Shown: in pieces, positions 1 to 38,379 of the stretch | Position numbering within the stretch: the first letter of the stretch is position 1 | Layout: each line of letters starts with the position of its first letter | NCBI GenBank assembly: GCA_963645885.1 | Contig: CAVIUL010000001.1 | Coordinates: forward strand, 22,265-60,643 | Reading direction: 5' to 3' | Source: a bacterium | GTDB taxonomy: Bacteria > Bacillota_I > Bacilli_A > RF39 > UBA660 | Length of the DNA: 38,379 nt | Notes under the pieces: model-generated | Told to the model about the DNA's origin: nothing | Database searches by the model: none | The model's input: the letters and a program-made list of their open reading frames with translations, nothing else | Made by a program: the position numbers and the translations under genes

Positions 1-3000
1 AATTAGAGTTTAAATCTTGAAAATGCAAAAGGTGTTGTTTGTTTAGATTATGAAGTAACTGGTAATGAATCTAAATAGCAAATATTTGGAATTGGTATTA
101 AAACAAAAAAACAAGTTATTGATTATCTTTATAATAAATTGCATATTAAAGGATTTTTCTTTGTAAGACAAAAGAGAATTCCAACAATTCTTTGTCAAGC
201 TTATACTATTGGTATAGATCCTCAAAGTAGAACTCCTATTTTACCAATAAGTACTAATTAGTTTGTTGCTGAAAGAATACTTAATGATGATAGACGACTT
301 CTTCATGATTTTACAAGTAGACTTTATAAAGATTTTAAATATAATCTAGTAAGAAAAGAAGGAGCTATATGTCCTGAATATGATATAGATACTCCTTATT
401 ATAATTCTATATTTACTGGAACTGAATTTCCTGTATATGAAGCTGATTTTTAGTCACCTAATAATTATTTATCTAATATGGGAGATAGACATTATTTTTC
501 AATAGGAACATCAAAACGTGAAAATGATGCTCCTTATGTTACTAAAATCATAGGAGTTGAAGATAATGTCAAATTAGTAAATATAGGTAATAAATTGTTT
601 GCAGCTAGAGCGGGTGAAGCAGAAGAAGCATTTAGATTTGAATACCTAAGTGAAAAAACAGAAAAAACAGAAGCAAATAATATAATAAGAGGTTCTTTTG
701 GACCATATTTAGGTATTACTGGTTATCCTTACTGTGGAAAAATTATAGATATAAAAATACCAGGATTTAATCATTTATCACAATCTGAAGTTTTTAAAAT
801 CAGATATAATGATAAATCTCCATTTTATGCTATATCAGAAAGAATTGCTATTAAAGATATTAGTAATTATTTTAGTGGTTTTCTAAATGAATTAGATAAT
901 GAAGACAAAGATGTATATTTAGAAAATTCTTTATATAGAGGAGATTGTTATATTTGTCAGTTTACACATAGATTAAATCGTAATTTCCAAGATCCTTCAT
1001 CTCCTGCAAATGATAAGATTGTTGACCCTAAATGTTGGTCTGATAATTTTGAATATGCTGATGGAGTTCTTAAAAAAGATAAATTTGATAGTATTAACTT
1101 AGGTGATGTTAATGCTATACAAATGGGAATGTGGGTTACATTTACAGTAAGATCTACTAACAATTTATGTATTCGGGCTATAGATGAATCTAATACAGAT
1201 GAATAGGGAATGTTTGGTAATTACAGAACATTTTATCCTTATGGACCTATGTCAGCAGAAGGTGCATACAAAATACCTGAAGCTTTATGTGTTAATAAAG
1301 GATTTAGTAAATCAGTATCTGAAAGAGTTAATTTTGAGGTACCTGATGTTCCTGCAATTAAAAATGATTTTACAAACAGAATAGCTTATTCAGATATTCA
1401 TGTTAATGATGCTTTTAAAAATGGATATAGAGTATTTAAAGGAACTCATTATAGAGATTATCCAAAAACATACGGTTCAATTACAAAATTAATAGAATTA
1501 CAAGGTAACTTAGTTTGTGTATTTGAACATGGTGTTGCTTTAATACCTGTTAATGAAAGAGCTGTTGCAGGAGAAGGAAGTGGAGGTAATATTTATATTA
1601 ATACATCTAATGTACTTCCTGAAAATCCAAAAATCATATCTGATACTTTTGGTAGCCAATGGAGAGATTCAGTTATAAAAACTCCTAGAGGAATATATGG
1701 AGTTGATACTATTGGTAAAAAGATATGGAGAACTAATGGATAGGATTTTGAATGTATTTCAGATTTTAAAATCCAAGAGTTCTTAAATTTAAATATTTCA
1801 CTTACAGAAAGAGAATTAGACCCTATTATAGGAGTTCGTAACGTAAAAACTCATTATAATAAGTTTAAACATGATGTAATGTTTACATTCTATGATAATC
1901 TTCATGGATTTGAAGAAAAAGTATGGAATGTTTGTTTCAACGAGTTAATGCAAAAATGGATTACTTTTTACAGTTGGGTTCCTAGTTACTCTGAAAATAT
2001 ATATAATTAGTATTTCAGTTTTGATAGAAATACATCAAAATGGATTACAAAGTTAGGAATAAGTAAAACAGATTCTGATTTTGCAGATGGAGTTACTTTA
2101 AGTAATAATATTATTCCTAATGATGCTAAAGCTGGAGATGTAGTTGGGTATTTATCATTATCTAATAGAACTATACCTTCAGGAGATGGAGTAAGCTATG
2201 ATATAAGTTACTCATTAGAAAGAGATAACTTTAGAAATGATAAATATTTTAGAATAGATAAAGTTTCCAAAGGAAATTCTATTTATGATAAAAATGAAGA
2301 TGGAACTACAAAATGGGCATTGTATTTAAAAGTAGATGCTACAGAATTATGTTCTGAACTTTATGTAAGAGGTAAAAAAACTATTGAATCTGGAAAAGTT
2401 GATTATGAAAAATTAATTGAAGAAATTAATGATAATACTAAACCAACTTGGATAGAACACTGTGTTAAAAATTCAGAATATGTTGTTTGTAAAGATGAAA
2501 GAGGAAGAAGAATAAATTTAGAAAAGAAATACAATTATAGTACATTAGTTAAACTTCTTAATATTAAAGCCACAATTTTAACTACAATTGATAGGACAGA
2601 TGTTCCTTTAGCAGAAGCTTATACTACAGGTATTACAAACCAATAGTATGTAGAATCTGGATATTATGAATCAGTAATAGCTGTATCTCCTAAATATAAT
2701 CTTTAGTTCTTAACTACTGATTTCTGGAAACATGGACAAGCAGGTATTATTGATTGTGCAGATACTATTAATCCTACTTATTGGTATGGTAGACAACATC
2801 CTTTTGAATTTGAATTTGTTGTTGCTGATAACCCACAATTACATAAAATTTTTGATAATTTAGAAATCATAAGTAATAACGCAGAACCTGAATCATTCCA
2901 TTATGAAATAGTTGGTGATTGCTATAGTTTTGCTAAAGATAAAAAAAATATGTATATTCGTTAGGAAGCAACTAAAGAATTATATCAATATAATGGATGT

Positions 3001-3675
3001 GATATTCTTTATGATACTAATTATATTGATTAGAATAAAGAAGTACATAGACCTATAGAAGGTAAATTAGATTCAGATGGAAAACAAGTATACGATAAAT
3101 CTACTATATTCCCTCTCTATTATTCAAGAGAAGATACTTTTAATGAAATTGAAGATTCTTATAAAGAAATGACAGCAGCTAACAAAGATTATGAATCTTT
3201 AGCTGGAGCTGAAATTGTTAAATATAATAATCTACAAGAATATCGTATTTGGAATCATGCTAAAGCTGCTGATATTACAAAAGTGGGAAGAATGTAGGGT
3301 AATATGCAATATAAAGAGGATAAATGGGATGTTCAAATTAATCCAATTAATATTGTAGAACGTAACGAAAAAGAATGGGGAACAGAAGATAGTACAGGAG
3401 GAACAGATTTAAATCCTAATAAAATACCTATTGTTTTATAGACTAATAGTATTCCTTCTGAGGTTTGTGATAAAATTCAAAGAGAAGGTACTGATATTCC
3501 TAAAAATTCTGAGGATAGAGCTATATATTCATGGGAGGTTGCAGGATTTAACGATTCTTCTAATAGTTCTGTCAAAGTAAAAGATAAATGGGTAAAGATT
3601 AGGATAAGATACTCTGGTGAAAAATTAGCAATTATCACTGCAATACGAACATTTTATAGTGGAAGTTATTCATAA
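1..3675 (+). CDS. Large virion/tail-associated structural protein, 5' partial (>=1,224 aa), TAG-recoded
   Basis: Frame 1 is open from base 1 to TAA at 3673-3675, apart from 13 in-frame TAGs. ORF-track fragments 478-1206, 1210-1743 and 2320-2646 all lie in this frame. The position directly upstream of cargo-like genes suggests a tail or muzzle-type protein, but I recognised no diagnostic motif. Confidence 0.8.
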
Positions 3676-6152
3676 TGTGGTATTTAAAAAAACAAAAACC
3701 TTTAAAATGCCAAATGTTTGGCACTAATGCTAGTAGTTTCTCTCTCAATAAAAATTTCTAGATGCCTAGTTTAACTTCTTCGCCACTTGCTACGTTACTA
3801 GGACAAACTCCTGAAACTAAACCAGATTTTTTTAATTTTAATGCAAATATACAAAATTCTCAAAATTAGACTAATTCTACAATAATTAATCCTGTTAAAT
3901 CTTTTACTGATACGGGTAGTAAAATAGTAAATGATTCTGCTTTAACATTAGGTTCTACATTAAGTCAATCTTCGGATACACTTACTAAAATATAGGGTCA
4001 ATAGATAAAAAATGATGCTATAACAGACTCTACAGGAGAGAGATTTAAATCAACAGGAGGTACTGATATTAAAGATATTGGTACTAAAAACAAATTTAGT
4101 GTTTCTGATGGTCTTAATTCTGGTTTTTCTGCATTAGGAAAAATAGGAGAAAAAGTAGGAGGTACTGCAGGACAAATAATGTCAGGTGTTAGTAATGTTG
4201 GTTCTAGTGTTATTAATTTAACAAAGACAGCAAAAGCTGCTGGAGGATTTAAAAATTTGTCTGGACTTGCTAAAGGAAATGCTGTTGCAGGTATTGCAGG
4301 AGCTGCTGCTGATATGATCGGCAGTTTTATGCCTCAAAAAACTGAATATGATGGACCTAAAGGCGATATTACATAGACAATGGATAGTGTTTATGATGGT
4401 ATAGCTGATGCTGCAATGTCTATGCCTGGACCAGGTATGATGATCGGTGGTATTATGAAAGCAGGATCTCTTTTAGGAAAAGGAATGAATGCTTTAGGAG
4501 GCGGTACCGATGGAATGTGTGTTTGTGCTGGAACAAAAGTCTTTAAAGCAAATGGAGAGATAATTAATGTAGAAGACTTAAAGAAAGAAGATGGCATTCT
4601 TGGTTGGGATGGTAAATAGGTGGTTCCACAATTAATACACGACTTTATAGAACCTAGACAAAAGAAATGTGTAGAAATTGTATTAAAGAATGGATATTCT
4701 ATTAAATGTAGTATTGACCACCCTATTTTAATAGATAATTCAAAAACTTGGGAATTTAAAAGAGCTGATAAATTAAAAATAGGAGACCTTGTAGGACTTG
4801 CTAATAATATAGATTATTGGGGAAATATTAATGTTCCCGAAGCTTATAATATAGGCAAAGAAGGTATTTTTAAAAATATCAAAAACTTTGATAAAGTTTC
4901 AATTTGTAATCTTTTAGCAGGAATATTTGATGTAAATGGTGATATATCTGTAAATAAGGGAAATTATTCTATAACTTTATATTCTTCTCTTTTAGAAGAA
5001 ATTGCAATACAATTTCATAAATTAGGAATATTTTCTATTATTAAAACAGATAAACATTATCTAAAAATACAAGATATTCCTTCTATTATTAAATTCTATG
5101 AGTTAATTCCTTTAAACGTATCTGATAAAAAAGAATAGCTTAAGAAAATATACAATACATTAAAAGACAAGGAAACCTTTAACCAATCTGAAGCTACTCA
5201 ATGTGAAATAGTATCTATAACACCTATTGGTATACAAACTGTGTATAATCTACAAGCTGATTATAATCACACTTATTTAGCTAATTGTATTATTACACAC
5301 AATACTTCTACAGACGCAATTTTAGGTAGTTCTTTCCTTAGCTTAACACCTATGGGACTAATAAATGGTTTTGGTGGTAAGAAAGCTGATACTATTACTA
5401 AAAACACTGATGCTTTTGAAACTGTAGGTGGTTCCTATTCTGGAGCTAATGCAAAAGTTGATGATGCACTTACTAAGAGTGGTAAAAAATATGGTTTATT
5501 TAGTAGTGGTGCAAGACAAGAAGCTAATCGTGAAATCGCAGAAGCAAAAAGGCAACAAAAAGTTGTATCTGAAATTGCTGATTAGAGTAGAGTAAATACA
5601 ACTTTACAACAATCTATGTCTGCAATTAATGCTAATAGACGAAAATTAGCATTAGAAGGTGGTTACGATTAGGCATCTATACGAGCTGGTAAACAAGGTA
5701 TGAGCATTGAACATACACCTACATAGATTGAATTAATCTCTCCTGTTTCTAAATTTAAAGAAGGAGGATCAGTTAATGTATTACCTGTAGGAGCTTTGCA
5801 TGCTCGTAAACATCATATGGATGTTGAAGGTATTACTGAGAAAGGTATTCCTGTTATAGATAATCGTGGTGAACAATAGGCAGAAATTGAGCATTCTGAA
5901 ATAATATTTAGACTAGAAGTAACTCAAAAATTAGAAGAATTAGAAAAGAAATATAGTGAATCTAATGATGATAAATATGCTTTAGAAGCAGGAGAACTTT
6001 TAGTAGAAGAAATATTGCATAATACAGATGATAAAACTGGTCTTATTAGTACTCTTAAACAAGGTGGAGTTATTAATTCTAAAACTACTATAGTTCAATC
6101 AGATATAGATAAAATGGTTAAACAAGCACTTATTAATATATTAACATAGTAA
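3675..6152 (+). CDS. Gly/Ala-rich protein (825 aa precursor, ~563 aa after splicing) carrying an intein; possible internal/ejection (cargo) protein
   Basis: The ATG at 3675 overlaps the upstream TAA (TAATG). Frame 3 is open to TAA at 6150-6152, with 12 in-frame TAGs. Track ORFs 4179, 4380, 4620 and 5241 share this frame. The N-terminal half has hydrophobic Gly/Ala-rich stretches (AVAGIAGAAADMIGS, GPGMMIGGIMKAGSLLG). The function of the extein is unknown. Confidence 0.8.
4518..5303 (+). mobile_element. Class-1 intein (262 aa) with a reduced LAGLIDADG-type homing endonuclease insert
   Basis: Block A is CVCAGTKVFKANGEIINVEDL, starting at Cys codon 4518. Block B is SIKCSIDHPILI (S-x-x-H). There is one clear LAGLIDADG motif, LLAGIFDVNGDIS. 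Blocks F/G are VYNLQADYNHTYLANCIITHN, ending at Asn codon 5301-5303 and followed by the +1 nucleophile Thr (5304-5306). The intein contains two in-frame TAGs (4617, 5136). Confidence 0.85.
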
Positions 6153-7036
6153 TGAAACAAAGTCAAGCTTTAATGTATAATATACCTATTTTTAATATAG
6201 GAGGTATACTTGCTAAAATAGCAAAATCAGCTAAAAACATACAAGGACAAGCTAATTTAGTAGGAAAAACAAAAAATCCAGAATTATTTAATCTGTTAAG
6301 CAAGTTAGCAAAAAGTTAGAAAGGTGGAACAAAACTTACAGAAAAAGAATCTAAAAAGTTAGTAACATTAGTTCAAAACTATAGAAGAAAGAATGTGCAT
6401 TACCAAGCACGAAGAAAAAAGTTTAATGAAGCTTTATCTGAACGAGCAGCTGCAGAACGAGCAGCTGCAGAACGAGCAGCAACTGAAGCTGCAGCAACTG
6501 AAGCTGCAGCAACTGAAGCTGCAGCAACTGAAGCTACTGGAACTACTGCAGCAACTACAGCCGCAGAACGAGCAGCTACTGCAGCACGAGCAGCTACATC
6601 TGCAGCTCAAGGAAGACTTGCTAAAGCTTGGGGAGTTGTTAAAAGACACCCTTGGATTACAGGAGGTGCTCTTTTAGGATTAAGTAATGGTTCTGTTAGA
6701 CAGGGTATTGGAGCAGGATTAAGTTATTGGACAACTCCAGTTAGTCAACGGGATTAGATTGGAACGCAATCTCCAACTGGATCTCAAATGCAAATAAGAT
6801 TAAATGATGGTTCAATTGTACCAGTAACAATGGGAGATGATGGAATTTTAACATTTGGTTCTACAACGGAAACTGAAGGATCAGATCCTACCGCAGACGC
6901 TATTGCTCAAGCTATCGCTGAAGCTAATGGTGCAGCTAGTACTGGTGCAGCTAGTACTCAAGCTCCATCTCTTGGTTCTTTTGCAACCAATGAAGAATTG
7001 AATGATGTCTTTGAAGATGACGCATGGGATCAGTAA
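6152..7036 (+). CDS. Ala/Glu/Thr-repeat protein with a central hydrophobic segment (294 aa), function unknown
   Basis: The ATG at 6152 overlaps the upstream TAA (TAATG). Frame 2 is open to TAA at 7034-7036, with 2 in-frame TAGs (6318, 6755). Track ORFs 6395-6757 and 6788-7036 share this frame. It contains the repeat AAERAAAERAATEAAATEAAATEAAATEA and the TM-like segment HPWITGGALLGLSNG. Confidence 0.75.
6440..6541 (+). repeat. In-frame 15-bp tandem repeats (gaacgagcagctgca x2-3, then actgaagctgcagca x3-4)
   Basis: Direct reading shows units at 6440, 6455, 6470 (12 bp), 6482, 6497, 6512 and 6527. Degenerate related units continue to about 6600. The repeats encode AAER/AATE pentapeptides. Confidence 0.9.
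6929..6958 (+). repeat. Perfect 15-bp direct duplication ggtgcagctagtact x2 (GAAST GAAST)
   Basis: Read directly: copies at 6929-6943 and 6944-6958, in frame within the 6152-7036 CDS. Confidence 0.85.
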
Positions 7037-7614
7037 TTATAAATAATAAAGAATATAAAGTAAAAGAAGCTAAAACTGAAGAAGAAAAACGCAAAGGATT
7101 ACAAGGAGTAGAAGAGCTTCCTGAAAATGAAGGAATGCTCTTTTACTTTGATCCTGATGAGGAAATTACTATGTGGATGGATAAAACTAAAATACCTCTT
7201 GATATTATTTTTATAAATGAAGATTATGAGGTAACTAAAGTTCATCATGGTATTCCTAATGATAAAACCCAAATATCATCTCCTGAAACTGCTTATGTTT
7301 TAGAAGTAAATCAAAATTCAGGTATTAAAGTTGGAGATGAGGTTGATTTTGATGATAATGATAAACCTCCAATTATGAAAGTTTTGGCTCCAGATGGTAG
7401 TACTTAGATGGAATTATGGGGTGGAGAACGTATAGTTAGTAGACGTGAAACCAAAATCCTCATAAAAAAAGCAAAAGCTGCAGAATTAGTAAAAGATACT
7501 CCTAAATATAAAAATAAATGTATTTCATTAGGTAAATATATGTTTAAAGTATTACGAGGTTAGGATAATAGACCTAATGAATATGTAGAAAATAAAAATG
7601 CTAAAACCGAATAA
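7024..7614 (+). CDS. DUF192 (COG1430-like) domain protein with a basic C-terminal tail (196 aa)
   Basis: The ATG at 7024 overlaps the upstream gene by 13 nt. Frame 1 is open to TAATAA at 7612-7617, with 2 in-frame TAGs (7405, 7561). The sequence KRKGLQGVEELPENEGMLFYF...ITMWMDKTKIPLDIIFINEDYEV...AYVLEVNQNSGIKVGDEV matches the DUF192 pattern as I remember it (GLm..l....GmlF, fwM.nt..pLDiiF, yvLE...G...i..Gd.v). Confidence 0.8.
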
Positions 7615-7618
7615 TAAG

Positions 7619-7650
7619 TTTGGATTAATATAAAATATAGGTTATTTTTG
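7619..7650 (+). promoter_or_regulatory. Bacteroides-type promoter: TTTG (-33-like, 7619-7622) and TATTTTTG (-7 TAnnTTTG, 7643-7650)
   Basis: Both consensus elements of the Bacteroides/Bacteroidota primary-sigma promoter are present, separated by 20 nt, in the only sizeable intergenic gap (7618-7683). They lie about 34 nt upstream of the ATG at 7684. No Shine-Dalgarno-like tract is present. Confidence 0.55.
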
Positions 7651-7683
7651 TACATAATATTAACAATTTAATTATATATAATT

Positions 7684-8046
7684 ATGAATATTACTTATAA
7701 AAACGCAGTAAAAAACGTAAAGAAATTTCAACAAGGTGGCCCAATGGGTCCAGAAGGTGCTCCTGCAGAAGGTGCTCCAGAAGGAGGTGAAATGCCAGCA
7801 GAGGGCGCACCTGAAGGTGGTGCTCCAGAAGGTGCTCCAGAAGGCGGTGGTGAGGATCCAATTGCTCAGTTAGTGCAAATCTTCGCACAAGGACTTCAAA
7901 ATCAAGATTGTCAGATGCTTGCACAGGGTGCACAAATGTTTATGGAACTCGCTCAACAAATGCAGGGCGGTGGTGGTCAACCAGCACCAGAAGGTCAGCC
8001 TGTATTTAGAAAGGGTGGTAAACTTGCATACAGAATTAAATATTAA
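7684..8046 (+). CDS. Small acidic PEGA-repeat / Gln-Met-rich protein (120 aa), TAG-free, function unknown
   Basis: This is an intact ATG-to-TAA ORF in the standard code. It is visibly GC-richer than its flanks. All 15 Gln codons are CAA or CAG, and 5 are CAG, which is rare elsewhere in the window. A promoter lies upstream and a terminator downstream. Confidence 0.85.
   Translation: MNITYKNAVKNVKKFQQGGPMGPEGAPAEGAPEGGEMPAEGAPEGGAPEGAPEGGGEDPIAQLVQIFAQGLQNQDCQMLAQGAQMFMELAQQMQGGGGQPAPEGQPVFRKGGKLAYRIKY
7750..7851 (+). repeat. Imperfect in-frame repeats of ccagaaggtgctcc-type units encoding (P/A)EG(A/G) repeats
   Basis: Read directly: PEGAPAEGAPEGGEMPAEGAPEGGAPEGAPEGGG. Confidence 0.7.
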
Positions 8047-8061
8047 TTATTAATACTCATT

Positions 8062-8101
8062 AAGAGGAAGTGGAGATACACAACTCCTCTTCCTCTTTTT
8101 T
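8062..8101 (+). terminator. Rho-independent terminator
   Basis: A 14-bp stem, AAGAGGAAGTGGAG (8062-8075) pairing with CTCCTCTTCCTCTT (8084-8097), has one mismatch. The loop is 8 nt (ATACACAA). The stem runs into a T-tract ending at 8101 and starts 16 nt after the TAA at 8044-8046. Confidence 0.75.
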
Positions 8102-8106
8102 CATAT

Positions 8107-11100
8107 ATGGCAGAAAGTACACAATAGGTAACACCTACTTTATATAGTTTCTACGGGAAACAATATGATTATAATGATTTAGCTAAAGCAGCTGATTCTG
8201 GTTTAAATGATTATCTTATAACTCTTGAAAGAGGTGTAAAAGATTCTGATAAATTTAAAGCTGCTTATGCTGATATGATGTCAGGAATCAAAGATGGAAC
8301 CATTACATTTGGAGATGGACATTTTACTGATTCAAAAGGAAGATATACTAATGCAGATAAAGAAGCTAAAGACTACTATGGTTTGATAGCCAACTATATT
8401 TATGATAATATGGGTAAGTCTAATGTCTATGAGGCACCAATTTCTCCTGAAGAAGCACGAAAAATAAAATGGGATGATAATAGTGTTAAAACTGCATTAA
8501 TGAGAGAAATCTATAACAGTGATACTGCTGGTAATTTACAAGATTTCTTAGAATTAGATGATGCTAAGAATGGAGTAAGAGGAATTACTAATCGTTCTAC
8601 AAGATTAGCTAATGCTTTTCAATCTATTGCTGATAACTGGGATAATACATTCTCTGGTTATTCAGATAATGATAAAAATAGATATAGACAATTATTAGGA
8701 GAAGCTGCAACCGCATTAAGAGATGGTACTATTAATGCAGGAGATTATTTAGCTTTAAGTAGAGCTATTGGAGGTGTAGATTTTAGAAGTATGTTAGCTA
8801 CAGGGTCTCCAACATCTACTGCTACTCCTGATATAAGTTCTTCTACTACTCCTGATATAAGTTCTGCAACTTCTACTCCATCTTCTACATATAAATTAAA
8901 AAGAGCATCTTTAAATGCTGATGGATATAGTGCTACAGATATTAATTATATGACAGGATTAATGTCTAAAGTAAAGAGTACCAAAGGACTTATTAACATT
9001 CTTAGAAATAGTTTTTATAATAGAAATTATAAATTTGCAAGAGACCCTAGAGTTTATGCAATTTTTAAAAGTAATAAAATTAGTAGTAAAGCAGGAATTA
9101 CTGCAACACTTAATGCATTAAATGCAAGAGGTGTTTTGAAACAAGCAGACCCTTCTAATCCTAATTTAATGTATATACCTGGTCTTAGAACAAAACGAGG
9201 TACAGCTTGGGTTTGGGATAAGTCATCAAATCAAATAGCAGAATTGCAAGTAGATAATATTCCTTATTTAAAAGCTAGATTATCTCAAGTAACATCTCAT
9301 AAAAAAGGAGGAGTACTTTATGCTGAAAAAGGAGCAGAAACTCCTTATTGGTATAGTAGTATAAACGATTATGATAAAAGTAAGTATGGATATTCTTGGG
9401 GTAGTACTGCTTATGGAATGGATAAAGATGGCAATTTTATAGATGCATTTGGAAATGCTAATAAAGGATATAATCAAAATCGTTACACTACAGATTCTGG
9501 ATATAGAGATTTTTCAGATGCTGGAAAAAATATAGCATTAGGTATTGAAAATGCACAAAACTACAAAGACCAAACTTCTAAAATTTTATCAGATTATGAT
9601 GCTTATATTAATGCTTCTGATAAAAGTGGATTTAATGAATCTAATAATTTATTTCTTCGTTATACTAAATGGTATGACTCTTAGCAAACAAATTCTGCTA
9701 ATAGATTTTGGAATGGAGATTAGTTAAATTCAAATTGGACTTCTCAAGGTAAAAGCTATTACGGAAATACAACAGGACCTGTTACTGATATTAAAACTCG
9801 AATCAATTAGTTAAGAAATGATTAGATGGTAGGTATCGCACATAATAATTTTAAAGCAGAAGGAACTCGATATTTTTATAAAGATAAAGATGGAAATCAA
9901 CATTGGGTAGATCCTGAAGTAGCAAAAAATTATTAGAAAAAAGAAGGTGATCCTACAAAAACACAAGATGGTTTTACAACTTGGAGTGATTATGAATTAA
10001 TTGGCCCTGCTCAATAGAAAACAGCACAAGAAACTCCTCAAGGAGATGGTACTCAAATTGATAGAACTGACTAGACACAAAAACCTAGCAAATGGAATGA
10101 ACTTTACGGTAAGATTAAAGGTGGTCTTAATAAGCTAGCTCCTTTGGCTTCTGAAGCTGCACGAATGGGATTATCTATACATACTAATAATAAACTTGCA
10201 GACGTTCTTAGATAGCATACTAAATTAGGTTTATATAACCCTTGGGAATATCATACTCCTATTACTGGAGACTTTGGATAGATGTAGTTTAAATTTAATC
10301 AAGCAGCTCAAACTAGAAGTCTAGGTGACAGAATGGCTAGTAGTACTTCTGATGCATCAACTGGTTTTGCTGCATAGTTAGACGCTAATAGACAAGCTAG
10401 TAGTTAGGAAACTGAAGGATATTTAGCTGATAATAAAGAAAGACAAAGAACTACAGAAGTTGCTCAGCAACATGCATAGCAAGCTATTTAGGTAAAAAAT
10501 GATATTGCAAATAAAAATGTTGACAAACAAGTTGATTATGATGAAAAATTAGGAAATATTGAAGCTCAAAGACTCAATGCTAATTGGCAATCCAAAGATA
10601 ACTTTATTGCTAACAATATATCTGCACCATTAAAAGAACAAGCAGCATACGATCTTTCACAAAAGCGTGCTGAAGAGGCTAACAAAAAAGATCAAAAACT
10701 TCAATTTGATTTAGCTCCACTTACAAGACAACAACGATTTCAATCAAATCAATTAGCAAGATATTATACACAAAAAGGTTAGGATTTGTCTCAAGATTAT
10801 AATTCTAAACTTTTAGCTTGGTAGAAAGTCAATGGAGAGGATGCTGATTATACTCAATAGGATTTTTATAAAAATTATATAAATAAGTCAAGAGAATTAG
10901 AAAATCAAATGTATAAAGACCAGTATGATATGTCTGTAGACTAGAGTAATCAAATTAGAACTTTATATGATAATCTTTATAACAATCAATACGCAAGTAA
11001 TTTTACATCAAATCCTTTTGGAAGTAAAACTACCTCAACTAAAGTTCCTCATTATCAAGAAATATTAAGAGGTGCAGGAATGTTGAGAAAAGGAGGTAAA

Positions 11101-11145
11101 ATTAAACCTCATGTACATAGAACATTAAATTTGTTAGGAATATGA
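8107..11145 (+). CDS. Large protein of unknown function (1,012 aa) with a Ser/Thr-rich linker and a Gln-rich, coiled-coil-like C-terminal half; possible virion internal protein
   Basis: The ATG at 8107 lies 5 nt after the terminator T-tract. Frame 1 is open to TGA at 11143-11145, with 19 in-frame TAGs. Track ORF 8275-9684 is in this frame. Confidence 0.8.
8824..8871 (+). repeat. 24-bp tandem duplication (actcctgatataagttct + 6 nt) encoding TPDISS-STT / TPDISS-ATS
   Basis: The 18-bp core is identical at 8824-8841 and 8848-8865. Confidence 0.85.
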
Positions 11146-13046
11146 AAATAATACCAAAATTTGCGGGAGGAGGGAGCACAGGCTCCTTCTTCACCGTTTA
11201 TCAAGCTGTTTAGAATCCACAAATTGGAGGTTATCCTACTAGTACAAAAACATCTAATTCAACAAGTGATTCTGTAACAGTTAAAGATTCCTCAAAAGAT
11301 TCTTCTGATGAAAAAGAGGATACTAAAGGAAAACTTACAGAAAAAGATTTGTTTAATATGATAAAAGATGTAGAAGGATTGCCTAATGAAATGAAATAGA
11401 TTATAACTTCATTAAAAAGAACTATGGAAACATAGAATTTAGTAGGTCAATCTGCACAAGATATATCTACAACCTATTTAAATGCTTTATATAAAATTAA
11501 AACAGCAAAACAAAATAAATCTAAATTTGATGAGGCTATAAAAGATGCTAAAACTAATGGTAGTTTAGGAGAGGTTGCTATAGGAATGGATGGAGAATTA
11601 TATGCTCAAGATGAAAAAGGAAATCCTATTACTATATCATTAAATACATATCTGGCAAATAAAGATAAATATCATTTATTGACTAATTCTAATTTAGCTT
11701 ACTTGCGTCAATATAATCCAAAACTTGCATTTATGCAAAGTGATACTGTTTTTGAAACAATTACAAATGGTGTTGGATACGAATCATTTCAAACTCTTCT
11801 GGATAAAGCTAAATCAAGTCTTGGAAGCACATCTTCGGAAGAAAAAGGAATTGCTGGTCAAGAAGCTTTAGCTGGATTACGAGCATTGTAGGGTAAATCT
11901 GATGCAGAAAAACAAGCTTTGCTTAAAAAAGCAAATGGAGTACTTTCTTATGATACATTTTAGGAATCAAATGTTAATCAAGTACAATCTTTAATAACTT
12001 ATTTGTCTGCTGTTCTTCCTAAACGTGCTAAAGTATGGGCTGCTACTAAATTTGGAACTGACGAAGATAGTGCAACTAAAGCGTTAGTAGGACAATATCT
12101 CATGGGACAATTAAAAACTACTACTAAATATGAAGTTTCTGGAGGTTCTAAAGGTTCAAAAGATTCTAATGGCTCAGGTTCATCTAGCTCTGGAATGGGA
12201 GATGTTGAATATAATACACCGATGAAATTACTAGAAGGATTGGGAGTACAAAATACATTTACACTTAGTCCAGGAACAACTAGAGCAGTTTAGGTTGTGG
12301 CTAACACTTTACCATTAACTGATGCTTAGGGTAAACCTATAGGAGCTAATAAAACATTATCAGAAGCAGTTAGCGGTGAATATTCAGGAATTTTGGATAT
12401 ACAGCATGCAACAATGGGTGGACAAACAATTGATACATCTGCTTTTAATAGTATAATAGTGAGAGATGGAAAAATTAATTCTATTGATTTTCCTTGTATT
12501 GTTAAAGCTGATGGAACAATTTTACCTAATACTAATCCTGAAACTTATAAAGCAAAACAATTAGCAGATAGAGAATTGAAGCGTAGAGGTATAGATGTTA
12601 CTAAACAAGCAGATATTAAGAAATATTATAAAGCAATCAATCTTACTTATTAGAAATATAAATTAGGAGAAGCTTACAATTCAAATGGTGAACCTACAGG
12701 AAATTGGAGACGATTTGGAGTAATTAATGTAGATGCTAATAGTAAAGCTTTAGGTATGGGTGATTTAGAAGATAATCCTTTACTTAAAGAAATTACAGAT
12801 GATGCAACTATTGACAATTTAATTAGTATTACTAAAGATGAAAACTTTAGTAAAAAAGGAATAATAAGTTCATTTACTGGAAACTATGATAGATTTTACA
12901 GAGGAACACTTTGGATTCCTTTAGATGTAAACTATCATGCTGCATCTACAGGCACAAAAACTAAGGGCGAAGATGTATATAATACAGAAGTTGCTCAGCA
13001 AGCGAGAGATGCTCGTGATAATTGGAATAATGGACCCTCAATTTAA
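11142..13046 (+). CDS. Protein of unknown function (634 aa)
   Basis: The ATG at 11142 overlaps the upstream TGA (ATGA). Frame 3 is open to TAA at 13044-13046, with 8 in-frame TAGs. Track ORFs 11586, 12003, 12393 and 12756 are all in frame 3. Confidence 0.8.
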
Positions 13047-13048
13047 TT

Positions 13049-16000
13049 ATGGAAAGAAGAGAACACGATATATTTATGGATATGCTAGCCAATCCTACTG
13101 CATCATTTGATACAATGGTAACAGTAGGATTGAATTCCTCTAACACTTCTCTACAGGATAGATCTGTATATGAAGGGAACAAATATGTGTAGGAATAGTT
13201 TAAAAATTCAGATGGAGAGTTTGATAAGAAAAAATTTGAGCAAGCATATACCATTGCCAAATCATATTACAATAATTTAGCCAATGCTGATTTTAATGAA
13301 TCTATGCAAAAACAAACTGTTTGGCATAGAGATAGTTTATTAGCACCAGAAGGCTAGAGAGAAAAAGGACCTAGATTCCAAGAATTTAATATGTCTAATC
13401 CTATGGAGTAGGTATTTGGCTTTGGAACTTTAGGAAAAATTGAAGAACCTACTAAGTCTTTAGATGAATTAGCTCAATCCCATAAAGTTTTAGCTAATCC
13501 AACTACAGCAGGAGCAAATTTAGAAAATGCTAAGTGGGAAGATGCTCCTAATGATAACTTTTTCGGCAATTTCTTTGATACTCTTGTTATTGCACAATGG
13601 GATTCTGATGGAGAACATATTGACCCAATAACTGGAGAAAAAGTAAAACATGAAAAAGGTGAGCCTAAATTAAATCAAAATGGAGAGTATTATTATGAAA
13701 AACTTGATGGGCGTGATGTTTATGGTCGTAGAGTTTTAAATAAAATGAATGTTTTGACAAAAGATGGTTCATTTATGAATAGGTTTGACTTTTTTGATTC
13801 AGACGATATTGAACAAAAAAGCATTGCAGGAACTACATTTAAAAATTTAGCTTTAGTAGGTTCCATGTTTATTCCTTATGTTGGTCCTTGGATTGCAGGA
13901 TTAAGTGTAGCTACATAGTTAGCAGGCTTAGGTGCTACGTTAGGTAAAATGGCTTTAGGAAGCGATAGTCCTGTATTGAATGAGATTGAAGGATGGTCTA
14001 AATCTGTAAATAGACAAACTGCAAAATCACAATATGCACAAGAGCATACATGGTGTTGGGAGAATTTTATCAATCTCATAGGTGATACTATGGGACAATT
14101 AAAAGAGTAGAGATTTATCTTTGAGAAAATTCCATCTGTATTTAAAGGAGCAAATATGTCTACCAAAGCAGGATAGGCTGAAAAATTAGCATAGCTTGAA
14201 GAAAAATATTCAACTGAAGCTAAAGAAGCTATAGATAAATTATTTAAAACTGGTAAAAATGGAACAAACTTTACTAAAAGTTCAATAGAATTACAAGAGA
14301 TAGCTCCTTTAAAAGCTCAAGCAGAAATGGATTCATTCATTAAAGGATATAATAAACTTGGAGAAGTTCTTAGTAAAGGTTATATGACAGGAATAACTGT
14401 AGCTGATACATATGGTGAAGCAAAACAAGCAGGAGCTTCTGATTTGGATGCTACTTTATTAACTTTAGGTTATGCTGCAGGTGAATTTGCTATACTTAAT
14501 ACAGGATTAGGTGAATGGATTTTACCTGAATTGAGAGCAGATAAATATAAAACACAAGCCATTAAAAACGCATTATTAAAATTAGACGATGAAGCTAAGT
14601 CTGCAATAAATAACGCATCTAGAGAAGTTAAACAAAGTTACGTTAAACGATTGTTTAATATGGGTAAAAGTATTGCTAACGCTGAATATGCTAATGGAAC
14701 AAGAACTTTGAAAGCAACTCTTGCAGCAGGTGTTGGGGAAGGTGTAGAAGAAGTTAGTGAAGAAGTTTTAGCTGACTTTTCTAAAGCTTGTTTTGATACA
14801 GTTAAATGGTTACAAGGTGATAATGTACGATTAAATACATTTGGATACGACTTTAAAACAGGAAAATGGGATGGTAAAGAAGTTCTTGACAGATATGGTA
14901 TGTCTCTTGTAGGAGGTGCAGTAGGTGGTTCGTTAACTAATGTCGGTACTAGTTACAAAACTTTTAAAGAACTTGATTCTATGACATCTGAATAGGCTAT
15001 TCAAGAGTTAGTTTATATGCATAGAAATGGTACTTTAAATAAATTTGAAGAAAGTATTGATAAATCCCAATTAGCTAATCCTGGTAATTCTGCTACTAAT
15101 TTTGAAGTAAAAGATGGAGTAATATTATATGCTCCAGGAACTTAGGAAAATAATCAAGACTTATTTGCTAAACAAGCATTGCATCAATAGGTTAAAATTA
15201 TAAGAGATATTCTTGATGCAAATGGAGCAAATTTATCTGATGATTCTATTTTATAGAAACAAACTGAAATGTTAGGAGATTTACGTTTTAATGCTTTACA
15301 TAAATCAACAACAGCAGGAGGATTTATTAATGAATTTAATAAATTAAGTTCAGATGTTATTAAATTAACAACTCAAATTAATAATCTAGAATCATCTGAT
15401 TTAGATAGCAATAATGACGGAACGGTTACAGATAAAGAAAAAAGACAGAATGAAGTAAGTCAAGACCATAAAGAACAAATTAAAACATTGCAAAAAACTT
15501 TAAATGATACTAAAACTAAATTATAGGATTTAATTGATGGAAAACGATCTTATGAATTTGTATCTGATGCTTTGTTTGAAATGACTACTGATTTAAGTGG
15601 TAGATTTACAGCTGCAAGTTTTCCTTTATATGTAGAAGCTAAATATCATAAAAAATATTCAGATTTAACAGAGAATGAAAAAGCTATATCTTGGGAAGAA
15701 TACGAAAATTGGAAAACTTCTGAAGGAAGAGATAAGATTAGAGATATGGCAGCTATTTATAGGACTATTTCTGAACAAGCTAGTAAAGTTATTAAAAAAC
15801 ATTCTGATGAATATTTAAAAGGAGATACACATATTCGTAATTTTAACAACCTCATCACAAGAATATTTAATACAATTGATGGTAATTCTGAATCTGATTG
15901 GTTAAGTAATGCTCAACGTATTTAGGACTCTAACTTTAATCAAATTGAAGCAAATTTGATTGCTCAATTTGGAACAGATGAGGATAAAAAAGCATTATAG

Positions 16001-19000
16001 GTTTATGTAGATAGAATGAAATCTATTGATCCTACAATGTCTGAAGAAGAAAGAAAACAAGAATAGGCATAGATAGGTCTTGACTATTCGAATAAACAAG
16101 CAGAAATTATTCTTAATAATCTCTCTAAATTTATTCAACCTTTTATTGATAGCGGGACAATTAATACTGAAACAAAAAATCAACTATTAAAAACATTAGA
16201 ATAGCTTAAACAAATATCAATCAATAAGACAAATGAAGCTACGATGTATGATGCTTCTGAAGAAGAGCAAGATTAGTTGGCAGAAAAAACTGTATAGGTT
16301 CAAAATGCTATTGATGAAATATCAAAATTAGGTAATACTTCTTTTGAAAAGAATTTGAATGAATTTTCTATTGCTATAGGTAATGAACCTATTAATATGA
16401 CACAATTACTTGAAAGATTAAATACCTCTTTCAATGATGTGTCTAATAATATCACTAGGTTTAATATGGATGAGCAATTGTATAAAGATTTAGACAATGC
16501 TATTCATACTATTGAAATGTATCAAGCTGCAATAAAAGGAGCTAGAACAGATAATGCAGGAACTGGAAATTATTTCGGATATAATGCTACTTTAAATGAG
16601 ATAGCTAAGAAATCTGAAGGAGATTTTCCTGAACTTGCAGAAATTGATAAGCTTTCTGCAGATGTATTTATTGCAGATATTAATACTAATTTAAGTAAAC
16701 TTTTATTTTTAAAATAGTTATATCAAATAAACCAAGGTCAAAAGATGACCAGATAGGATAGAGTTGCTGAAAGAAAAGATATTTTATTCTATAGAAGAAT
16801 GAAAAGTATTGTTTCTGTTCCTGATGATGATCCACTAAAATCATGGGAAGGATTTCTTGAATTAAAAAATACTATAGAAGCAGCAACCCTTCATGAAAAT
16901 TTTAGAGACTCTGAAATTATTCAAGAAAAAGATAAAGAGGCTTTTGAGAAAGAAAACATACTTATTGAAGATGCTATATATGACTTTTTCTAGAAAAATT
17001 AGGAAAAAATAAAAGATTCCACTAAGTTATCTGAATTTATAAACGGACGTCATTTGAATCTTTATACAGAAGCTAAATAGATTCTGAATGAAGGTACTGA
17101 TGTTATGGATGATAACTCTATGTTATGGTGGATAGCAAGCCGTTGTGCAGTAAAATCTTCAGCATTTCATAATAGATATTCTTAGATAATTAGTGATAAA
17201 ATAGCACCTATTGCTACTCAAGAATTAGCAGTTTATAATAACTATGCAAATATAGTAAATGGTAATGTTTTTACAGCTTTTGCAAAGGCTTTTAGAGAGT
17301 CTATGGTAAAAGATTGGAAAAGTAAATCTGTAGAAGAAAGAAAGAGAATTTTAACAAGTTTAAATAACTCTGAGGCTTTAGCAGATGATAAATTTGTAGA
17401 TTATGCTTTAAACTTTTTACCTGTTCCTAGATTTGCTAATGTAGTATTAACCGAAGGAATTGCAGGCAGTGGTAAAACTTCTAGTGTATTTACATAGACA
17501 GTTACAATGCTTAAAAAGTTTAATCCTGACGTTTTAAAAAATGTTGCGATTGTACATGGAGCCTCTAAATCAAGTGCTGAAGAAATTCAATCATTATTAG
17601 AAATAGAAAATTCTAAAAGCTACGATAGAGCAGGCTGGATGAAAGAAATTTCTAGTCAATGGAAAGAATATTTAATTGATCCAAAAACTAACAAACATCT
17701 AATAGAAAAATCTGCATATACATTTAGTTCTGAAAATGAAATTCGATCAGCATTAAATATTAATCAAACAGACACACCTCCAAGTCTTATTATTATTGAT
17801 GAAATCTCCAAATTCTCTACTTATGATGTAGATTTAATTAATGATTTTGCTAAAAAATATGGAATTACTGTCTTAGTAGCAGGAGATTTTGATCAATCTG
17901 GAGTTGTAGGATAGCATCCTATTGCAGTAAATGGAGAAACATTAAATTGGCTTCCTGAATTACAAAGAACAAACTTTATTAGGTCTCCTAAATTAGGAGT
18001 ATCTATGAGAACTGATAATTCTCTTAAAACACGAAATCAACAAAAGGTTCAAGCTTATATGCAAAATCACACTTCTGAAGATTTAATATAGCTTGAATGG
18101 TTTCAAGACGAAACTGGTTTATATGGAGATAGAGTCATTAGTTATGAATTTAATGACCCTGATGTTAATGTTAACGATTTAAGAAATCAAAAAGGAAAGG
18201 TTGTTGATAGTGTTATAGGACAAGTTGATAAATTAATTTAGACTTTAAAGCCAGGAGAAAAAATAGGTTATATATTTAATGACAAATCATCTCCTATTTA
18301 TCAAAAATTAGCATCTGATGAATATAAAAATTTTATAGATTTAAAAGAAGGTGGATCTGCTCAAGGATTAGAAAGTAGATATTATGTTATTGAAGCTGAT
18401 CCCACAATTGGACTTTCTAGTTCAGATAATATGGGCTAGAAAATGGCTGAAGATAACTATTTAAAAGAAATTTATACTGGAATCACTCGAGCATAGCAGG
18501 GAAGTATTTTAATTATGCCAACAGACATGGGACCTAAAATAGGTACTGTTTAGGTTAAATCTAAAATTAATGAAATTATTAATCCTGCAATAATTAAAAG
18601 TTATTCTATCAAAAGAAAAAATCTTTTAGAAAAAATTACTACTTCTTAGGATATTGAATATGTTCCTCGAGACAAAGAGGCATTAGATACCAAAAAACCT
18701 TCTGGAGAATCTAAAACTGGTTTAGATGAAGGAGTTACTTTACCTCCTCTACCTGATAATGAAGATACTACAAAAAAATCAGCTACAGTAAAACCTGATA
18801 GTACACCTGATGCAATTACACCTCCAGAAACAGTAGATTTTGAAACTCTTCCTTCTGGAGATTAGGAAGAATTATCAAAAATTCAAGAAAATGTAATTAA
18901 GAATCCTAAAACCGAAGAACCCTGGGATACTAATGATACTAAATCTTTAATTCCTTATGGATAGATTGTTTCGGTACAAGGTGAATATGGTGTTATAAAA

Positions 19001-22000
19001 GGAATTCAAACGAAATCTGATGGAAATCATAAATATTTAATTGAGACAAAAGAAGGTGAAAAGGAAATAAACTATAAAGATATAACTCAACTTATATCTA
19101 ATGCTAAAATAGAATCACCTGTAGTTTTAGATCACTAGGAAATGGTTAATAGATATGGAGAAATTGCAAATGTTGAATCCATAACTGTTAATCATAATGG
19201 TATTGAACTTACACTACCTTTATGTCAAATACCTTTCAAATATAAGAAAGAAACTGGAACTAATAATATGATCAACTATTTGCATAGAAATATTGTAGTA
19301 GTTAAAATTGGTAATGTTCACATTCCTTTCTATATGAGTACTGGTAGAGGTGGTAAAGAAAATGTACAACCTGGATTATGGTATCCTTTCTTTGGAATAA
19401 AAGATGGATGGTTAAATAAAGGTACTCAAGAAGATATTAATAATTTTTATGGAAGTCCTATTCTTAAAATTGTATCGGAACAATTAAATAATGTATTAGG
19501 AACAGGATATACTGATGATATAAAAGGTCCTTTAACATTTGAAGAAAATGTTGATTCTATTCAAATTTAGTATATAAATTAGGATTTAAATCCAACTGCT
19601 AATGGACACTCTGATACACTTTAGAAATTTAATGATAACGTAAAATAGACTATTGAAGCTATTGATAAATCTTTATCTGAAATTATTCCTGACATATCAG
19701 GAACTGAAGCTCCAAAATTGAGTTATGAAGACGATACTGCTCCTATTAATTTCAACAGCGATACTCTTGATGATAAAACTTATCAAGATATGGTTGATAA
19801 AGAAAATGAACCAACAGCTTTACCTGGATCTCAAGCAGTAAATGAGGGGTCTAAAATTGCAATTACTATGTTATTACATTCATTTAATACTTTTGAAACA
19901 GGTGTTTTATGGGATGAAGAAGGAAATCCAGTTCCTGTTGGAGATTAGACATGGGCAGATGCACGTATTGATAGTGTTAATGGATTATTAAAATTAGATA
20001 GGTTTAAAGGAAAGAAAAAAGAATATTATTTAAATGCATTAGGTTTACTAAGAAGTCATTTATTTAATACTGAAGATAAAGCCGAATTAGTTAAAAAACT
20101 AGAAAAAGTTTTGGGTATAGACGGCATTTATCTTACTTTTGCTTTAAAGAGTTCACCTAGACCTGGAGAAGGTAATAAATCCAAAGGAAAAGAATTTGTA
20201 GAAGAGTAGCCAAGTCGTTTTAGTAAAGGTATTAGTGAGACTACAGAATTTAATGGTTCATCTGATTCAAGATCTCATGAATGGCATCCTAAATCTCTTG
20301 TTGCAATTATTGGCACAAATGCTGATGGTGATGTTTTAGAACTTCCACTTTTAGCAACATCTTCACCATTTACTTTATTACAATTAGAAAATGATTAGAA
20401 ACAAAAAGTATTCCCTGATGTTTTAAGTACATTTGAAAGTTTAAAGAGTAATGGAATGGGATATTATGATATTGCTAATAAAATAATATCCAAATTTGAA
20501 AATGTTAACGAATACAAAGATTTAATAGACTTATTTAAATTATTTGTACGTACAGACAGAAATATAGAATATTTAAGAGATCCTAACTGGACTATTGCTC
20601 GTAATTTAAATTTACAAGGTGCAATTTTTGCTAAAGATAGAGGTAAACTTATGGGAGTTCCTGGATTTGATTATGATGCAGATAGTACTCCTGAATCTGA
20701 ATGGAGCACATTAGATTCATTATATGCAGATCCTCAAAGATATGTAACAGAATAGATTTTTTCTTCTGTAAATGATACAACTACTACTGTAAACGGTAAT
20801 GAAATTCAATTCTCTAAACCTGGACATGCATTTGTATTAGCGTCTTATGATAGAAGTTTAAGTACTGACGAGGAAGTTGTAGAATACTTTACCAAACAAT
20901 GTAAAGATCCTAGTTTACCTAAGAAAGTTACTCAAGTATATATTGTTCCACCAAAAGCATCTTTAGAAGAATATATTGAAAATTTACGCAAAATTCTTGA
21001 TAAAAATGAACATGGAGCATTGCCTATTGGTCAATTCTTTACTTCATATAAGTTACTATAGGTTCTTTTAACAAATGATTCATTTAAAGAAATATTAAAT
21101 AAAAGAGTTCCAGGTTTATTACAAAAAACTCAAGATGCAATAAATTATATAAAAGAAGCTTTTGATGCAGCATAGCAAGCTACTTCTCTTAGTGAAAAAG
21201 CAAAATTAATGGGAGAAGTTAGGCAAAGATTATTTGAAGCTCAAGATTGGTCTAGTATAATTGGAGGAACAGCTAAACCTGTTAAGTTGGCTGGATTATT
21301 AGATGGAGTAATATTAAATTTCATCTATACAAAAAGTTCACTTCAATCATTAATTACTGGTGATTATGGAGTTTCTTTTGAATTTGATCAAGATAATTTT
21401 AATCTATTTAAAGGTATTTTAACACAAGCAGGTATTGATGGAGTTAGACATAATATAAAGATTCCAAAGAATGCACCTCGTGTAGGACCTTTTGTAGTAG
21501 TTTCAACTAATTATTCTCTAAATGGAAAACCATTTAGAGTTCATAATAAATTAGATTCATATACTTTTTCAGGAGATATGTCTAGTCTTATTCATAGTTA
21601 TGTTGATGCTTTGCGTCCATCTAAGCCAGATAAAGATGGAACAATACATTATGCAGGAGCTGATACATATAGATATTTAAAAGGAAAATCTAATATAAAT
21701 AATTCTGTTAAATCTAAAGATGATATTGATAGAGATAATCTTGAAAAAACATTCAAAAAGAAAGGATTAGATATTAATCAAATCTTAACAAACGCAGGAT
21801 TAATAGACATATATTAGAATCAACCAGTAGAAGATTCTATGAATAGAATTATAAATACAATTAACTAGACTATTCCTAATAGAATTGCATTCAAAGTTGG
21901 AGGAGATTTAATTATAAGTGATCCTGTAGAAGAACTTGGTAATTAGACTTTCTTAATTGACTCAAACGACAATCCTATTACAGATTTAGAACCATTATTT

Positions 22001-22480
22001 GATAATTTTGGAGTAGCTAATTTTAAAATAAGAGTTAATGATGTTGAATATTTATCAAGTTATAATAAATCTACTGGGACTATTAGAATGACACCTCCTG
22101 GAGAATATCATGAAAATGCAGCAACTGCAGTTAAATTATCTATTACAGAACAAAACTTTAACGAGTATATTGCTGATGGTAAAGAAGCTCTTTTTGAATG
22201 GATTGATGAAAACGGATAGTATTACGATTGGGAGATAGAAGACCTTTTTAACTCAACATCACTTGAGGAAATGCAAGAAGTTATTAGTCAAATGACTAAA
22301 TTAGACGATGATGCATTCTTAGATTTAGAAAAATATACAGAAAGTGATGAGTTTAAACAACTTGATGATAGAAAGAAATAGATTGTAAAAGAAATAAACG
22401 AATTAGAACGAGCTATTCGAGATAGAAATTATGATGAAAATCAAGAAACTTGTAAAATTGATATAACTTTTAAAGTATGA
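13049..22480 (+). CDS. Giant protein (3,143 aa) with N-terminal hydrophobic/TM-like segments and an internal SF1 (RecD/Dda/Pif1-like) helicase domain
   Basis: The ATG at 13049 lies 2 nt after the upstream TAA. Frame 2 is open for 9.4 kb to TGA at 22478-22480. I checked every gap between track ORFs and found 52 in-frame TAGs and no TAA or TGA. The hydrophobic run is LALVGSMFIPYVGPWIAGLSVATQLAGLGATLG (about 13850-13950). Confidence 0.85.
17456..18493 (+). other. SF1 helicase core motifs inside the 3,143-aa protein
   Basis: Motifs read in order: Walker A GIAGSGKT (17456-17479); Walker B/motif II LIIIDEIS; motif III VLVAGDFDQSG; motif V-like GGSAQGLESRYYVI; motif VI YTGITRA (TGITRA at 18476-18493). 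They are collinear across 5 TAG-separated ORF fragments. Confidence 0.7.
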
Positions 22481-25400
22481 ATAAATGTGAATTAAATAAT
22501 TCATCATTACTTTAGATTAAAGATTTAACAGCCCAACTTCTTAAACGTGGAGTGAAAGAACGTTGGGATGTTAACTCTTTAAAATCTAATTTTAATGAAT
22601 TTATCAAATAGGTATTAGACACCTATAAAATGTCTAATAATGATGATATAAAATTAGTTGCAGACATTATGTATACTCAAATACCTAGAGCTAAAAGAAT
22701 AGTAGCTTTAGATCCTGAGTATTTATCTATGAATAATGTAATTAACTTATTAGATGAAGCTGTATAGGGTGTTGAAAAAATAGATACCAAATCTGCAAGC
22801 ATAGAAAAAATAGAAGAAGGTCCTCAAAATAGATTACAAGCTTCAGACATCTTTTTAGATAAAGCTTATGGAGGAGCTGTTAATGTACGAAACATTTTCT
22901 GTAAACAAATAGATCAAAATTTATTTGATTGCATGTTTATTAATAGAGGATCTATCAATACTAAATTAGGAATTGTAGGAAAAACATGTGATTTAAATAA
23001 TAACATTAGAGAATATCAAGACTTTTTGTTGCAAAAAATCGTCGAGTATCTAAATACAGATGTATTAGATATGAGAGTTCAAGGAGAAGTAAAAAATATT
23101 CTTACAAATCCTAGAATGTATAATAGAGGGAAATATACTAAAGCTTTAGATATTTTATCCCCTTATATTAATACCTATTTAAAATCTTTAGAAGGACAAA
23201 CTGATCAATTACGTCAACTGTTTAAAAATAGATTAAAAGATCCAAAATCTAAAAGAAGACTTGATGCATTTAATGCAATGGTCATTCTAAATAATTTTGA
23301 TAGTTATGTTTCTAATATGCTAGGCAAAGCTATTCAAATAAAAGACTTTGGATTATTTACAGGAGAAGATAAATATCAAATTTCTGACTAGACTGCTAAT
23401 GTATATACAACTTGGAGAACTTCAGAAAATATTAATATTGCAAATGAAGCAGATGCTATTACAAAATTAGCAGTAAATACAACTCCTTTGTTAAATTGGA
23501 ATAACGATACTCCGTCAGATGGAAAATATTTAAAATTCCAAGATTTTCAACATATTATTTCTAAAATAAAAGATTTAACATATAATCCAGCAGCTTCTTC
23601 TATAATTTTTGATGATAATTTTGAATTAAGTCGCTCTGATATTTGGGATAGTTTATCAAAAGAAACTTAGGAATATTTAAAAGGTAAATCTCTTAGAGCT
23701 GCTATTAGTTTGGTTAGAAGTAATCCTAGAGCTTATCTTCATTCAGTTTTTGAAATCTTAAGTAATAATAAATTTAAAAAATTAAATCCTCAATTATATT
23801 CTAAGTTCTATAATGATGAATTAAATAAATTATATTCTATTTCACAAGGATTATTTAATGGAAATTATAGTTTAAGGACCTTAACTGATGTTAAAAGTCC
23901 TAATGATTTTTATTCTTATTTAACTTAGACAGCTGATTCTATATTTAATGTATAGTATTTACAATACTATAGAGATGATAATGGGTTAATAAAAAGTCGT
24001 ACCTTATTAGACCAAGGTGTAAATAATGTAAGAAGATCTATTGAACAAGCTATAAACCTAACAAATAGTTATAGGTTAATCGGCGATTGGAAGAAATATT
24101 CTGAACCTTTTAATTTTTAGGAAAAATATAATAAAGATAATTCTGCATTAACTGAATTATCTTTTAATATTCCAAACACTGATTTTAGAGCTACTGTAGA
24201 TTCTACTGGTAAGGTAAGAATAACTAAAAACGGTTTCGGAATTAACTATTCTGAAAGTTATGAAGAATTAAAGCCTTTTATAGATAATATTCTAAAATTA
24301 AATTTAGAAGAAGATACCGTTTTTGAAGAAGCTATATTTGAAGAATTAGGAGATTCTACAGTTTAGGATTTGTCTGCATTTGCAACAAGAGTTATTTTTA
24401 ATTAGTATGTTAATTAGAAATTTTTATTAGATGTATCCCCATAGAATAGAGATATTATTTTATCTTCTATTTATGGAAAGACTATTCCTAATTGGAATTA
24501 TGCAATTGATGAATTAGGATTGATTCATAAATCAGATTTATCAATATTACATAAAATATCTGTTGCTAAAAGTAATGTGCAAGGTTTAATGACATCTACT
24601 CAAGTAAAAGATTCTCAAGGAAAAGCATAGAGTAGACAAACTTTAAGTAGATTATTAGGTTCTTTTAATTCTCAATATGAATTATAGGAAAGATTACCAG
24701 ATTCAATATCAAATCATTTTATGATATTGAATACACCTGGATTATTTGAAGGAGTCTATACAGTAAAAGAATTTGCTGGTGAAAATGTAGATTCCAAAGA
24801 AACTACAAGTATGACAGTACGAGAAATGGCATTATCTCAATTTATGTATGATTATATAGGAGGAATAATGCCGCAAGATGAGAATAATTTAGTTGGTAAT
24901 GGACATATTATGTTATTACCTTCTGTAAACTCTGATAAAAGTACTATAGGAAGAATTAAAATTAATCTAAATTCTAAAATTAATATTAATGGAGAATAGA
25001 AAGCTCTAAAAGATTTAACAACTATTGAATTAGAACAAGTAATAGATAAAGAATTTGGAGATTTCTATGAAAAAATGGTATTTAAAATCCAAAAAGATTG
25101 GAGAACTTTATAGGATTTTATAGGACCTAATCTTGGTATGCCTAGATTAGATTTAGATTTTTTAAATAATTTTTCTGAGTTTAATACTTGGTATGCTAAT
25201 AATAGAAAAGAAAGCGATCCAAAAAGAGTAGATGACTTTATTAAAAAGAAAGTTTTAGAATATAATAAAGTTCATAGACTTTCTCCTTTAGAATTAATAG
25301 ATCAAGTTCATTTCAAATCTAATAAAAATGGAAACCTTTCTATAAACGAAGCAATACTTGCACAAATAGCTCGGTTTAAACCATCATCTTCTATATTTAA

Positions 25401-28400
25401 TAATAATCAACTTCTATTATACAGATACCGTAAAAAAGAAGATTTTTGGATTGAAAAAAAGTCAGAAGTATTGAAAAGTTTGCTTTCTAGTAAGACTAAT
25501 TTCAATACAAGTAATACTGTATAGGCTGAATGTAATTATTTACGAGATTGGAATAGAAAACAGGTATCTTCTGGAAACCCTAATTGGATTAATTCTTCAG
25601 GAAACTTAATTCTCGCTAAAATTATTATTAATCAAGATACACCAGATGAGCGTATAGTTGATATAACTTCACAAAAAGACTTTGTAAAATTAGGAATTTC
25701 AAATTATCATGAGTTTATTACAAGTCACGCAGCTGATATTCAATTAAATCCTTTAATTGAAAAATATAATGCACTTGATTATTTATTTACTCAAGAGTTT
25801 ATGAATACCACAGTAGGCTCTTTTGTAGCCCATCCTAATAAAACAGGGTCACAAGATGTTATTGAACAAGAAGCTGGACATTTCCAAGCTCAGCATAAGC
25901 GTAATGTATCTATGACTGCAGCAATGCATGAATTTTAGCTTAATTTGTTATCAGGAATTCCCGAAACTTATAATTTAGCTGTAATTGATGATATTCATGA
26001 TGAACAAGGCACAATTACAGGGTTAATAAATGGAATCAAACCTTTTGATGGTGCTACATTTGTAAATCCCTTTGTTGTTCTTCTCGAAAATTATTCTTTA
26101 TGTGGAGCTAAAGCTGGTATTAGTAAAAAATAGTTTGTTCATTTTAAAAACGAAAAAACTGGTACAGGTGGTATCATTAAAACTGCAGGATTTGGATTAA
26201 CTAATGATTGGATTAGAAATTCTCCGTTTTTACAAAAAATGATGAGAAAAATGACAAACCATGTTTGGCTTAATGAAGATGGATCTTCTGCACATGTAGA
26301 TATTACCAAAGATTATTCAGGAAACAAAATAGAATATAAAAATATTTATTATAAATAGAATGGAAAGTATTATAGAATTACCGATATAACTTATAATGGA
26401 AATAATACATATACTTATAATTTATAGGAAGTTGATGCAAAAGGTAATTTTATACAATATATGAAACCGTCTCAAGGTAGAAGATTTGTTTCAGAATAGA
26501 TTGATACTAATTATAAATTATGGAATTTCTTTGGTGGTGCGTGGTCTATGGAATTAAAAAATGGAAAACTAGTTCCGTCTAATACATCTGTAGAAAACGT
26601 AGTTACTGCAATGAACAATACTAAATCTGAAGAAACTGTATTAAACAAAACACCTAAAACTCAATCAGATTTATGGCAGCCTCTTAAAATGGTTGATGTT
26701 CATTATCTTGCAACAGCGGGTGCTGTAAAACAAGGTGCTGCTAATATTAATTCATCAAGCAAATATACAGATGAAGAAGATTATGATATTTAGAAAATTC
26801 ATATGTATCAAGCAGGAATCCAGCTTGATAAAGAACATCATGCTGATGAAGCAGAACTTTCTTTAATGACTCAGGTTATATCTGCTTGTGCCGCAAAAGG
26901 ATATACATTTGAAGCCGCAGCAACACTTTATGATGCTTTAGCAAAAGCAACTAGATCTAAAACCTCAGATCATTTAAAAGCTGTAGAAAATTTATTTAAC
27001 GCAGATACTCCTGAAAATAAAGCAGCTCTTAGAGAGGTTTTAGTAAAATCTATCGTAAAAGTATTATCTACAAGTAATAGTAATAATTTTGCTGTAAAAT
27101 TGTCAAAAGAATTAGAGCAACAAGCAAAAAATGGAAAAGAAATAAAATATTCTGAACAATTATTGCCACTTTCTGATAATAATATTCACGCAAAAGTTCT
27201 AAGTGCTATAACTTCATATTTATCAAAAACTGGTATTAAACAAAAAATTCCAGGTGTATTATCAGTGCTTACACCTTCTTATAATATAAATAAGATATAT
27301 GCTGGTAAAAAGTATGAAGCTTATGAAAATCCAGATGAAGAACTAGAACAAATACAAACAAAATAGGTACCTGTTTATGATAGCAGTTTTAAATATCGTA
27401 AAGGATCTAATAGTTTCAGAGGTTTAACTTTAAATTTTGTTGAACCTAATAGTTTAATTTCTGAAATAGATGGATAGCCCGTAGCTGCTAGAAATAATGG
27501 AGATGGAATTGTTTCTCTAGATGAAGCTTTACTTAAATAGAAATTTGAAGATAGAGCTTGGAAATACTCTAGAAATTCAAGAGCTCTTGATTAGGATTTT
27601 GAAACTTATGAAGATTGGCTTAACTTTGTATTACTTCATGAATCAATGCATGATGAATATAAAAAAGAGGAAGGAGAATCTTAGTTTGATTATGAGTCTC
27701 GCGTTAATGACGAAGCATTAAAACGTCTAAATAGTTCTATTAACAATATTGAACTTGGTAGAGAATATTATATTACTGAAAATGTTCAAATTGATCGTGA
27801 GATGATGGATGAAGCTGGAAATATTATAACAGTTTCTGAAATACAAGCAATAACTGGTAAACCTAGATTAATAAGAACTCCTCTTGAATATTATCAATTA
27901 AAATAGGATATTGCTACAGGAAAAGTTTCAAAAGTTGTTGAATGTGTAAAAAACGGTAGAGACCTTGCAGGTTTTAATGTACGATTCAAAACTGATAAAG
28001 GATATTTTTAGTTATGGGATTTAGATTCTTCTCACTGTTTATTTAATTTGAATGAAATATCTGAAGGTCTTAAAAAAGGGAAATTAACTCAAGAAGAAGC
28101 AATTGAGGAGCTTCGAAAAACATTCTAGAGATTCTATCCAAGATTTAATGAGTTAGGAATAAATATAACTTTTGATAATTTTCCAAATTTATTTAAACAA
28201 TTAAAAAGATATTCACATAAAAAATTACAACAAGATTTAGCTAATTTATCAAAAGAAGAGCCTAATGTTTTAGAATAGTTTTAGAAATTAGTTAAATCTA
28301 AGCAAGATACTCCAGAATGGTATTCTCGATTTGCATCTTGGATAAATGTTAAACTTGGATTAAGAAATGGTGAATACATACAATTGGGAAATGGAACTAA

Positions 28401-31400
28401 AGTAAAAGTTACTAGGGATAATTATAATCAAGTGGGAGCTTATGTATTATAGTTATTCAAAGATATGTCAAAAGTTAGAATTAATGGAGAACTTCATAAA
28501 ATTGATAAAGAATCTATTAAAACATAGCCTTATGAAGTAATAATGCCTAAAACTTTTGCTACAGCTTTCGGATTAAATGAATTTGATTCATTAGAAGAAA
28601 TTGCAAAAGATCCAGAATTCTTCTTAAAACAATATATTAAAAATCAAGCTTCTAAAGTAGCTTAGAATTAGTATTCTGTTGAATTTAAAAGGTCTACAGG
28701 ATAGCATATATATGTACTAAACAAATCTCAAGTACCTGGTTCAGGATTACATAAATTAGAAGGAGTTTTAACTGAAGTTGAAGATGGAGTTACTACAAGA
28801 TTAGATTCAATGAATCAACCTATGTATGAACTTTCTCCTGATTCTGAAATTTACATAGATGATTAGGGAAATGAAGTAATTGTAAGTGATGATATTGAAT
28901 TTTATACCAATTCATTATTTTATGATTCTATAAAAATTTCAGAGAATTTAAGAAATAATTCATAGGTATTAAGATCCCTTCCTGAAATATTTAGAAATTC
29001 TTCAAACAAAACAGCTAATGCGTTTGGGAAATTTTTAAGGTCTTATGGAGATTCTAATATAATTATGGGAAGTGATGATTGGAATGATATAGACCAAAAT
29101 CACCCTATAGTAAAATTAATGCATGAAAAACATTCTTCTTTCTTAAGAGCATTAGATATTGTTGCTGCTCGTATTCCTGCACAATCTATGCAATCATACA
29201 TGCCTATGAAAGTTGTAGCTTTTGATAACCCAAATATTAATACTGCATATGTATCTACATATCAAATTTTACTTCAAGGTTCCGACTATGATATAGATGC
29301 AGTTTCTTTAGCTACTTTTGACATAGACTCTAATGGAATGTATTAGCTTTGGTCTCCATATGCTAATATTTCAGATATTGAAAAATTACATGCTTCAGAA
29401 CTACTACCAATTCCAACAGGTTTAGAAACAGAAATTAAGAGTACAAACGATATAGCAGAAGCAATTAAGATTTTTGATGAATATCAAGATTTAATATCTA
29501 TTACTCCTAGACAAACTTACAATAAAGAGTCTAAACTTCCAGAAATTGATCCAAATAAAGTAAATGTAGATTTAAATTTGGATACAGCTGAACAAATAAA
29601 GATGTTAGGTGATTTATTAAATGAATAGTTATTGTCAATAGATCCTGTGTATGCTCCGCAATTTATTAAAAAATTTAATAAATTAGGAGGATTTTAGGTA
29701 TCTAATATAGAACAAATTAATGACATTTTATCTCAATTAAAATCAATCATAGATAAACATAATTTTTATTTTGATAAAGTTTCTGAGAAGAAACTCAATC
29801 ATATCATTAATAATAGAACTATACTTTCTATGTATAATAGTATTAATAATCCTGTTAATTTAACTTAGGCTCATATGTCAGTGGATAATACAACAGGCCC
29901 ATTAAAAGATGTTGCTGAAAATGGATCTCCTGAAATTATATATGAATCAAAACATAGAACTCCTGGAAATTTTGTTAATAAATGTGAAAGTATTAATGAA
30001 AACCAAGTTGGTAAAACAGGTATTGCTATTTGTGCTACTGGATTAAAAGGATTTTTTGCATTAACTCAATATAATAACTATTTATTAAACAAAGGAACTT
30101 CAGAAGAATAGAACAAACTTCTATTTAATGTATCAATAGGTAATAATATATATAGAACTTTAGCAAATATAAGAGCTTTAGATCCCAATACCATTACTAA
30201 TAACACAGTGTTAAAATGTTTAGCTCAAACAGATAATGATGAAGATGCTGCACTGGTTTTATCTGCATTACTATCATTAGCTACTGATAATGCCAAAGAA
30301 TTAGCTCTTTCTAAATTAAATGCAGGAACTAAAACATTAGGTATGTATGTTTATGGAATAGCTATAGGTATGGACTTTAAGGATATTGCCAGACTCCTTA
30401 TGTCAAAAACAGGTAAAACTATAGTAGATATTTCTGAAAGTGATGTATTTGATCAAACAGACGGATATATTACTATAAAATCCGCTTTTGGATATTTCGA
30501 ATAGTTACCTAATAAATATTTAAATAAATATAATATTAGAAAAAATCCAAATGGAACTTCAATAAAATCCCCATTAGAATTTTTTGAAGATTAGATAAGA
30601 AAATTACCTGATGATTTTTATTTTGAAGATGATGGTCGAGAAATGCCATTAAATGTAGTTCTAAGTAATTTTGCTAAAAGAAATTGGGATTTATCGGATA
30701 AATTATAGATATTAGAATCATTAAGAAATAGATACAATACATCTGCTTATGGATCAGAAGTTTATGAGCAATTAATAGACTTTTTAGAAGATTATGTTAT
30801 TGGATCTTTTGAAGTTAATGAAGACTATGAAACATATCAATAGTTAAAAACATTAGCTGAAGGAGCAGATGAAATGAAGACATTAGGTCAAATATTAGGT
30901 TTAAATGGAGGAATTGCTACTGACTATGAAGGATTAACTAAACAAATAGATAGAATTGAAGAAGTTATTTATAAACAGTCTCATGATTTAGAGGATATTA
31001 TAGATTTATCTAAATTTGTTTTTGATTCTGAATATCGTCAGGAATGTATTGAAAAATACGAGACATTTAAACATACATTTAATATTCTTGACTGTTTAGC
31101 TAAAGTTCCACATTTTTTTGAATATGTAAAATAGCTTGCAGTTGCTCAAGAAGAGATAAAACAATCCTATAAATATAGAAGTGTTAAAAGTTTAGCTCGC
31201 AATGTAAGTGATGTAATTGGGTGGAGTAACAAAGGAAAAATTTCTAAAGGATTACAAAATTATATAGGTGACAAAATCAGAAATGACTGGATGCTTGATA
31301 GTGAAATAATAATGGATATGCCTTCTGGAATTAAAGCATTTGACAGAAATGGTGATAGTGATACTTTAACTGAAAGTAAACCTATAAGATTAGGAACTGA

Positions 31401-32409
31401 TTGGGGTAATGCTACATTTAGAATATTTATGGAAACTCAAGTTATTCCTGATTTAAAAAAAGGTATTATTCGTCCAGGAACTAGTGTAGGATCCATTAAA
31501 ACTAATAAGTTTATAAAGGATTTAACCCCTGACTTATTTACTAAAACAGTATCTTCTAATCCTACTATATTATATACTTTACCTATTAATATGTTACCTA
31601 GAACAGATGTTGAATAGTCTTTACTAGATTCTTATATTGGTGAGTTTAATGAATTAGCAGGATATACATACGATTATAATGTTATTAAACGAGATGTTGA
31701 TGGAAATGAACAAATTATACAACAATCAATTCCTATTAAAGATTTGTTTATTTACTATTCAATGATAGCACATAATTGGAAATTAGGAGAAAATTCATTA
31801 GTTCCTATTTTAGAAAATTTTTAGGATACTGGTTTAATTGATGCATTTCATAAATATGAGGCATCTTTAGATAATAGTGGGGAAACTCTTACTGAATACA
31901 ACATAAATGAAATTCTTCCATACGTTGTTCCAAGAATGAGTCCTTATTCTGCTTACACAAAATATATAAAAGCGAAAAATCCTTCTAGTAAAAAGATTGA
32001 AATAATGAAAAGAACAGTATCTGATACACAAACTGATAATAATGAGATGTATGAAGGAAATGAAATGTATGAGGATATTATATATGGAATGATTGATTCT
32101 AATAAAATAGGCAATTATGAATTTATACAAAACAATCTTGATACTAATTATTTCACATCTGGTATAATAGGAAGTACAGATAAAATTATAAAATCTGAAA
32201 TTATAGATAATAAGGGTGAATCCTTACAATTAGAAATACAGTATGATTCTGAAAATGATAGTATTAAACGAGTTGCTGTTGATAATGTTATGTATGATAT
32301 TAAAACATTATCTCATGCTCTATTTACTAAAATAGACGGAAGAAAAGTTCCAAATCTATCATTGATGAAAAGTATAATTAAAAATGAATTATATCCATGT
32401 CATGTATAA
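22477..32409 (+). CDS. Giant protein (3,310 aa): putative virion-packaged two-barrel RNA polymerase (crAss-like vRNAP)
   Basis: The ATG at 22477 overlaps the upstream TGA (ATGA). Frame 1 is open for 9.9 kb to TAA at 32407-32409. I checked all gaps and found 52 in-frame TAGs. It contains a beta-prime-like DPBB segment, AARIPAQSMQSYMPMKVVAF...LLQGSDYDIDAVSL. Confidence 0.85.
29284..29298 (+). other. DxDxD (DYDID) candidate catalytic metal-binding motif of the RNAP
   Basis: The codons gac tat gat ata gat give D-Y-D-I-D. The upstream R-x-P...hydrophobic strand resembles bacterial beta-prime (RAPTLHRLGIQAF...NADFDGDQMAVH) and the DxDxD motif reported for giant crAss-like phage proteins. Confidence 0.65.
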
Positions 32410-33455
32410 ATAAAAAATCTCCTGAGTACTAGGCTTTGAAAAATAAGTCTGGTATTCAGGAATTTATACTAGAAGCTATATGTAGAGATTTTGTTGATGA
32501 ACATCAGAGATTTCCGTATCTTGATGAACTTTCAGATGTTAATTCTGAACTTCATTTGAAAAAACGATTATCTATTAATTCTTATGGAACCTCTAATATT
32601 AGTACTATTTTAGAAAAAAGTAATGCTTCTGATTTAGAAGAAGCAGCAATCAATTTAAATAATGAATACAGAGATTTAGAAATAGATATTACTCCTATTC
32701 AAGAAACTGCTTTTATAGATATAGAACATAGACCTACAGATTCTAACTTCGAAACAAATCCAGTAACAGTGGATGAACATCCAAATAATTATGATATTTT
32801 TAATAATGCATTAATAAAATTAGCATCATTATATGGAATAAAATTTAATGCAATAACTAATGCTGAGTTAAATTCTGAAACTTGGAATAATGTTCCAGGA
32901 GTAATGGATGCTAATGCATTTATATTTAATGGAGAAATTTATATAAATTTAGATAAAAGTTCAGTAGATGCTCCTTTACATGAATTAATGCATTTATTAA
33001 TTGGGTCTATGAGATTTTCTGATCCTAATATTTATTAGCAATTAGTGGCATCTGTTGAAAATATTCCAGATTTTCAAAAACTAGCCCAAAATTATCAAGG
33101 AAGAACAGCAAATGATATAAAAGAAGAAATTTTTGTTACTGAAGTTGCAAAACATTTAACAGGTCAATCTTCTTTTATAGATAATTTAGATGCTAATATT
33201 CGTTATGAAATACTATATAATACAAGAAGATTATTAGACTCTATATTAATGGGACAAGATAGTGTAAGAACAATCTCTCCTAAAAGATTGTTTACAATGT
33301 CATTAAAAAATCTTACTAAAGAAGTTAATTCTGTAATAATGTCTAATAATTTTAAAGGGTATGTAAATTCTGAAGATTCTGAGTTACATAGAAGACTTAA
33401 TAATATTAAATCAGATTTATTAAAAAATAATCAACTAGAAGAATATTGTGAATAA
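32397..33455 (+). CDS. HExxH protein, putative zincin-like metallopeptidase (352 aa from ATG 32397; 339 aa if the TTG at 32436 is used)
   Basis: Frame 3 is open to TAA at 33453-33455. The ATG at 32397 overlaps the upstream gene by 13 nt and needs read-through of the TAG at 32430. A second in-frame TAG lies at 33036. The motif VDAPLHELMHLLIGS has HELMH at 32979-32993. Confidence 0.7.
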
Positions 33456-36400
33456 TGGCATGTATATATAAATATAAAGGACATACATTTAATTCTGAAT
33501 TAGAACTTGATGATTTTATTCTTGAAAAACTTCCGTTTGAGCCAACAATGGGCGATTTAGTCTTTAGTATGACCGAATAGCAACTAAATATATCTTCTCA
33601 ATTAAGTAAAATAGCTAAGGATTCTCATGAACTTGTAAGGAAATATCAAGAAATGTTAAACAACAACAAAGTTCTTTACAACGAGGATGGAGAAATGGCT
33701 TTAGAAGATCCTCCTTATATTGGAGTAAACAAGTTTCTTTCTGGATTAAAAAATGAATCAGGAGAATTATTATTTCCTGAATTTAGAGAAGAAGAATATT
33801 GGACACGACGATATGCTAATTGGAAAGTTGGACAATTCACAGATGCTGAAATAGAAGAATTTGAATTAGACAAAAATAACTTACCAAAAATTACAGAAGC
33901 TAGTGAACACAAGAGGCTAAGAGATTAGATGACTCATAAATGGGAAGTTCAAGCAAAAACTGGTTCTGCAATACATAATATTTTTCAAATTTGTTTTTAG
34001 AAAGAAAAGGGTGTTTATAATTTTTCTTTAGATGATGCACAATTAGAAAAAATAATTGAATCTAAATTAGAAGAAAAAAATAAACCTTATATAAAAGGAG
34101 ATATAGTTCAATAGGCAATTAAATATGCTAGAGAACTAAATGCAAAACTTACAGAAAAATTTGGAGAAGGATGTGCATATTATCCTGAATTTATGGTATC
34201 CCAAGATACAAATATTATTGAGAAAGGACATCCTACTAAATTAATGGGCATCATTGACCTTTTAATTGTAGATCCAACTGGTAAAGTACACATTTTAGAT
34301 TATAAGACTTCTATTCATGATTATCATGACTTTGTTCAAGCAAAAAAGAATTCTTATAGTTATCAATTAGGTACGTATCAAAGAATGTTACAAAAATATG
34401 GAGTACAAACATATCAAGGATAGTTAATGGTTGCTCCTATTCAAATTACTGATTTTAAAAAGGACGGAGATTCTTATACTTATTCAGGTATTACTACTTC
34501 TGAAACAATTACTGAAGTAGGTGTGCAATTAAATGCAGATAAAATGTGGGAGAACATTGATGAATTTATGCCTGCTCCTTTTAAGTTAAATATAACAACT
34601 TCTGAAGCTATTAAAACTACATCAGAAATGATGGCAAAATGGTTTCCTAATTATCGTTCTAATTATAAAATTAATCGCGAAGATTTGATTAAACGATTAA
34701 AGCAATAGAACAAATTAGAGAAAAATGAAAATGGACAGTATGTTTATACTAAATATGACTCTAAAGAAACTATTGTTGCTACAGAAGAAGGCGAATTTGT
34801 TGATAAAATTCTTAAATATGAACAAGGTTTACCAGCAAAACGATTGGAAGTTACAGCAAGAGTTAAAAATGCATTAACAGAAGCTATAAAGAACGGTATA
34901 GATAATGTGGATTTTCCTACTCCTACTACTATATCTTCTGATGGTTCTACAACCTGGTTAAAAGATACATTATCTCCATATTGTAATGGTCTTTGGGAAA
35001 TAGAAGATAATCATCTTCTGGAATCATTTGGAGTAATTATGTTAAAAACAAAAGATGGTATATCTCCAAAACAAATTGAGTTTGTTCGTGTTAGTACAAA
35101 TACATTACGAAGAGATCATAGAGCACATTTAGATAAAGAATCTAGAAAAAATGTATTTATGGAAAGAAAAGGATTACTTTCTAATTATGAAAATGATGTA
35201 ATTTAGAAGTCTAAATCTAATTCTTTAATGGTAGAAGGTGTTCAAGGTAATGTTGAACTTATAGAAACATTATTATTAATCAACCAAATGAAAGGTTTGG
35301 AAGGCTGTACAATTGGAAATGTTCAAGTAGTAAATCCAATTCAAGCAAACGGTATTTCTTTAACTAATGAAGAATTAATTTATTGTTGGAATGAATTAAA
35401 CAAACATGATAAAGTAAATTTTGACAATATTAAAAATGGTGATATAAAGTTTGCTAATAAATATGAAATAGCCAGAAATAAATTTGCAAATATCATGAGA
35501 TTAGGTGCAAAATGTGATTGGAAAGATAACTATCGTTTATTTGGAAAACTCAGAACATCTTTACCCGTACTAGATGAAAATATAAACGGAACAACTGAAG
35601 AAAAGATTTCAGCGTTAAAAGAACTTTTAAATAAAATTTCACAAAGTGATAATGCAAGAACTTTAGACAAAGTTTATTCAGAACAATCTGATTTAAAATC
35701 AGAAGCTGTAGATTTATATAACTCTATATTATAGGCTATAGCTCAATTAAAAGGAGTTAATTTCAGACAACAATTAAATGATCATGATAAATTTGTTGAA
35801 AGTCTTGCTATGTGGAAAAATGGATTATCAGGTACTTATATTGATAACCCTGGAAATATGGATAGTGAAACTCTTAATTTAGTAACAGGTTTAGTTACAG
35901 AGGCTTATCAAAATACTAGAGATGATATTCAAAGAGAAAAACCAAAAATTTATAAGTTGATAGAAAAACTTAAAAAGGAGAAAGGATTTAATGTAATTTC
36001 TGAAAATACTATAGGCAACTAGACATCTCTTTATTCTAATATGTTTTAGCCATATACAAAAGGAGGAGATTTTCTTTTTAAAAATCCGAATGATTTACAA
36101 GGTGCTGAAAAAGAATTTTTAACATATGCACTAGACAAAATAAATCGTAATCGTTATCCTGGAAAAACAGACGAAGAATATGAATATATGAAAAATTCAG
36201 GAAGTATTGATTATTATAGAGTACCTTTAGCTAAAGGTGGAGAGGATTCAATTGCTTCTACTAGAGGATTGTTAAGTGCGTTAAGAACTAAATTAAGTTA
36301 TTTAAATCCTAAAACAGCTTTCCAAAATGCTAGAGAAAAAGTAGAAGGAATATTTAATGCTGATGAAGATATTTCAAAGCAACAGCAAACAGAATTAATA

Positions 36401-38257
36401 TATAAAATGAATACAATGTTTGATGGAGGAGAAAATACTGAAAAACGTATTAAAAAGTTATAGGATAAAGGAGAAGACTTTTTTGAACATAACTTAGAAA
36501 CATTACTTTATAAACACATGTTTTCATACTCTGTAAAGAATAATATGGATGGAGTATTTCCTATGATTAAGGCTGCTATGGCTCATATTTGTACTTAGGG
36601 AGCTATGCAAAATCATAAGTTTAGTGAAGATATTCATTATTTAGATCGTTATATTAGAAATAAAATATATAACCAATCTATTATCGATCCTAAACTTCAA
36701 GATGTAGCAAAAAAATTAGGATTGTTAAAACAAGCCGCATCAAAATTAACTTTAGCATTTGCTCCAGTTCAAGCATTTTATCAACCTTTACAAGGACTTT
36801 GGACGGATATAAGTCTAATGATTCGTAAACCTGACGGTAAAGATTCATTTACATTTTCTCATTTCACAAAAGCTTTGAAAATGGTATACTCTGATTTGGG
36901 ACACTTTTCTGATTCTCCTACTATTTGTTCATCACTTAACGAAATTTATGGAATAAATGATATGGATATGAATACATATACTGAACGTATTAGTAATGCT
37001 AAAAAAGGTATATGGAATTTTGAAAATTTTATGTTTAAATTTGCATCTCGTCCTGACTTCTATAATCGTATGAGTATTTTCCTTTCACAAATGATGGGAG
37101 ATGGTTGTTTAGAAGCGCATACTTTAAAAGATGGAGAATTAATATACGATTGGAAAAAGGATAAAAGATTTGAAGCATTTGCAAATGGTAGAACTAGTGA
37201 CCCTAAGTATCATCAACAAAAAACATTATACTATACTATAGCATAGCAATTTGTAAATGAACATGCTAAAGTTAAATTATCTGACGGAAAAGTTACAGAT
37301 TTTAAATTAGATATGTCAAAGCCTATGCCTTTACCGAGAGCTTACACTAACAAACAAGCTGAAAGTATGAAATCTTTAGGAGACGATATATATGGTTACT
37401 ATTCGCATGAAAAGAAATCACTTATAATGTCTACTACATTAGGTAGTCTTTGGTTACAATTTAAAACATACTGGTCTGGTAAAAAGAATCAATACTTATA
37501 GTCTGGAGGAGTTCGATTAAGAGGTAATTGGGAACATTATGAAGAAAATGGTGAAAAATATTATTATCAAACTGATAAAAACGGTAACACTCTTTTCAAC
37601 GAACCTCCTAAAACTGAAAAAGAATTAAAAGAAATGGGACAAAAAGCAATATCCCCAGTAATGCAATGGAAAGGACAGTGGCAAGAAGGTATTATTTTAA
37701 CACTATCTGATTTAGCTAAAACTGCTTGGAATAATGGAGTTTTGTCTACCAATCCTAATAAATCATGGAATGCGTTAAAAACAGCTTGGAATGAAAAGTG
37801 GAATGCTCAAGATGAAAATCTTAGAACTGCTTATCAAAATAATATAAAATAGTTATTATATGATTTTAGTATGTTCTTAATAGGAGGATGTATCTTAGGA
37901 GCTTTATTAGGAGATTGGCTTGATGAATTAAAAGACGACAATAAGAAAAATAAAGACTTTGTTACAGGATTAGGAATAGCTGCAGCAAATGTAGCTGTAT
38001 TATCTGTAAAAAATTCATTTTTAGACTTTAATGCTATTGATTCTATAGGTGGTGCAGTTCAAACATGGACTCCTTTTTCATTTGATTGGACAACAGGAAC
38101 ATTAAAGAACGCATGGAAAGTAGCAACAGGTGATGAAGATTTCTGGGATGGAGTAATTAAAACATCTGGTGGATTAAGATAGATTAAACCTGCTTTAGAT
38201 GCAATAAAACCAGATATGTTTAGAACTAAGTCTGAAGGAGGAACATTTGGACAATAA
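33455..38257 (+). CDS. Large protein (1,600 aa): N-terminal PD-(D/E)xK (RecB/Cas4-like) nuclease domain, long unknown region, C-terminal hydrophobic helices
   Basis: The ATG at 33455 overlaps the upstream TAA (TAATG). Frame 2 is open to TAA at 38255-38257. I checked all gaps and found 16 in-frame TAGs. The C-terminal hydrophobic segments are FLIGGCILGALLGDWL and GLGIAAANVAVLSV (about 37870-38020). Confidence 0.85.
33929..34400 (+). other. PD-(D/E)xK nuclease motif set
   Basis: The motifs are GSAIHNIFQ (motif-I-like), GIIDLLIVDPTGKVHILDYKTS (D at 34256, D-Y-K at 34298-34306) and QLGTY (34364-34378). This is the classic RecB-family order G.iD...(h)hDYKT...QL..Y. Confidence 0.7.
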
Positions 38258-38262
38258 AAAAA

Positions 38263-38314
38263 AGACCCTCTCTAAACAAACAAAGCAACAGCTAAGTTTA
38301 TTCAGAGAGGGTCT
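38263..38314. terminator. Perfect 11-bp inverted repeat (AGACCCTCTCT / AGAGAGGGTCT) with a 30-nt loop; possible operon-end terminator, orientation ambiguous
   Basis: The stem is 38263-38273 pairing with 38304-38314. An A8 run (38256-38263) precedes it on the plus strand, which reads as a T-run after the hairpin on the minus strand. No T-run follows it on the plus strand. Confidence 0.5.
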
Positions 38315-38325
38315 AATATAAAGTT

Positions 38326-38379
38326 ATGACATATACAGAAGCTATAAAAATAGCAAAACAAGGAAAAACTCTTAAATTA
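38326..38379 (+). CDS. Possible start of the next gene (MTYTEAIKIAKQGKTLKL..., 3' truncated by the window edge)
   Basis: An ATG at 38326 is followed by 18 open codons with the same purine-rich, A/T-ending codon style as the upstream genes. This is too short to confirm. Confidence 0.3.
   Translation, partial: MTYTEAIKIAKQGKTLKL

What the first reader, a model, noticed from the sequence alone, without database searches (positions are those of the whole stretch)
1..38257. TAG is a sense codon throughout this operon (amber reassignment, probably TAG->Gln)
Seen directly: each long gene is one frame broken only by TAG. My hand counts of in-frame TAGs are 13, 12, 2, 2, 0, 19, 8, 52, 52, 2 and 16 in the eleven genes, about 178 in total. 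In the same ~12,600 codons I found no in-frame TAA or TGA. Every change of frame coincides with a TAA or TGA stop next to an ATG (TAATG at 3673, 6150 and 33453; ATGA at 11142 and 22477).

Conserved motif sets lie on different TAG-separated fragments yet appear in the correct order. This holds for intein blocks A/B/F/G, helicase motifs I-VI, and the nuclease motifs. That is impossible if TAG terminates translation.

TAG often sits beside CAA codons (caa tag, tag caa) and is concentrated in Gln-rich segments. This fits the TAG->Gln reassignment known from crAss-like and other gut phages, but the window cannot prove which amino acid is inserted.
Basis: partly seen in the sequence, partly recalled or inferred. 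Interest (0 to 1): 0.85.

Follow-up and report, generated by a model that had tools for sequence, protein, structure and literature searches.

The report
Amber codon read as glutamine

Summary
Eleven co-directional + strand genes (12,710 codons) hold 178 in-frame TAG and no in-frame TAA or TGA. All eleven end in TAA or TGA. ORFs of at least 100 aa cover 34% of the window under table 11 and 99% when TAG is sense.

Pfam places the window in a crAss-like phage: muzzle protein, intein, DUF192, PD-(D/E)XK nuclease, and a giant DxDxD RNA-polymerase-like protein. Relatives sit on 150-190 kb contigs rich in introns and inteins, which fits the "Zeta" group of Yutin et al. 2021.

Codon-level comparison with standard-code and recoded relatives makes Gln the most likely meaning of TAG in 13 of 14 tests. 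In the same species' contig, the early genes downstream are intact under the standard code.

No tRNA occurs in the window or in bases 815-70,532 of that species' 70.5 kb contig. A relative with 90% amidase identity, and most other relatives, carry a single tRNA, always with anticodon CUA, next to the start of the late block.

TAG-to-Gln recoding of late genes in crAss-like phages is published and confirmed by proteomics. This is a new member of a known kind, of low interest.

The parts
1..3675 (+). g1: C-terminal 1224 aa of a 1717-aa crAss muzzle protein; 13 in-frame TAG; stop TAA
   Evidence: Pfam crAss_MUZ 2.1e-22 and crAss_MUZ_C 6.6e-07. Full-length 1717-aa homologue that is 100% identical over the window part (P0001).
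3675..6152 (+). g2: 825-aa protein with an inserted intein; 12 in-frame TAG, the last directly before the TAA stop
   Evidence: Pfam Intein_splicing 1.2e-14, residues 297-543, with TAG at codons 315 and 488. LAGLIDADG_3 in the L181 homologue.
6152..7036 (+). g3: 294-aa Ala-rich protein; 2 TAG
   Evidence: no family match
7024..7614 (+). g4: 196-aa DUF192 protein; 2 TAG
   Evidence: Pfam DUF192 3e-24
7684..8046 (+). g5: 120-aa Gln/Gly/Pro-rich protein, the only gene without TAG (15 CAA/CAG)
   Evidence: The exact protein is also on NCBI contig CAVAQB010000093.1.
8062..8097 (+). Hairpin (14-nt arms, 8-nt loop) followed by a T run, after g5
8107..11145 (+). g6: 1012-aa protein of unknown function; 19 TAG; stop TGA
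11142..13046 (+). g7: 634-aa protein of unknown function; 8 TAG
13049..22480 (+). g8: 3143-aa giant protein with a P-loop NTPase domain; 52 TAG; stop TGA
   Evidence: Pfam AAA_30 at its threshold (27 bits, residues 1465-1621, TAG at codon 1483). No PDB sequence match.
22477..32409 (+). g9: 3310-aa giant protein with the motif YQILLQGSDYDID (aa 2268, nt 29278); probable virion RNA polymerase; 52 TAG
   Evidence: The motif is conserved in 13 relatives. No Pfam or PDB sequence match. The identity is inferred from the DxDxD motif and from synteny as described in PMC7886860.
32397..33455 (+). g10: 352-aa protein with an HELMH motif; 2 TAG
   Evidence: motif seen by eye
33455..38257 (+). g11: 1600-aa protein with an N-terminal PD-(D/E)XK nuclease domain; 16 TAG
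   Evidence: Pfam PDDEXK_1 2.5e-11, residues 165-326, with TAG at codons 182, 220 and 323
36020..36022 (+). Example TAG (g11 codon 856) in a conserved column
   Evidence: Gln in 8 of 12 standard-code homologues; Gln or TAG in 6 of 7 recoded relatives
38263..38314 (.). Long hairpin (24-nt arms) between the end of the late block and the converging early genes
   Evidence: converging minus-strand genes seen in L244

Best explanation
The window is the distal half of the late (virion and virion-packaged enzyme) gene block of a large crAss-like phage.

In these genes TAG is a sense codon read as glutamine. It supplies 30% of all Gln codons. Termination uses only TAA and TGA.

The phage's early genes are written so that they can be read with the host's standard code. 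Among the early products is an amber-suppressor tRNA (anticodon CUA) encoded close to the head of the late block. Once it accumulates, the late genes, which are unreadable before, can be translated in full.

**Shown here**
- TAG is in frame and conserved.
- TAG positions behave like Gln positions.
- Early genes of the same species are standard-code compatible.
- Close relatives carry one tRNA, always CUA.

**Inferred**
- This genome itself carries that tRNA.
- The tRNA is charged with Gln.
- The tRNA outcompetes release factor 1.
- The arrangement serves to time late expression.
For: **TAG is sense**
- 178 in-frame TAG and 0 in-frame TAA/TGA in 12,710 codons.
- ORF coverage is 34% under table 11 and 99% with TAG as sense.
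- Pfam domains span TAG codons.
- In a 98.95%-identical strain, 81 of 83 TAG are kept. The two changes are to CAG and TGG, never to TAA or TGA.

**TAG means Gln**
- Gln is the maximum-likelihood residue against standard-code homologues L012 and L014, by 10.5 and 18.5 log units.
- Gln is the best residue in 13 of 14 directional comparisons with recoded relatives.
- In L181 (81-83% nt identity), window TAG pairs with CAA 14 times and relative TAG pairs with window CAA 14 times.
- The two invariant Gln next to the GSDxDxD motif of g9 are TAG in five recoded relatives.
- g11 codon 856 aligns with Gln in 8 of 12 standard-code homologues.

**Dual coding**
- In the same species' contig (L244, 99.6% identical), the 10 kb after g11 holds 16 minus-strand ORFs. 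All are intact under table 11 and all end in TAA or TGA.
- The same pattern holds in relatives.

**Suppressor tRNA**
- L387, on a contig whose amidase is 90% identical to this species', has one tRNA, with anticodon CUA. It lies at the border between standard-code genes and TAG-broken genes.
- L344 has one tRNA(CUA), Rfam tRNA 43.3 bits. It has U1-A72, G2-C71, G3-C70 and G10, as in E. coli tRNA-Gln.
- 17 of 27 metagenome loci have exactly one tRNA, and it is always CUA.
- Among portal-anchored loci, 8 of 36 TAG-recoded and 0 of 44 standard-code loci carry a tRNA(CUA).

**Literature**
- PMC7886860: TAG->Gln, mostly in late genes of crAss-like phages, with code switches at short phylogenetic distance.
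- PMC9523058: peptides prove TAG->Gln in two crAss-like phages, one with a 191 kb genome.
- bioRxiv 10.1101/2021.08.26.457843: the model that recoding times late-gene expression.
Against: - No tRNA was found in the window or in bases 815-70,532 of the same species' contig. The suppressor is therefore shown only in relatives.
- The suppressor of the closest relative (L387) is atypical. It is 91 nt, has a long variable arm and a T-loop reading UUUGA. It falls below the Rfam tRNA threshold, and its best Rfam match is tRNA-Sec at 31.9 bits. Its amino-acid identity cannot be read from its sequence.
- Most window TAG sit at poorly conserved positions, so the Gln signal fades in homologues below about 30% identity.
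- There is no peptide evidence for this phage.
- No release-factor or tRNA-synthetase gene was seen in the parts read.
Confidence: 0.87

Rival explanations
1. TAG is a sense codon but stands for another amino acid, for instance Ser, Leu or Tyr. These are the bacterial tRNA classes that have a long variable arm.
For: The CUA tRNA of the closest relative (L387) has a long variable arm. So do those of L307, L321, L357, L362 and L365. In a few distant comparisons Ser, Thr or Ala score as well as Gln.
Against: Gln beats the next residue by 10-70 log units in all close comparisons. The dominant partner of TAG is CAA, not TCN, TTR or TAY. Several long-arm suppressors (L307, L365) keep the D-arm and acceptor stem of tRNA-Gln. 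Proteomics found Gln in related phages (PMC9523058).
Confidence: 0.06
2. TAG stays a stop codon and is only occasionally read through by the host machinery (leaky termination), without a dedicated suppressor.
For: No tRNA in the 70 kb read for this species. Yutin et al. note recoded crAss-like genomes without a detectable suppressor (PMC7886860).
Against: g8 and g9 each need 52 read-through events. At 90% efficiency per site, only about 0.4% of chains would be complete (my arithmetic). TAG is used more than six times as often as CAG (178 against 28). Close relatives do carry a tRNA(CUA).
Confidence: 0.03
3. The host itself uses a code with TAG as sense, and the phage merely follows it.
For: None found. 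The contig was binned with an Anaeroplasmataceae MAG.
Against: Early genes of the same species and of relatives avoid in-frame TAG completely. That would be needless in such a host. Sister lineages with 0 in-frame TAG are interleaved with recoded ones. Bins holding relatives span unrelated phyla, and even an archaeon, so the binning says nothing about the host.
Confidence: 0.02
4. The TAG codons are real stops in decayed or misassembled genes.
For: None beyond the table-11 reading.
Against: There is no TAA or TGA in 12,710 codons. The same structure appears in independent assemblies from NCBI, ENA, Logan and IMG/VR. TAG positions are conserved between strains.
Confidence: 0.01

Closest known systems
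TAG-recoded crAss-like phages, especially the large-genome 'Zeta' group (Yutin et al. 2021, PMC7886860)
   Same: - Muzzle and ring proteins and a giant DxDxD transcription-block protein.
- Relatives on 150-190 kb contigs.
- An intein in g2, and group I introns with homing endonucleases splitting a structural gene upstream.
- TAG recoding in late genes only.
- Recoded and standard-code lineages interleaved.
- Suppressor tRNAs present in many members but not all.
   Different: Nothing of kind. Group membership was not tested by phylogeny. This particular genome (NCBI contig CAVAQB010000093.1, filed in a bacterial MAG) is not described as a phage in any paper I read.
The two crAss-like phages with proteomic proof of code 15 (Peters et al. 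2022, PMC9523058)
   Same: TAG in late structural genes, a standard-code early region, and predicted suppressor tRNAs. One of the two has a 191 kb genome, the size class of this window's relatives.
   Different: There are no peptide data here. The relationship to those two genomes could not be checked because their sequences are not in the collections at hand.
Code-change model of Borges et al. (bioRxiv 10.1101/2021.08.26.457843)
   Same: The suppressor tRNA lies in standard-code territory next to recoded lysis and structural genes. A lysis amidase uses TAG for all four of its Gln codons (L255 2202-2813).
   Different: No release factor 2 or glutaminyl-tRNA synthetase gene was seen in the parts read.
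E. coli supE (glnV) amber suppressor, a tRNA-Gln with anticodon CUA (established knowledge)
   Same: A tRNA-Gln body with a CUA anticodon. L344 shares U1-A72, G2-C71, G3-C70 and G10 with E. coli tRNA-Gln.
   Different: - It is phage-encoded.
- The discriminator base is A73, not G73.
- Several relatives have an added long variable arm.
- It is used for wholesale decoding, not for weak suppression.

Membership tests
Phage stop-codon recoding, TAG->Gln (genetic code 15) | In-frame TAG inside otherwise intact, conserved genes | tested here: met
   178 TAG in 11 genes; Pfam envelopes span TAG
Phage stop-codon recoding, TAG->Gln (genetic code 15) | TAA and TGA remain the only terminators | tested here: met
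   0 in-frame TAA/TGA; the 11 stops are 9 TAA and 2 TGA
Phage stop-codon recoding, TAG->Gln (genetic code 15) | TAG positions align with Gln in homologues that use the standard code | tested here: met
   Gln is the maximum-likelihood residue against L012 and L014. TAG<->CAA exchange dominates. Conserved-column examples.
Phage stop-codon recoding, TAG->Gln (genetic code 15) | Recoding confined to late genes; early genes readable with the standard code | tested here: met
   Same-species contig L244: 16 early ORFs intact under table 11. Relatives behave the same way.
Phage stop-codon recoding, TAG->Gln (genetic code 15) | Suppressor tRNA with anticodon CUA in the phage genome | tested here: inconclusive
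   Absent from the window and from bases 815-70,532 of the same species' contig. Present in the relative with 90% amidase identity (L387) and in 24 other relatives. The rest of this genome could not be read.
Phage stop-codon recoding, TAG->Gln (genetic code 15) | Peptides with Gln at TAG positions | not testable with these tools
   Needs proteomics; done for other crAss-like phages (PMC9523058).
crAss-like phages (Crassvirales), large-genome Zeta-like group | crAss-specific virion proteins | tested here: met
   crAss_MUZ and crAss_MUZ_C in g1; CrAss_Ring_1 upstream in the same species' contig
crAss-like phages (Crassvirales), large-genome Zeta-like group | Transcription block of giant proteins, one with the DxDxD motif | tested here: met
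   g8 (3143 aa) and g9 (3310 aa); GSDYDID conserved in 13 relatives. There is no profile or PDB sequence match, so the polymerase identity is inferred.
crAss-like phages (Crassvirales), large-genome Zeta-like group | Genome of 145-192 kb with many inteins and group I introns | tested here: met
   Relatives' contigs are 154-190 kb. Intein in g2. Three Rfam Intron_gpI hits, one of them reaching Rfam's gathering score, with NUMOD1 endonuclease genes in L255. The genome size of this phage itself is unknown (70.5 kb partial contig).
crAss-like phages (Crassvirales), large-genome Zeta-like group | Placement in the Zeta clade in TerL, portal or MCP trees | not tested
   No reference sequences of the named groups were at hand.

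The most novel reading that the evidence does not exclude
The lineage closest to this window decodes TAG with an atypical suppressor. It is a 91-nt CUA tRNA with a long variable arm and a UUUGA T-loop, and the standard tRNA model does not accept it. Similar long-arm versions built on a tRNA-Gln-like body recur in relatives. If these are a distinct, functional class, they could show one of three things: a Gln acceptor can carry a class-II-type arm; the arm protects the tRNA from host nucleases or serves a phage factor; or some lineages insert a different amino acid.
Probability: 0.12. Interest if true: 0.5.

Novelty: new member of a known kind. Interest (0 to 1): 0.2.

Why it matters
The practical value is in annotation. 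Under the standard table this window breaks into more than 170 fragments. Its species' contig sits unrecognised in a bacterial MAG labelled Anaeroplasmataceae. Relatives are filed under Muribaculaceae, Rickettsiales and even Methanobacteriaceae.

Reading TAG as Gln restores eleven genes, including two of over 3100 aa.

Biologically it adds one more case to the published picture that crAss-like phages write their late genes in a code the uninfected host cannot read. It opens no new question, apart from the odd shape of some of the suppressor tRNAs.

Tried and rejected
**DNA and sequence searches with no result**
- Megablast of 25 kb against GenBank phages: no match.
- PHROGs gave almost nothing.
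- g9 and the g8 P-loop region have no PDB sequence match. The polymerase and helicase labels therefore rest on motifs and synteny.
- Rfam found no family in the window.
- Consensus promoter and terminator scans around g5 and after g11 found nothing above chance.

**tRNA hunt**
- ARAGORN found nothing around the homologues of five anchors: g11, ThyX, PolA, dUTPase and a structural gene upstream of the muzzle. Together with the portal loci, this was about 6.8 Mb of relatives' DNA.
- A positive control worked.
- The tRNA turned up only after walking to the head of the late block.
- The standard-code relative MT835470.1 has no tRNA at all.

**Other dead ends**
- Designing a DNA pattern for suppressor tRNAs was dropped, because the known examples were too different.
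- Host inference from MAG bins was rejected as mis-binning.
Full report
**1. The observation**

With TAA and TGA as the only stops, the + strand of the window resolves into eleven consecutive genes. There is nothing comparable on the other strand. After fixing the starts, the genes are:
- g1 1-3675 (open at the window edge)
- g2 3675-6152
- g3 6152-7036
- g4 7024-7614
- g5 7684-8046
- g6 8107-11145
- g7 11142-13046
- g8 13049-22480
- g9 22477-32409
- g10 32397-33455
- g11 33455-38257

Their in-frame TAG counts are 13, 12, 2, 2, 0, 19, 8, 52, 52, 2 and 16, total 178.

There is no in-frame TAA or TGA in 12,710 codons. The other two frames of the same stretch carry them at 4.7% and 14% of codons, so chance is excluded.

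ORFs of at least 100 aa cover 34% of the window under table 11. With TAG as sense they cover 99%. Making TGA or TAA sense does not rescue the genes.

All eleven genes end in TAA (9) or TGA (2).

**2. What the genes are**

Pfam results:
- g1: crAss_MUZ and crAss_MUZ_C
- g2: an intein
- g4: DUF192
- g8: AAA_30, exactly at its threshold
- g11: PDDEXK_1

The domain envelopes contain 2, 2, 1 and 3 TAG codons for crAss_MUZ, the intein, AAA_30 and PDDEXK_1.

g9 has no profile or PDB match. It does carry YQILLQGSDYDID, which is conserved in 13 relatives. This fits the giant DxDxD RNA-polymerase protein of the crAss transcription block described in PMC7886860.

The helicase claim for g8 rests on Walker motifs and a borderline P-loop hit only.

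**3. Where the window comes from**

The TAG-free protein g5 is found unchanged on NCBI contig CAVAQB010000093.1 (70.5 kb). That contig is 98.95-99.6% identical to the window. It is filed in a MAG labelled Anaeroplasmataceae.

Relatives are filed under unrelated bacteria and even an archaeon. The bins are therefore binning errors, not hosts.

The public protein collection already translates this contig with TAG as Gln: exact look-ups with Q at TAG positions succeed.

Upstream on the same contig lie:
- a crAss ring protein;
- a lysis amidase whose four Gln codons are all TAG;
- a structural gene split by homing-endonuclease genes and three Rfam group I intron hits, one of which reaches Rfam's gathering score.

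Relatives lie on contigs of 154-190 kb. Large genomes, an intein, introns and mixed coding within the group match the Zeta group of crAss-like phages (PMC7886860). I did not test this by phylogeny.

**4. Which amino acid**

I avoided database translations, which are circular here, and compared codons in DNA.

*Homologues with and without recoding.* Among 80 IMG/VR loci with a g11 homologue, some have 27-55 in-frame TAG and others have none.

*Standard-code homologues.* Against the two closest ones (L012 and L014, 35-45% identity), 55 window TAG positions in g9-g11 align with Gln 16-18% of the time. Background is 2.7%, and true CAA/CAG positions give 27-28%. A likelihood built from the same alignments puts Gln first by 10.5 and 18.5 log units. 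The signal fades in homologues below about 30% identity.

*Recoded relatives.* Gln is first in 13 of 14 directional tests, by 24-70 log units in the closest ones.

*Codon partners.* The commonest partner of TAG is CAA, which is two substitutions away, so mutational proximity does not explain it.

*A near-identical strain.* 81 of 83 TAG are conserved, and the two changes are to CAG and TGG.

*Clear single columns.*
- The two invariant Gln before GSDxDxD are TAG in five recoded relatives.
- g11 codon 856 (nt 36020) is Gln in 8 of 12 standard-code homologues.

*Usage and context.* TAG makes up 30% of putative Gln codons (178 TAG, 397 CAA, 28 CAG).

**5. How it works**

*Early genes.* In the same species' contig, the 10 kb after g11 holds 16 converging minus-strand ORFs. 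They include ThyX, a DNA-polymerase-like gene, a sigma factor and a ligase-like gene. All are intact under table 11 and all end in TAA or TGA. Relatives show the same pattern. The genome is therefore written in two dialects, as published for crAss-like phages.

*No tRNA in this species' contig.* No tRNA is present in the window or in bases 815-70,532 of that contig.

*Walking outwards in relatives.* This found nothing until the head of the late block was reached.
- Among 80 portal-anchored loci, a tRNA with anticodon CUA occurs in 8 of 36 TAG-recoded loci and 0 of 44 standard-code loci. The hypergeometric p is about 0.001 by my arithmetic, but six of the eight are near-identical.
- Anchoring on a nuclease gene at the start of the late block gave 17 of 27 metagenome loci with exactly one tRNA, always CUA.

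*L344 (OQWE01000001.1).* This is the contig of the g11 homologue that is 68% identical. Its tRNA passes Rfam (43.3 bits). It has the acceptor stem and G10 of E. coli tRNA-Gln.

*L387.* This lies on a 169 kb ENA contig whose amidase is 90% identical to this species'. A CUA tRNA lies on the early strand, about 4 kb from the divergent junction. It sits between genes that are intact under table 11 and TAG-broken genes that include a lysozyme-like one. This tRNA is atypical: 91 nt, a long variable arm, and below the Rfam tRNA threshold.

*Suppressor body types.* Most other suppressors share the D-arm of phage tRNA-Gln(UUG).

*Inference.* I infer that this phage carries the same gene in the unread part of its genome, and that it supplies Gln at UAG late in infection. 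With 52 TAG in one gene, decoding must be efficient. At 90% efficiency per site, only about 0.4% of chains would be full length.

**6. Comparison with what is known**

- TAG-to-Gln recoding of late genes in crAss-like phages, the imperfect match between recoding and detectable suppressors, and code switches between close relatives are described in PMC7886860.
- The timing model is in bioRxiv 10.1101/2021.08.26.457843.
- Peptide proof for two crAss-like phages, one of 191 kb, is in PMC9523058.

Nothing in the window departs from that picture.

**7. Verdict**

The case is a new member of a known kind, and interest is low.

The only mildly unusual item is the recurrent long variable arm of some suppressor tRNAs in this lineage.

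Noticed in passing
window 7684-8046 (g5) and 8062-8097: g5 is the only gene without TAG, although it is the most Gln-rich (15 CAA/CAG in 120 codons). At the block's 30% TAG share, zero TAG has a chance of about 0.005. It is flanked by non-coding spacers and followed by a hairpin with a T run. It may be expressed separately from the recoded genes, or before them.
   Followed up: partly
window 6147-6152: g2 ends with TAG directly followed by the TAA stop.
   Followed up: no
window about 6437-6610 (g3) and about 7740-7850 (g5): Low-complexity repeats: AAAER/AATEA runs in g3 and PEGA runs in g5.
   Followed up: no
window 32979-32993 (g10, HELMH); g9 also has LLHESMH: Two HExxH zincin-like motifs, one in g10 and one in the middle of g9. 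Seen by eye only.
   Followed up: no
window 26131-26133 (g9 codon 1219): This TAG aligns with Pro in 8 of 9 standard-code homologues, with TAG in three close relatives, and with Gln in a fourth. It looks like a lineage-specific Pro-to-Gln change now written as TAG.
   Followed up: no
L255 5511-11098 (same species' contig, upstream of the window): A structural gene is split into short exons by three NUMOD1/GIY-YIG-type endonuclease genes. Rfam group I intron matches lie at 5511-5752, 6292-6489 and 7942-8041.
   Followed up: partly
L255 2202-2813: The lysis amidase (Amidase_3) uses TAG for all four Gln codons and never CAA or CAG. Three of the TAG are conserved in the 90%-identical homologue of L258.
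   Followed up: partly
L387 5638-5728; also L307 103-192, L321 9-96, L357 7254-7343, L362 2266-2355, L365 7549-7638: These CUA tRNAs are 88-91 nt long with a long variable arm. The L387 copy has a UUUGA T-loop, fails the Rfam tRNA threshold, and best matches the tRNA-Sec model (31.9 bits). L307 and L365 keep a tRNA-Gln-like D-arm and acceptor stem.
   Followed up: partly
L175 3255-8158, L178 1787-6421, L387 1175-2005: The early region of relatives encodes what look, by eye, like a Thg1-type enzyme, an RNA ligase and a polynucleotide kinase (a tRNA-repair set). It also encodes a sigma-70 factor, confirmed by Pfam in L387.
   Followed up: no
L005 19521-21121, L006 21534-22907: A phosphoesterase gene matches in two pieces about 1 kb apart, which suggests another intron.
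   Followed up: no
L244-L253 (genome contigs): Contigs of this phage group are binned into MAGs named Anaeroplasmataceae, Muribaculaceae, Rickettsiales, Parabacteroides, Clostridium, Methanobacteriaceae and others. This is likely contamination of public MAGs.
   Followed up: partly
L062 10001-14401: One g11 homologue has two in-frame TGA and no TAG. This may be a TGA-recoded lineage or an interrupted gene.
   Followed up: no

What the first reader, a model, noticed from the sequence alone, without database searches (positions are those of the whole stretch)
4518..5303. Intein inside a Gly/Ala-rich virion-operon protein, itself written in the recoded code
All splicing hallmarks are present: Cys1 in a canonical block A (CVCAGTKV), S-x-x-H in block B, and a terminal ...ITHN followed by Thr+1.

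Three things are unusual:
- The host gene is not a replication or packaging enzyme, the usual intein hosts. It is a low-complexity Gly/Ala-rich protein in the tail/cargo region, with the insertion at GGGTDGM|TSTDAILG.
- The endonuclease insert is small. It has only one convincing LAGLIDADG motif (LLAGIFDVNGDIS); a possible degenerate first motif (EAYNIGKEG) lacks the normal signature, so homing activity may be lost or the enzyme may act as a dimer.
- The intein carries two in-frame TAGs (4617, 5136). It can therefore only be translated and spliced when TAG is suppressed, which points to long residence in a recoded genome.
Basis: partly seen in the sequence, partly recalled or inferred. Interest (0 to 1): 0.7.

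Follow-up and report, generated by a model that had tools for sequence, protein, structure and literature searches.

The report
Decaying intein in crAss-like phage protein
A self-splicing protein insert (an intein) whose homing nuclease has partly decayed interrupts a virion protein of a gut crAss-like phage that reads the stop codon TAG as glutamine; it is real, but it is one member of a widespread intein lineage of a kind already described.

Summary
Window 4518-5303 encodes a 262-aa class-1 intein (Cys1, S-x-x-H, His-Asn, Thr+1). It scores above the curated cut-offs of Pfam Intein_splicing and both TIGRFAM intein models, and its predicted fold matches solved inteins. It sits in frame in an 825-codon gene (3675-6152) directly downstream of the crAss muzzle gene, at the most conserved motif of that protein (GGGTDGM|TSTDAILG).

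Relatives show the same site empty (most), holding a 367-376-aa intein with two LAGLIDADG motifs, this 262-aa form, or 132-140-aa mini-inteins. One pair has 98% identical exteins with and without the intein.

The window's intein is a deletion derivative. LAGLIDADG motif 1 is gone and the motif-2 catalytic Asp is Asn, so homing activity is almost certainly lost while all splicing residues are intact.

TAG means Gln here, and every related intein examined also carries in-frame TAGs.

Inteins with TAG codons in recoded crAss-like phages, and inteins in phage structural proteins, are already published. This is a new member of a known kind, in a host gene for which I found no published intein report. 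The host's function (an ejected, envelope-penetrating protein) is inferred, not shown.

The parts
1..3675 (+). 3' part of the crAss muzzle (tail gatekeeper) gene; context that fixes the position of the host gene. Its TAA stop (3673-3675) overlaps the host gene's ATG by one base.
   Evidence: Pfam PF25731 crAss_MUZ 80 bits (cut-off 27) and PF25729 crAss_MUZ_C 30.4 bits. 13 in-frame TAGs.
3675..4517 (+). N-extein (281 aa from the ATG at 3675). Residues 150-281 are Gly/Ala-rich with glycine-zipper-like segments. It ends ...NALGGGTDGM.
   Evidence: Relatives have the same motif. The database twin P0001 was called from the second Met, at 3714.
4518..5303 (+). Intein, 262 aa, class-1 type.
   Evidence: Pfam and TIGRFAM hits above their cut-offs. 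In the AlphaFold model this region has pLDDT 65-89, and the top 50 Foldseek PDB matches are all inteins or Hint domains.
4518..4847 (+). N-terminal Hint half (intein residues 1-110). Block A CVCAGTKV lies at 4518-4541 and block B C-S-I-D-H-P at 4707-4730. A 15-aa deletion relative to full-length relatives lies at about 4731-4751.
   Evidence: TIGR01445 matches residues 1-72. Invariant C1, S65, D67, H68 and P69 in alignment A1. Coordinates.
4839..4865 (+). Deletion scar 'EAYNIG|KEG'. In full-length relatives this reads AYVVGLLIGDGSYG..., followed by about 73 aa holding LAGLIDADG motif 1 and the first half-domain.
   Evidence: Alignments.
4848..5183 (+). Remnant of the LAGLIDADG homing endonuclease (intein residues 111-222), second half-domain only. 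Motif 2, LLAGIFDVNGDIS, lies at 4911-4949, with Asn (4935-4937) where relatives have the catalytic Asp. A further 16-aa deletion lies near 5037-5069.
   Evidence: PDB phmmer: residues 117-214 match PI-PfuI 227-332. LAGLIDADG_3 scores below its cut-off. Alignments. It is less conserved than the Hint parts.
5184..5303 (+). C-terminal Hint part (residues 223-262). Block F VYNLQADYNHTYLAN lies at 5241-5285 and block G CIITHN at 5286-5303.
   Evidence: TIGR01443 matches residues 242-262. Invariant columns. Coordinates.
4617..4619 (+). In-frame TAG (intein residue 34), read as Gln. It is shared with the full-length inteins of P0004 and P0046; P0025 has CAA there.
5136..5138 (+). In-frame TAG (intein residue 207, in the endonuclease remnant). 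It is unique to this lineage among those compared.
5304..6152 (+). C-extein (282 aa), starting with Thr+1 (TSTDAILGSSF...). It holds the conserved ...GALHARKHHM...KGIPVID...QQAEIEHSEIIFRLEV... module and ends TAG-TAA (6147-6152).
   Evidence: Invariant columns.

Best explanation
Window 4518-5303 is a genuine class-1 intein. The 825-aa precursor is translated with TAG read as Gln. The Hint domain then excises itself (Cys1 attack, transfer to Thr+1, cyclisation of Asn262) and joins ...GGGTDGM to TSTDAILG..., giving a 563-aa mature virion protein.

The intein belongs to a lineage that occupies this one site in the gene downstream of the muzzle gene in large (about 150-190 kb) TAG-recoded crAss-like phages. 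That lineage spread by LAGLIDADG-endonuclease homing. The copy here is at a late stage of the homing cycle: three deletions removed LAGLIDADG motif 1 and other segments, and the catalytic Asp of motif 2 is Asn. It can therefore no longer home, but it must still splice because the host protein is needed.

Shown: intein identity, clean insertion, the deletion history, horizontal transfer of the full-length form, and TAG = Gln. Inferred: that splicing actually occurs, that the endonuclease is dead, and that the host protein is an ejected, envelope-penetrating cargo-type protein.
For: - Intein models score above their cut-offs. The intein segment folds confidently and matches PI-PfuI, VMA, GyrA, DnaB, RecA and gp41-1 inteins.
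- C1, S65-x-x-H68, H261-N262 and Thr+1 are present and invariant across relatives.
- The standard-code homologue MT835470 reads GVGTDQM|TTTDKIL without interruption. Of 267 family proteins held, 194 show the empty-site motif and 18 have a homologous intein exactly there.
- The P0004 extein (376-aa intein) is 98.1% identical to P0002 (empty site).
- The full-length inteins of P0004 and P0046 are 90% identical while their exteins are 59% identical, which indicates horizontal transfer.
- The insertion lies in the densest run of invariant columns of the host family, and the junction DNA is conserved between occupied and empty alleles.
- Deletions and the D-to-N change. The Hint parts are more conserved than the endonuclease remnant (76% and 75% against 48% versus P0130).
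- Code: TAG-as-sense doubles ORF content and gives ORFs of 3149 and 3311 codons. TAG pairs mainly with CAA/CAG in relatives, including at invariant Gln columns inside the intein.
- Host context: muzzle gene upstream; conserved synteny in all relatives; one family member has an added phage tail lysozyme domain.
Against: - There is no experimental evidence of splicing.
- Block B has Ser rather than the commoner Thr, and the +1 nucleophile is Thr, the least common of the three allowed residues. Both are invariant in the lineage.
- No suppressor tRNA lies in the window, so the decoding agent is not seen.
- The host protein has no detectable homology to crAss001 cargo protein gp45 (PF25725 not hit; hhalign probability 1.6%) or to any PDB chain. 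Its model is low-confidence (pLDDT 43). Its cargo or ejection role rests on gene position, composition and one lysozyme-fused relative.
- The comparison with the closest relative has too few differences (2 nt in the intein) to test selection.
Confidence: 0.88

Rival explanations
1. The Hint domain no longer splices. It is a relic, and the gene is a pseudogene or yields a protein with a permanent 30-kDa insert.
For: The endonuclease part is clearly decaying. Nothing here demonstrates activity.
Against: Every catalytic position (C1, S65, H68, H261, N262, T+1) is intact and invariant across 18 same-site relatives. The Hint parts are more conserved than the remnant. The 825-codon frame is open. 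An independent sample has the same intein with 1 aa change in 262. The insert sits in the most conserved motif of an otherwise conserved protein.
Confidence: 0.05
2. The Hint domain acts as an autoprocessing (cleavage-only) module, like bacterial intein-like or Hedgehog domains. It would cut the virion protein into N and C fragments as a maturation step rather than ligating them.
For: Foldseek also lists Hedgehog and BIL2 domains among the matches. Pfam PT-HINT is listed weakly on the mini-intein relatives. Ejected proteins are often processed.
Against: The best matches are true inteins. A +1 nucleophile and a terminal His-Asn are both present. Most homologues, including a 98% identical one, are single uninterrupted chains across this site, so the mature functional form is the joined protein.
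Confidence: 0.04
3. The single-motif endonuclease remnant is still active, working as a homodimer like I-CreI, or it has a retained DNA-binding or structural role.
For: The same truncated architecture is kept in P0130, whose extein is only 51% identical, so it has persisted for a long time. The remnant is still recognisably similar to the second half-domain of PI-PfuI.
Against: The acidic residue at the end of the motif is Asn in both truncated lineages (FDVNG, FDSNG). By established knowledge of LAGLIDADG enzymes (the I-CreI D20N mutant; PI-SceI D218 and D326), this residue binds the catalytic metal. The remnant evolves faster than the Hint parts. Mini-inteins with no remnant at all exist at the same site, so it is dispensable for splicing.
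Confidence: 0.05
4. The 262-aa segment is a normal conserved domain of the protein, not an insertion.
For: None found.
Against: 194 of 267 family proteins held, and 75 of 77 IMG/VR loci, lack it.
Confidence: 0

Closest known systems
Inteins of recoded crAss-like phages (TerL inteins of Delta-group cMAG OBYQ01000140; intein-rich Zeta group), Yutin et al. 2021, PMC7886860
   Same: Hint-type inteins inside late genes of crAss-like phages, with multiple in-frame TAG codons in both the extein and the intein. The Zeta group has 145-192 kb genomes and a high intein and intron load. Relatives of this window lie on contigs of about 150-190 kb.
   Different: The host gene is the protein downstream of the muzzle gene, not TerL. 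The text I could read does not mention this host (figures and the FTP annotations were not available).
PI-PfuI, PI-SceI and VMA-type LAGLIDADG inteins (PDB 1dq3, 1vde, 7qsu)
   Same: A Hint splicing domain interrupted by a LAGLIDADG endonuclease. These are the best sequence and fold matches.
   Different: Those have two LAGLIDADG motifs with catalytic Asp residues. Here the first half-domain is deleted and the remaining catalytic Asp is Asn. Full-length relatives (P0004, P0046) do have the canonical architecture.
Inteins in actinobacteriophage structural proteins (portal, minor capsid, tape measure), bioRxiv 10.1101/2025.01.02.630785
   Same: Inteins in virion structural or tail proteins rather than replication enzymes, with evidence of local horizontal spread and site switching.
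   Different: A different phage group, different host proteins and the standard genetic code.
crAss001 cargo protein C1 (gp45, Pfam PF25725), Bayfield et al. 2023, PMC10172136
   Same: The gene lies immediately downstream of the muzzle gene and upstream of the giant RNAP-associated genes. It has an N-terminal Gly-rich, membrane-like segment and is predicted to be largely helical or unstructured.
   Different: No significant sequence similarity and no PDB hit. It is a positional analogue, not a demonstrated homologue.

Membership tests
Intein (class 1, Hint fold) | Hint splicing domain recognised by curated models and by fold | tested here: met
   PF14890 60.9 bits (cut-off 35.8), TIGR01445 31.5 (24.5), TIGR01443 16.0 (15.6). 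Foldseek top 50 are all inteins or Hint domains.
Intein (class 1, Hint fold) | Nucleophile (Cys/Ser) at position 1, and block B (T/S)-x-x-H | tested here: met
   C1 is present, as is S65-I-D-H68. All are invariant in alignment A1.
Intein (class 1, Hint fold) | C-terminal His-Asn followed by Cys/Ser/Thr at +1 | tested here: met
   ...ITHN|T. The same holds in 24 related inteins.
Intein (class 1, Hint fold) | Precise in-frame insertion relative to intein-free homologues | tested here: met
   MT835470 homologue; P0002 and P0003; 98.1% identical exteins with and without the intein.
Intein (class 1, Hint fold) | Protein splicing activity | not testable with these tools
   Needs expression of a TAG-to-CAA construct, or virion proteomics.
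LAGLIDADG homing endonuclease (two-motif, intein-borne) | Two LAGLIDADG motifs, or half-domains forming a pseudo-dimer | tested here: not met
   Motif 1 and about 73 aa are deleted. PF14528 scores 15.2 bits, below its cut-off of 22.5.
LAGLIDADG homing endonuclease (two-motif, intein-borne) | Acidic metal-binding residue at the end of each motif | tested here: not met
   The motif reads FDVNG where full-length relatives have FDTDG.
crAss cargo protein C1 (gp45, PF25725) | Sequence homology to gp45 / PF25725 | tested here: not met
   PF25725 was not hit at E <= 1, although gp45 relatives carry it. hhalign probability is 1.6%.
crAss cargo protein C1 (gp45, PF25725) | Gene position directly after the muzzle gene, before the giant RNAP-associated genes | tested here: met
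   crAss001 gene order.
crAss cargo protein C1 (gp45, PF25725) | Packaged in the virion and ejected | not testable with these tools
   Needs virion mass spectrometry or cryo-EM of a cultured relative.
TAG-to-Gln recoded phage (code 15-like) | In-frame TAG in conserved genes; TAG aligns with Gln codons in relatives | tested here: met
   All 77 IMG/VR family genes have 3-31 TAGs and 0 TGA.
TAG-to-Gln recoded phage (code 15-like) | Suppressor tRNA with a CUA anticodon | tested here: inconclusive
   No tRNA was found in the 38-kb window. The rest of the genome, probably about 170 kb, was not available.
Crassvirales, Zeta group | Phylogenetic placement by TerL, portal or MCP | not tested
   Those genes are not in the window. 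Consistent indirect signs: crAss muzzle and ring genes, 150-190 kb contigs, and muzzle only 23-26% identical to cultured crassviruses.

The most novel reading that the evidence does not exclude
The intein lineage at this site is 'code-locked'. Every copy examined carries in-frame TAG = Gln, including at invariant Gln positions in block F, so it could spread only among TAG-recoded phages. The 262-aa half-endonuclease form is kept with the same deletions in lineages whose exteins are only 51% identical. It may persist because the remnant, or the invariant Cys1-x-Cys3 pair, has acquired a role, for example timing or gating the maturation of an ejected, envelope-penetrating protein.
Probability: 0.1. 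Interest if true: 0.6.

Novelty: new member of a known kind. Interest (0 to 1): 0.35.

Why it matters
It adds a well-documented case to the published picture of intein-rich, recoded crAss-like phages. A single site in a tail or cargo-module gene shows every stage of the homing cycle side by side: empty, full-length, half-decayed and mini. A second site nearby is occupied by a related intein.

For annotation, it shows that this gene needs both TAG read-through and intein removal to be read correctly.

For biology, it marks GGGTDGM|T(S/T)TDAILGSSF as the functionally critical core of a large family with no annotation (1,776 clusters at 50% identity). That family is probably part of the crassvirus ejection machinery.

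The compact mini-inteins at this site could interest protein engineers.

None of this overturns current understanding.

Tried and rejected
- **Host protein identity:** the spliced extein matched nothing meaningful in Pfam, NCBIfam or PHROGs. A family profile against all PDB sequences gave 0 hits.
- **Structure of the host:** AlphaFold of the intein-free homologue P0002 gave pLDDT 43, too poor for a fold search, so I did not run one.
- **Homology to crAss001 cargo proteins:** hhalign of the family profile against gp45 and gp46 found nothing. A search for gp45 relatives, intended for a profile-profile test, returned only sequences at least 96% identical, which are useless for a profile.
- **What TAG encodes:** using the single standard-code relative was too weak (Q at 4 of 28 positions). 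I replaced it with codon-level comparisons.
- **'Inteins only in recoded genomes':** uninformative, because all 77 IMG/VR loci are TAG-recoded.
- **Selection on the endonuclease remnant:** the window and its closest relative differ by only 2 nt in the intein.
- **Phage group:** the Zeta-group reference genome PV725988 is not in the phage collection.
- **Other inteins:** long family members without my intein-HMM hit carry no other Hint domain. No second related intein lies in the window.
- **Rejected reading:** a group I intron encoding a free-standing LAGLIDADG protein. The insert is in frame and has both Hint halves.
Full report
**1. The observation**

Translating window 4518-5303 gives 262 codons beginning CVCAGTKV and ending NCIITHN. 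In-frame TAGs lie at 4617 and 5136. The segment is preceded by ...GGGTDGM and followed by TSTDAILG....

It is not a chance resemblance:
- Pfam Intein_splicing scores 60.9 bits (E 1.6e-16, cut-off 35.8).
- TIGR01445 (N-terminal splicing region) scores 31.5 bits (cut-off 24.5).
- TIGR01443 (C-terminal region) scores 16.0 bits (cut-off 15.6).
- LAGLIDADG_3 reaches only 15.2 bits, below its cut-off of 22.5.

The closest solved sequence is the second half of the endonuclease domain of PI-PfuI (1dq3). An AlphaFold model of the near-identical database protein P0001 folds the intein segment with pLDDT 65-89, while the exteins stay below 50. The 50 best Foldseek matches in the PDB are all inteins or Hint domains, including mini-inteins at target TM-scores of 0.8-0.89.

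**2. The genome and its code**

Reading TAG as sense roughly doubles the ORF content of the window. It yields an unbroken + strand series of genes, including ORFs of 3149 and 3311 codons. The other reassignments do not have this effect.

CAG is almost absent, and TAG makes up about a third of CAA+CAG+TAG codons in every gene. In two closer relatives, the codons aligned to window TAGs are mostly CAA or CAG (19 of 57 non-TAG partners; no other amino acid exceeds 6).

Inside the intein itself, invariant Gln columns alternate between CAA, CAG and TAG among relatives. These are window residues 38, 240 and 246, the last in the block-F motif NLQAD. TAG therefore means Gln.

No tRNA gene lies in the window.

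**3. The host gene and its neighbourhood**

The host ORF is 3675-6152. Its ATG overlaps the upstream TAA by one base and it ends TAG-TAA. It has 825 codons, or 563 after removal of the intein.

The upstream ORF is the crassvirus muzzle protein (PF25731 80 bits; PF25729). Downstream lie an Ala-rich repeat protein, a DUF192 protein, two unknown proteins and the two giant ORFs. The same order recurs in every relative I fetched, with a crAss ring-protein gene further upstream.

In crAss001 the gene after the muzzle gene is cargo protein C1 (gp45). It is stored partly in the tail barrel and is proposed to be ejected first and to help form the trans-envelope channel (PMC10172136; gene order). The host protein here occupies that position but is not detectably homologous:
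- It does not hit gp45's Pfam family PF25725.
- hhalign gives 1.6% probability, with only a 25-column match between Gly-rich segments.
- A family profile finds nothing in the PDB.

An intein-free homologue models poorly, as helices plus long unstructured stretches (pLDDT 43).

The family is large: at least 4,948 hits in the clustered database and 1,776 representatives at 50% identity. It has no Pfam annotation.

One member, P0256, keeps the family core and adds a C-terminal phage tail lysozyme domain (PF18013, 45.8 bits). Together with the gene position and the glycine-zipper-like N-terminal half, this makes an ejected, envelope-penetrating role the best inference. It remains an inference.

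The phage is a deep crAss-like lineage. Its muzzle protein is only 23-26% identical to those of DAC15, cr118_1 and phi14:2. Relatives sit on contigs of about 150-190 kb, the size range of the intein-rich Zeta group (PMC7886860). I did not test this placement phylogenetically.

**4. A clean insertion at the protein's most conserved motif**

A standard-code relative (MT835470) reads ...GVGTDQM|TTTDKILDSKF... with no interruption. Among 267 family proteins held, 194 show the empty-site motif and 18 carry a homologous intein at exactly this junction.

P0004 (376-aa intein) and P0002 (empty) have exteins that are 98.1% identical. The junction lies in the densest block of invariant columns of the family: G275, G277, T278, M281 | T282, D285, L288, S290, F292.... 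The DNA around it is conserved between occupied and empty alleles (GGTACCGATGGAATG|AC...).

So the host region just upstream of the site is Gly/Ala-rich (35% G+A), but the site itself is not low-complexity filler.

**5. Where this copy stands in the intein's life cycle**

Same-site inteins come in three sizes:
- 367-376 aa, with two LAGLIDADG motifs (P0004, P0046, P0127, P0225, P0259);
- 262 aa (the window, P0001 and P0130);
- 132-140 aa mini-inteins with no endonuclease (11 proteins).

Alignment shows the window's intein is a deletion derivative of the full-length form. It lacks 15 aa after block B, about 73 aa that include motif 1 (AYVVGLLIGDGSYG...) and the first half-domain, and 16 aa later in the endonuclease.

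In the surviving motif the terminal acidic residue is Asn (FDVNG, against FDTDG). By established knowledge of LAGLIDADG enzymes, that residue binds the catalytic metal, so homing activity is almost certainly gone and a homodimer rescue is unlikely.

P0130 shares the same deletions and the same Asp-to-Asn change although its extein is only 51% identical. The truncated form is therefore old, not a recent accident.

The Hint parts are better conserved than the remnant: 76% and 75% against 48% versus P0130, and 82% and 88% against 64% versus P0046. This is as expected if splicing is under selection and the endonuclease is not.

The full-length form has moved horizontally. The P0004 and P0046 inteins are 90% identical while their exteins are 59% identical.

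A related intein (42-62% identical by region) occupies a second site about 25 residues upstream in another sub-clade (GPVG|C...HN|TLVGG).

**6. The TAG codons in the intein**

The intein's TAG density (2 of 262 codons; 2 of 10 Gln-type codons) is not different from the extein's (10 of 563; 10 of 30) (Fisher p = 0.36 and 0.69). Its GC3 (0.134) matches the host gene.

All nine further intein-bearing relatives for which I fetched DNA are TAG-recoded, with 2-12 TAGs per intein. The two intein-bearing IMG/VR loci hold 9 and 13. The TAG at 4617 is shared with P0004 and P0046; the one at 5136 is private.

But the whole clade is recoded: 77 of 77 IMG/VR family genes carry 3-31 TAGs. This is a property of the clade rather than a special feature of this intein, and a 'code barrier to homing' cannot be tested with one standard-code member.

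**7. Comparison with what is known**

Yutin et al. 2021 already describe inteins whose ORFs contain multiple TAGs in a recoded crAss-like TerL gene, and an exceptional load of inteins and introns in the 145-192 kb Zeta group. A later paper on Zeta phages repeats this. Inteins in phage portal, minor capsid and tape-measure proteins are documented in actinobacteriophages, with site switching and local spread.

I found no paper naming this host gene as an intein host. The searchable text did not include the figure and FTP annotations of Yutin et al..

**8. Verdict**

It is a new member of a known kind: a class-1 intein with a decayed LAGLIDADG endonuclease, in the gene at the cargo-protein position of a TAG-recoded crAss-like phage. 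It belongs to a widespread same-site lineage that shows the full homing cycle.

Splicing competence, endonuclease death and the host protein's role are well-motivated inferences that need the experiments listed. Interest is moderate (0.35).

Noticed in passing
relatives P0044, P0057, P0074, P0075, P0081, P0086 (locus L013 3001-5943); corresponds to about window 4440-4450: A second intein insertion site lies about 25 residues upstream of the window's site (..NFGPVG|CVCAGSRV...NGIITHN|TLVGGIMKGG). It holds a full-length LAGLIDADG intein related to the window's (42%, 33% and 62% identity across the three regions). The +1 Thr replaces the Met found in empty alleles (GPVGMLVGG). This looks like a site switch within one gene.
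   Followed up: partly
window 3714-4517 compared with L094 6001-6804: Against the closest relative (P0001), the N-extein has 25 nt differences (3.1%). 19 of the 23 changed codons are non-synonymous, all within residues 111-265. The muzzle gene, the intein and the C-extein are 99.7-99.9% identical, while the gene downstream is much more divergent. This points to a mosaic, or to diversifying change in the Gly/Ala-rich segment. The changes do not look like a DGR (adenine-specific) pattern.
   Followed up: partly
protein P0256 (815 aa), residues 619-732: A member of the host-protein family carries an added C-terminal phage tail lysozyme domain (PF18013, 45.8 bits). This is a clue that the family acts at the cell envelope during ejection.
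   Followed up: partly
window 6152-7036: The gene after the host gene encodes a 294-aa Ala/Thr/Glu-rich protein with perfect 15-nt tandem repeats (6440-6480 AERAA units; 6476-6535 ATEAA units). Its only database signal is a weak PHROG 'tail fiber' hit. It is 61% identical to the L003 counterpart.
   Followed up: partly
window 7024-7614: A DUF192 (PF02643, 85 bits) protein is conserved at this position in every relative examined, including the standard-code phage MT835470. Its function in a virion or cargo module is unknown.
   Followed up: no
window 7684-8046: A small (about 120 aa) Pro/Glu/Gly/Ala-rich protein with degenerate 15-nt repeats (GAPEG units, 7751-7849) lies between the DUF192 gene and the next large gene. 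Similar 100-120 aa genes sit at the same place in relatives.
   Followed up: no
window-wide (all + strand genes): CAG is almost eliminated (0-8 per gene) while TAG supplies about a third of Gln-type codons, as if TAG has replaced CAG. The host gene ends with TAG immediately followed by TAA (6147-6152).
   Followed up: partly
window 13049-22477, 22477-32406, 32397-33455, 33455-38257: Two giant ORFs (3143 and 3310 aa) sit where crAss001 has its RNAP-associated cargo proteins. The first has a P-loop (GIAGSGKTS). The second has a DYDID motif that may be the RNAP metal-binding site. The next gene has an HExxH motif (LHELMH) and the last a PD-(D/E)XK-like motif (IIDLLIVD...ILDYK). None was verified with profile searches.
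   Followed up: no
all related inteins (alignment A1): Cys1-Val2-Cys3 is invariant in all related inteins at both sites. A conserved second Cys two residues from the catalytic Cys1 could allow a redox-sensitive disulfide. This is pure speculation and was not tested.
   Followed up: no
L011 5558-6499 (locus of P0259): In this more distant relative the gene following the host gene encodes a DUF723 (PF05265) protein instead of the usual Ala-rich protein, so the synteny there is not conserved. It may be another mobile insertion.
   Followed up: no

What the first reader, a model, noticed from the sequence alone, without database searches (positions are those of the whole stretch)
7615..8101. Moron-like, standard-code cassette embedded in the recoded late operon
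The gene at 7684-8046 is the only one in the window with three features together. It has its own promoter-like elements (TTTG, 20 nt, TATTTTTG). It has its own strong intrinsic terminator (8062-8101). It has no TAG codons at all.

The protein has 15 Gln residues, all encoded by CAA or CAG. Five of these are CAG, which is otherwise rare here. In the neighbouring genes a sizeable fraction of the presumed Gln positions are TAG.

The gene is also visibly GC-richer than its flanks. A private promoter and terminator plus atypical composition is the classic phage 'moron' architecture. It implies this protein can be made independently of the suppressor system, for example early in infection or from a carrier state.

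The product is an acidic PEGA-repeat, Gln/Met-rich protein with no match I recognise. The next gene starts 5 nt after the terminator, so the terminator probably also acts as an attenuator.
Basis: partly seen in the sequence, partly recalled or inferred. Interest (0 to 1): 0.65.

Follow-up and report, generated by a model that had tools for sequence, protein, structure and literature searches.

The report
Conserved small high-output gene, not a moron
The small TAG-free gene with its own promoter and terminator is real, but it is a conserved core gene of a large family of gut crAss-like phages whose layout and stop-codon avoidance match the major capsid gene, so it looks like a high-output late gene and not an imported "moron".

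Summary
There is a 120-codon ORF at 7684-8046, a TTTG-N20-TATTTTTG motif at 7619-7650, and a strong hairpin plus T-run at 8062-8101. The gene has no TAG among 15 Gln codons, excess CAG and raised GC.

The moron reading fails. The gene has over 500 full-length homologs and about 150 clusters at 50% identity. It is syntenic in Zeta-group crAss-like phages (muzzle, g2, DUF192, this gene, g6, g7, giant virion proteins), whether they use TAG-recoded, TGA-recoded or standard code. Most of the GC excess comes from its Gly/Ala/Pro/Glu-rich composition.

The terminator recurs in every clade with unrelated stem sequences. The promoter motif recurs at a fixed position in 50 of 57 loci. No locus has room for a promoter before g6, so the terminator must attenuate transcription into the giant genes.

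TAG depletion is real (7 observed against 68 expected across ten recoded clades) but not absolute: relatives carry 1-4 in-frame TAGs. The major capsid gene shows the same depletion and a terminator.

Best reading: a high-output middle/late gene. Its product probably belongs with the virion cargo proteins, whose N-terminal KKφQxGG motif it shares. That functional assignment is inferred.

The parts
7024..7614 (+). Upstream neighbour g4, a DUF192 protein (196 aa, 2 in-frame TAG). It is the last gene before the cassette.
   Evidence: PF02643 at E = 3e-24. It is the syntenic neighbour in most clades.
7619..7622 (+). -33-like element, TTTG
   Evidence: It aligns with the equivalent TTTG in relatives.
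7643..7650 (+). -7-like element TATTTTTG (TAnnTTTG type), 20 nt after the TTTG. The predicted transcription start is near 7656-7658 (inferred).
   Evidence: A motif with at most one mismatch lies at -64 to -71 in 50 of 57 loci, against 2.2% of background windows.
7657..7683 (+). Predicted AT-rich leader. It contains a TTTAATTTAATT-type element that recurs in relatives as GTTTAA/TTAAAC palindromes.
   Evidence: No other copy occurs in the window. Its function is unknown.
7684..8046 (+). CDS of 120 aa (12.4 kDa, pI 4.76) with no TAG codon. It is a member of an unnamed family of stand-alone proteins of about 80-135 aa.
7720..7740 (+). Codons for the N-terminal motif K13-K-F-Q-Q-G-G19, shared with the N-termini of the g6, g7 and some g2 homologs
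   Evidence: The motif is present in 45 of 60 cargo-block proteins against 2 of 129 other ORFs.
7751..7849 (+). Imperfect 12-15-nt tandem repeat encoding the acidic (P/A)EGA linker. Its length varies between homologs and it is predicted to be disordered.
7858..7974 (+). Codons for residues 59-97, the conserved Gln-rich helical hairpin (EDPxxQLxQxFAQGLQNQDCQxLAQGAQMF)
   Evidence: The AlphaFold2 model has helices 59-73 and 76-97 at pLDDT of about 80, with the rest below 60. Invariant columns are listed.
8005..8025 (+). Codons for the C-terminal motif F108-R-K-G-G-K-L114, which recurs at the C-terminus of g6 homologs
8062..8101 (+). Intrinsic terminator and attenuator: stem-loop at 8062-8097 and T-run at 8096-8101
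   Evidence: dG -19.7, z -4.56. It is the strongest candidate on the + strand and the only one in an intergenic gap. A hairpin plus T-run lies at the same place in every related locus, with unrelated stem sequences.
8107..11145 (+). Downstream gene g6 (1012 aa, 19 in-frame TAG), the first of the TAG-rich large genes that can only be reached by reading through the terminator

Best explanation
**What it is.** This is a conserved core gene of the Zeta group of crAss-like phages (genomes of 145-192 kb). It lies in the block of virion 'cargo' genes, after the tail muzzle gene and before the giant virion proteins. One of those, g9, carries a DYDID motif like the catalytic motif of crAss virion RNA polymerases.

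**How it is probably expressed.**
1. Host RNA polymerase starts at a Bacteroidota-type -33/-7 promoter at 7619-7650.
2. It transcribes the 363-nt ORF.
3. Most transcripts end at the intrinsic terminator at 8062-8101.
4. This gives a short, abundant mRNA. Only the read-through fraction continues into g6-g11, which are needed in few copies.

In relatives where the gene block has been moved, this gene is the first gene of the block. It still carries the terminator, so the pair acts as the block's promoter plus attenuator.

**Why it avoids TAG.** Near-absence of TAG is the same signature the major capsid gene shows in these phages. It most likely reflects selection against recoded stop codons in genes that must give a very high or reliable output. 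It does not indicate foreign origin or early expression.

**What the product may do.** The protein is 12 kDa, acidic and largely disordered, with one helical hairpin. It shares its N-terminal KKφQxGG motif and C-terminal RKGGK motif with the neighbouring cargo proteins. I infer that it is an abundant partner of those proteins, either packaged with them or helping to load them.

**Shown versus inferred.** Shown: gene conservation, synteny, conserved promoter and terminator positions, TAG depletion, the parallel with the capsid gene, and the shared motifs. Inferred: actual transcript ends, abundance, virion location and role.
For: - **Family and synteny.** 519 homologs. 151 clusters at 50% identity, nearly all 80-135 aa and stand-alone. 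The order muzzle (PF25731), g2, DUF192, target, g6, g7, giant is kept in TAG-recoded, TGA-recoded and standard-code loci. In the DUF192-anchored scan, 60 of 80 loci have the gene directly downstream, and 14 of the other 20 carry it elsewhere on the contig.
- **Terminator.** A hairpin plus T-run follows the stop codon in all 56 loci analysed (55 related loci plus the window), at dG -16 to -26. At least 8 unrelated stem sequences occur.
- **Promoter.** Present in 50 of 57 loci at -64 to -71, against a 2.2% background.
- **No room for another promoter.** The T-run lies 5-22 nt from the next ATG. In rearranged clades the gene heads the block.
- **Class of expression.** In phi14:2, host RNA polymerase transcribes the middle and late genes, including the virion RNA polymerase block.
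- **TAG depletion.** 7 observed against 68.1 expected of 182 Gln-type codons in ten recoded clades. Conserved Gln columns switch freely between CAA (69) and CAG (44) but are rarely TAG (4).
- **Parallel with the capsid gene.** In MT835492.1 the only significantly TAG-poor genes are the MCP (PF23898; 4 of 23), a 338-aa gene (2 of 15) and this gene (4 of 17), against 0.57 overall. Each of the three is followed by a terminator-like hairpin. The same three hairpins occur in a standard-code relative. Across 16 TAG-recoded MCP loci, the MCP has 33 TAG against 121 expected, and it is TAG-free in 7 of them.
- **Codon bias.** The GGT share for Gly is above the flanks in 12 of 15 clade representatives.
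- **Motifs.** The N-terminal motif is in the target 17/17, g7 15/17, g6 10/17 and g2-like 3/9, against 2 of 129 other ORFs. PhicrAss001 cargo protein gp45 has a similar basic N-terminus ending in FDTGG and a C-terminal KAKGGK. In that phage, cargo proteins are encoded right after the muzzle gene.
Against: - No transcript, protein or virion data exist for this gene.
- The promoter consensus is recalled from the Bacteroides literature and the host is not identified.
- The promoter motif is missing in 7 loci (L013 and the L014 clade) and in MT835470.1, where another ORF abuts the gene.
- An acidic 353-aa gene just upstream of the MCP, possibly a scaffold and so also abundant, is not TAG-depleted (19 of 35). 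The link between expression and TAG content is therefore not perfect.
- Codon biases other than GGT are inconsistent between clades. In the standard-code clade the gene's GC3 is below its flanks.
- g2, g6 and g7 show no detectable sequence similarity to the phicrAss001 cargo proteins gp45 and gp46. 'Cargo block' therefore rests on position and on the motif only.
- The related loci are not independent. Many are near-identical.
Confidence: 0.6

Rival explanations
1. **Timing rather than output.** The gene avoids TAG because its product must be made before the phage's suppressor tRNA is active. It might act as a chaperone or regulator needed ahead of the TAG-rich cargo proteins encoded on the same transcript. 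The private promoter would then serve that earlier expression.
For: TAG is strongly depleted while the co-transcribed downstream genes carry 8-52 TAGs each. The published model for recoded phages holds that standard-code genes are translated before the code switch. The gene has its own promoter.
Against: Relatives carry 1-4 in-frame TAGs in this gene, one of them inside the invariant KFQQGG motif. The MCP, a late gene, shows equal or stronger TAG depletion. In phi14:2, host-type promoters drive the middle and late classes. The same cassette exists in standard-code relatives.
Confidence: 0.15
2. **Abundant non-virion protein.** The gene is highly expressed, but its product acts in the infected cell, for example in host takeover, anti-defence or as an assembly scaffold that is not packaged. 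It would not be part of the virion cargo.
For: The protein is small, acidic and mostly disordered, like many phage effector and scaffolding proteins. There is no homology to any known virion protein.
Against: The gene's position inside the virion gene block is conserved. When the block is split, the gene moves with g6-g8. It shares both terminal motifs with the neighbouring large proteins.
Confidence: 0.12
3. **Moron.** A foreign promoter-ORF-terminator cassette was inserted into the late operon. It would be expressed independently, for example in a carrier state.
For: Promoter, terminator, raised GC and standard-code readability occur together in this window.
Against: The gene is present and syntenic throughout the family under three genetic codes. 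The GC excess is largely explained by amino-acid composition. Relatives have in-frame TAGs. The same architecture surrounds the MCP.
Confidence: 0.03
4. **Leader-peptide attenuation.** The Gln-rich ORF would serve mainly as a sensor. Ribosome progress through its Gln codons would control whether the terminator forms, and so control entry into the TAG-rich genes.
For: A Gln-rich ORF (12-20% Gln) ends just before a terminator that gates genes dependent on a Gln suppressor.
Against: The protein sequence is under strong purifying selection, with synonymous changes at invariant residues. The distance from the stop codon to the hairpin varies from about 5 to 26 nt between clades. The arrangement is identical in standard-code relatives.
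Confidence: 0.03

Closest known systems
Phage morons (promoter-ORF-terminator units in late operons of lambdoid and HK97-like phages; recalled from the Hendrix/Juhala literature)
   Same: A small ORF with its own promoter-like element and an intrinsic terminator, nested between genes of a long late operon. Its base composition differs from the flanks.
   Different: It is conserved and syntenic across the whole phage group under three genetic codes. It is not sporadic. The composition difference is mostly due to amino-acid content. crAss-like phages are not known as classical temperate phages. The same layout surrounds the capsid gene.
High-output late genes bounded by a leaky terminator, such as T7 gene 10 with T-phi (recalled), and the MCP gene of these same Zeta-group phages (tested here)
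   Same: A terminator directly after the gene gives a short, abundant transcript and lowers transcription of downstream genes. The TAG-poor codon usage matches that of the MCP.
   Different: The product is a 12-kDa, mostly disordered protein of unknown role, not a capsid protein. The genes it gates are giant virion and RNA-polymerase-like proteins.
PhicrAss001 cargo (ejection) proteins C1/gp45 and C2/gp46 (Bayfield et al. 2023, PMC10172136)
   Same: Encoded after the muzzle gene and before the giant RNA-polymerase-associated proteins. gp45 has a basic N-terminus ending in FDTGG, several φxGG motifs and a C-terminal KAKGGK, which resemble the KKFQQGG and FRKGGK motifs here.
   Different: No detectable sequence homology. 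The protein here is 5-7 times smaller. There is no proteomic or structural evidence that it is in the virion.
T4 internal proteins with a shared N-terminal capsid-targeting sequence (recalled)
   Same: Several otherwise unrelated proteins encoded near each other share a short N-terminal motif. Some are small and abundant.
   Different: The motif sequence is unrelated. There is no evidence of a protease or of cleavage after GG, and packaging has not been shown.
Standard-code genes within recoded phage genomes (Borges et al., bioRxiv 2021.08.26.457843)
   Same: A gene readable in standard code inside a genome that otherwise reads TAG as Gln.
   Different: It lies in the late virion block, not among early genes or code-switch genes. 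The depletion is graded rather than absolute across relatives, and the MCP shares it.

Membership tests
Phage moron | Own promoter upstream of the ORF | tested here: met
   TTTG-N20-TATTTTTG at 7619-7650. Its position is conserved in 50 of 57 loci. This is sequence evidence only; no transcript data exist.
Phage moron | Own intrinsic terminator downstream | tested here: met
   Hairpin at 8062-8097 plus T6, dG -19.7, z -4.56. Conserved in all loci.
Phage moron | Sporadic presence: inserted between genes that are adjacent in related phages | tested here: not met
   Present in all 56 loci found through the gene itself. In the scan anchored on DUF192, it was found in 74 of 80 contigs (60 adjacent, 14 elsewhere on the contig). 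No case of DUF192 abutting g6 was seen.
Phage moron | Composition or codon usage pointing to a foreign origin | tested here: not met
   GC is 0.464 against 0.425 expected from its amino acids under the flanks' codon usage. The residual bias (GGT, no TAG) resembles that of the phage's own MCP.
Phage moron | Expression from a prophage or carrier state, with benefit to the host | not testable with these tools
   No expression data, and no integrase or lysogeny genes in the window.
Rho-independent (intrinsic) terminator | Stable GC-containing stem-loop immediately followed by a T-run, at the 3' end of a gene on the coding strand | tested here: met
   The structure, not the sequence, is conserved across clades.
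Rho-independent (intrinsic) terminator | Demonstrated transcript 3' ends at the T-run | not testable with these tools
   Needs Term-seq or 3'-RACE.
Bacteroidota primary-sigma promoter (-33 TTTG / -7 TAnnTTTG; consensus recalled from the Bacteroides literature) | Both elements present with 19-21 nt spacing, upstream of a gene | tested here: met
   Exact match with a 20-nt spacer. Exact or one-mismatch matches lie at the same distance from the ATG in most clades.
Bacteroidota primary-sigma promoter (-33 TTTG / -7 TAnnTTTG; consensus recalled from the Bacteroides literature) | The host is a member of Bacteroidota and the site is used in vivo | not tested
   The host is inferred only from membership of the crAss-like group (muzzle PF25731; MCP PF23898 in a relative).
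Crassvirus cargo / ejection proteins | Encoded between the muzzle gene and the giant RNA-polymerase-associated genes | tested here: met
   g9 carries a DYDID motif.
Crassvirus cargo / ejection proteins | Sequence or structural homology to gp45 or gp46 of phicrAss001 | tested here: not met
   No BLASTP similarity and no PDB profile hit. Only short shared motifs.
Crassvirus cargo / ejection proteins | Presence in purified virions | not testable with these tools
   Residues 15-109 contain no Lys or Arg. Trypsin-based proteomics would therefore miss almost the whole protein.
Zeta-group crAss-like phages (Yutin 2021; proposed Echekviridae) | Large genome (145-192 kb), inteins, and sister branches using TAG, TGA or the standard code | tested here: met
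   Related contigs reach 213 kb. g2 contains an intein. All three codes occur among the relatives. No TerL phylogeny was run.

The most novel reading that the evidence does not exclude
The gene may encode a previously unrecognised, abundant virion cargo or ejection-associated protein. The N-terminal [KR][KR]-φ-Q-x-G-G motif it shares with the g6, g7 and g2 families, and in looser form with phicrAss001 gp45, would then be a common loading or ejection-leader signal for proteins that crassviruses package and inject. Separately, the density of recoded TAG codons may act as an output dial. High-copy genes (the MCP and this gene) purge TAG, while giant low-copy genes accumulate dozens.
Probability: 0.25. 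Interest if true: 0.6.

Novelty: new member of a known kind. Interest (0 to 1): 0.4.

Why it matters
- **Annotation.** It corrects an attractive but wrong label. A promoter-ORF-terminator unit that is TAG-free inside a recoded late operon need not be imported DNA.
- **Biology of recoding.** In these phages the combination of few or no recoded stops plus a terminator marks the genes that are probably needed in the largest amounts. The capsid gene behaves the same way. This suggests that reading TAG as Gln has a cost, or is incomplete, and that selection removes TAG where output matters.
- **A candidate protein.** It flags an uncharacterised, widespread small protein family at the head of the cargo and virion-polymerase genes. 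This phage group makes up a sizeable share of human gut virome reads.
- **A candidate signal.** The short terminal motif shared by neighbouring cargo proteins could be tested as a packaging or ejection signal.
- **A practical warning.** Standard tryptic proteomics cannot see this protein.

Tried and rejected
- **Family searches on the target.** Pfam and PHROGs gave nothing. A profile search against PDB sequences gave only a chance hit at E = 1.9. Rfam over 7000-8800 gave only chance-level hits. The window has no tRNA genes.
- **GenBank phages.** tblastn with the target found nothing, probably because of low-complexity masking. DNA searches found only two unannotated records. Those records were later reached through the DUF192 protein and proved useful.
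- **Structure.** The AlphaFold2 model had mean pLDDT 58. I did not run a fold search, because a low-confidence helical hairpin would give meaningless matches.
- **Reaching the capsid gene by walking.** Exact-pattern walking along an IMG/VR contig is limited by the stored chunks and led into homing-endonuclease-like ORFs. I dropped this in favour of MT835492.1 and a scan seeded with the MCP.
- **Consensus scanner.** It missed the terminator because of the mismatch in its stem, and its sigma-70 promoter model does not apply to this host type.
- **Rejected: a double-glycine secretion leader** for the N-terminal ...KKFQQGG. The spacing of hydrophobic residues and the basic charge do not fit that consensus as I recall it.
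- **Rejected: leader-peptide attenuation.** See the rival explanations.
- **Rejected: mutational inertia as the cause of TAG absence.** CAA and CAG interchange freely at conserved Gln columns.
- **Rejected: general codon adaptation towards GC3.** The direction differs between clades.
- **Homology to phicrAss001 cargo proteins.** BLASTP of g2, g6 and g7 against gp45 and gp46 found nothing significant.
Full report
**1. Context**

The window has 29% GC, and all its large genes lie on the + strand. Reading TAG as sense doubles + strand ORF coverage (21 kb to 41 kb), whereas reading TGA as sense does not. With TAG read as Gln the gene map is:

| Gene | Coordinates | Notes |
|---|---|---|
| g1 | 1-3675 | partial |
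| g2 | 3675-6152 | |
| g3 | 6152-7036 | |
| g4 | 7024-7614 | |
| target | 7684-8046 | |
| g6 | 8107-11145 | |
| g7 | 11142-13046 | |
| g8 | 13049-22480 | 3143 aa |
| g9 | 22477-32409 | 3310 aa |
| g10 | 32397-33455 | |
| g11 | 33455-38257 | |

- On a near-identical public contig, g1 matches the crassvirus muzzle family PF25731.
- g2 contains an intein and g4 is a DUF192 protein.
- g9 carries a DYDID motif like the catalytic motif of crAss virion RNA polymerases.

Related contigs are very large (up to 213 kb) and contain inteins, and sister lineages use TAG-recoded, TGA-recoded or standard code. This matches the 'Zeta' group of crAss-like phages described by Yutin et al. (PMC7886860). I did not run a TerL phylogeny.

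**2.

- **ORF, promoter-like motif, hairpin and spacing.** The motif lies at 7619-7650. The hairpin plus T-run lies at 8062-8101 (dG -19.7, z -4.56). Five nt separate the T-run from the g6 start. All are as described.
- **Intergenic gaps.** The two gaps flanking the gene are the only ones on the + strand. The hairpin is the only convincing + strand terminator in 38 kb.
- **Gln codons.** The gene has 10 CAA, 5 CAG and no TAG. The other genes use TAG for 30% of Gln-type codons and CAG for 5.6% of CAA+CAG (P = 0.0045 and 0.001).
- **GC.** The gene is at 0.464 against 0.293 for the window. A simulation that keeps its amino-acid sequence and draws codons from the flanking genes gives 0.425 ± 0.008. 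Most of the excess therefore comes from the Gly/Ala/Pro/Glu-rich composition. A residual codon bias remains: GGT 17 of 23, CCA 9 of 12, and GC3 0.225 against 0.164 expected.

**3. It is a conserved core gene, not an insertion**

- A protein search returned 519 homologs. The best 120 are all full length, at 58-100% identity, on contigs of up to 175 kb.
- An exhaustive profile search found 151 clusters at 50% identity. Nearly all are stand-alone proteins of 80-135 aa.
- The alignment shows four parts:
  - a conserved N-terminus (M-x-I-T-Y-K...KKFQQGG);
  - an acidic linker of variable length;
  - a conserved Gln-rich segment (EDPxxQLxQxFAQGLQNQDCQxLAQGAQMF);
  - a conserved C-terminus (EPVFRKGGxLAYRIKK).
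- In 56 IMG/VR loci the gene occurs in TAG-recoded, TGA-recoded and standard-code phages. The order muzzle, g2, (g3), DUF192, target, g6, g7, giant gene is kept.
- For an unbiased presence/absence test I searched with the neighbouring DUF192 protein instead:
  - 60 of 80 loci have the gene directly downstream;
  - 14 of the other 20 are contigs on which the gene had already been found elsewhere;
  - in those clades DUF192 ends the + strand block, and the target heads a relocated target-g6-g7-g8 block.
- No locus shows DUF192 abutting g6. Six contigs remain unresolved.

**4. The promoter and terminator are conserved features**

- **Terminator.** In every locus a hairpin (dG -16 to -26) plus a T-run follows the stop codon. 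At least eight unrelated stem sequences occur between clades, so the structure is what is maintained.
- **Promoter.** A TTTG-N18-22-TAnnTTTG motif with at most one mismatch lies 64-71 nt upstream of the ATG (89-96 nt in the TGA clade) in 50 of 57 loci. The background is 2.2% of equal-sized windows.
- **Read-through.** The T-run is only 5-22 nt from the next start codon in all clades, which leaves no room for a promoter. g6 and the genes beyond it must be transcribed by read-through.
- **Temporal class.** In the crAss-like model phage phi14:2, the injected virion polymerase transcribes the early genes. Host RNA polymerase transcribes the middle and late genes, including the virion polymerase block, from host-type promoters (bioRxiv 10.1101/2020.03.07.982082). 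A host-type promoter here therefore points to middle or late expression, not early.
- **Precedent.** PhicrAss001 also has a hairpin and a TTTG...TAnnTTTG motif in the gap after its muzzle gene.

**5. TAG avoidance is real and graded, and the capsid gene shares it**

Across ten TAG-recoded clade representatives the gene has 7 TAG where 68.1 are expected from the flanks, out of 182 Gln-type codons.

This is not mutational inertia. At conserved Gln columns the recoded representatives use CAA 69 times, CAG 44 times and TAG 4 times, and CAA and CAG switch freely.

The avoidance is not absolute:

| Relative | In-frame TAG in the gene |
|---|---|
| L011 | 3, one inside KFQ(Q)GG |
| L042 | 2 |
| L020, L045, L053 | 1 each |
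| MT835492.1 | 4 of 17 Gln-type codons |

In MT835492.1, where TAG makes up 57% of all Gln-type codons, only three genes are significantly TAG-poor:
- the major capsid protein (PF23898; 4 of 23);
- a 338-aa gene (2 of 15);
- this gene (4 of 17).

Each of the three is followed by a terminator-like hairpin. Apart from the promoter-side gap in front of the target, those are the only intergenic gaps in the region. The standard-code relative MT835470.1 has the same three hairpins.

In 16 TAG-recoded loci found with the MCP, the MCP has 33 TAG against 121 expected. It is TAG-free in seven of them. In 57 of 80 MCP loci a hairpin plus T-run follows the gene.

The target therefore belongs to a class of terminator-bounded, TAG-poor late genes that includes the most abundant structural protein. 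A mild GGT preference for Gly, higher than the flanks in 12 of 15 clades, points the same way. Other codon biases are inconsistent between clades.

**6. What the protein may do**

The AlphaFold2 model is confident only for a helical hairpin at residues 59-97. The rest is predicted to be disordered. There are no matches in Pfam, PHROGs or PDB sequences.

The informative clue is the set of shared terminal motifs:
- The N-terminal [KRQ]-x(0-1)-φ-x-x-G-G pattern within the first 30 residues is present in the target (17/17), g7 homologs (15/17), g6 homologs (10/17) and g2-like proteins (3/9). It occurs in 2 of 129 other ORFs and 2 of 189 shuffled controls.
- Within one genome the N-termini can be nearly identical. 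In L018 the target starts MKLEPKVKKFQQGG and g7 starts MKLEPIRKMQSGGG.
- The C-terminal FRKGGKL motif recurs at the C-terminus of g6 homologs.

In phicrAss001, the genes after the muzzle gene encode cargo proteins. [quoted passage not shown] Cargo protein gp45 has a basic N-terminus ending in FDTGG, further φxGG motifs just before its two structured segments, and a C-terminal KAKGGK.

From this I infer that the target is an abundant partner of the cargo proteins, either co-packaged with them or acting as a loading factor. This step is inference. BLASTP shows no homology between g2, g6 or g7 and gp45 or gp46. Virion proteomics would have missed the protein, because residues 15-109 contain no Lys or Arg.

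**7. Verdict**

- The regulatory anatomy is supported by comparative evidence: an independent promoter and an attenuating terminator.
- The 'moron' label and the 'early or carrier-state, suppressor-independent' inference are not supported.
- The gene is a new, uncharacterised member of a known kind, namely a high-output late gene bounded by a leaky terminator. Two observations may be useful more widely: TAG density tracks the presumed output of a gene in recoded crass-like phages, and the cargo-block proteins share a terminal motif.
- Interest is moderate.

**Caveats**

- There are no expression or protein data.
- The host is inferred.
- The promoter consensus is recalled, not derived here.
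- Many related loci are near-duplicates, so the locus counts overstate independence. The clade-level analyses reduce this problem but do not remove it.

Noticed in passing
window 7720-7740, 8005-8025, 11142-11180 (g7 N-terminus), 11080-11145 (g6 C-terminus); also L004-L059, L143, L144: Up to four otherwise unrelated protein families in consecutive genes (g2, target, g6, g7) share an N-terminal basic-φ-x-x-GG motif. The target and g6 also share a C-terminal [FL][RK][KR]GGK motif. In this window g6 has lost the N-terminal motif (MAESTQQVTPTLYSFYG, against MSLAKKMQQGGTTPNLYSFYG in L004).
   Followed up: partly
window 3675-6152 (g2), about residues 297-543: The first gene after the muzzle gene contains an intein (PF14890, E = 5.5e-15). 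Homologs in several relatives are shorter by about the length of the intein.
   Followed up: no
window 6390-6760 (inside g3): A second GC-rich patch (GC up to 0.46) coincides with an Ala/Thr/Glu-rich repeat (AAAERAAAERAATEAAATEAAATEAAATEA). It shows that GC peaks in this genome follow low-complexity protein composition.
   Followed up: partly
window 32397-33455 (g10) and 22477-32409 (g9): g10 (352 aa), which lies between the giant genes, has an HELMH (HExxH) motif like that of zinc metalloproteases. g9 has HESMH at residue 1721 and a DYDID motif at residue 2270.
   Followed up: no
L143 (MT835492.1) 5819-6835 and 6836-6892; L144 6598-7638 and 7639-7702: A gene of 338 or 346 aa, four genes downstream of the MCP, is as TAG-poor as the MCP (2 of 15) and is followed by a strong terminator. 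It has no Pfam, PHROG or PDB sequence match and may be another high-copy capsid component.
   Followed up: partly
L143 1313-2374: The very acidic 353-aa gene directly upstream of the MCP sits where a scaffold gene would be expected. It is not TAG-depleted (19 of 35), which is an exception to the link between high output and low TAG.
   Followed up: no
window 7657-7683; equivalent leaders in L013, L014, L018, L022, L042, L056: Short TTTAA-based palindromes or repeats lie between the -7 box and the ATG, for example GTTTAATTAAAC in L014, TTTAACGTTAAA in L042 and GTTAAACTGTTTAAAC in L022. They could be an operator or simply an AT-rich leader.
   Followed up: partly
alignment of target homologs, columns around residue 76: The invariant Cys (QNQDC) is joined by a second Cys seven residues later (DCxxAMQVC) in most distant clades. 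The window's own clade has Gly-Ala at that position.
   Followed up: no
L014-L017, L019, L055 (about 4 kb between DUF192 and the target) and L144 20608-21390: In some clades extra genes are inserted between DUF192 and the target. The L014 clade has about 4 kb with several ORFs, and MT835470.1 has a 260-aa ORF ending 7 nt before the target. These loci lack the promoter motif. In the L014 clade the target uses CAG for all 17-18 Gln codons, and its GC3 is 0.50-0.57 against 0.31 in the flanks.
   Followed up: partly
L061 587-3234 (upstream of the muzzle region on the L004 contig): ORFs resembling homing endonucleases (for example a GIY-YIG-like N-terminus, MIEGIIYKYTSPSGKSYIGQT) are interspersed among the tail genes. 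This fits the high density of mobile elements reported for this phage group.
   Followed up: no
L060 (phicrAss001) 1881-1987: The gap between the muzzle gene gp44 and the cargo gene gp45 in phicrAss001 also holds a hairpin plus T-run, followed by TTTG-N21-TACATTTG. Terminator-plus-promoter punctuation just after the muzzle gene may therefore be general in crassviruses.
   Followed up: no

Follow-up and report, generated by a model that had tools for sequence, protein, structure and literature searches.

The window, the whole 38,379-nt stretch analyzed here, is organized with all of its large genes rightward-transcribed: with TAG read through, the + strand contains nine abutting giant ORFs and the - strand contains none, and TAG occurs at 0.6 to 1.9 per 100 codons across all nine. 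ORF F contains 52 in-frame TAG codons, and neither TAA nor TGA interrupts its frame ahead of the stop at 22478-22480; under the standard code the longest ORF within the same interval is 222 aa. Gln is enriched 3.7-fold in standard-code homologs at the positions aligned to TAG in the window, so TAG most likely codes for Gln, and on that condition the 3,143-aa protein described in the initial annotation is real; it matches the family hidden Markov model (HMM) with an E value of 2.9e-269. The ORF F start codon is 2 nt past the upstream TAA, and the overlap of its stop with the next start, at 22477-22480, agrees with the translational coupling of the two genes noted previously. The features of the window are listed in Table 1.

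Table 1. Features of the window, in window coordinates; residue numbers refer to ORF F
Feature	Coordinates	Strand	Evidence and remarks
ORF A, crassvirus muzzle protein	1..3675	+	crAss_MUZ, E=1.2e-22; crAss_MUZ_C
ORFs D (1,012 aa) and E (634 aa)	8107..13046	+	Directly upstream of F; position conserved
ORF F, giant	13049..22480	+	3,143 aa; 52 TAG, most likely read as Gln; TGA stop
N-terminal family-defining module, aa 1-916	13049..15796	+	Conservation profile; HMM E=1.2e-188
Hydrophobic Gly/Pro-rich stretch, aa 262-306	13832..13966	+	Sole conserved one; borderline for a transmembrane (TM) segment
Middle helical region, aa ~1080-1418	16286..17302	+	Leads into helicase; family HMM domain E=7e-35
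SF1B helicase core (predicted), aa ~1385-1850	17201..18598	+	Pfam; AF2 model of a homolog and Foldseek; invariant residues
Q-motif	17207-17224	+	Within helicase core
Walker A	17456-17479	+	GIAGSGKT, aa 1470
Walker B	17789-17809	+	IIIDEIS, aa 1581
Motif III	17876-17896	+	VAGDFDQ, aa 1610
PKLxxSxRxxN	17987-18019	+	Within helicase core
Motif V	18350-18391	+	GGSAQGLESRYYVI, aa 1768
Motif VI	18473-18502	+	TGITRA, aa 1810
Pro/Thr/Asp/Glu/Lys-rich low-complexity linker, aa ~1868-1962	18650..18934	+	Sequence
C-terminal region, aa ~2043-3038	19175..22162	+	BLAST, 27-55% identity to L003, L002, and L006
ORF G, virion-RNAP-like giant, 3,310 aa	22477..32409	+	DYDID; start overlaps F stop (ATGA)
ORF H, 352 aa	32397..33455	+	HELMH motif, possible zincin; motif only
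ORF I, giant, 1,600 aa	33455..38257	+	PD-(D/E)XK nuclease domain, nt 33947-34471

The genes flanking ORF F are those of a crass-like virion region. The muzzle ORF has a frame that is open from the window start, with its first ATG at 478. ORFs D and E are of cargo size and match no profiles. The neighboring virion RNA polymerase (RNAP) gene of the initial annotation is recognizable in ORF G, whose DYDID motif (aa 2270 of ORF G, nt 29284-29298) lies in a region that aligns (E=0.002) with the cr50_1 RNAP polyprotein around its DFDID; ORF G also has weak, collinear matches to ΦcrAss001 gp50, and its Lera orthologs are annotated as DNA-dependent RNA polymerase. The standard-code L001 equivalent of ORF G has no Pfam match, and a PDB sequence search with the RNAP region gives nothing significant. 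ORF H has no Pfam match. ORF I codes for a Pfam PDDEXK_1 domain (E=2.7e-12), is similar to ΦcrAss001 gp47 aa 1780-1841, and provides the sole nuclease match in a Pfam scan of ORFs A, B, D, E, H, and I, a scan that finds no RecB- or RecC-like partner.

The gene order is muzzle, X, DUF192, a small ORF, an ORF of ~1,000 to 1,460 aa, one of ~620 aa, the helicase giant, and the RNAP giant, and this order is common to the window, Lera, 38 IMG/VR loci, and distant branches; no locus inspected departs from it, and three genetic codes are represented among these loci. The muzzle-to-RNAP block of the window corresponds to that of Lera gene for gene, as in the Zeta lineage (proposed Echekviridae), and relatives are on contigs of 150 to 190 kb. 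On gene order and the size of these relatives, with TerL located outside the window, the window is assigned to a Zeta crAss-like phage. The match of the upstream ORF to a crassvirus muzzle also sustains the earlier placement of ORF F in a late, recoded virion/RNAP block and not in a replication module. In Zeta phages, DnaB and SNF2 helicases belong to a replication block of their own (PMC7886860; Lera table), and F is thus not the replicative helicase. The "SF1 helicase" of standard Crassvirales gene lists was considered as a counterpart of F, and is a different gene located in the replication module.

All five helicase motifs of the initial annotation are present, and the Q-motif and motifs III (GDxxQ), IV, V (QGxE), and VI (with its arginine) are in canonical order. 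Pfam AAA_30 matches whole ORF F with an E value of 3e-6 (27.5 bits) and the isolated helicase domain with an E value of 1.8e-7 (31.6 bits), both above the gathering score of 27, which argues that the motifs do not arise by chance; AAA_19 and UvrD_C_2 are weaker matches. Among 15 family members, AAA_30 matches 14 and Viral_helicase1 matches 10. An AF2 model of the helicase of a homolog, P0052, which is ~25% identical to the window protein and stands in for it here, has a pLDDT of 85.2 and a pTM of 0.87, with two tandem RecA-like domains. Foldseek searches of PDB with this model give 178 matches at E<=1e-3, with E values down to 1.5e-9, and the matches are solely SF1B/Upf1-like helicases; the top ones are T4 Dda, UPF1, Dna2, nsp13, RecD, and RecD2, and Sen1 and IGHMBP2 are also among the neighbors. 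Because RNA-acting UPF1, Sen1, and nsp13 are included, the structural matches do not decide between DNA and RNA as the substrate. PDB sequence searches with the helicase region and with a whole-family profile give nothing significant, PHROGs contains no match for ORF F or its neighbors, the helicase region has no blastn match among GenBank phages, and tblastn finds two unannotated metagenome-assembled genomes (MAGs) and nothing else.

The catalytic residues are strongly conserved. The Q-motif, GK[TS], DE, the motif III Q, the arginines of motifs IV and VI, and QGxE are each present in 143/143 full-length members, with identities down to ~21%, so that Walker A and Walker B, the loss of which in homologs would have spoken against a helicase, are invariant. 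The helicase domain with a strict Walker A is present in a further 121/121 long representatives, and none of the 264 long family members examined in all has lost the catalytic residues, which are under strong purifying selection. An exhaustive HMMER search recovers 1,433 clusters, all of them giant proteins that begin, at residue ~1, with the N-terminal module, and this module and the helicase are obligately paired. The family has at least 642 clusters at 50% identity, with thousands of metagenomic copies within single 90% clusters, and hundreds of related phages have the helicase intact. The SF1 helicase assignment made at the outset is supported by the motifs, the profile, the predicted fold, and conservation, and is refined to an intact SF1B domain, a putative DNA-unwinding motor; we propose that this Dda/RecD-like helicase is catalytically competent, with presumed 5'-to-3' polarity.

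The remainder of ORF F is less readily interpreted, and only the helicase is recognizable by Pfam as a catalytic domain, leaving ~2,600 residues with no assigned fold. The N-terminal module (aa 1-916) is the best-conserved part of the protein and is mostly alpha-helical, matches no known profile or fold, and has no Foldseek match in PDB. Its AF2 model is of low confidence (pLDDT 62), and fold matches of this model to ABC-transporter helices (E>=0.35) are meaningless. What had been described as membrane-like segments with a long hydrophobic stretch amounts to a single, moderately hydrophobic stretch of ~45 aa, with a Kyte-Doolittle 19-residue maximum of 1.56 in the window and a family median of 1.48; this is below the usual TM threshold, and a value of 1.6 is reached in 18 of 141 homologs. 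The low-complexity linker is variable and gappy across the family, and conservation of the C-terminal region is limited to a TAG-recoded subclade. The C-terminal region has no Pfam or PDB match and no recognizable domain; a DYDAD at aa 2541 was considered as a second catalytic site and rejected, as it is conserved in no relative.

ORF F has annotated counterparts. Lera (PV725988) ORF 191 (8,346 nt, "RecD-like protein") is at the same position between muzzle and RNAP genes and is similar in size, a likeness drawn from gene order, size, and annotation, and the codes differ, with TAG read as Gln in the window and TGA as Trp in Lera. Foldseek searches with the P0052 model also find A0A8S5RTY8, "RecD-like protein [Siphoviridae sp. 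gcode 4]" (E=2e-32, TM 0.77), and A0A8S5TKT5, "Helicase [Podoviridae sp. ctz6O13]" (E=2e-24, TM 0.66). F almost certainly belongs to the orthologous group of Lera ORF 191 and these UniProt MAG entries. Because no RecB- or RecC-like protein is found among the ORFs scanned, "RecD-like" is to be read as a description of the domain and not as membership in a RecBCD complex. The initial annotation asked whether such a fusion had been described: the domain has been labeled, as "RecD-like protein" or "Helicase" in a 2025 supplementary table (Lera) and among the UniProt MAG entries, and as "DNA helicase" in the GenBank record of cr50_1, but we found no paper that analyzes or discusses the helicase domain in the literature covered, to which Fig. 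3 of Yutin et al. 2021 does not belong. "RecD" is absent from the main text of the Lera paper, the label being in its supplementary table.

The position of ORF F suggests a virion protein. In ΦcrAss001, gp45, gp46, gp47, gp49, and gp50 are virion proteins by mass spectrometry, and the cargo proteins are proposed to leave the virion partly unfolded (PMC10172136). ORF F is encoded in the equivalent block, between the muzzle and RNAP genes, and like these is a giant late protein encoded past the muzzle gene; unlike them, it has a P-loop, a motif that a motif scan does not find in the ΦcrAss001 cargo proteins, and there is no detectable homology. Neither blastp nor hmmsearch gives significant similarity of F to ΦcrAss001 gp44-gp50, nor does hhalign to gp45, gp47, or gp49, so that it is position that points to F as cargo; F as an ortholog of gp45, gp47, or gp49 was rejected on these same comparisons. 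By the motif-scan criterion, most catalog crassviruses would manage without such a helicase, which is thus not a general requirement of the RNAP. The Lera ortholog is flagged in the table of the Lera paper as having suppressed TGA stop codons, and stop-codon recoding is regarded as a sign of late genes (PMC12386605). We propose that F is expressed late, and we infer that it may be packaged in virions and ejected. A ~355-kDa protein with a folded helicase would need unfolding for tail passage, which counts against delivery.

The reading that we favor, at a little short of an even chance, is that F is a helicase/translocase delivered together with the virion RNAP and serving it. F would be the Zeta-crassvirus member of the late block of giants between the muzzle and virion RNAP genes, synthesized late, loaded into the virion as cargo, and ejected into the cell together with the RNAP. 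After ejection, its SF1B helicase would work on the phage DNA as this enters, melting or translocating along the duplex such that the RNAP gets a single-stranded template, and the same motor action could help to reel in a genome of 150 to 190 kb. The conserved N-terminal ~900 residues, including the hydrophobic stretch, may act in packaging, ejection, or anchoring. DNA as the substrate, the polarity, and cooperation with the RNAP are parts of this reading that we infer.

A link between helicase and polymerase is provided by cr50_1 (Suoliviridae, Cohcovirus hiberniae), in which QOR58058.1 unites in one 4,774-aa protein a zincin resembling gp47, an RNAP resembling gp50 (DFDID), and, at the C terminus, an SF1B helicase that matches AAA_30 (E=5e-21) and PIF1 and is Dda-like. 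Like F, it is a post-muzzle giant with an SF1B helicase linked to virion RNAP function, but its helicase is C-terminal and in one polypeptide with the zincin and RNAP modules, and its relationship to the Zeta module is only generic (hhalign probability 90%, E=1.6e-6, domain 1A only). From this comparison, the helicase looks to have been recruited separately or to have diverged very deeply; the fusion itself points to a shared function. The virion RNAP of φ14:2, gp66, fails to transcribe M13 DNA in double-stranded form and transcribes the native phage genome weakly, but it is very active when the DNA is single-stranded or denatured; early transcripts have no common upstream motif, and QDE-1, a eukaryotic relative of gp66, requires the QDE-3 helicase and RPA (bioRxiv 10.1101/2020.03.07.982082).

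Other systems resemble parts of this arrangement. T4 Dda, RecD/RecD2, and Pif1 share the motif set and the two RecA-like domains of the F core, but are 400- to 750-aa stand-alone enzymes or complex subunits in replication and repair, whereas the F core is embedded in a 3,143-aa protein and shares only ~12% identity with them. The coliphage N4 ejectosome delivers a giant RNAP together with ejection proteins; the N4 virion RNAP requires a non-duplex template, and melting is by host gyrase and SSB, with no packaged helicase known to take part. Conjugative TraI is an AAA_30-type SF1B helicase that is transported together with DNA, but in a type IV secretion context and with a relaxase domain.

P1 DarB and the polyvalent proteins are likewise very large and late, with a helicase module and proposed or shown codelivery with DNA, and they suggest an alternative, which we regard as unlikely: F would be an injected antidefense or host-takeover effector forming a RecBCD/AddAB/Dna2-like pair with the ORF I nuclease, and would act not in transcription but in degrading host DNA, in processing or protecting incoming ends, or in displacing restriction and defense proteins. 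The PDDEXK_1 domain encoded in the same operon fits such a pair, as do the Lera annotations of the two genes ("RecD-like protein" and "exonuclease V") and the presence of Dna2 and of RecD within RecBCD among the Foldseek matches, and helicase-bearing giant injected proteins are established, e.g., DarB in the P1 head (PMC5512222). However, ΦcrAss001 gp47 has a PD-(D/E)XK domain with no helicase partner, so the nuclease does not need an F-type helicase; the Pfam scan finds no RecB/RecC-like partner; and the cr50_1 helicase is joined to an RNAP polyprotein, not to a nuclease-only protein. F has the late/packaging context of polyvalent proteins but, with its single recognizable catalytic domain, is unlike typical ones; DarB-type modules are SWI2/SNF2 (SF2) fused to a methyltransferase, whereas F is SF1B with no second recognizable enzymatic domain. 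The terms "crAss," "SF1," and "RecD" have zero occurrences in the text of the Iyer et al. 2017 survey.

A further alternative, which we consider improbable, is that F is never packaged and is a late-expressed helicase of the producing cell, where it would serve late recombination-dependent replication, process concatemers, or assist assembly or packaging; its place in the virion block would then be incidental. Replication and recombination are the normal role of Dda-type helicases, and F has no homology to proven cargo proteins, but an incidental position is difficult to reconcile with the strict gene order at all loci inspected, under three genetic codes, and with translational coupling to the RNAP gene. 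The helicase is moreover always fused to the ~900-aa conserved nonenzymatic module and a ~1,200-aa tail, these phages have their own helicases in the replication module, and the cr50_1 helicase is fused to proteins with virion homologs in ΦcrAss001.

Least probable of those considered is that F accompanies the RNAP on delivery but has RNA or RNA:DNA hybrids as its substrate, in the manner of Sen1/UPF1 or poxvirus NPH-I, to release or terminate transcripts made on a single-stranded template; the UPF1, Sen1, IGHMBP2, and nsp13 neighbors and the Viral_helicase1 matches are in its favor, poxvirus virions contain helicase-like transcription factors, and an RNAP copying single-stranded DNA would leave long hybrids, but it is DNA helicases (AAA_30, Dda, and RecD) that give the best matches by Pfam and by fold, the cr50_1 module is clearly Dda-like, and F has no recognizable RNA-binding accessory domain.

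A crass-like virion RNAP has to start on a genome that is double-stranded, although in vitro it is almost inactive on such DNA and it has no recognizable early promoters. Because the helicase is always encoded beside the RNAP or fused to it, it is an obvious candidate for the missing activity. Even if the helicase idea is wrong, ~2,600 residues of an abundant and highly conserved gut-phage protein have no fold or function assigned. A broader form of the codelivery reading, possible but doubtful, is that the crass-like early transcription machine includes, as an integral subunit delivered in the virion, an SF1B helicase that makes the single-stranded DNA template for the QDE-1-like virion RNAP and may also be an import motor for genomes of 150 to 190 kb. 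The RNAP/cargo block would have acquired this module on at least two occasions, in Zeta phages and in Cohcovirus-type Suoliviridae. If confirmed, codelivery would provide the first phage example, as far as we have found, of a packaged SF1B helicase serving a packaged polymerase, in parallel with poxvirus cores and the QDE-1/QDE-3 pair, and a virion-delivered SF1B helicase would explain early transcription without promoters.

ORF F encodes a 3,143-aa giant protein with a real SF1 helicase that is under constraint. The five motifs that the initial annotation described as present and in order lie exactly at aa 1470, 1581, 1610, 1768, and 1810, and Pfam AAA_30 (the Dda/RecD/TraA-type 1A domain) matches aa 1465 to 1622 above its gathering score, scoring higher still with the isolated helicase domain; AAA_19 and UvrD_C_2 also match, the latter at motif VI. 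A structure model was built on P0052, the closest standard-code homologue (∼25% identity), with a family alignment of 24 sequences. The modeled helicase (pLDDT 85.2, pTM 0.87) has 178 Foldseek matches in the PDB at E≤1e-3, the top ones being only SF1B/Upf1-like helicases (T4 Dda, UPF1, Dna2, nsp13, RecD, and RecD2), and its substrate and polarity are predicted from these structural neighbors only. Among 143 full-length relatives, with identities down to ∼21%, the Q-motif Gln, Walker A Gly/Lys/[Thr/Ser], Walker B Asp-Glu, motif III Gly and Gln, motif IV and VI arginines, and motif V QGxE are each found in 143/143, and an exhaustive search gave a helicase domain with strict Walker A in 121/121 further long representatives. 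Neither absence of a P-loop fold nor loss of Walker A/B residues in homologues, the outcomes named as counting against a helicase, was seen, because the fold is recovered by profile and by the P0052 model and the Walker residues are kept.

The best-conserved part of F, above the helicase, is its N-terminal ∼900 residues, with many invariant residues (e.g., EGxEExSEE and M..GG..GG). This module has no match in Pfam, PHROGs, or PDB sequence searches, and its AlphaFold model (pLDDT 62), a low-confidence long-helix bundle with a small beta region, gave no credible Foldseek match. The long hydrophobic, Gly-rich N-terminal stretch proposed initially corresponds to one moderately hydrophobic, Gly/Pro-rich segment (aa ∼262 to 306), but this falls under the usual hydrophobicity cutoff (Kyte-Doolittle 19-residue maximum of 1.56 versus 1.6); the median over the family is 1.48, with only 18 of 141 homologues reaching 1.6. 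The C-terminal ∼1,000 to 1,200 residues have no recognizable domain and are conserved only within the recoded subclade; a DYDAD at aa 2541 lacks conservation and was rejected as a chance match.

Features of the window and of related loci
Feature	Position	Details
ORF A, muzzle	1..3675	Pfam crAss_MUZ
ORF B	3675-6152	Gly-rich
ORF B intein	∼4563-5303	Intein_splicing E=5.5e-15, aa 297-543; LAGLIDADG-like LLAGIFDVNGD
ORF C	6152-7036	Ala/Glu/Thr low-complexity repeats (AAERAA / EAAAT)
DUF192 ORF	∼7025-7614	PF02643, E=3e-24; between muzzle gene and PD-(D/E)XK giant
Repeat ORF	7684-8046	120 aa, mostly Gly/Pro/Glu "GAPEG" repeats
ORFs D, E	8107..13046	
ORF F, helicase giant	13049..22480	
F helical middle region	aa ∼1080-1418	precedes helicase
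F helicase	aa ∼1385-1850	
F linker	aa ∼1868-1962	Pro/Thr/acidic, low complexity; after helicase
ORF G, RNAP giant	22477..32409	3,310 aa; DYDID at aa 2270
HESMH in G	27637-27651	aa 1721
ORF H	32397..33455	
HELMH in H	32979-32993	aa 195
ORF I, PD-(D/E)XK giant	33455..38257	1,600 aa
ORF I PD-(D/E)XK domain	33947-34471	E=2.7e-12
L001 (MT835470.1) LAGLIDADG insertion	∼30725-31762	
L042 SLT lytic transglycosylase	561-1223	
cr50_1 (MT774375.1) polyprotein	6237-20561	4,774 aa
cr50_1 part 1		gp47-like zincin region, HEAFH
cr50_1 part 2		gp50-like RNAP, DFDID at aa 3154
cr50_1 part 3	C-terminal	SF1B helicase, AAA_30 E=5e-21, PIF1 match, Walker A GYAGTGKS

ORF F has 52 TAG codons in frame, neither TAA nor TGA occurs before its terminal TGA, and the longest standard-code ORF within it is 222 aa. 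Its ATG at 13049 lies two bases past the upstream TAA, and it overlaps the next ORF by ATGA (22477 to 22480), as first described. With TAG read through, nine abutting or overlapping giant ORFs cover ∼37 kb of the window's plus strand, and there are none on the minus strand. Gln, and no other residue, is enriched (3.7-fold) at window TAG positions alignable to standard-code homologues, and TAG most likely codes for Gln on this sequence comparison; ARAGORN finds no suppressor tRNA gene in the window. Three genetic codes serve the muzzle-to-RNAP block in a single phage lineage, with its gene order unchanged: TAG→Gln in the window and related loci L002 to L018 and L037, the standard code in L001, L019 to L039, and the majority of database proteins, and TGA→Trp in the Zeta crAss-like phage Lera.

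The crassvirus muzzle gene upstream of F and the RNAP-like giant directly downstream bear out its placement in a recoded virion operon. The common order is muzzle, one protein, DUF192, a small ORF, ∼1,000-aa and ∼630-aa proteins, and then the helicase, RNAP, and PD-(D/E)XK giants. Lera matches the window gene for gene, and the muzzle-to-RNAP order recurs in 38 IMG/VR loci and in distant branches (ENA assemblies of 180 to 191 kb). The DUF192 ORF includes in-frame TAG codons (its translated frame has two) and keeps its place in Lera, L041, and L042; in L042, a distant family branch, DUF192 has an SLT lytic-transglycosylase gene as its neighbor, likewise within this block and upstream of the helicase giant, an arrangement that would fit an envelope-penetration module. 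ORF B, directly after the muzzle gene, is interrupted by an intein, and its orthologues of 455 to 517 aa in relatives thus lack the insert. ORF C has no profile match, and relatives have a small 95- to 107-aa ORF where the repeat ORF lies. GC content is 0.34 to 0.36 at 5000 to 8000, versus 0.26 to 0.30 elsewhere in the window, coinciding with the Gly/Ala-rich ORFs B and C and the repeat ORF.

F belongs to a large family. Of 828 matches in a word-index search, nearly all are proteins of 2.8 to 3.4 kaa with precomputed AAA_30, AAA_19, or Viral_helicase1 domains, and none has an informative name; as many as 5,534 sequences fall in a single 90%-identity cluster. In an exhaustive HMMER search, the N-terminal profile matched 1,433 clusters (defined at 50% identity) at E≤1e-3 and 642 at E≤1e-30; in every case the module begins near residue 1 of a giant protein. 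In Lera's table, the 8,346-nt F orthologue is entered under "RecD-like protein" and the PD-(D/E)XK giant under "exonuclease V," and "RecD" does not occur in the main text of that paper. BFVD members are named "RecD-like protein [Siphoviridae sp. gcode 4]" and "Helicase [Podoviridae sp. ctz6O13]," so the domain has already been flagged by annotation pipelines; our literature search found no paper analyzing it. The gene entered as "SF1 helicase" in the usual Crassvirales gene lists is a different one, belonging to the replication module.

The RNAP giant G is not recognized by Pfam (run on standard-code L001 equivalents), PHROGs, or PDB, as expected because these polymerases are reported to be extremely divergent (PMC7886860). 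Its DYDID region aligns with the DFDID region of a polyprotein of the crAss-like phage cr50_1 (38.6% identity, E=0.002), which is clearly homologous to ΦcrAss001 gp50 (E=3e-25); direct matches of G to gp50 are weak and collinear. The window RNAP gene is uninterrupted, unlike that of standard-code L001, which a LAGLIDADG endonuclease insertion splits exactly at the DxDxD motif, in agreement with the published account of Zeta phages. The HExxH motifs in G and the small ORF H may represent the zincin-like protease that has been reported in proteins of the crass RNAP block, and neither has Pfam support.

In cr50_1 (Suoliviridae), the muzzle and two cargo-sized genes are followed by this single protein, which joins RNAP and helicase; GenBank names the whole of it "DNA helicase," and cr118_1 may be similar, judging from BFVD. 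The Dda-like helicase of cr50_1 has only a generic relationship to the Zeta module (hhalign probability of 90%, over domain 1A), and SF1B modules therefore seem to have joined the RNAP block more than once. Biochemical work on the φ14:2 enzyme (bioRxiv 10.1101/2020.03.07.982082) points the same way as the fusion, to a possible functional link between helicase and RNAP: the enzyme fails to transcribe duplex M13 DNA and works weakly on the native phage genome but is very active with single-stranded or denatured DNA, early transcripts share no upstream motif, and QDE-1, a eukaryotic relative of the enzyme, depends on the QDE-3 helicase and RPA.

F lies in the late block equivalent to the ΦcrAss001 gp45-gp50 region, of which gp45, gp46, gp47, gp49, and gp50 are all in virions by mass spectrometry (PMC10172136). 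It is heavily recoded, which is taken as a mark of late genes (PMC12386605), and translationally coupled to the RNAP gene. From this context, we tentatively favor a reading, plausible though short of probable, in which F would be packaged and expelled together with RNAP, and the helicase would then act on entering DNA to provide a single-stranded template and possibly also draw in the long genome, with packaging, ejection, or anchoring handled by the conserved N-terminal module. The PD-(D/E)XK domain of ORF I resembles gp47 aa 1780 to 1841 (E=5e-4), linking that giant to a proven virion protein; it would be the partner if F were instead an injected helicase-nuclease or anti-defense effector, an unlikely role. 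Blastp, hmmsearch, and hhalign detect no homology of F to ΦcrAss001 gp44-gp50, which counts against a place in the virion. A motif scan gave no P-loop in any ΦcrAss001 cargo protein, so a packaged helicase cannot be a universal requirement. That F is a late helicase left out of the virion is quite improbable. A transcript-release factor acting on RNA:DNA hybrids is the most doubtful account of the helicase.

Crassvirus cargo giants are already known (PMC10172136), as are helicase modules in giant proteins delivered with DNA, such as P1 DarB (methyltransferase and SF2 helicase) and plasmid giants with rare UvrD-like modules (PMC5512222), and the domain label in databases. What is new is the recognition of an SF1B helicase as an obligate, catalytically conserved part of a very large and abundant Zeta post-muzzle giant family, the fusion of such a helicase to RNAP itself in another crassvirus family, and the link between the helicase and the polymerase's need for a single-stranded template.

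Follow-up and report, generated by a model that had tools for sequence, protein, structure and literature searches.

Positions 13049-38257 of the window (the whole stretch of DNA analysed, 38,379 nucleotides) quite probably represent the distal end of a late, TAG-recoded structural operon, and with it this lineage's version of the crassvirus block of virion RNA polymerase (RNAP) and cargo proteins, which would be extruded together with the DNA. Gene structure, domains, synteny and homology to virion components of cultured crassviruses were computed directly. The co-packaged, ejected reading is well supported by homology, because the block layout (muzzle, giant proteins, RNAP, giant protein, convergent replication genes) is that of phages phi14:2 and crAss001, and because mass spectrometry has detected the counterparts of gA, gB and gD in virions of these two phages (GenBank notes; PMC10172136). 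The four proteins encoded here would likewise be packaged in the virion. Whether such a combination had been described was left undecided by the initial annotation, which had proposed a co-packaged helicase, RNAP, metallopeptidase and nuclease. The concept is in fact already published, for crassvirus cargo proteins in PMC10172136, for a transcription gene block in which a giant protein has a PDDEXK domain in PMC7886860, and for polyvalent proteins in PMC5512222. To the known block, this lineage adds three modules, of helicase, nuclease and zinc-peptidase-like type. The phage, a large crAss-like one, most likely belongs to the Zeta group, judging from genome size (related contigs reach ~165-180 kb), an intein, the switching of codes and an origin in the human gut.

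Gene structure and recoding of the late operon

Read with the standard code, 13049-38257 is broken into short pieces, and no ORF in the window exceeds 518 aa. With TAA and TGA as the only stops, long plus-strand frames appear, which were not obtained under TGA or TAA recoding. These are gA (13049-22480, 3143 aa), gB (22477-32409, 3310 aa), gC (32397-33455, 352 aa) and gD (33455-38257, 1600 aa; the last large gene of the late operon), with 52, 52, 2 and 16 in-frame TAG codons, respectively, exactly the 122 counted initially; the junctions were also as described, namely ATGA between gA and gB, a 13-nt overlap between gB and gC, and TAATG between gC and gD. Chance cannot account for frames that run beyond 3000 codons with neither TAA nor TGA, since rough arithmetic from base composition (~28% GC in the window) predicts these two triplets at several per cent of random codons. 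TAG probably encodes Gln, since Q is the residue most frequently found in the standard-code relative L001 at the TAG columns of the window (15 of 100 aligned positions, against a background of 3.8%). The premise that recoding concerns late genes holds in the relatives, where the block is TAG-rich (27-37 TAG per 1000 codons) and the convergent early genes are nearly TAG-free (0-1 TAG in ~1160 codons).

The four genes had been regarded as an operon of their own. Their tight coupling stands, but a start at 13049 does not, since g6 (8107-11145, 1012 aa) and g7 (11142-13046, 634 aa), both on the plus strand and TAG-recoded, overlap by ATGA at 11142 and are translationally coupled toward gA, from which g7 is separated by a gap of 2 nt. 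The block is instead the distal part of a more extensive late operon, which begins no later than the muzzle-protein gene with which the window opens. This gene, g1 (1..3675, plus strand, truncated by the window start), matches crAss001 gp44 (muzzle; aa 1063-1233) through its aa 492-674 (blastp, E 3e-8) and places the block at the tail end of the structural operon. For g6 and g7, similarity to crAss001 C1/C2 or phi14:2 gp079-081 was not detectable. Directly after the gD stop, a 10-bp GC-rich inverted repeat (GACCCTCTCT ... AGAGAGGGTC; 38264..38313, unstranded) with an RNA fold of -25.4 kcal/mol is a candidate terminator closing the operon; it is missing from the results of a simple terminator scan, which allows only shorter loops.

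Gene order was identical in every locus examined (L001, L002, L003, L004/5 and L007-L013), the genes being neither absent nor scattered among relatives. Upstream of gA, a g7 homologue of 614-638 aa was found wherever this gene was seen whole, and a gD homologue of ~1530-1600 aa, PDDEXK_1-positive in three loci, comes next after gC.

Domains of the four proteins

All features described in this section lie on the plus strand. Judged by sequence, gB is a homologue of the phi14:2 virion RNAP, which has itself been validated experimentally, and the RNAP prediction holds on this homology together with an invariant DxDxD motif. This motif (GSDYDID, nt 29284-29298) lies in the catalytic region (aa 2224-2654, 29146..30438), and its residues D2270, D2272 and D2274 do not vary among 19 sequences. 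When gB and 89 representatives were combined into a profile (90 sequences), hhalign matched it over 334 columns to aa 1314-1662 of phi14:2 gp077 (probability 94.6%, E 6.8e-8), GSDYDID falling on GSDFDID; weaker, collinear matches to crAss001 gp50 were obtained around the same motif. The most conserved N-terminal block of gB, a core at aa 1113-1264 (25813..26268) that includes KPFDGATFVNPF and FVHFKNEKTGTGGIIKTAGFG, is a candidate beta-like barrel in which invariant columns are densely clustered (19 sequences), and it aligns weakly with aa 467-606 of crAss001 gp50 (E 0.01-0.08). Foldseek found nothing for gB and the two-barrel fold was not confirmed; in the AF2 model, segments of the candidate barrel block and of the DxDxD motif have pLDDT <50. 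gB belongs to a very large family, with 1228 clusters at 50% identity (E<=0.001), and its sequence had zero matches in Pfam, PHROG and PDB. A variable insertion at ~aa 1640-1755 (27394..27741), also with zero Pfam matches, contains a second HExxH (LLHESMHDE, nt 27631-27657); most homologues lack it, some have other inserts in its place, and in homologue P0120 it is degenerate (TREKMY).

Upstream of the polymerase, gA appears to correspond, by position and in part by sequence, to phi14:2 gp078 and crAss001 gp47. Its aa 2051-2152 match gp078 aa 1363-1469 (hhalign probability 78%, E 1.9e-5), accompanied by weak collinear matches, and the collinear matches to gp47 are weak. Here and in gD, matches to the reference cargo proteins are moderate (68-79%) and cover parts of the proteins only. 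The membrane-like segments initially claimed for two of the proteins were found in gA and gD. In gA, a Gly/Ala-rich hydrophobic hairpin (aa 267-303, 13847..13957; Kyte-Doolittle peak 1.56) is kept in relatives, and the N-terminal part is also hydrophobic in gp078 (aa 168-190, with an SMF(I/V)P motif similar to the gA hairpin) and gp47 (aa 106-124). The predicted helicase domain is borne out by an SF1-type core at ~aa 1455-1830 (17411..18538), marginally above the cutoff for Pfam AAA_30 (E 3e-6, 27.5 bits, cutoff 27), with Walker A (GIAGSGKTS), Walker B (LIIIDEIS) and motifs III (AGDFDQSG), V (GGSAQGLE) and VI (YTGITRAQQG). AAA_30 was also hit by the gA homologues of L004, L011 and L012, and the motifs are kept across all six lineages seen. 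Against the PDB, the helicase profile retrieved SF1B helicases only, namely MERS nsp13 (E 1e-4), then Upf1/NAM7 and SARS-CoV-2 nsp13. A helicase was looked for in phi14:2 gp078 and crAss001 gp47 and was not detectable; being absent from these, it cannot be something that crAss transcription generally requires, and appears to be an acquisition specific to this lineage.

In gC, the metallopeptidase signature also holds. An N-terminal domain is followed by a zincin-like domain with HELMH (nt 32979-32993) and NDIKEEIF (nt 33111-33134), the latter with a candidate third ligand; H195, E196, H199, N239, D240, E243 and E244 are invariant in 25 sequences. The AF2 model (mean pLDDT 73.5) has strands followed by the HExxH helix, and its fold is common to phage polyvalent proteins: with E values of 1.5e-5 to 6.5e-3, Foldseek against BFVD retrieved large polyvalent proteins of phages along with one SprT-like protein and one from a crAss-like virus. 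Nothing significant was found in PDB or Pfam, and the Pfam MPTase-PolyVal model was not reached. Some homologues carry an inserted ART-PolyVal domain. On this model, gC would be a free-standing zincin-like peptidase module of the phage polyvalent-protein kind.

The giant protein encoded after the polymerase, gD, seems to correspond to phi14:2 gp076 and crAss001 gp49. The nuclease prediction is solid: a PD-(D/E)xK domain at aa 151-386 (33905..34612; motifs GSAIHN, GIIDLL, ILDYK and YQLGTYQ) matches Pfam PDDEXK_1 with E 2.7e-12 (47.6 bits, cutoff 22) and aa 1695-1924 of crAss001 gp47 with hhalign probability 79% (E 1.6e-5); its single, weak PDB match is a PD-(D/E)XK protein. The close clade keeps these motifs intact; in L001 and L002, which are distant relatives, they have degenerated. 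The C-terminal region (aa 1057-1484, 36623..37906) is related to aa 887-1229 of crAss001 gp49 (hhalign probability 68%, E 5e-5). It is here that the second membrane-like protein has its transmembrane-like helix (aa 1467-1489, nt 37853-37921; Kyte-Doolittle 1.94), kept in relatives and followed by a second hydrophobic stretch (aa 1502-1518, nt 37958-38008); equivalents of the helix exist in gp49 (aa 1212-1230) and gp076 (aa 1291-1311).

Proposed mechanism and alternative roles

In our model, the block proteins would be synthesised late in infection, when TAG is decoded as Gln, packed into the cargo zones of capsid and tail, and extruded partly unfolded, ahead of or together with the DNA. Through their conserved hydrophobic helices, gA and gD would contact the envelope, and the gB polymerase would transcribe the TAG-free early genes. 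More speculatively, the gA helicase could provide the polymerase with a single-stranded template; this lineage-specific helicase is of interest because the phi14:2 polymerase transcribes only ssDNA in vitro. Equally speculative would be a processing of cargo by the gC peptidase, for instance of a cleft-blocking domain of the polymerase, as would be any role of the gD nuclease. The division of labour initially proposed, with a helicase translocating DNA, a nuclease attacking host DNA, a peptidase maturing precursors and hydrophobic proteins forming the channel, is likewise hypothetical.

It is possible, if rather doubtful, that the helicase, nuclease, peptidase and the ART of relatives are not helpers of DNA entry and transcription but injected anti-defence or host-takeover effectors ("weaponry"), the helicase shielding incoming DNA from restriction, the nuclease attacking host nucleic acid and the peptidase freeing effector domains. 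P1 DarB, a packaged methylase-helicase, is a precedent both for a packaged helicase and for the protection of incoming DNA from restriction. Furthermore, the fold of gC has its matches among domains of large polyvalent proteins of phages, many gC homologues have an inserted ART-PolyVal, the gB insertion is a hot spot with different modules by lineage, and zincin peptidases, helicases, nucleases and the N4 vRNAP are all part of the published polyvalent-protein framework (PMC5512222). However, gA and gD are conserved giants with counterparts across Crassvirales instead of freely shuffled effector arrays, the retention of the helicase core in all six lineages is more what one would expect of a core function than of an arms-race module, and the targets of such effectors are not inferable from sequence; moreover, this proposal bears on roles alone and does not conflict with the packaging model.

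We regard it as improbable that the polymerase is the sole virion cargo, and that gA, gC and gD are merely co-transcribed and act late inside the infected cell, where the peptidase would mature proheads and the helicase and nuclease would serve replication, recombination, packaging or the processing of concatemers. Replication and recombination are indeed the usual work of SF1 helicases and PD-(D/E)xK nucleases, and further PDDEXK nucleases are placed in the replication and structural blocks of crAss-like phages by PMC7886860; yet gA and gD are partly homologous to virion-detected proteins (phi14:2 gp076/gp078, crAss001 gp47/gp49), the enzymatic domains are embedded in proteins of 1600-3143 aa with conserved hydrophobic helices, and the replication module is TAG-free and on the opposite strand. 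Least likely of all, the catalytic signatures would be relics in essentially structural or ejection proteins (gA and gD) with non-catalytic helicase and nuclease domains, as the loss of (D/E)xK from retained proteins in L001 (LYLFK) and L002 (IYQNV), the degenerate HExxH of the gB insertion in one homologue and the marginal helicase database matches might suggest, but at 40-60% overall identity the close clade, the window included, retains all nuclease motifs (H, D, DxK, QxxxY) intact and conserved, as it does helicase motifs I, II, III, V and VI, and gC H195, E196 and H199 are invariant in 25 sequences.

Comparison with known systems

Our preferred reading, a packaged and extruded polymerase and cargo block, finds a close parallel in phi14:2, although sequence identity with the window is too low for BLAST or phmmer. 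There, gp077 is the solved vRNAP "gp66" (Drobysheva et al., Nature 2021), which transcribes ssDNA and not dsDNA, and whose cleft-blocking domain may need cleavage or refolding (preprint 10.1101/2020.03.07.982082). The order runs from the muzzle gene gp082 through gp081, gp080, gp079, gp078, gp077 and gp076, all annotated in GenBank as structural proteins detected by MS/MS, to convergent replication genes including a metallophosphatase. In both phages the block ends the structural operon between the muzzle gene and convergent replication genes, with a central protein carrying GSD(F/Y)DID and homologous over ~340 residues, an upstream giant protein sharing a homologous segment and an N-terminal hydrophobic hairpin, and a downstream protein with a C-terminal hydrophobic helix. 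In contrast to phi14:2, the window proteins are 1.5-1.75 times larger and TAG-recoded, gA carries an SF1 helicase core, gD a PD-(D/E)xK domain (none was detected in gp076), and a separate 352-aa zincin-like gene is present.

For crAss001, gp45 (C1), gp46 (C2) and the RNAP-associated gp47, gp49 and gp50 were found in virions and named cargo, with proposed storage in capsid and tail cargo zones and partly unfolded ejection (Bayfield et al., Nature 2023, PMC10172136). Here too, giant proteins are encoded after the muzzle gene, the gD nuclease resembles gp47, the gD C-terminus gp49, and gB resembles gp50 around DxDxD, with hydrophobic helices at matching positions. However, gp49 and gp50 lie on the opposite strand in crAss001, its nuclease is in gp47 and not in the gp49 counterpart of gD, and homologues of C1/C2 were not found within the window.

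Yutin et al. (Nat Commun 2021, PMC7886860) describe for the Zeta group a "transcription gene block" of several giant multidomain proteins, one with DxDxD and some with PDDEXK, a reassignment of TAG or TGA that is restricted to late genes and can change from one close relative to the next, inteins as well as genomes of 145-192 kb, a human-gut source and few GenBank homologues; all of these features are matched by the window and its relatives. The Zeta RNAP ORFs are described in the same paper as heavily fragmented by stops and frameshifts, whereas gB is one intact frame with TAG as sense.

Polyvalent proteins of phages and conjugative elements are giants with a virion context, in which domains of zincin-like peptidase, ADP-ribosyltransferase, helicase and nuclease type occur together; the prediction is that they are packaged and injected so as to act against defence and jump-start transcription. 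The N4 vRNAP itself has a zincin-like peptidase domain (Iyer, Burroughs, Anand, de Souza, Aravind, J Bacteriol 2017, PMC5512222). The gC fold match and the ART-PolyVal of gC homologues are reminiscent of these, but the modules are here distributed over four coupled genes around a putative two-barrel-type RNAP instead of a T7-like one. Similarly, N4-like phages (Schitoviridae) pack a vRNAP, which in N4 is single-subunit and T7-like, unlike gB, together with ejection proteins into the head, and eject them before or with the DNA to form a trans-envelope conduit and start transcription (PMC13434306), and the T7 gp14/15/16 ejectosome is comparable (T7 is discussed in PMC10172136). With these head-packed, ejected proteins of N4 and T7, as with P1 DarB, the block would share a likeness at the level of the system.

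Recoded frames and limits of the operon

Read with the standard code, the longest ORF in the window comprises 518 aa, every ORF lying on the + strand, and long frames appear with TAG as a sense codon but not with TGA or TAA as sense, so that reassignment of either of the latter two was ruled out. Four frames, all on the + strand, emerge in this way: gA, encoding the giant helicase-bearing protein (13049-22480, 3143 aa, 52 in-frame TAG), gB, encoding the RNA polymerase homologue (22477-32409, 3310 aa, 52 in-frame TAG), gC, encoding a zincin-like protein (32397-33455, 352 aa, 2 in-frame TAG), and gD, encoding a nuclease-bearing protein (33455-38257, 1600 aa, 16 in-frame TAG). Their TAG codons (52+52+2+16) add up to the 122 counted in the initial annotation, and the ATGA, 13-nt-overlap and TAATG junctions are exactly as described there once the frames are read with TAG as sense. 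Pseudogenes or a frameshifted assembly were likewise ruled out as the source of these frames, because they contain neither TAA nor TGA across 9-10 kb and are conserved.

The tight coupling originally claimed for a unit of four genes holds for gA-gD but does not begin there, since the upstream genes g6 and g7 overlap by ATGA, and g7 and gA lie 2 nt apart. This coupling extends upstream; gA-gD make up the distal end of a late operon that is longer and starts at or before g1, the gene at the left end of the window, which encodes a muzzle-protein homologue (blastp to gp44 of the cultured crAss-like phage crAss001, E 3e-8). On the 3' side of the gD stop lies a strong hairpin (38264-38313, -25.4 kcal/mol), whose GC-rich inverted repeat of 10 bp encloses a spacer of 30 nt. 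Beyond it, a new + strand ORF starts at 38326 (MTYTEAIKIAKQGKTLKL...), unlike in most relatives, which change strand here at once.

Among the upstream genes, g2 (3675-6152, 825 aa) is interrupted by an intein of 262 aa, which shows a LAGLIDADG-like motif (LAGIFDVNGD), has GM|CVCAGT and ITHN|TSTD as its boundaries and is matched by Pfam Intein_splicing (E 5.5e-15, aa 297-543); the remaining extein of 563 aa is Gly/Ala-rich. The products of g3 (6152-7036; AERAA/TEAAA repeats) and g5 (7684-8046; GAPEGG repeats) are of low complexity, g5 being the sole gene of the window with no in-frame TAG. Between them, g4 (7024-7614) encodes a DUF192/COG1430 protein (Pfam E 3e-24), an unusual site for such a gene, between the muzzle and the giant cargo genes. 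When g2 (intein removed), g6 and g7 were aligned by hhalign with gp45/gp46 (C1/C2) of crAss001 and with gp079-081 of phi14:2, a second cultured crAss-like phage, the probability was <=0.7% throughout; gp46 homologues are reported to be missing in the zeta group (PMC10172136).

TAG is most probably read as Gln, because Gln is the residue most frequently found at the window's TAG positions in a standard-code relative (15 of 100 aligned columns, background 3.8%). Despite the dense TAG recoding, no tRNA, suppressor tRNAs included, is encoded in the 38-kb window. As to codon usage, the Gln codon CAG is nearly absent from it (0-8 per gene vs 3-96 CAA). Such loci annotate cleanly with TAG as Gln, and domain boundaries can now be given for four proteins that are unnamed in public databases: the window's proteins are already deposited there, gB and gC as exact matches from an NCBI source, with no name from any source.

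Conservation of the block and restriction of TAG to late genes

The claim that these genes belong together is borne out by their relatives, as the order of the g7, gA, gB, gC and gD homologues was identical in every related locus examined, including two distant ones from GenBank. Homologues measure ~620-640 aa for g7, ~2750-3250 aa for gA, ~345-355 aa for gC and ~1580-1600 aa for gD, the latter being PDDEXK_1-positive. The two distant relatives, both from Mexican faecal samples, keep this order though genes are split or extended: in the standard-code L001 (MT835470.1) the gB homologue is split, with a gap of ~1 kb at 23336-24373; in L002 (MT835492.1), which recodes TAG, the gA homologue is in two pieces; and both have a longer gC homologue (779-809 aa) and a gD homologue without the catalytic PD-(D/E)xK residues. 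Past the gD homologue, relatives carry small and replication genes on the minus strand (DUF3310, YqeY, metallophosphatase, UDG, AAA ATPase and DnaD-like). Megablast of the 25-kb block matched no GenBank phage, tblastn returned two unannotated human-gut records only, PHROGs assigned no family to gA-gD, and the related-locus search with gD as query yielded 4 close loci only.

The premise that recoding is restricted to late genes is supported in these relatives, where the block carries 27-37 TAG per 1000 codons vs 0-1 in ~1160 codons of the convergent genes. Furthermore, the convergent early and replication genes of three relatives (L004, L011 and L013) end only in TAA or TGA. Given both the count of 0-1 and this choice of stops, TAG is avoided altogether in the convergent genes rather than used there as a stop.

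Predicted catalytic modules of the four proteins

The call of gB as an RNA polymerase is upheld by its DxDxD motif and by homology beyond this motif to gp077 of phi14:2 ('gp66'), a virion RNA polymerase (vRNAP) validated biochemically and structurally (10.1101/2020.03.07.982082). The motif, GSDYDID, lies at gB aa 2268-2274, with D2270, D2272 and D2274 invariant in 19 homologues, and aligns on GSDFDID of gp077 and GSDFDVD of crAss001 gp50. With a profile of 90 sequences (gB and 89 diverse representatives), hhalign placed gB aa 2224-2654 on gp077 aa 1314-1662 at a probability of 94.6% (E 6.8e-8, 334 columns), superposing the catalytic aspartates. Only this broader profile reached gp077: the 19-sequence profile gave a probability of 0.7% against crAss001 gp50, single-sequence methods found no match to the validated polymerase, and the full-length gB family aligned with gp077 over a degenerate two columns, a result that was discarded. 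Neither Pfam, PHROG nor PDB sequences matched gB, and phmmer and the 19-sequence profile retrieved nothing significant from PDB, the phi14:2 polymerase included.

A second, strongly conserved block (gB aa 1113-1264) is a candidate beta-like barrel. It aligned weakly with crAss001 gp50 (E 0.01-0.08) and, from the 90-sequence profile, not with gp077. For gB aa 1131-2330, the AF2 model has a mean pLDDT of 60.5, falling below 50 at the candidate barrel block and at the DxDxD segments, and Foldseek of this model, poor in the barrel regions, found no PDB match at E<=0.001. The gB family itself is large, with 625 matches in the 90% database, on contigs of up to ~178 kb, and 1228 clusters at 50% identity, by which latter number the lineage is judged very common.

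Between these regions, gB aa ~1640-1755 (27394-27741) forms a variable insertion hot spot, in which a second HExxH (LLHESMHDE) is located. Most homologues do not have this insertion; in others its place is taken by unrelated inserts that can reach several hundred residues, and in one homologue its HExxH is degenerate (TREKMY). Conceptually the insertion is reminiscent of the N4 vRNAP with its peptidase domain, but it matched no known family, and Pfam at E<=10 gave chance matches only.

For gD, the nuclease call is confirmed by Pfam PDDEXK_1 far above the gathering score (E 2.7e-12, 47.6 bits vs a cutoff of 22). Its H, D (GIIDLL), DxK (ILDYK) and QxxxY (YQLGTYQ) motifs are intact in the window and in the close clade, and the PD-(D/E)xK motifs are degenerate in the distant L001 and L002.

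The predicted SF1-type helicase core of gA (~aa 1455-1830, + strand) shows Walker A (GIAGSGKTS, aa 1470), Walker B (LIIIDEIS, aa 1580) and motifs III (AGDFDQSG, aa 1611), V (GGSAQGLE, aa 1768) and VI (YTGITRAQQG, aa 1809) in order, in two RecA-like halves. Six lineages conserve all five motifs (I, II, III, V and VI), with IDE, GD..Q and R..N invariant. Pfam AAA_30 matched gA at E 3e-6, barely above the gathering score, and among relatives AAA_30 positivity refers to the gA homologues of three gene-called loci (faint in L004/L005, weak in L011, without such a mark in L012). Against PDB, the helicase-region profile retrieved SF1B helicases only, MERS nsp13 being the best (E 1e-4), followed by Upf1. 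Phmmer alone found no match to this region, and a large protein search with it was dominated by P-loop words and gave 3 fragments only. Taken together, motifs, AAA_30 and PDB matches lend the helicase call of the initial annotation real but marginal database support.

For the metallopeptidase signature noted in gC, HExxH and a candidate downstream ligand are invariant in 25 homologues. These are H195, E196 and H199, together with N239, D240, E243 and E244 of an NDxxEE motif lying 44-49 residues past HExxH, whose Glu is a candidate third zinc ligand. In the AF2 model (pLDDT 73.5), strands are followed by the HExxH helix and then by more helices. Foldseek of this model in BFVD retrieved large polyvalent phage proteins, a SprT-like protein and a crAss-like virus protein (E 1.5e-5 to 6.5e-3, low TM-scores); against PDB no match was significant, though Zn peptidases recur (3c37, 4l7a, anthrax LF, PPEP-1). 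In Pfam, gC reached no peptidase family even at E<=10, the MPTase-PolyVal model included, its two halves run separately at E<=10 gave chance matches only, and a sequence profile found nothing significant in PDB. Among the gC homologues listed, about one in six (530-605 aa; e.g. P0183, P0196 and P0219) contains an ART-PolyVal ADP-ribosyltransferase insertion (Pfam E down to 5e-17) between the N-terminal and zincin-like domains (alignment columns ~120-400), which gC of the window lacks.

Possible function and relation to known crassvirus systems

The mechanism that we envisage has the gA-gD products synthesized late and carried in the virion as cargo until they leave it together with the DNA, after which the ejected polymerase would transcribe the TAG-free early genes. 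In vitro, gp66 of phi14:2 transcribes ssDNA and denatured DNA, not dsDNA; it is packaged self-inhibited, with a cleft-blocking domain proposed to refold or to be cleaved after ejection, and QDE-1, a structural relative of gp66 from fungi, depends on the helicase QDE-3 (preprint 10.1101/2020.03.07.982082). These properties make it attractive, if speculative, to regard a co-injected helicase as template opener and the zincin as activator, and the SF1 helicase, PD-(D/E)xK nuclease and zincin-like module beside the polymerase become candidates for template opening and polymerase activation. In its explicit form, in which a working gA helicase injected with the polymerase would open the dsDNA genome to provide the ssDNA template and the zincin would cleave the cleft-blocking domain after ejection, we consider this scenario rather unlikely. 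If true, it would represent a self-contained ejected "helicase-polymerase-activator" transcription starter, of which we found no description for any phage in the literature examined. As reasonable as the roles of template opener and activator is that the added enzymes serve anti-defence, as polyvalent proteins (PMC5512222), a role to which both the ART-PolyVal insertions in gC homologues and the variable insertion hot spot in gB would point.

Packaging and ejection of the gA-gD products can be set against cultured crAss-like phages, as the layout of gA-gD is that of a crassvirus virion-polymerase block. In phi14:2, the muzzle gene gp082 is followed by gp081, gp080, gp079, gp078 (1797 aa), gp077 (vRNAP) and gp076 (1421 aa) and then by convergent replication genes, and all proteins from the muzzle through gp076 are annotated in GenBank as structural proteins detected by MS/MS. 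Shared with this order are the muzzle gene, the giant proteins around the polymerase, the end of the operon and, in the relatives, the ensuing convergent replication genes, a strand switch replaced in the window by the hairpin and + strand ORF behind gD. In crAss001, gp45, gp46, gp47, gp49 and gp50 are virion-detected "cargo", housed in zones of the capsid and the tail and partly unfolded when ejected (PMC10172136). The membrane-like hydrophobic segments that had been ascribed to two of the four proteins were found again in gA (aa 267-303) and gD (aa 1467-1489 and 1502-1518), and hydrophobic helices match in position, being N-terminal in gA, phi14:2 gp078 and crAss001 gp47, and located ~110-140 residues from the C-terminus in gD, phi14:2 gp076 and crAss001 gp49.

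Profile alignments likewise suggest, with moderate confidence, that gA and gD are partly homologous to crassvirus virion proteins: gA aligned with gp078 (hhalign probability 78%), the gD nuclease domain with crAss001 gp47 aa 1695-1924 (79%), and the C-terminal third of gD with crAss001 gp49 (68%). Pfam was negative for phi14:2 gp076 and gp078 and for crAss001 gp47, gp49 and gp50, and there is no helicase in gp078 or gp47. The gA helicase is specific to this lineage, an accretion whose size was estimated at roughly 400-500 residues from collinear anchor points of the gA-gp078 alignment. As a separate observation, the segment of gA best conserved with gp078 (aa 1363-1469) is aa 2051-2152 (19199-19504), which includes HIPFYMSTGRGG...WYPFFG; no known domain is assigned to this segment, which may be a signature module of the giant crassvirus protein upstream of the polymerase.

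For the Zeta group, PMC7886860 and PMC12386605 describe a "transcription gene block" whose proteins are giant and multidomain, with a PDDEXK domain in some of them. Contig size, code switching among near relatives, the g2 intein, human-gut origin and the scarcity of GenBank homologues all match this group, so that the phage appears Zeta-like from shared properties rather than from phylogeny. The fit to polyvalent proteins, a published concept that includes the peptidase-bearing N4 vRNAP (PMC5512222), is loose. It lies in the combination of the helicase with conserved regions in gA, of the nuclease with a gp49-like region in gD, and of ART with zincin in gC homologues. Unlike in polyvalent proteins, the modules here are distributed among several genes, and the greater part of every giant protein lacks a domain assignment.

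The locus reveals no new kind of system, and the reading of the four genes as a co-packaged, ejected enzyme toolkit is essentially a rediscovery of what is published as crassvirus cargo, as the crAss transcription block and as polyvalent proteins, within which the specific module set of this lineage may be new.

Follow-up and report, generated by a model that had tools for sequence, protein, structure and literature searches.

The window analysed here, a 38,379-nucleotide stretch of DNA, contains an open reading frame (ORF I, 22477-32409, + strand) whose product is very probably an orthologue of the phi14:2 gp66-type single-chain two-barrel virion RNA polymerase (RNAP), encoded by a TAG-recoded crAss-like phage. 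A preliminary description of this DNA had already read the protein as a candidate crAss-like two-barrel virion RNAP, and that reading is now supported by alignments to gp66, fold matches, the Ile/Val variant of the catalytic motif and synteny. This result places the window in a Crassvirales block of virion and transcription genes. The analysis also provides a working map of ORF I, which ranks with the largest and most divergent of the two-barrel RNAPs; the map includes the Asp loop, the β′-like barrel, a bridge-like helix, a trigger-loop-like block and, tentatively, a β-like barrel. Because no curated profile library picks up polymerases of this sort, a residue-level map helps to annotate hundreds of gut-phage genomes, and ORF I shows how far the gp66/QDE-1-type architecture can expand. 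It does not represent a new kind of system, since DxDxD giant proteins, recoding and LAGLIDADG introns are already reported by Yutin et al. 2021 (PMC7886860).

Reading frame and recoding

Under translation table 11, the ORF I frame is interrupted by 52 in-frame stops, all of them TAG; no TGA occurs in the frame between 22477 and 32409, and the sole TAA is the terminator. Once these 52 codons are read as Gln, the gene is intact as a single ORF of 3,310 codons, which confirms the preliminary description on this point, and an identical 3,310-aa protein (P0001) is present in a public collection. TAG is assigned to Gln because TAG codons lie opposite CAA, CAG or TAG in homologous genes, and because locus L003 uses a TAG codon for the invariant Gln of LLQGSD. 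Further, with TAG as a sense codon, the whole + strand of the window becomes a series of back-to-back ORFs, and the ATG of ORF I shares nucleotides with the TGA that ends ORF H, in the sequence ATGA. The protein had been noted to exceed the ~2,180-aa crAss-like virion RNAP, as it does, with 3,310 aa against 2,180 aa for gp66. ORF I belongs to a large family, with 186 close matches and 868 cluster representatives found by exhaustive search, mostly of 3,000-5,000 aa.

Catalytic motif and β′-like barrel

The DYDID motif is located at 29284-29298, with its acidic residues at D2270, D2272 and D2274. DxDxD by itself is not significant and is no better than chance: shuffled versions of ORF I contain on average 1.05 occurrences, with a probability of 0.62 of at least one, and two are present. 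The motif signal derives from conservation and from the context, including the upstream R.P.Q..QS, and not from DxDxD alone. Among 32 non-redundant homologues (39-54% identity), each Asp of the copy at aa 2270 is kept in 32/32, the opposite of the loss that would have spoken against the preliminary description, while the first Asp of the second copy, at aa 2586, is kept in 4/32. R2232, P2234, Q2236, Q2239, S2240, G2268, S2269, D2270, D2272 and D2274 are invariant in all 32. The segment originally singled out around the motif was placed exactly (29164-29310, aa 2230-2278), but the spacer within it is 15 aa long and not 19 aa.

The pattern GSD[YFLM]D[IV]D occurs in 98/98 motif-bearing family sequences, and position 4 is always Ile or Val. 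Ile or Val at this position has been reported for all crAss-like RNAPs (bioRxiv 10.1101/2020.03.07.982082), and ORF I has the crAss-like form D(F/Y)D(I/V)D, with three invariant Asp and Ile/Val at position 4. The invariant Asp triad, the residue at position 4 and the matches to gp66 together bear out the early comparison with the crAss-like DxDxD motif. In relatives, group I introns with LAGLIDADG genes interrupt the RNAP gene inside the DxDxD codons, at two sites 6 nt apart. Homing elements typically target such sites.

The putative β′-like barrel is formed by two segments. In the N-terminal half (28510-28641, + strand, aa 2012-2055; QPYEVIMPKTFATAFGL), Y2019, E2020, I2022 and K2025 are invariant, and a strand and a helix are predicted in both structure models. 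By eye, QPYEVIMPKTFATAFGL resembles gp66 RPGQIFMSHVQIAKL and also GLPKKMALELF of E. coli β′. The C-terminal half, with the catalytic loop, lies at 29140-29331 (+ strand, aa 2222-2285; LDIVAARIPAQSMQSYMPMKVVAF...TAYVSTYQILLQGSDYDIDAVSLA). The secondary structure predicted around the motif (strand, strand, strand, helix, Asp loop, strand) follows the order of the β′ barrel. The best pairwise BLAST match to phi14:2 gp66 joins residues 2224-2284 of ORF I to 1314-1377 of gp66 (31% identity, E=0.003), and hhalign against the gp66 family gives four collinear blocks, with E=6e-5 for the catalytic barrel. Both proteins have a GSD(F/Y)DID loop with Ile at position 4, preceded by RIP.Q..SS (gp66, 6VR4).

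A bridge-helix-like element and a trigger-loop-like block are located 3' of the catalytic barrel, as indicated by sequence comparison and modelling and, for the bridge helix, by eye. The former (29965-30087, + strand, aa 2497-2537) is a predicted 41-residue helix (H517-557 in model 2), in which NQVGKTGIAICATGLKGFF was compared by eye with the gp66 bridge helix YAGGKSGVGITANMLVDHN, residues 1529-1559 (boundaries from bioRxiv 10.1101/2020.03.07.982082), and the motif GKTGIAICATGL with gp66 GKSGVGITANML. The latter (30223-30432, + strand, aa 2583-2652; LSALLSLATDNAKELALSKLNAGTKT) aligns to gp66 1591-1660, a region that spans the gp66 trigger loop (1598-1636); the hhalign match with probability 87% and E=4.2e-6 is to gp66 1591-1653. 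The best BLAST and profile matches to gp66 are at the catalytic barrel and at the trigger-loop block, which follow each other in one order in both proteins. During catalysis, D2270, D2272 and D2274, in the loop of the β′-like double-psi β-barrel, would hold Mg2+, and the bridge-like helix (aa 2497-2537) and a trigger-loop-like element (aa ~2590-2630) would complete the core.

Fold comparison points in the same direction. In a Foldseek search of 350,542 PDB chains with model 2 (an AlphaFold model of aa 1981-2720, pLDDT 75), gp66 ranked first among the best 50 matches (6vr4_A, 6VR4; probability 1.00, E=2.5e-3, 567 columns), and ranks 2-50 were 49 RNAP complex entries, nearly all of chain D or J, the usual labels of β′. 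The similarity to gp66 has a modest E-value, a TM-score of 0.23 and an rmsd of 17.7 A, the TM-scores against cellular RNAPs are very low, and pLDDT falls below 50 in the catalytic loop itself. With gp66 as the top match, the β′ order of elements and the hhalign E-value of 6e-5, a β′-like double-psi β-barrel is predicted despite the low TM-scores. The parallel to the β′ double-psi β-barrel drawn from the sequence in the preliminary description therefore holds, and a fold of this type is predicted around 29160-29320, where its absence would have told against that description.

Outside a few blocks, overall similarity between ORF I and gp66 is undetectable, and searches with PHROGs and PDB profiles give no link between them. 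Neither ORF I nor its family profile matched any entry in Pfam, PHROGs, NCBIfam or the PDB sequences, and Pfam Rpb1/Rpb2 or T7-like polymerase domains gave no match at E up to 1. That no curated family recognises ORF I, that the fold-search statistics are modest and that DxDxD is expected about once by chance at its size and composition would all suit a virion protein, cargo or structural, that derives from a polymerase or is unrelated to one and makes no RNA, in which DxDxD is coincidental or vestigial. We regard such an inactive protein as very unlikely. The three Asp and about ten flanking residues are invariant across 32 homologues at about 40-54% identity, introns home to exactly the DxDxD site, and the similarity to gp66 is collinear over the barrel and the trigger-loop block, with the bridge helix recognised by eye, while the fold search places gp66 first among 350,542 PDB chains with RNAP entries at ranks 2-50.

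The similar size (~3,300-3,500 aa; N4 size from PMC13434306) and the virion context also recall the giant virion RNAP of N4, in which a single-subunit polymerase of the T7 kind is embedded in a ~3,500-aa protein. This option has a negligible probability and is effectively refuted: at E up to 1 there is no match to the T7-like polymerase families of Pfam, the motif resembles that of β′ in itself and in its surroundings, and the best 50 fold matches are exclusively two-barrel RNAPs, with gp66 followed by entries of multisubunit RNAPs, for the most part chains D/J.

Cellular RNAP β′ resembles ORF I in the order of elements around the Asp loop and in the RNAP entries, mostly chains D/J, at fold ranks 2-50. 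ORF I differs from cellular β′/β in being a single chain and in having Ile/Val, not Gly, at motif position 4, and a cellular-type β′ subunit was rejected as an identity, as there is no Rpb1 domain (Pfam, E up to 1) and the motif is GSDYDID, not NADFDGD with its Gly at position 6. QDE-1 of Neurospora crassa, which has Gly at motif position 4 (DYDGD), was not among the top 50 fold matches of either model, and no sequence similarity to it was detected. The likeness to QDE-1 concerns the presence of both barrels in one polypeptide and the DxDxD loop, an architecture taken from the gp66 paper. Other highly divergent phage two-barrel RNAPs include those of AR9/phiKZ and of Thermus phage P23-45, the latter embedded in a giant, tape-measure-fused virion protein (10.1101/2022.12.01.518664); their likeness to ORF I is by description, and the AR9 match has E=1.8.

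Candidate β-like barrel and variable insertions

The second barrel, which the preliminary description had proposed to locate, is tentatively placed at aa ~1160-1466 from short hhalign blocks (E about 0.01-0.015), visual comparison and the pattern in the model. Part 1 of the candidate (25954-26211, + strand, aa 1160-1245; YNLAVIDDI...PFDGATFVNPFVVLLEN...GAKAGISKKQFVHFK...GGIIKTAGFG) has invariant G1210, G1214, K1217, K1218, F1220, H1222 and K1235, a barrel-like strand-helix-loop-strand pattern in model 1 and a collinear hhalign block to gp66 917-925 (E=0.015). Part 2 (26662-26874, + strand, aa 1396-1466; WQPLK...ATAGAVKQGAANIN...AGIQLDKEHHAD...MTQVISAC) likewise contains invariant columns and aligns by hhalign to gp66 993-1068 (E about 0.01-0.015). 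Residues 1139-1250 and 1396-1466 are densely invariant and are linked to gp66 through short hhalign blocks only. Foldseek with the whole of model 1 (aa 1101-2300), which contains the candidate, found no RNAP and no significant PDB match; gp66 is absent from the top 50, and a match to the AR9 non-virion RNAP is marginal (E=1.8). If this placement is correct, the β′-like barrel would face the β-like barrel, and the latter would contribute a Lys-rich loop, probably GAKAGISKK (aa 1210-1218). By eye, this loop parallels GDKxxxRHGNKG of β.

The distance from the Lys loop (1217) to the Asp loop (2270) is about 1,050 residues in ORF I versus about 350 in gp66. A gp66-like connector of ~140 residues between the barrels (bioRxiv 10.1101/2020.03.07.982082) does not fit ORF I, because the barrels would be ~1,050 residues apart under the tentative placement of the β-like barrel. 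Residues 1492-1623, between the putative barrels, align weakly to the gp66 connector (E=0.002). About 700 residues have been gained in the interval that separates the putative barrels, and insertion hot spots occur there. ORF I further departs from gp66 in its TAG recoding, in additional β-rich and helical modules and in a hot spot where insertions vary.

One of these insertions, lineage-specific and of ~112 aa (27385-27726, + strand, aa 1637-1750), contains an HExxH motif within LLHESMHDEY (aa 1721-1725). It is found in 7/32 non-redundant members, with HE(A/S)MH conserved in five. The insertion has no Pfam or NCBIfam match and no protease family match; a weak BLAST similarity to the zincin region of gp65 (E=0.014) and weak Foldseek matches to YbeY were obtained. 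Other family members have no insert at this hot spot or different ones. Across the hot spots between the barrels, where ORF I has this metallopeptidase-like HExxH module, other phages carry a cpYpsA/SLOG domain, a P-loop module or unrelated inserts of 150-275 aa. The inserts thus exist and vary, and their sequences hint, although we consider it rather doubtful, that in this lineage the injected polymerase serves as a carrier for interchangeable accessory modules. Effector or self-processing domains could then reach the host as loops of the virion RNAP itself; that the inserts fold or act independently, or act on the host, is a suggestion only.

The HExxH insertion also bears on whether ORF I is a polyprotein precursor, in which case the working polymerase would be a smaller fragment freed by proteolysis and not the 3,310-aa chain. 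The cut might be made by this internal module (aa 1637-1750) or by ORF J, also an HExxH protein. We consider such a precursor unlikely, and it overlaps the main explanation without excluding it. According to the gp66 paper, some crAss-like phages make the RNAP together with its neighbours as one polyprotein, which is likely cleaved, and gp65 has a zincin-like protease domain. In the relative P0082, the polymerase is continuous with a protein of the ORF J type (49% identity over 351 aa, E=4e-109), and ORF I has an HExxH insert whose HE(A/S)MH is kept in five relatives. However, the insert is absent from 25/32 family members and so cannot be generally required, a cut at its position would part one putative barrel from the other and so break up the catalytic core, and neither the insert nor ORF J matches a protease family.

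Gene neighbourhood and phage affiliation

The gp66-type assignment is further supported by the order of genes, which is that of phi14:2 and is likewise found in relatives: muzzle, gp67-like protein, RNAP, then HExxH and PDDEXK proteins. ORF A (1-3675, + strand, its 5' end cut by the window) is a Crassvirus muzzle protein, with matches to Pfam crAss_MUZ (80 bits, cut-off 27) and crAss_MUZ_C (30.4 bits) and a BLAST match to phi14:2 gp71 (E=8e-10). ORF H (13049-22480, + strand) encodes a gp67-like giant protein of 3,143 aa with an AAA_30/SF1-type P-loop domain (Pfam AAA_30, 27.5 bits; BLAST to phi14:2 gp67, E=2.7e-7). Downstream, ORF J (32397-33455, + strand, 352 aa) shares its first 13 nt with the end of the RNAP gene. 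It has the HExxH motif HELMH. It is followed by ORF K (33455-38257, + strand, 1,600 aa), which has a PD-(D/E)XK nuclease domain (Pfam PDDEXK_1, 47.6 bits) and is the last gene of the block; relatives have a matching gene and then a strand switch. HExxH and PDDEXK proteins 3' of the RNAP have been reported for crAss transcription blocks. BLAST of ORF J and ORF K against gp65 gave no significant similarity. In phi14:2, gp66 shares this neighbourhood, with a muzzle-type protein, a gp67-like protein and an HExxH protein, and the gene context of ORF I is that of a virion module with gp67-like and gp65-like flanks.

The marginal Foldseek match of model 1 to AR9 (E=1.8) raises a further alternative, a two-barrel RNAP that is not packaged and that, in the manner of the phiKZ/AR9 non-virion RNAPs, transcribes middle or late genes inside the cell. 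It is highly improbable because the gene is located in a recoded virion block directly 3' of muzzle, where its gp67-like and gp65-like neighbours correspond to proteins that all belong to the phi14:2 virion, and because the closest structural and sequence relative is the virion enzyme gp66. As a gp66-type virion RNAP, ORF I would be a late gene, translated with TAG as Gln and coupled in translation to the other giant virion proteins of a block 3' of the muzzle gene. The enzyme would then be packed into the phage particle and injected to start infection, where it may be active in transcribing early genes.

The phage carrying ORF I most likely belongs to the large-genome Zeta group, proposed as Echekviridae (PMC12386605). 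Yutin et al. 2021 (PMC7886860) describe Zeta-group crAss-like phages as recoded and intron-rich, with a DxDxD giant protein, and this 'RNApB'' protein belongs to a transcription gene block (PMC7886860, PMC12386605). The group has genomes of 145-192 kb, late genes recoded at TAG or TGA and many introns and inteins. No TerL, MCP or portal genes occur in the window, and the likeness to the Zeta group rests on other features: contigs of relatives are 165-178 kb, TAG is a sense codon throughout the window, ORF B carries an intein and relatives contain group I introns. The sections of the Zeta papers considered here mark the motif and give no barrel positions, insertion hot spot or pair of intron sites. 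Features shared with the Zeta phages also include a LAGLIDADG gene that lies within the RNAP gene, and a PDDEXK domain in a large neighbouring protein.

Amber recoding of the probable polymerase gene

The 3,310-aa candidate giant virion RNA polymerase of ORF I (22477-32409, + strand) is very probably an orthologue of the virion RNA polymerases (vRNAPs) of crAss-like phages. The preliminary description had read it as a two-barrel vRNAP of this type, and that reading is supported by sequence links to gp66, the vRNAP of the crAss-like Cellulophaga phage phi14:2 (PDB 6VR4), by the fold of an AlphaFold model (model 2) and by gene context. The ORF stands as first delimited, given TAG as sense. Under the standard bacterial code the frame holds 52 in-frame stops, all of them TAG and none TGA, and its only in-frame TAA is the terminator. 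Reading TAG as sense gives the 3,310-aa protein and, over the + strand of the whole window, eleven back-to-back ORFs (A-K); the other two single-stop reassignments tried on the window, TGA or TAA as sense, gave no such series. An identical 3,310-aa protein (P0001) is present in public data (NCBI and Logan).

TAG is assigned to Gln because homologous genes most often carry CAA, CAG or TAG opposite the TAG codons of ORF I, and because the invariant Gln of the LLQGSD motif is itself TAG-encoded in the related locus L003. The 156 Gln codons of ORF I then comprise 52 TAG, 96 CAA and 8 CAG. The remaining stops are still in use, with TGA ending ORF H and TAA ending ORFs I and J. As ARAGORN found no tRNA gene in the window, the amber suppressor must come from elsewhere in the genome or from the host.

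The catalytic barrel and its match to gp66

The full ORF I protein had no meaningful match in Pfam, PHROGs or NCBIfam. A word-indexed search with this protein recovered 186 relatives, and an exhaustive HMMER search with aa 1981-2720 recovered 868 cluster representatives with an E-value of 1e-3 or lower (221 of them with 1e-30 or lower), most of which are 3,000-5,000 aa long; the contigs of relatives reach 165-178 kb. The family relatives are all unnamed and free of Pfam domains. The only tblastn matches among 50,697 phage records were two gut-phage contigs that lack annotation, at 26-42% identity.

A DxDxD pattern by itself is no more than chance in this protein, since shuffled versions average 1.05 occurrences and the real one has 2. 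The significance of the motif lies in its conservation rather than in its presence. Every one of 32 non-redundant full-length homologues, which share 39-54% identity with the window protein, retains D2270, D2272 and D2274, as the preliminary description had expected of its three Asp residues, and all 32 also keep R2232, P2234, Q2236, Q2239, S2240, M2242, M2244, Q2267, G2268 and S2269; the first Asp of the second DxDxD (aa 2586) is kept in only 4 of the 32. All 98 motif-bearing sequences conform to GSD[YFLM]D[IV]D. The segment first singled out lies exactly at 29164-29310 (aa 2230-2278), with DYDID at 29284-29298, and the spacer between its two pieces measures 15 aa, not 19.

The gp66 sequence was taken from the phi14:2 genome, whose record labels it 'Catalytic RNA polymerase subunit'. 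The best BLAST alignment between ORF I and gp66 is the catalytic segment itself (2224-2284 with 1314-1377, 31% identity, E=0.003), and RIP.Q...GSD(Y/F)DID is common to the two proteins. Profile-profile comparison (hhalign) of the ORF I family with 24 gp66 relatives gave collinear local alignments, which pair ORF I 1379-1421 with gp66 993-1068 (E about 0.01), 1492-1623 with 1136-1265 within the gp66 connector (E=0.002), 2224-2274 with 1314-1365 (E=6e-5) and 2583-2652 with 1591-1660 (E=4e-6, probability 87%). In gp66 the catalytic motif is 1361-DFDID-1365, in which each Asp is essential, position 4 of the motif is I or V in all crAss-like RNAPs, and the bridge helix and trigger loop occupy 1529-1559 and 1598-1636 (bioRxiv 10.1101/2020.03.07.982082). 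The last of the four blocks therefore covers the trigger loop. The bridge-helix sequence of gp66, YAGGKSGVGITANML, is matched, by visual comparison, in ORF I by ENQVGKTGIAICATGL, which falls within a predicted 41-residue helix of model 2.

Model 2 (aa 1981-2720, pLDDT 75, pTM 0.65) was searched with Foldseek against 350,542 PDB chains. The first-ranked match was 6vr4_A, the phi14:2 vRNAP (probability 1.00, E=2.5e-3, 567 columns), and ranks 2-50 were entries of RNAP complexes (E 0.015-0.09), in almost every case chain D or J, letters that usually denote β′. TM-scores were low, 0.23 in the case of gp66, and confidence in the modelled catalytic loop was low, so the match to gp66 is specific but distant. 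Around the motif the predicted order is strand DIVAAR, strand YMPMKVVAFD, strand TAYV, helix TYQILL, loop GSDYDID and strand VSLA. The corresponding order in the E. coli β′ barrel is VLLNR, GIQAFEPVLI, AIQLH, PLVCAAY, NADFDGD and QMAVH; as modelled, the elements of ORF I follow that of the β′ barrel. Searches of PDB sequences with aa 2001-3000 (phmmer) or with a 32-sequence family profile (hmmsearch) returned only noise, with gp66 absent.

The putative second barrel, inserts and introns

Of the two barrels initially posited, profile and structure comparison matched the catalytic one to that of gp66, and the second (β-like) barrel could be placed only as probable. Apart from the catalytic barrel, invariant positions are packed most densely at aa 1139-1250 (QAQHKRNVS...PFDGATFVNPF...G.K.G..KK.F.H.K...GGIIKTAGFG), and a further invariant block lies at aa 1396-1466. 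In model 1 (aa 1101-2300, pLDDT 77, pTM 0.69), ATFV, helix PFVVLLEN, loop GAKAGISKK and strand QFVHF are arranged, as in the Asp-loop barrel, in the order strand, helix, loop, strand, and the Lys-rich loop resembles GDKxxxRHGNKG, the loop sequence of the β subunit. The candidate β-like barrel is thus probably formed by aa ~1160-1245 plus 1396-1466, a grading that reflects the targeted hhalign comparison, which yielded only short blocks in collinear order with gp66 917-925 and 1053-1068 (E=0.015 each). A Foldseek search of the 1,200-residue model 1 against the PDB gave nothing at E up to 0.001, with gp66 outside the top 50, and its marginal matches (AR9 RNAP, a designed DPBB, YbeY) were not counted as fold evidence; in BFVD it matched uncharacterised viral proteins, one from 'CrAss-like virus sp. 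ctYsL76'.

With the barrel so placed, the active-site loops would lie ~1,050 residues apart in ORF I compared with ~350 in gp66, a spacing that misfits the ~140-residue connector of gp66. A β-like barrel at aa ~2000-2060 would suit a connector of 140 residues; this placement was rejected, as the segment, IMPKTFATAFGL, corresponds to the N-terminal half of a barrel of β′ type (compare GLPKKMALELF of β′). If the placement at aa ~1160-1245 plus 1396-1466 is right, the extra length of ORF I is internal, made up of β-rich and helical modules, and not a terminal fusion.

One lineage-specific insert of ~112 aa (27385-27726, + strand, aa ~1637-1750) carries an HExxH motif (LLHESMHDEY) and sits at an insertion hot spot. 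It is present in 7 of the 32 non-redundant members, and in most members PVYD...NISNLELG is joined directly. Other members carry unrelated inserts at this site (of 147 aa, ~200 aa and 223 aa, among others) or after aa 1125, 1774 or 1942; at sites other than the HExxH hot spot, P0115 has a cpYpsA SLOG domain (89.5 bits) and P0083 a 181-aa P-loop module. The HExxH insert matched no curated family in Pfam or NCBIfam, and showed weak similarity to the zincin region of gp65, a neighbour of gp66 (E=0.014), and to YbeY-type folds (E about 4).

The first search set contains 24 family sequences (2,130-2,380 aa) that stop at or just past LLQGS or LLQGSD(Y/F). We rejected the idea that they form a class of shorter proteins, as they are the first exons of intron-split genes, and more split polymerase genes appear in the exhaustive search. 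The gene breaks at GSDY | DIDAV in locus L002 and at GS | DYDIDAV, 6 nt upstream, in L003 and L004. Each insert is ~1.2-1.3 kb long (L002 16478-17675, L003 16787-18070), encodes a LAGLIDADG_2 protein and carries group I intron cores. At the Rfam gathering threshold the intron-containing loci had no match, and group I cores were seen only by sensitive search of the inserts: the L003 intron scored 47.9 bits over the full Rfam model (E=9e-11), just below the 50-bit gathering score, and in L002 a P7/J8-7 core (E=0.004) and a P4-P6 (E=0.35) flank the endonuclease ORF. Homing elements typically occupy whatever sequence is under the strongest constraint in essential genes, and introns at the DxDxD codons provide independent support for the functional criticality of these codons. 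ORF I in the window has no intron.

Gene context and the Zeta group

The clearest taxonomic marker of the window is ORF A (1-3675, +, 5' end cut), a Crassvirus muzzle protein (Pfam crAss_MUZ 80 bits against a cut-off of 27; crAss_MUZ_C 30.4 bits) that matches phi14:2 gp71 (E=8e-10). Directly before the polymerase, ORF H (13049-22480, +, 3,143 aa) matches gp67 over 106 aa (E=3e-7) and has an SF1/AAA_30-type P-loop domain (27.5 bits; aa 1465-1622, about 17441-17914); it also holds two chance-level DxDxD of its own, DYDAD and DIDRD. Directly after it, ORF J (32397-33455, +, 352 aa) had no family match and carries an HExxH as HELMH (about 32979-32993), comparable to HEIMH in gp65, the zincin-bearing protein that follows gp66. 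The last gene of the block, ORF K (33455-38257, +, 1,600 aa), has a PD-(D/E)XK nuclease domain (PDDEXK_1, 47.6 bits; aa 165-339, about 33947-34471) and its C-terminal region is hydrophobic. Overlaps between genes measure 1-13 nt, with ATGA at the H/I junction, and relatives keep the same order, after which the strand switches and replication-type genes follow (UDG, metallophosphatase). Orthologues of gp65 and gp67 are virion proteins that are sometimes fused with the RNAP as a polyprotein (bioRxiv 10.1101/2020.03.07.982082); in the relative P0082, the polymerase continues in frame at its C-terminus into an ORF J-type protein (49% identity over 351 aa, E=4e-109).

The account of the Zeta group in Yutin et al. 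(2021, PMC7886860) describes genomes of 145-192 kb, TAG or TGA reassigned mostly in late genes, introns and inteins at a density without precedent, and a transcription block of several large proteins, one with a β′-type DxDxD, in which LAGLIDADG is drawn; Echekviridae is a family name proposed in 2025 (PMC12386605). The window fits this group description feature by feature, with the TerL, MCP and portal genes lying outside it. The system of ORF I is therefore of a kind already known, and this member was previously unannotated. Added here are a map of the core at the level of residues, direct links to gp66 in sequence and fold, two intron sites within the motif, and a greatly expanded inter-barrel region with insertion hot spots, the position of the β-like barrel being putative.

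Upstream, ORF C (6137-7036, +) contains an Ala/Glu/Thr-rich repeat, AAERAAAERAATEAAATEAAATEAAATEA, ORF D (7021-7614, +) encodes a DUF192 protein (85 bits) and ORF E (7672-8046, +) includes a PEGA/PEGG-rich low-complexity stretch. ORF B (3675-6152, +) encodes a Gly/Ser/Ala-rich virion protein interrupted by an intein (Pfam Intein_splicing 55.9 bits; aa 297-543, about 4563-5303), which starts near GMC|VCAGTKVF and ends near ...ITHN|T.

Follow-up and report, generated by a model that had tools for sequence, protein, structure and literature searches.

The gene examined in this study occupies positions 33455 to 38257 on the + strand of the window (the 38,379-nucleotide stretch of contig CAVIUL010000001.1 that was analyzed) and belongs to a gut crAss-like phage of the Zeta type. 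It opens with an ATG at 33455, closes with a TAA at 38255-38257 and comprises 1,600 codons, giving a product of 1,600 residues; P0001 in public data is nearly the same protein, 5 substitutions apart. The coordinates and frame assigned in an initial annotation made from the sequence were right: this is a single open reading frame with 16 in-frame TAG codons, and every internal stop is TAG, read as sense and probably decoded as glutamine. Read-through of TAG turns the whole + strand of the window into large genes. Within the block to which the gene belongs, TAG occurs 67 times in 5,000 codons, compared to none in the 3,209 codons of the adjoining Thy1, ligase and sigma genes on the opposite strand. 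Late genes of these phages are marked by recoding (PMC7886860); since recoded TAG codons are found in this block only, the block falls in the late class, and the recoding marks the target gene as late-expressed.

Upstream on the same strand lie a 3,143-aa orthologue of the phi14:2 gp67/crAss001 gp47-type cargo protein (13049 to 22480; phi14:2 gp67 is gp078 in GenBank), a 3,310-aa candidate virion RNA polymerase (vRNAP; 22477 to 32409) and a 352-aa protein carrying a HELMH motif at aa 195 (32397 to 33455). The candidate vRNAP contains DYDID at aa 2270 (nt 29284-29298), aligned with the catalytic DFDID of the phi14:2 vRNAP, while the 3,143-aa protein has a borderline match to AAA_30, an SF1-helicase-type domain (27.5 bits, cut-off 27), that includes Walker A and Walker B motifs as well as GDxxQ but found no support in a comparison with PDB sequences. 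The order gp67-like protein, vRNAP, 352-aa protein, target and then strand reversal is kept at 38% identity, and the 352-aa partner pairs with the target down to that level. The target ATG shares one base with the stop of this upstream gene (TAATG), and the two genes are apparently translationally coupled. Some orthologues of the 352-aa partner carry an inserted ART-PolyVal domain, which gives the block an effector flavor. The target is the last gene of this cargo/transcription block and lies outside the replication block; gene order and TAG pattern both agree with its initial placement at the close of a recoded late block, right after the vRNAP and HExxH genes.

The N-terminal module (aa 1-470; 33455 to 34864, + strand; AlphaFold pLDDT 82.8, pTM 0.75) has a strongly conserved N-terminus (MACxYxYKGHxFNSELELDDF) and contains a helical region, a nuclease core and a small subdomain of the alpha/beta type. 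The core (aa 165-339; 33947 to 34471, + strand) matches PF12705 (PDDEXK_1) at 47.6 bits (E = 2.7e-12), against a Pfam cut-off of 22 bits. The predicted module contains a restriction-endonuclease-like alpha/beta fold, and its top 22 Foldseek matches in the PDB are all nuclease domains of the superfamily (probability 0.87-1.0), comprising Cas4 SSO0001, AddAB, AdnAB, EXO5, ACE1 and RecE and nothing else. The motifs on which the initial annotation had based its call were all found: GSAIHNIFQ at aa 170-178, GIIDLLIVD at 265-273, ILDYKTS at 280-286 and QLGTY at 304-308. Conservation was assessed in 121 relatives (37-100% identity to the target) and in a wider family set of 252 members reaching down to approximately 22% identity. 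All 121 relatives keep motif I (G170...H174, GSAIH; 33962 to 33976), the acidic E245 (PEF; 34187 to 34189), D268 of motif II (GIID; 34256 to 34258), D282-Y-K284 of the (D/E)xK motif III (LDYKTS; 34298 to 34306) and the RecB-family-typical Q304xxxY308 (QLGTY; 34364 to 34378), all on the + strand; D268, D282 and K284 are the residues initially numbered D22, D36 and K38 of the 34193 fragment. Across the wider family, conservation is 228/252 for E245, 251/252 for D268, 231/252 for D282 and 245/252 for K284, and the full set of E245, D268, D282, K284, Q304 and Y308 is present in 224 of the 252 members. By profile, catalytic-residue conservation and predicted fold, the target N-terminus is a RecB-family PD-(D/E)xK nuclease, in agreement with the initial annotation, and it is apparently catalytically intact. 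In approximately 10% of the wider family, which form a divergent sub-clade, the module is kept but E245, D282 and Y308 are gone, with N, L and F instead; retention of the module without these residues implies that a non-catalytic role (e.g., DNA binding or a structural function) must exist at least there.

Two more specific assignments were rejected. The label "Cas4-type" in the initial annotation does not fit, and neither does an AddB- or EXO5-type nuclease: the four [4Fe-4S]-binding cysteines are missing, C3 being the sole cysteine that over 60% of the 252 members retain. A helicase-nuclease of the RecBCD/AddAB type was discarded because the target polypeptide has no SF1 motor; the Pfam search found no ATPase domain in it, and the single, borderline AAA_30 match of the block lies in another protein.

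The C-terminal module (aa 471-1600; 34865 to 38254, + strand) is mainly alpha-helical (AlphaFold pLDDT 80.9, pTM 0.80). With diverse alignments, hhalign related it to crAss001 gp49 at 92% (E = 6.7e-7, 895 columns), whereas with shallow alignments the same comparison with the gp49/gp65 family reached only 7-9%. A Foldseek search of BFVD matched the module to phi14:2 gp65 (gp076 in GenBank, S0A048 in UniProt) with a probability of 1.0 (E = 7.6e-8); other crAss-like matches are named "putative RNA-polymerase subunit", "Exonuclease" and "PD-(D/E)XK endonuclease-like", and none was obtained in the PDB. phi14:2 gp076 and crAss001 gp49 are orthologous to each other (E = 5.6e-30). On the strength of profile alignment and predicted structure, the C-terminal 1,130 residues are a homologue of the gp49/gp65-type Crassvirales cargo protein, with the nuclease as an addition to it. 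The 1,270-aa extension described initially is present, but it is this conserved cargo module and not an anonymous appendage. Of the two C-terminal hydrophobic helices in the same description, the one at aa 1467-1485 (37853 to 37909, + strand) is conserved and transmembrane-like (Kyte-Doolittle 1.94; family median 1.91). It lies approximately 130 aa before the C-terminus and is aligned with the segment of gp49 that has the highest hydrophobicity (1212-1230), and a helix at 1293-1311 in phi14:2 gp076 lies at the same distance from the C-terminus. The second helix, at aa 1502-1520 (37958 to 38014, + strand), is more weakly hydrophobic or amphipathic (1.35; family median 0.89), and its hydrophobicity is not conserved.

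Homologues of the target have been found in virus particles. phi14:2 gp076 is annotated as structural on the basis of MS/MS, the products of phi14:2 g065 and g067 are present in particles (bioRxiv 10.1101/2020.03.07.982082), and gp47, gp49 and gp50 of crAss001 were detected in virions, where the cargo proteins touch DNA and the portal (PMC10172136). Because the remainder of the target is homologous to these MS-detected cargo proteins of phi14:2 and crAss001, it is plausible from homology that the target protein itself is packaged into virions. The fusion is not without precedent: Yutin et al. 2021 (PMC7886860) describe a PDDEXK domain inside large transcription-block proteins of some crAss-like phages, and a 2023 review repeats its occurrence within a large transcription-associated protein (PMC10136315). 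In the sections of Yutin et al. 2021 that treat this domain, its function is not given and what else the polypeptide contains is not mapped to gp49/gp65. Of the categories of PDDEXK domain described there for crAss-like phages, the target falls into the third.

For the target protein, we infer packaging, ejection and activity, and consider it reasonably probable that it is a late-expressed cargo (ejection) protein bearing an ejected, early-acting DNA nuclease. The gp49/gp65-type module would be packed in the capsid alongside the vRNAP and ejected into the cell when infection begins, and the single conserved hydrophobic helix would probably anchor the protein to or within the inner membrane, close to the channel through which DNA enters. 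With respect to such an anchor, it should be mentioned that the AlphaFold model places helix 1467-1485 within a helical bundle. The N-terminal RecB-type nuclease, presumably Mg2+-dependent, without an Fe-S cluster and catalytically intact, would be delivered ready-made as a consequence of its fusion to an ejected cargo protein, and may act on DNA right at the onset of infection, ahead of any phage gene expression. Its substrate may be the ends of DNA molecules or DNA exposed where the phage genome enters the cell. It is possible that host or competing DNA is cut, making the protein a takeover or anti-defense effector like the phage "polyvalent" proteins, or that the leading end of the phage's own incoming genome is cut. 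An injected nuclease, if unregulated, would endanger the phage's own DNA, which is a point against this explanation.

Cutting of the phage's own genome leads to a rather different proposal, in which the injected nuclease resects or nicks entering phage DNA into a single-stranded template for the vRNAP, and the cargo proteins act as a helicase-nuclease-polymerase start-up machine. In vitro, the phi14:2 vRNAP favors such templates: its transcription is efficient when the DNA is single-stranded or denatured, and poor or absent on native double-stranded DNA (bioRxiv 10.1101/2020.03.07.982082). The nuclease module occurs only within proteins of the transcription/cargo block (crAss001 gp47 and the gp49-type protein studied here), its nearest structural relatives include the end-resection nuclease domains of AddAB and AdnAB, and the motif-bearing AAA_30 match in the 3,143-aa neighbor could supply the helicase. 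However, that helicase call is borderline and unconfirmed against PDB sequences, and a helicase-type domain was not found in crAss001 gp47 or phi14:2 gp078. Furthermore, phi14:2 has the polymerase that prefers single-stranded DNA, yet no cargo nuclease was detected in it; one sub-clade has inactivated catalytic residues; and the early promoters reported for these phages suggest promoter-directed initiation. We regard this arrangement as unlikely, and it is likewise unlikely that the nuclease is a transcription initiation factor and not a weapon, converting the leading genome end to single-stranded DNA, perhaps together with the helicase-like domain of the neighbor.

The divergent sub-clade with N, L and F at E245, D282 and Y308 also bears on whether the domain is mainly DNA-binding or structural, gripping the genome end in the capsid or during ejection with catalysis secondary or absent, as might be expected of a cargo protein given the contacts of crAss001 cargo proteins with DNA and the portal. 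This is improbable, since the six catalytic residues, invariant in all 121 relatives and complete in most of the wider family, fit purifying selection on catalysis. PD-(D/E)xK exonucleases are mostly replication or recombination enzymes, and the target might also remain unpackaged, serving late in infection, inside the producer cell, as a nuclease for recombination, for processing concatemers or for scavenging host DNA, comparable to the small exonucleases of RecB/RecE type in other phages. Late expression would suit such a role, and replication blocks of crAss-like phages also hold such genes (e.g., crAss001 gp70). Yet similarity between the target and crAss001 gp70 is not significant, and the target is a fusion whose other part is collinear with a protein family detected in virions, and it sits in the cargo block rather than the replication block, which makes this role improbable as well.

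Compared to known systems, the ejected, early-acting cargo nuclease favored here has counterparts at several levels. The N4 cassette also combines an ejected polymerase with membrane-active partners (PMC13434306), and no sequence homology was found between the N4 proteins and the target block. Polyvalent proteins, in the sections of Iyer et al. 2017 (PMC5512222) considered here, are large packaged multidomain effectors delivered with DNA; they share zincin-like peptidase and ART domains with the target block, but their nuclease domains are ParB-like or RadC as opposed to PD-(D/E)xK, and the target has two modules, with the HExxH protein directly upstream, and matched no polyvalent-protein Pfam domain. 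The domains of RecB, AddA, AdnAB, RecE and EXO5 resemble the target in fold, motifs I-III and QxxxY, but the target has no helicase motor, forms part of a virion cargo protein and, unlike AddB, Cas4 and EXO5, is without an Fe-S cluster. The closest counterparts of the whole protein are crAss001 gp49 and phi14:2 gp65, which are homologous nearly end-to-end with target aa ~527-1587, are likewise the terminal gene following the vRNAP and have a hydrophobic helix at a similar distance from the C-terminus, but are without the nuclease module; its absence from phi14:2 gp65 indicates that the cargo protein can fulfil its core function without the nuclease. phi14:2 gp65 also has a zincin-like HExxH motif at aa 245, which is missing in crAss001 gp49 and in the target, where that position aligns with LEGCT (aa ~617-621).

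The nuclease module itself is homologous to aa 1577-1891 of crAss001 gp47, a 262-kDa virion "putative RNA-polymerase subunit" (hhalign 83%, E = 9e-6; family HMM 47 bits), which has the same motifs, there as GEVDILSVD, DVKTS and QLSAY. There, however, the carrier is of the gp47/gp67 type, and the module is internal instead of N-terminal, with HEAFH following it at aa 2157. crAss-like phages inject three large "RNAP-associated" proteins. One of them bears a nuclease that is apparently active throughout a clade of very large size, which counts at least 1,051 clusters at the 50%-identity level, and the module is mobile, occurring in a different injected protein of the cultured crAss001 and being inactivated in some lineages. 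A one-line published remark thereby becomes a concrete question for crAss001, namely the task of a pre-made injected nuclease in the first minutes of infection. The nuclease/cargo fusion described here is a further instance of this already published arrangement and not a new type of system.

The frame that opens at 33455 on the forward strand contains 16 TAG codons and one TAA (38255), and encodes a product of 1,600 aa from which P0001, its counterpart in an NCBI assembly, differs at five positions only. With TAA and TGA as the sole stops, about a dozen large genes are recovered on the forward strand and none on the reverse strand; in the window, large genes occupy one strand, an arrangement that is sensible only with TAG read as an amino acid. 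Within the gene, CAG (3 codons) has almost been replaced by TAG (16), with CAA dominant (57). On L002, a near-identical NCBI contig, the forward-strand cargo block has 67 in-frame TAG in 5,000 codons, compared to 0 in 3,209 codons of the adjoining opposite-strand genes (Thy1, thioredoxin, a sigma-70-like protein and DNA ligase), and across both sequences TAG recoding is strictly bounded by strand and block. Since TAG is confined to the block and CAG is nearly gone from the gene, the gene falls into the recoded late class and not the replication class. A tRNA search of the window identified no tRNA, suppressor or other, no Rfam family was found there, and promoter-like sites inside the gene were not enriched (33 found, 41 expected). 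A 284-aa protein encoded downstream of the gene (L002 21632-22486, reverse strand) has all four sigma-70 regions (PF00140, PF04542, PF04539, PF04545); it is the product of a non-recoded gene, in a phage which has a virion RNA polymerase (vRNAP) as well.

The first gene of the window has matches to PF25731 and PF25729, families of Crassvirus muzzle proteins, which identifies a crAss-like phage. Relatives are found on contigs of 160-189 kb, which fits the Zeta group of crAss-like phages, given by Yutin et al. 2021 (PMC7886860) as 145-192 kb and often recoded in late genes. The gene after the muzzle protein (3675-6152) encodes an 824-aa product rich in Gly/Ala/Ser with an intein splicing domain at aa 297-543 (PF14890, E 5.5e-15), which from its position could be cargo protein C1 (gp45-type). 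A DUF192 protein (7024-7614; PF02643, E 3e-24) is also encoded near the muzzle gene, as it is at 16593-17174 in L003/L004, a relative with a 38%-identical orthologue of the 1,600-aa protein, and is followed in the window by a 120-aa low-complexity PEGA-repeat ORF (7684-8046).

The initial annotation proposed a RecB/Cas4-type nuclease at the N-terminus, and a RecB-family PD-(D/E)xK nuclease is borne out by a profile match, invariant catalytic residues and the modelled fold. Pfam PF12705 (PDDEXK_1) matches aa 165-339 with 47.6 bits (curated cut-off 22), and an alignment of 121 sequences, with identities down to 37%, shows no variation at G170, H174, E245, D268, D282, K284, Q304 and Y308; these include D268, D282 and K284, the three residues whose conservation the annotation had proposed to check. 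The AlphaFold model of aa 1-470 (pLDDT 82.8, pTM 0.75) retrieved exclusively nuclease domains of the PD-(D/E)xK superfamily from the PDB with Foldseek (Cas4 SSO0001, a DinG-associated nuclease, AddAB, AdnAB, human EXO5, the Argonaute-associated Cas4-like ACE1 and RecE). The RecB-type active site is intact, and the nuclease looks active as judged from sequence and model. The Cas4 half of the label did not hold: the protein lacks the cysteines that bind the Fe-S cluster in Cas4, AddB and EXO5, with C3 as its sole conserved cysteine, and the domain is therefore RecB/RecE-like and not Cas4-like in the strict sense. The only PADLOC match was at motif level, with a Cas4-like nuclease associated with Argonaute (E 0.001), and searches of PHROGs, of NCBIfam and, with a single sequence or profiles, of PDB sequences returned no match to the protein. 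Among its best-conserved stretches is the extreme N-terminus (aa 1-25; 33455-33530), MACxYxYKGHxFNSELELDDF, predicted as a beta-hairpin and a helix, where M1, C3, F12 and E15 are invariant (C3 in 247 of 252 sequences); a packaging signal, a docking site or a processing site are possibilities.

The remainder of the protein (aa 471-1600) defines a large family. Its profile, searched against 1.84 billion representative proteins, retrieved 1,051 clusters at E <= 0.001 (443 at E <= 1e-30), and ten family clusters have 'hypothetical protein' as their only public name. Almost all full-length hits are matched from residue ~440-590 onwards, which indicates that an N-terminal module always lies ahead of the C-terminal module. 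The AlphaFold model of aa 471-1600 (pLDDT 80.9, pTM 0.80) has no fold match in the PDB, and in the viral structure library all its matches at probability 1.0 are Crassvirales proteins: S0A048, a 'Structural protein' of Cellulophaga phage phi14:2, and its phi17:2 counterpart, a 'Putative RNA-polymerase subunit' of cr111_1, an 'Exonuclease' of cr4_1, and a 'PD-(D/E)XK endonuclease-like domain-containing protein' of a crAss-like virus. The phi14:2 protein S0A048 is gp65 (GenBank gp076), the product of the last gene of its block, directly downstream of the 2,180-aa vRNAP; its annotation as a structural protein comes from MS/MS proteomics, and crAss001 gp49 is its orthologue (phmmer E 5.6e-30). Comparison of the family to gp49 by hhalign gave only 7-9% probability with shallow alignments, and a family HMM found nothing in crAss001 gp49 or the phi14:2 proteins. 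The homology was resolved only by the diversity of a 252-sequence family alignment, together with structure comparison: with that alignment, hhalign joins aa ~527-1587 to gp49 aa 152-1337 over 895 columns (92%, E 6.7e-7). Profile comparison and modelled structure thus identify the 'extension' as the gp49/gp65 cargo protein, which is the conserved part. Of the two C-terminal hydrophobic helices described initially, the one strongly hydrophobic helix, at aa 1467-1485, is conserved in the family and corresponds in the alignment to the most hydrophobic stretch of gp49, while the second is not conserved as hydrophobic. Like the 1,600-aa protein, both crAss001 gp49 and phi14:2 gp076 have a hydrophobic segment ~130 aa from the C-terminus, which in gp076 is the most hydrophobic of the protein.

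The 3,143-aa protein (13049-22480) is of the phi14:2 gp078 (gp67)/crAss001 gp47 type (local comparison, E 9e-9), and the 3,310-aa protein (22477-32409) was assigned to vRNAP through DYDID, aligned to phi14:2 DFDID in a weak alignment. The order gp67-like protein, vRNAP, 352-aa HELMH (HExxH) protein and nuclease-bearing protein is kept in relatives that are only 38% identical, as is the one-base stop/start overlap between the last two genes, and the coding strand flips directly after the last, a late gene within the cargo block. Both giants weakly match the same region of crAss001 gp50 (aa 428-608), and a D[FY]DxD-type motif, DYDAD (aa 2541-2545; 20669-20683), occurs in the 3,143-aa protein as well. 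At aa 1465-1622, the same protein has a borderline match to AAA_30, an SF1/RecD-like helicase family (27.5 bits, cut-off 27), with Walker A GSGKT, Walker B IIIDE and GDFDQ; phmmer found no PDB match for this region, and no such domain was seen in crAss001 gp47 or phi14:2 gp078. A subset of orthologues of the 352-aa protein (520-605 aa; P0477, P0490, P0497 and others) contains an inserted ART-PolyVal ADP-ribosyltransferase domain (in P0490, aa 182-369, E 5e-17), which suggests an injected host-modifying enzyme beside the nuclease protein. The possibility that the 352-aa protein and the 1,600-aa protein together represent phi14:2 gp65, split by insertion of the nuclease, was rejected, as hhalign of the 352-aa family to gp65 covers only the 15-residue HExxH motif (probability 0.9%) and the gp65 HExxH maps within the C-terminal module of the 1,600-aa protein itself. 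Nor did the 352-aa protein significantly match the C-terminal HExxH region of crAss001 gp47.

The N-terminal module has a homologue inside crAss001 gp47 (aa 1577-1891) that shows the same motifs (hhalign 83%, E 9e-6; family HMM 47 bits) and that Pfam missed at E <= 0.1. No copy of the module was detectable in phi14:2 gp076 or gp078. In the wider family, the complete E-D-D-K-Q-Y set is found in 224 of 252 members; one divergent sub-clade (P0364, P0365, P0368, P0374, P0377, P0382, P0383, P0386, P0387 and P0389) keeps the module with the pattern N-D-N/L/F-K-Q/E-L, in which E245, D282 and Y308 are replaced, and probably has a catalytically dead nuclease fold. The gp47 copy, the absence from phi14:2 and the altered sub-clade together mark the nuclease as accessory within the cargo set, and at the sequence level the module appears to move between cargo proteins. 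It is under strong purifying selection in the clade of the 1,600-aa protein and, elsewhere, dispensable or used non-catalytically.

The family to which the nuclease is fused is physically present in virions of two cultured relatives: crAss001 gp47, gp49 and gp50 are in virions (PMC10172136), and particles of phi14:2 contain the products of both genes that flank its vRNAP (bioRxiv 10.1101/2020.03.07.982082). The 1,600-aa protein is probably likewise packaged in the capsid and ejected through the tail together with the polymerase; its hydrophobic helix would hold it at the inner membrane by the entry channel, and the N-terminal nuclease would act on DNA at once after entry. With an HExxH protein directly upstream and ART-PolyVal in its orthologues, the block has polyvalent-like, injected-effector features (for polyvalent proteins as injected effectors, see PMC5512222), and this analogy favors a takeover or anti-defence role. 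It is unlikely that the nuclease instead prepares a single-stranded template for the vRNAP, even though the phi14:2 enzyme is efficient in vitro on ssDNA only (bioRxiv 10.1101/2020.03.07.982082), end-resection nucleases are among the best structural relatives, and the neighbouring 3,143-aa giant has the borderline helicase-type domain; that helicase call is weak, the domain is absent in crAss001 and phi14:2, and phi14:2 is without the nuclease altogether.

Yutin et al. 2021 had already described PDDEXK domains within large proteins of the transcription block of crAss-like phages, and relatives in the viral structure library already have the UniProt-derived names 'Exonuclease' or 'PD-(D/E)XK endonuclease-like'. 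The current analysis contributes four points: the remainder is the gp49/gp65 cargo protein; the 1,600-aa protein and crAss001 gp47 have a nuclease module in common; the family extends to 1,051 clusters; and one of its sub-clades is putatively inactivated. In crAss001 gp47, HEAFH (HExxH) lies at aa 2157, ~270 residues after the nuclease module; the nuclease and the HExxH element are therefore adjacent in both phages, but in reversed order. While the architecture would be no surprise to a specialist, the function of such a putatively injected nuclease is directly testable in crAss001.
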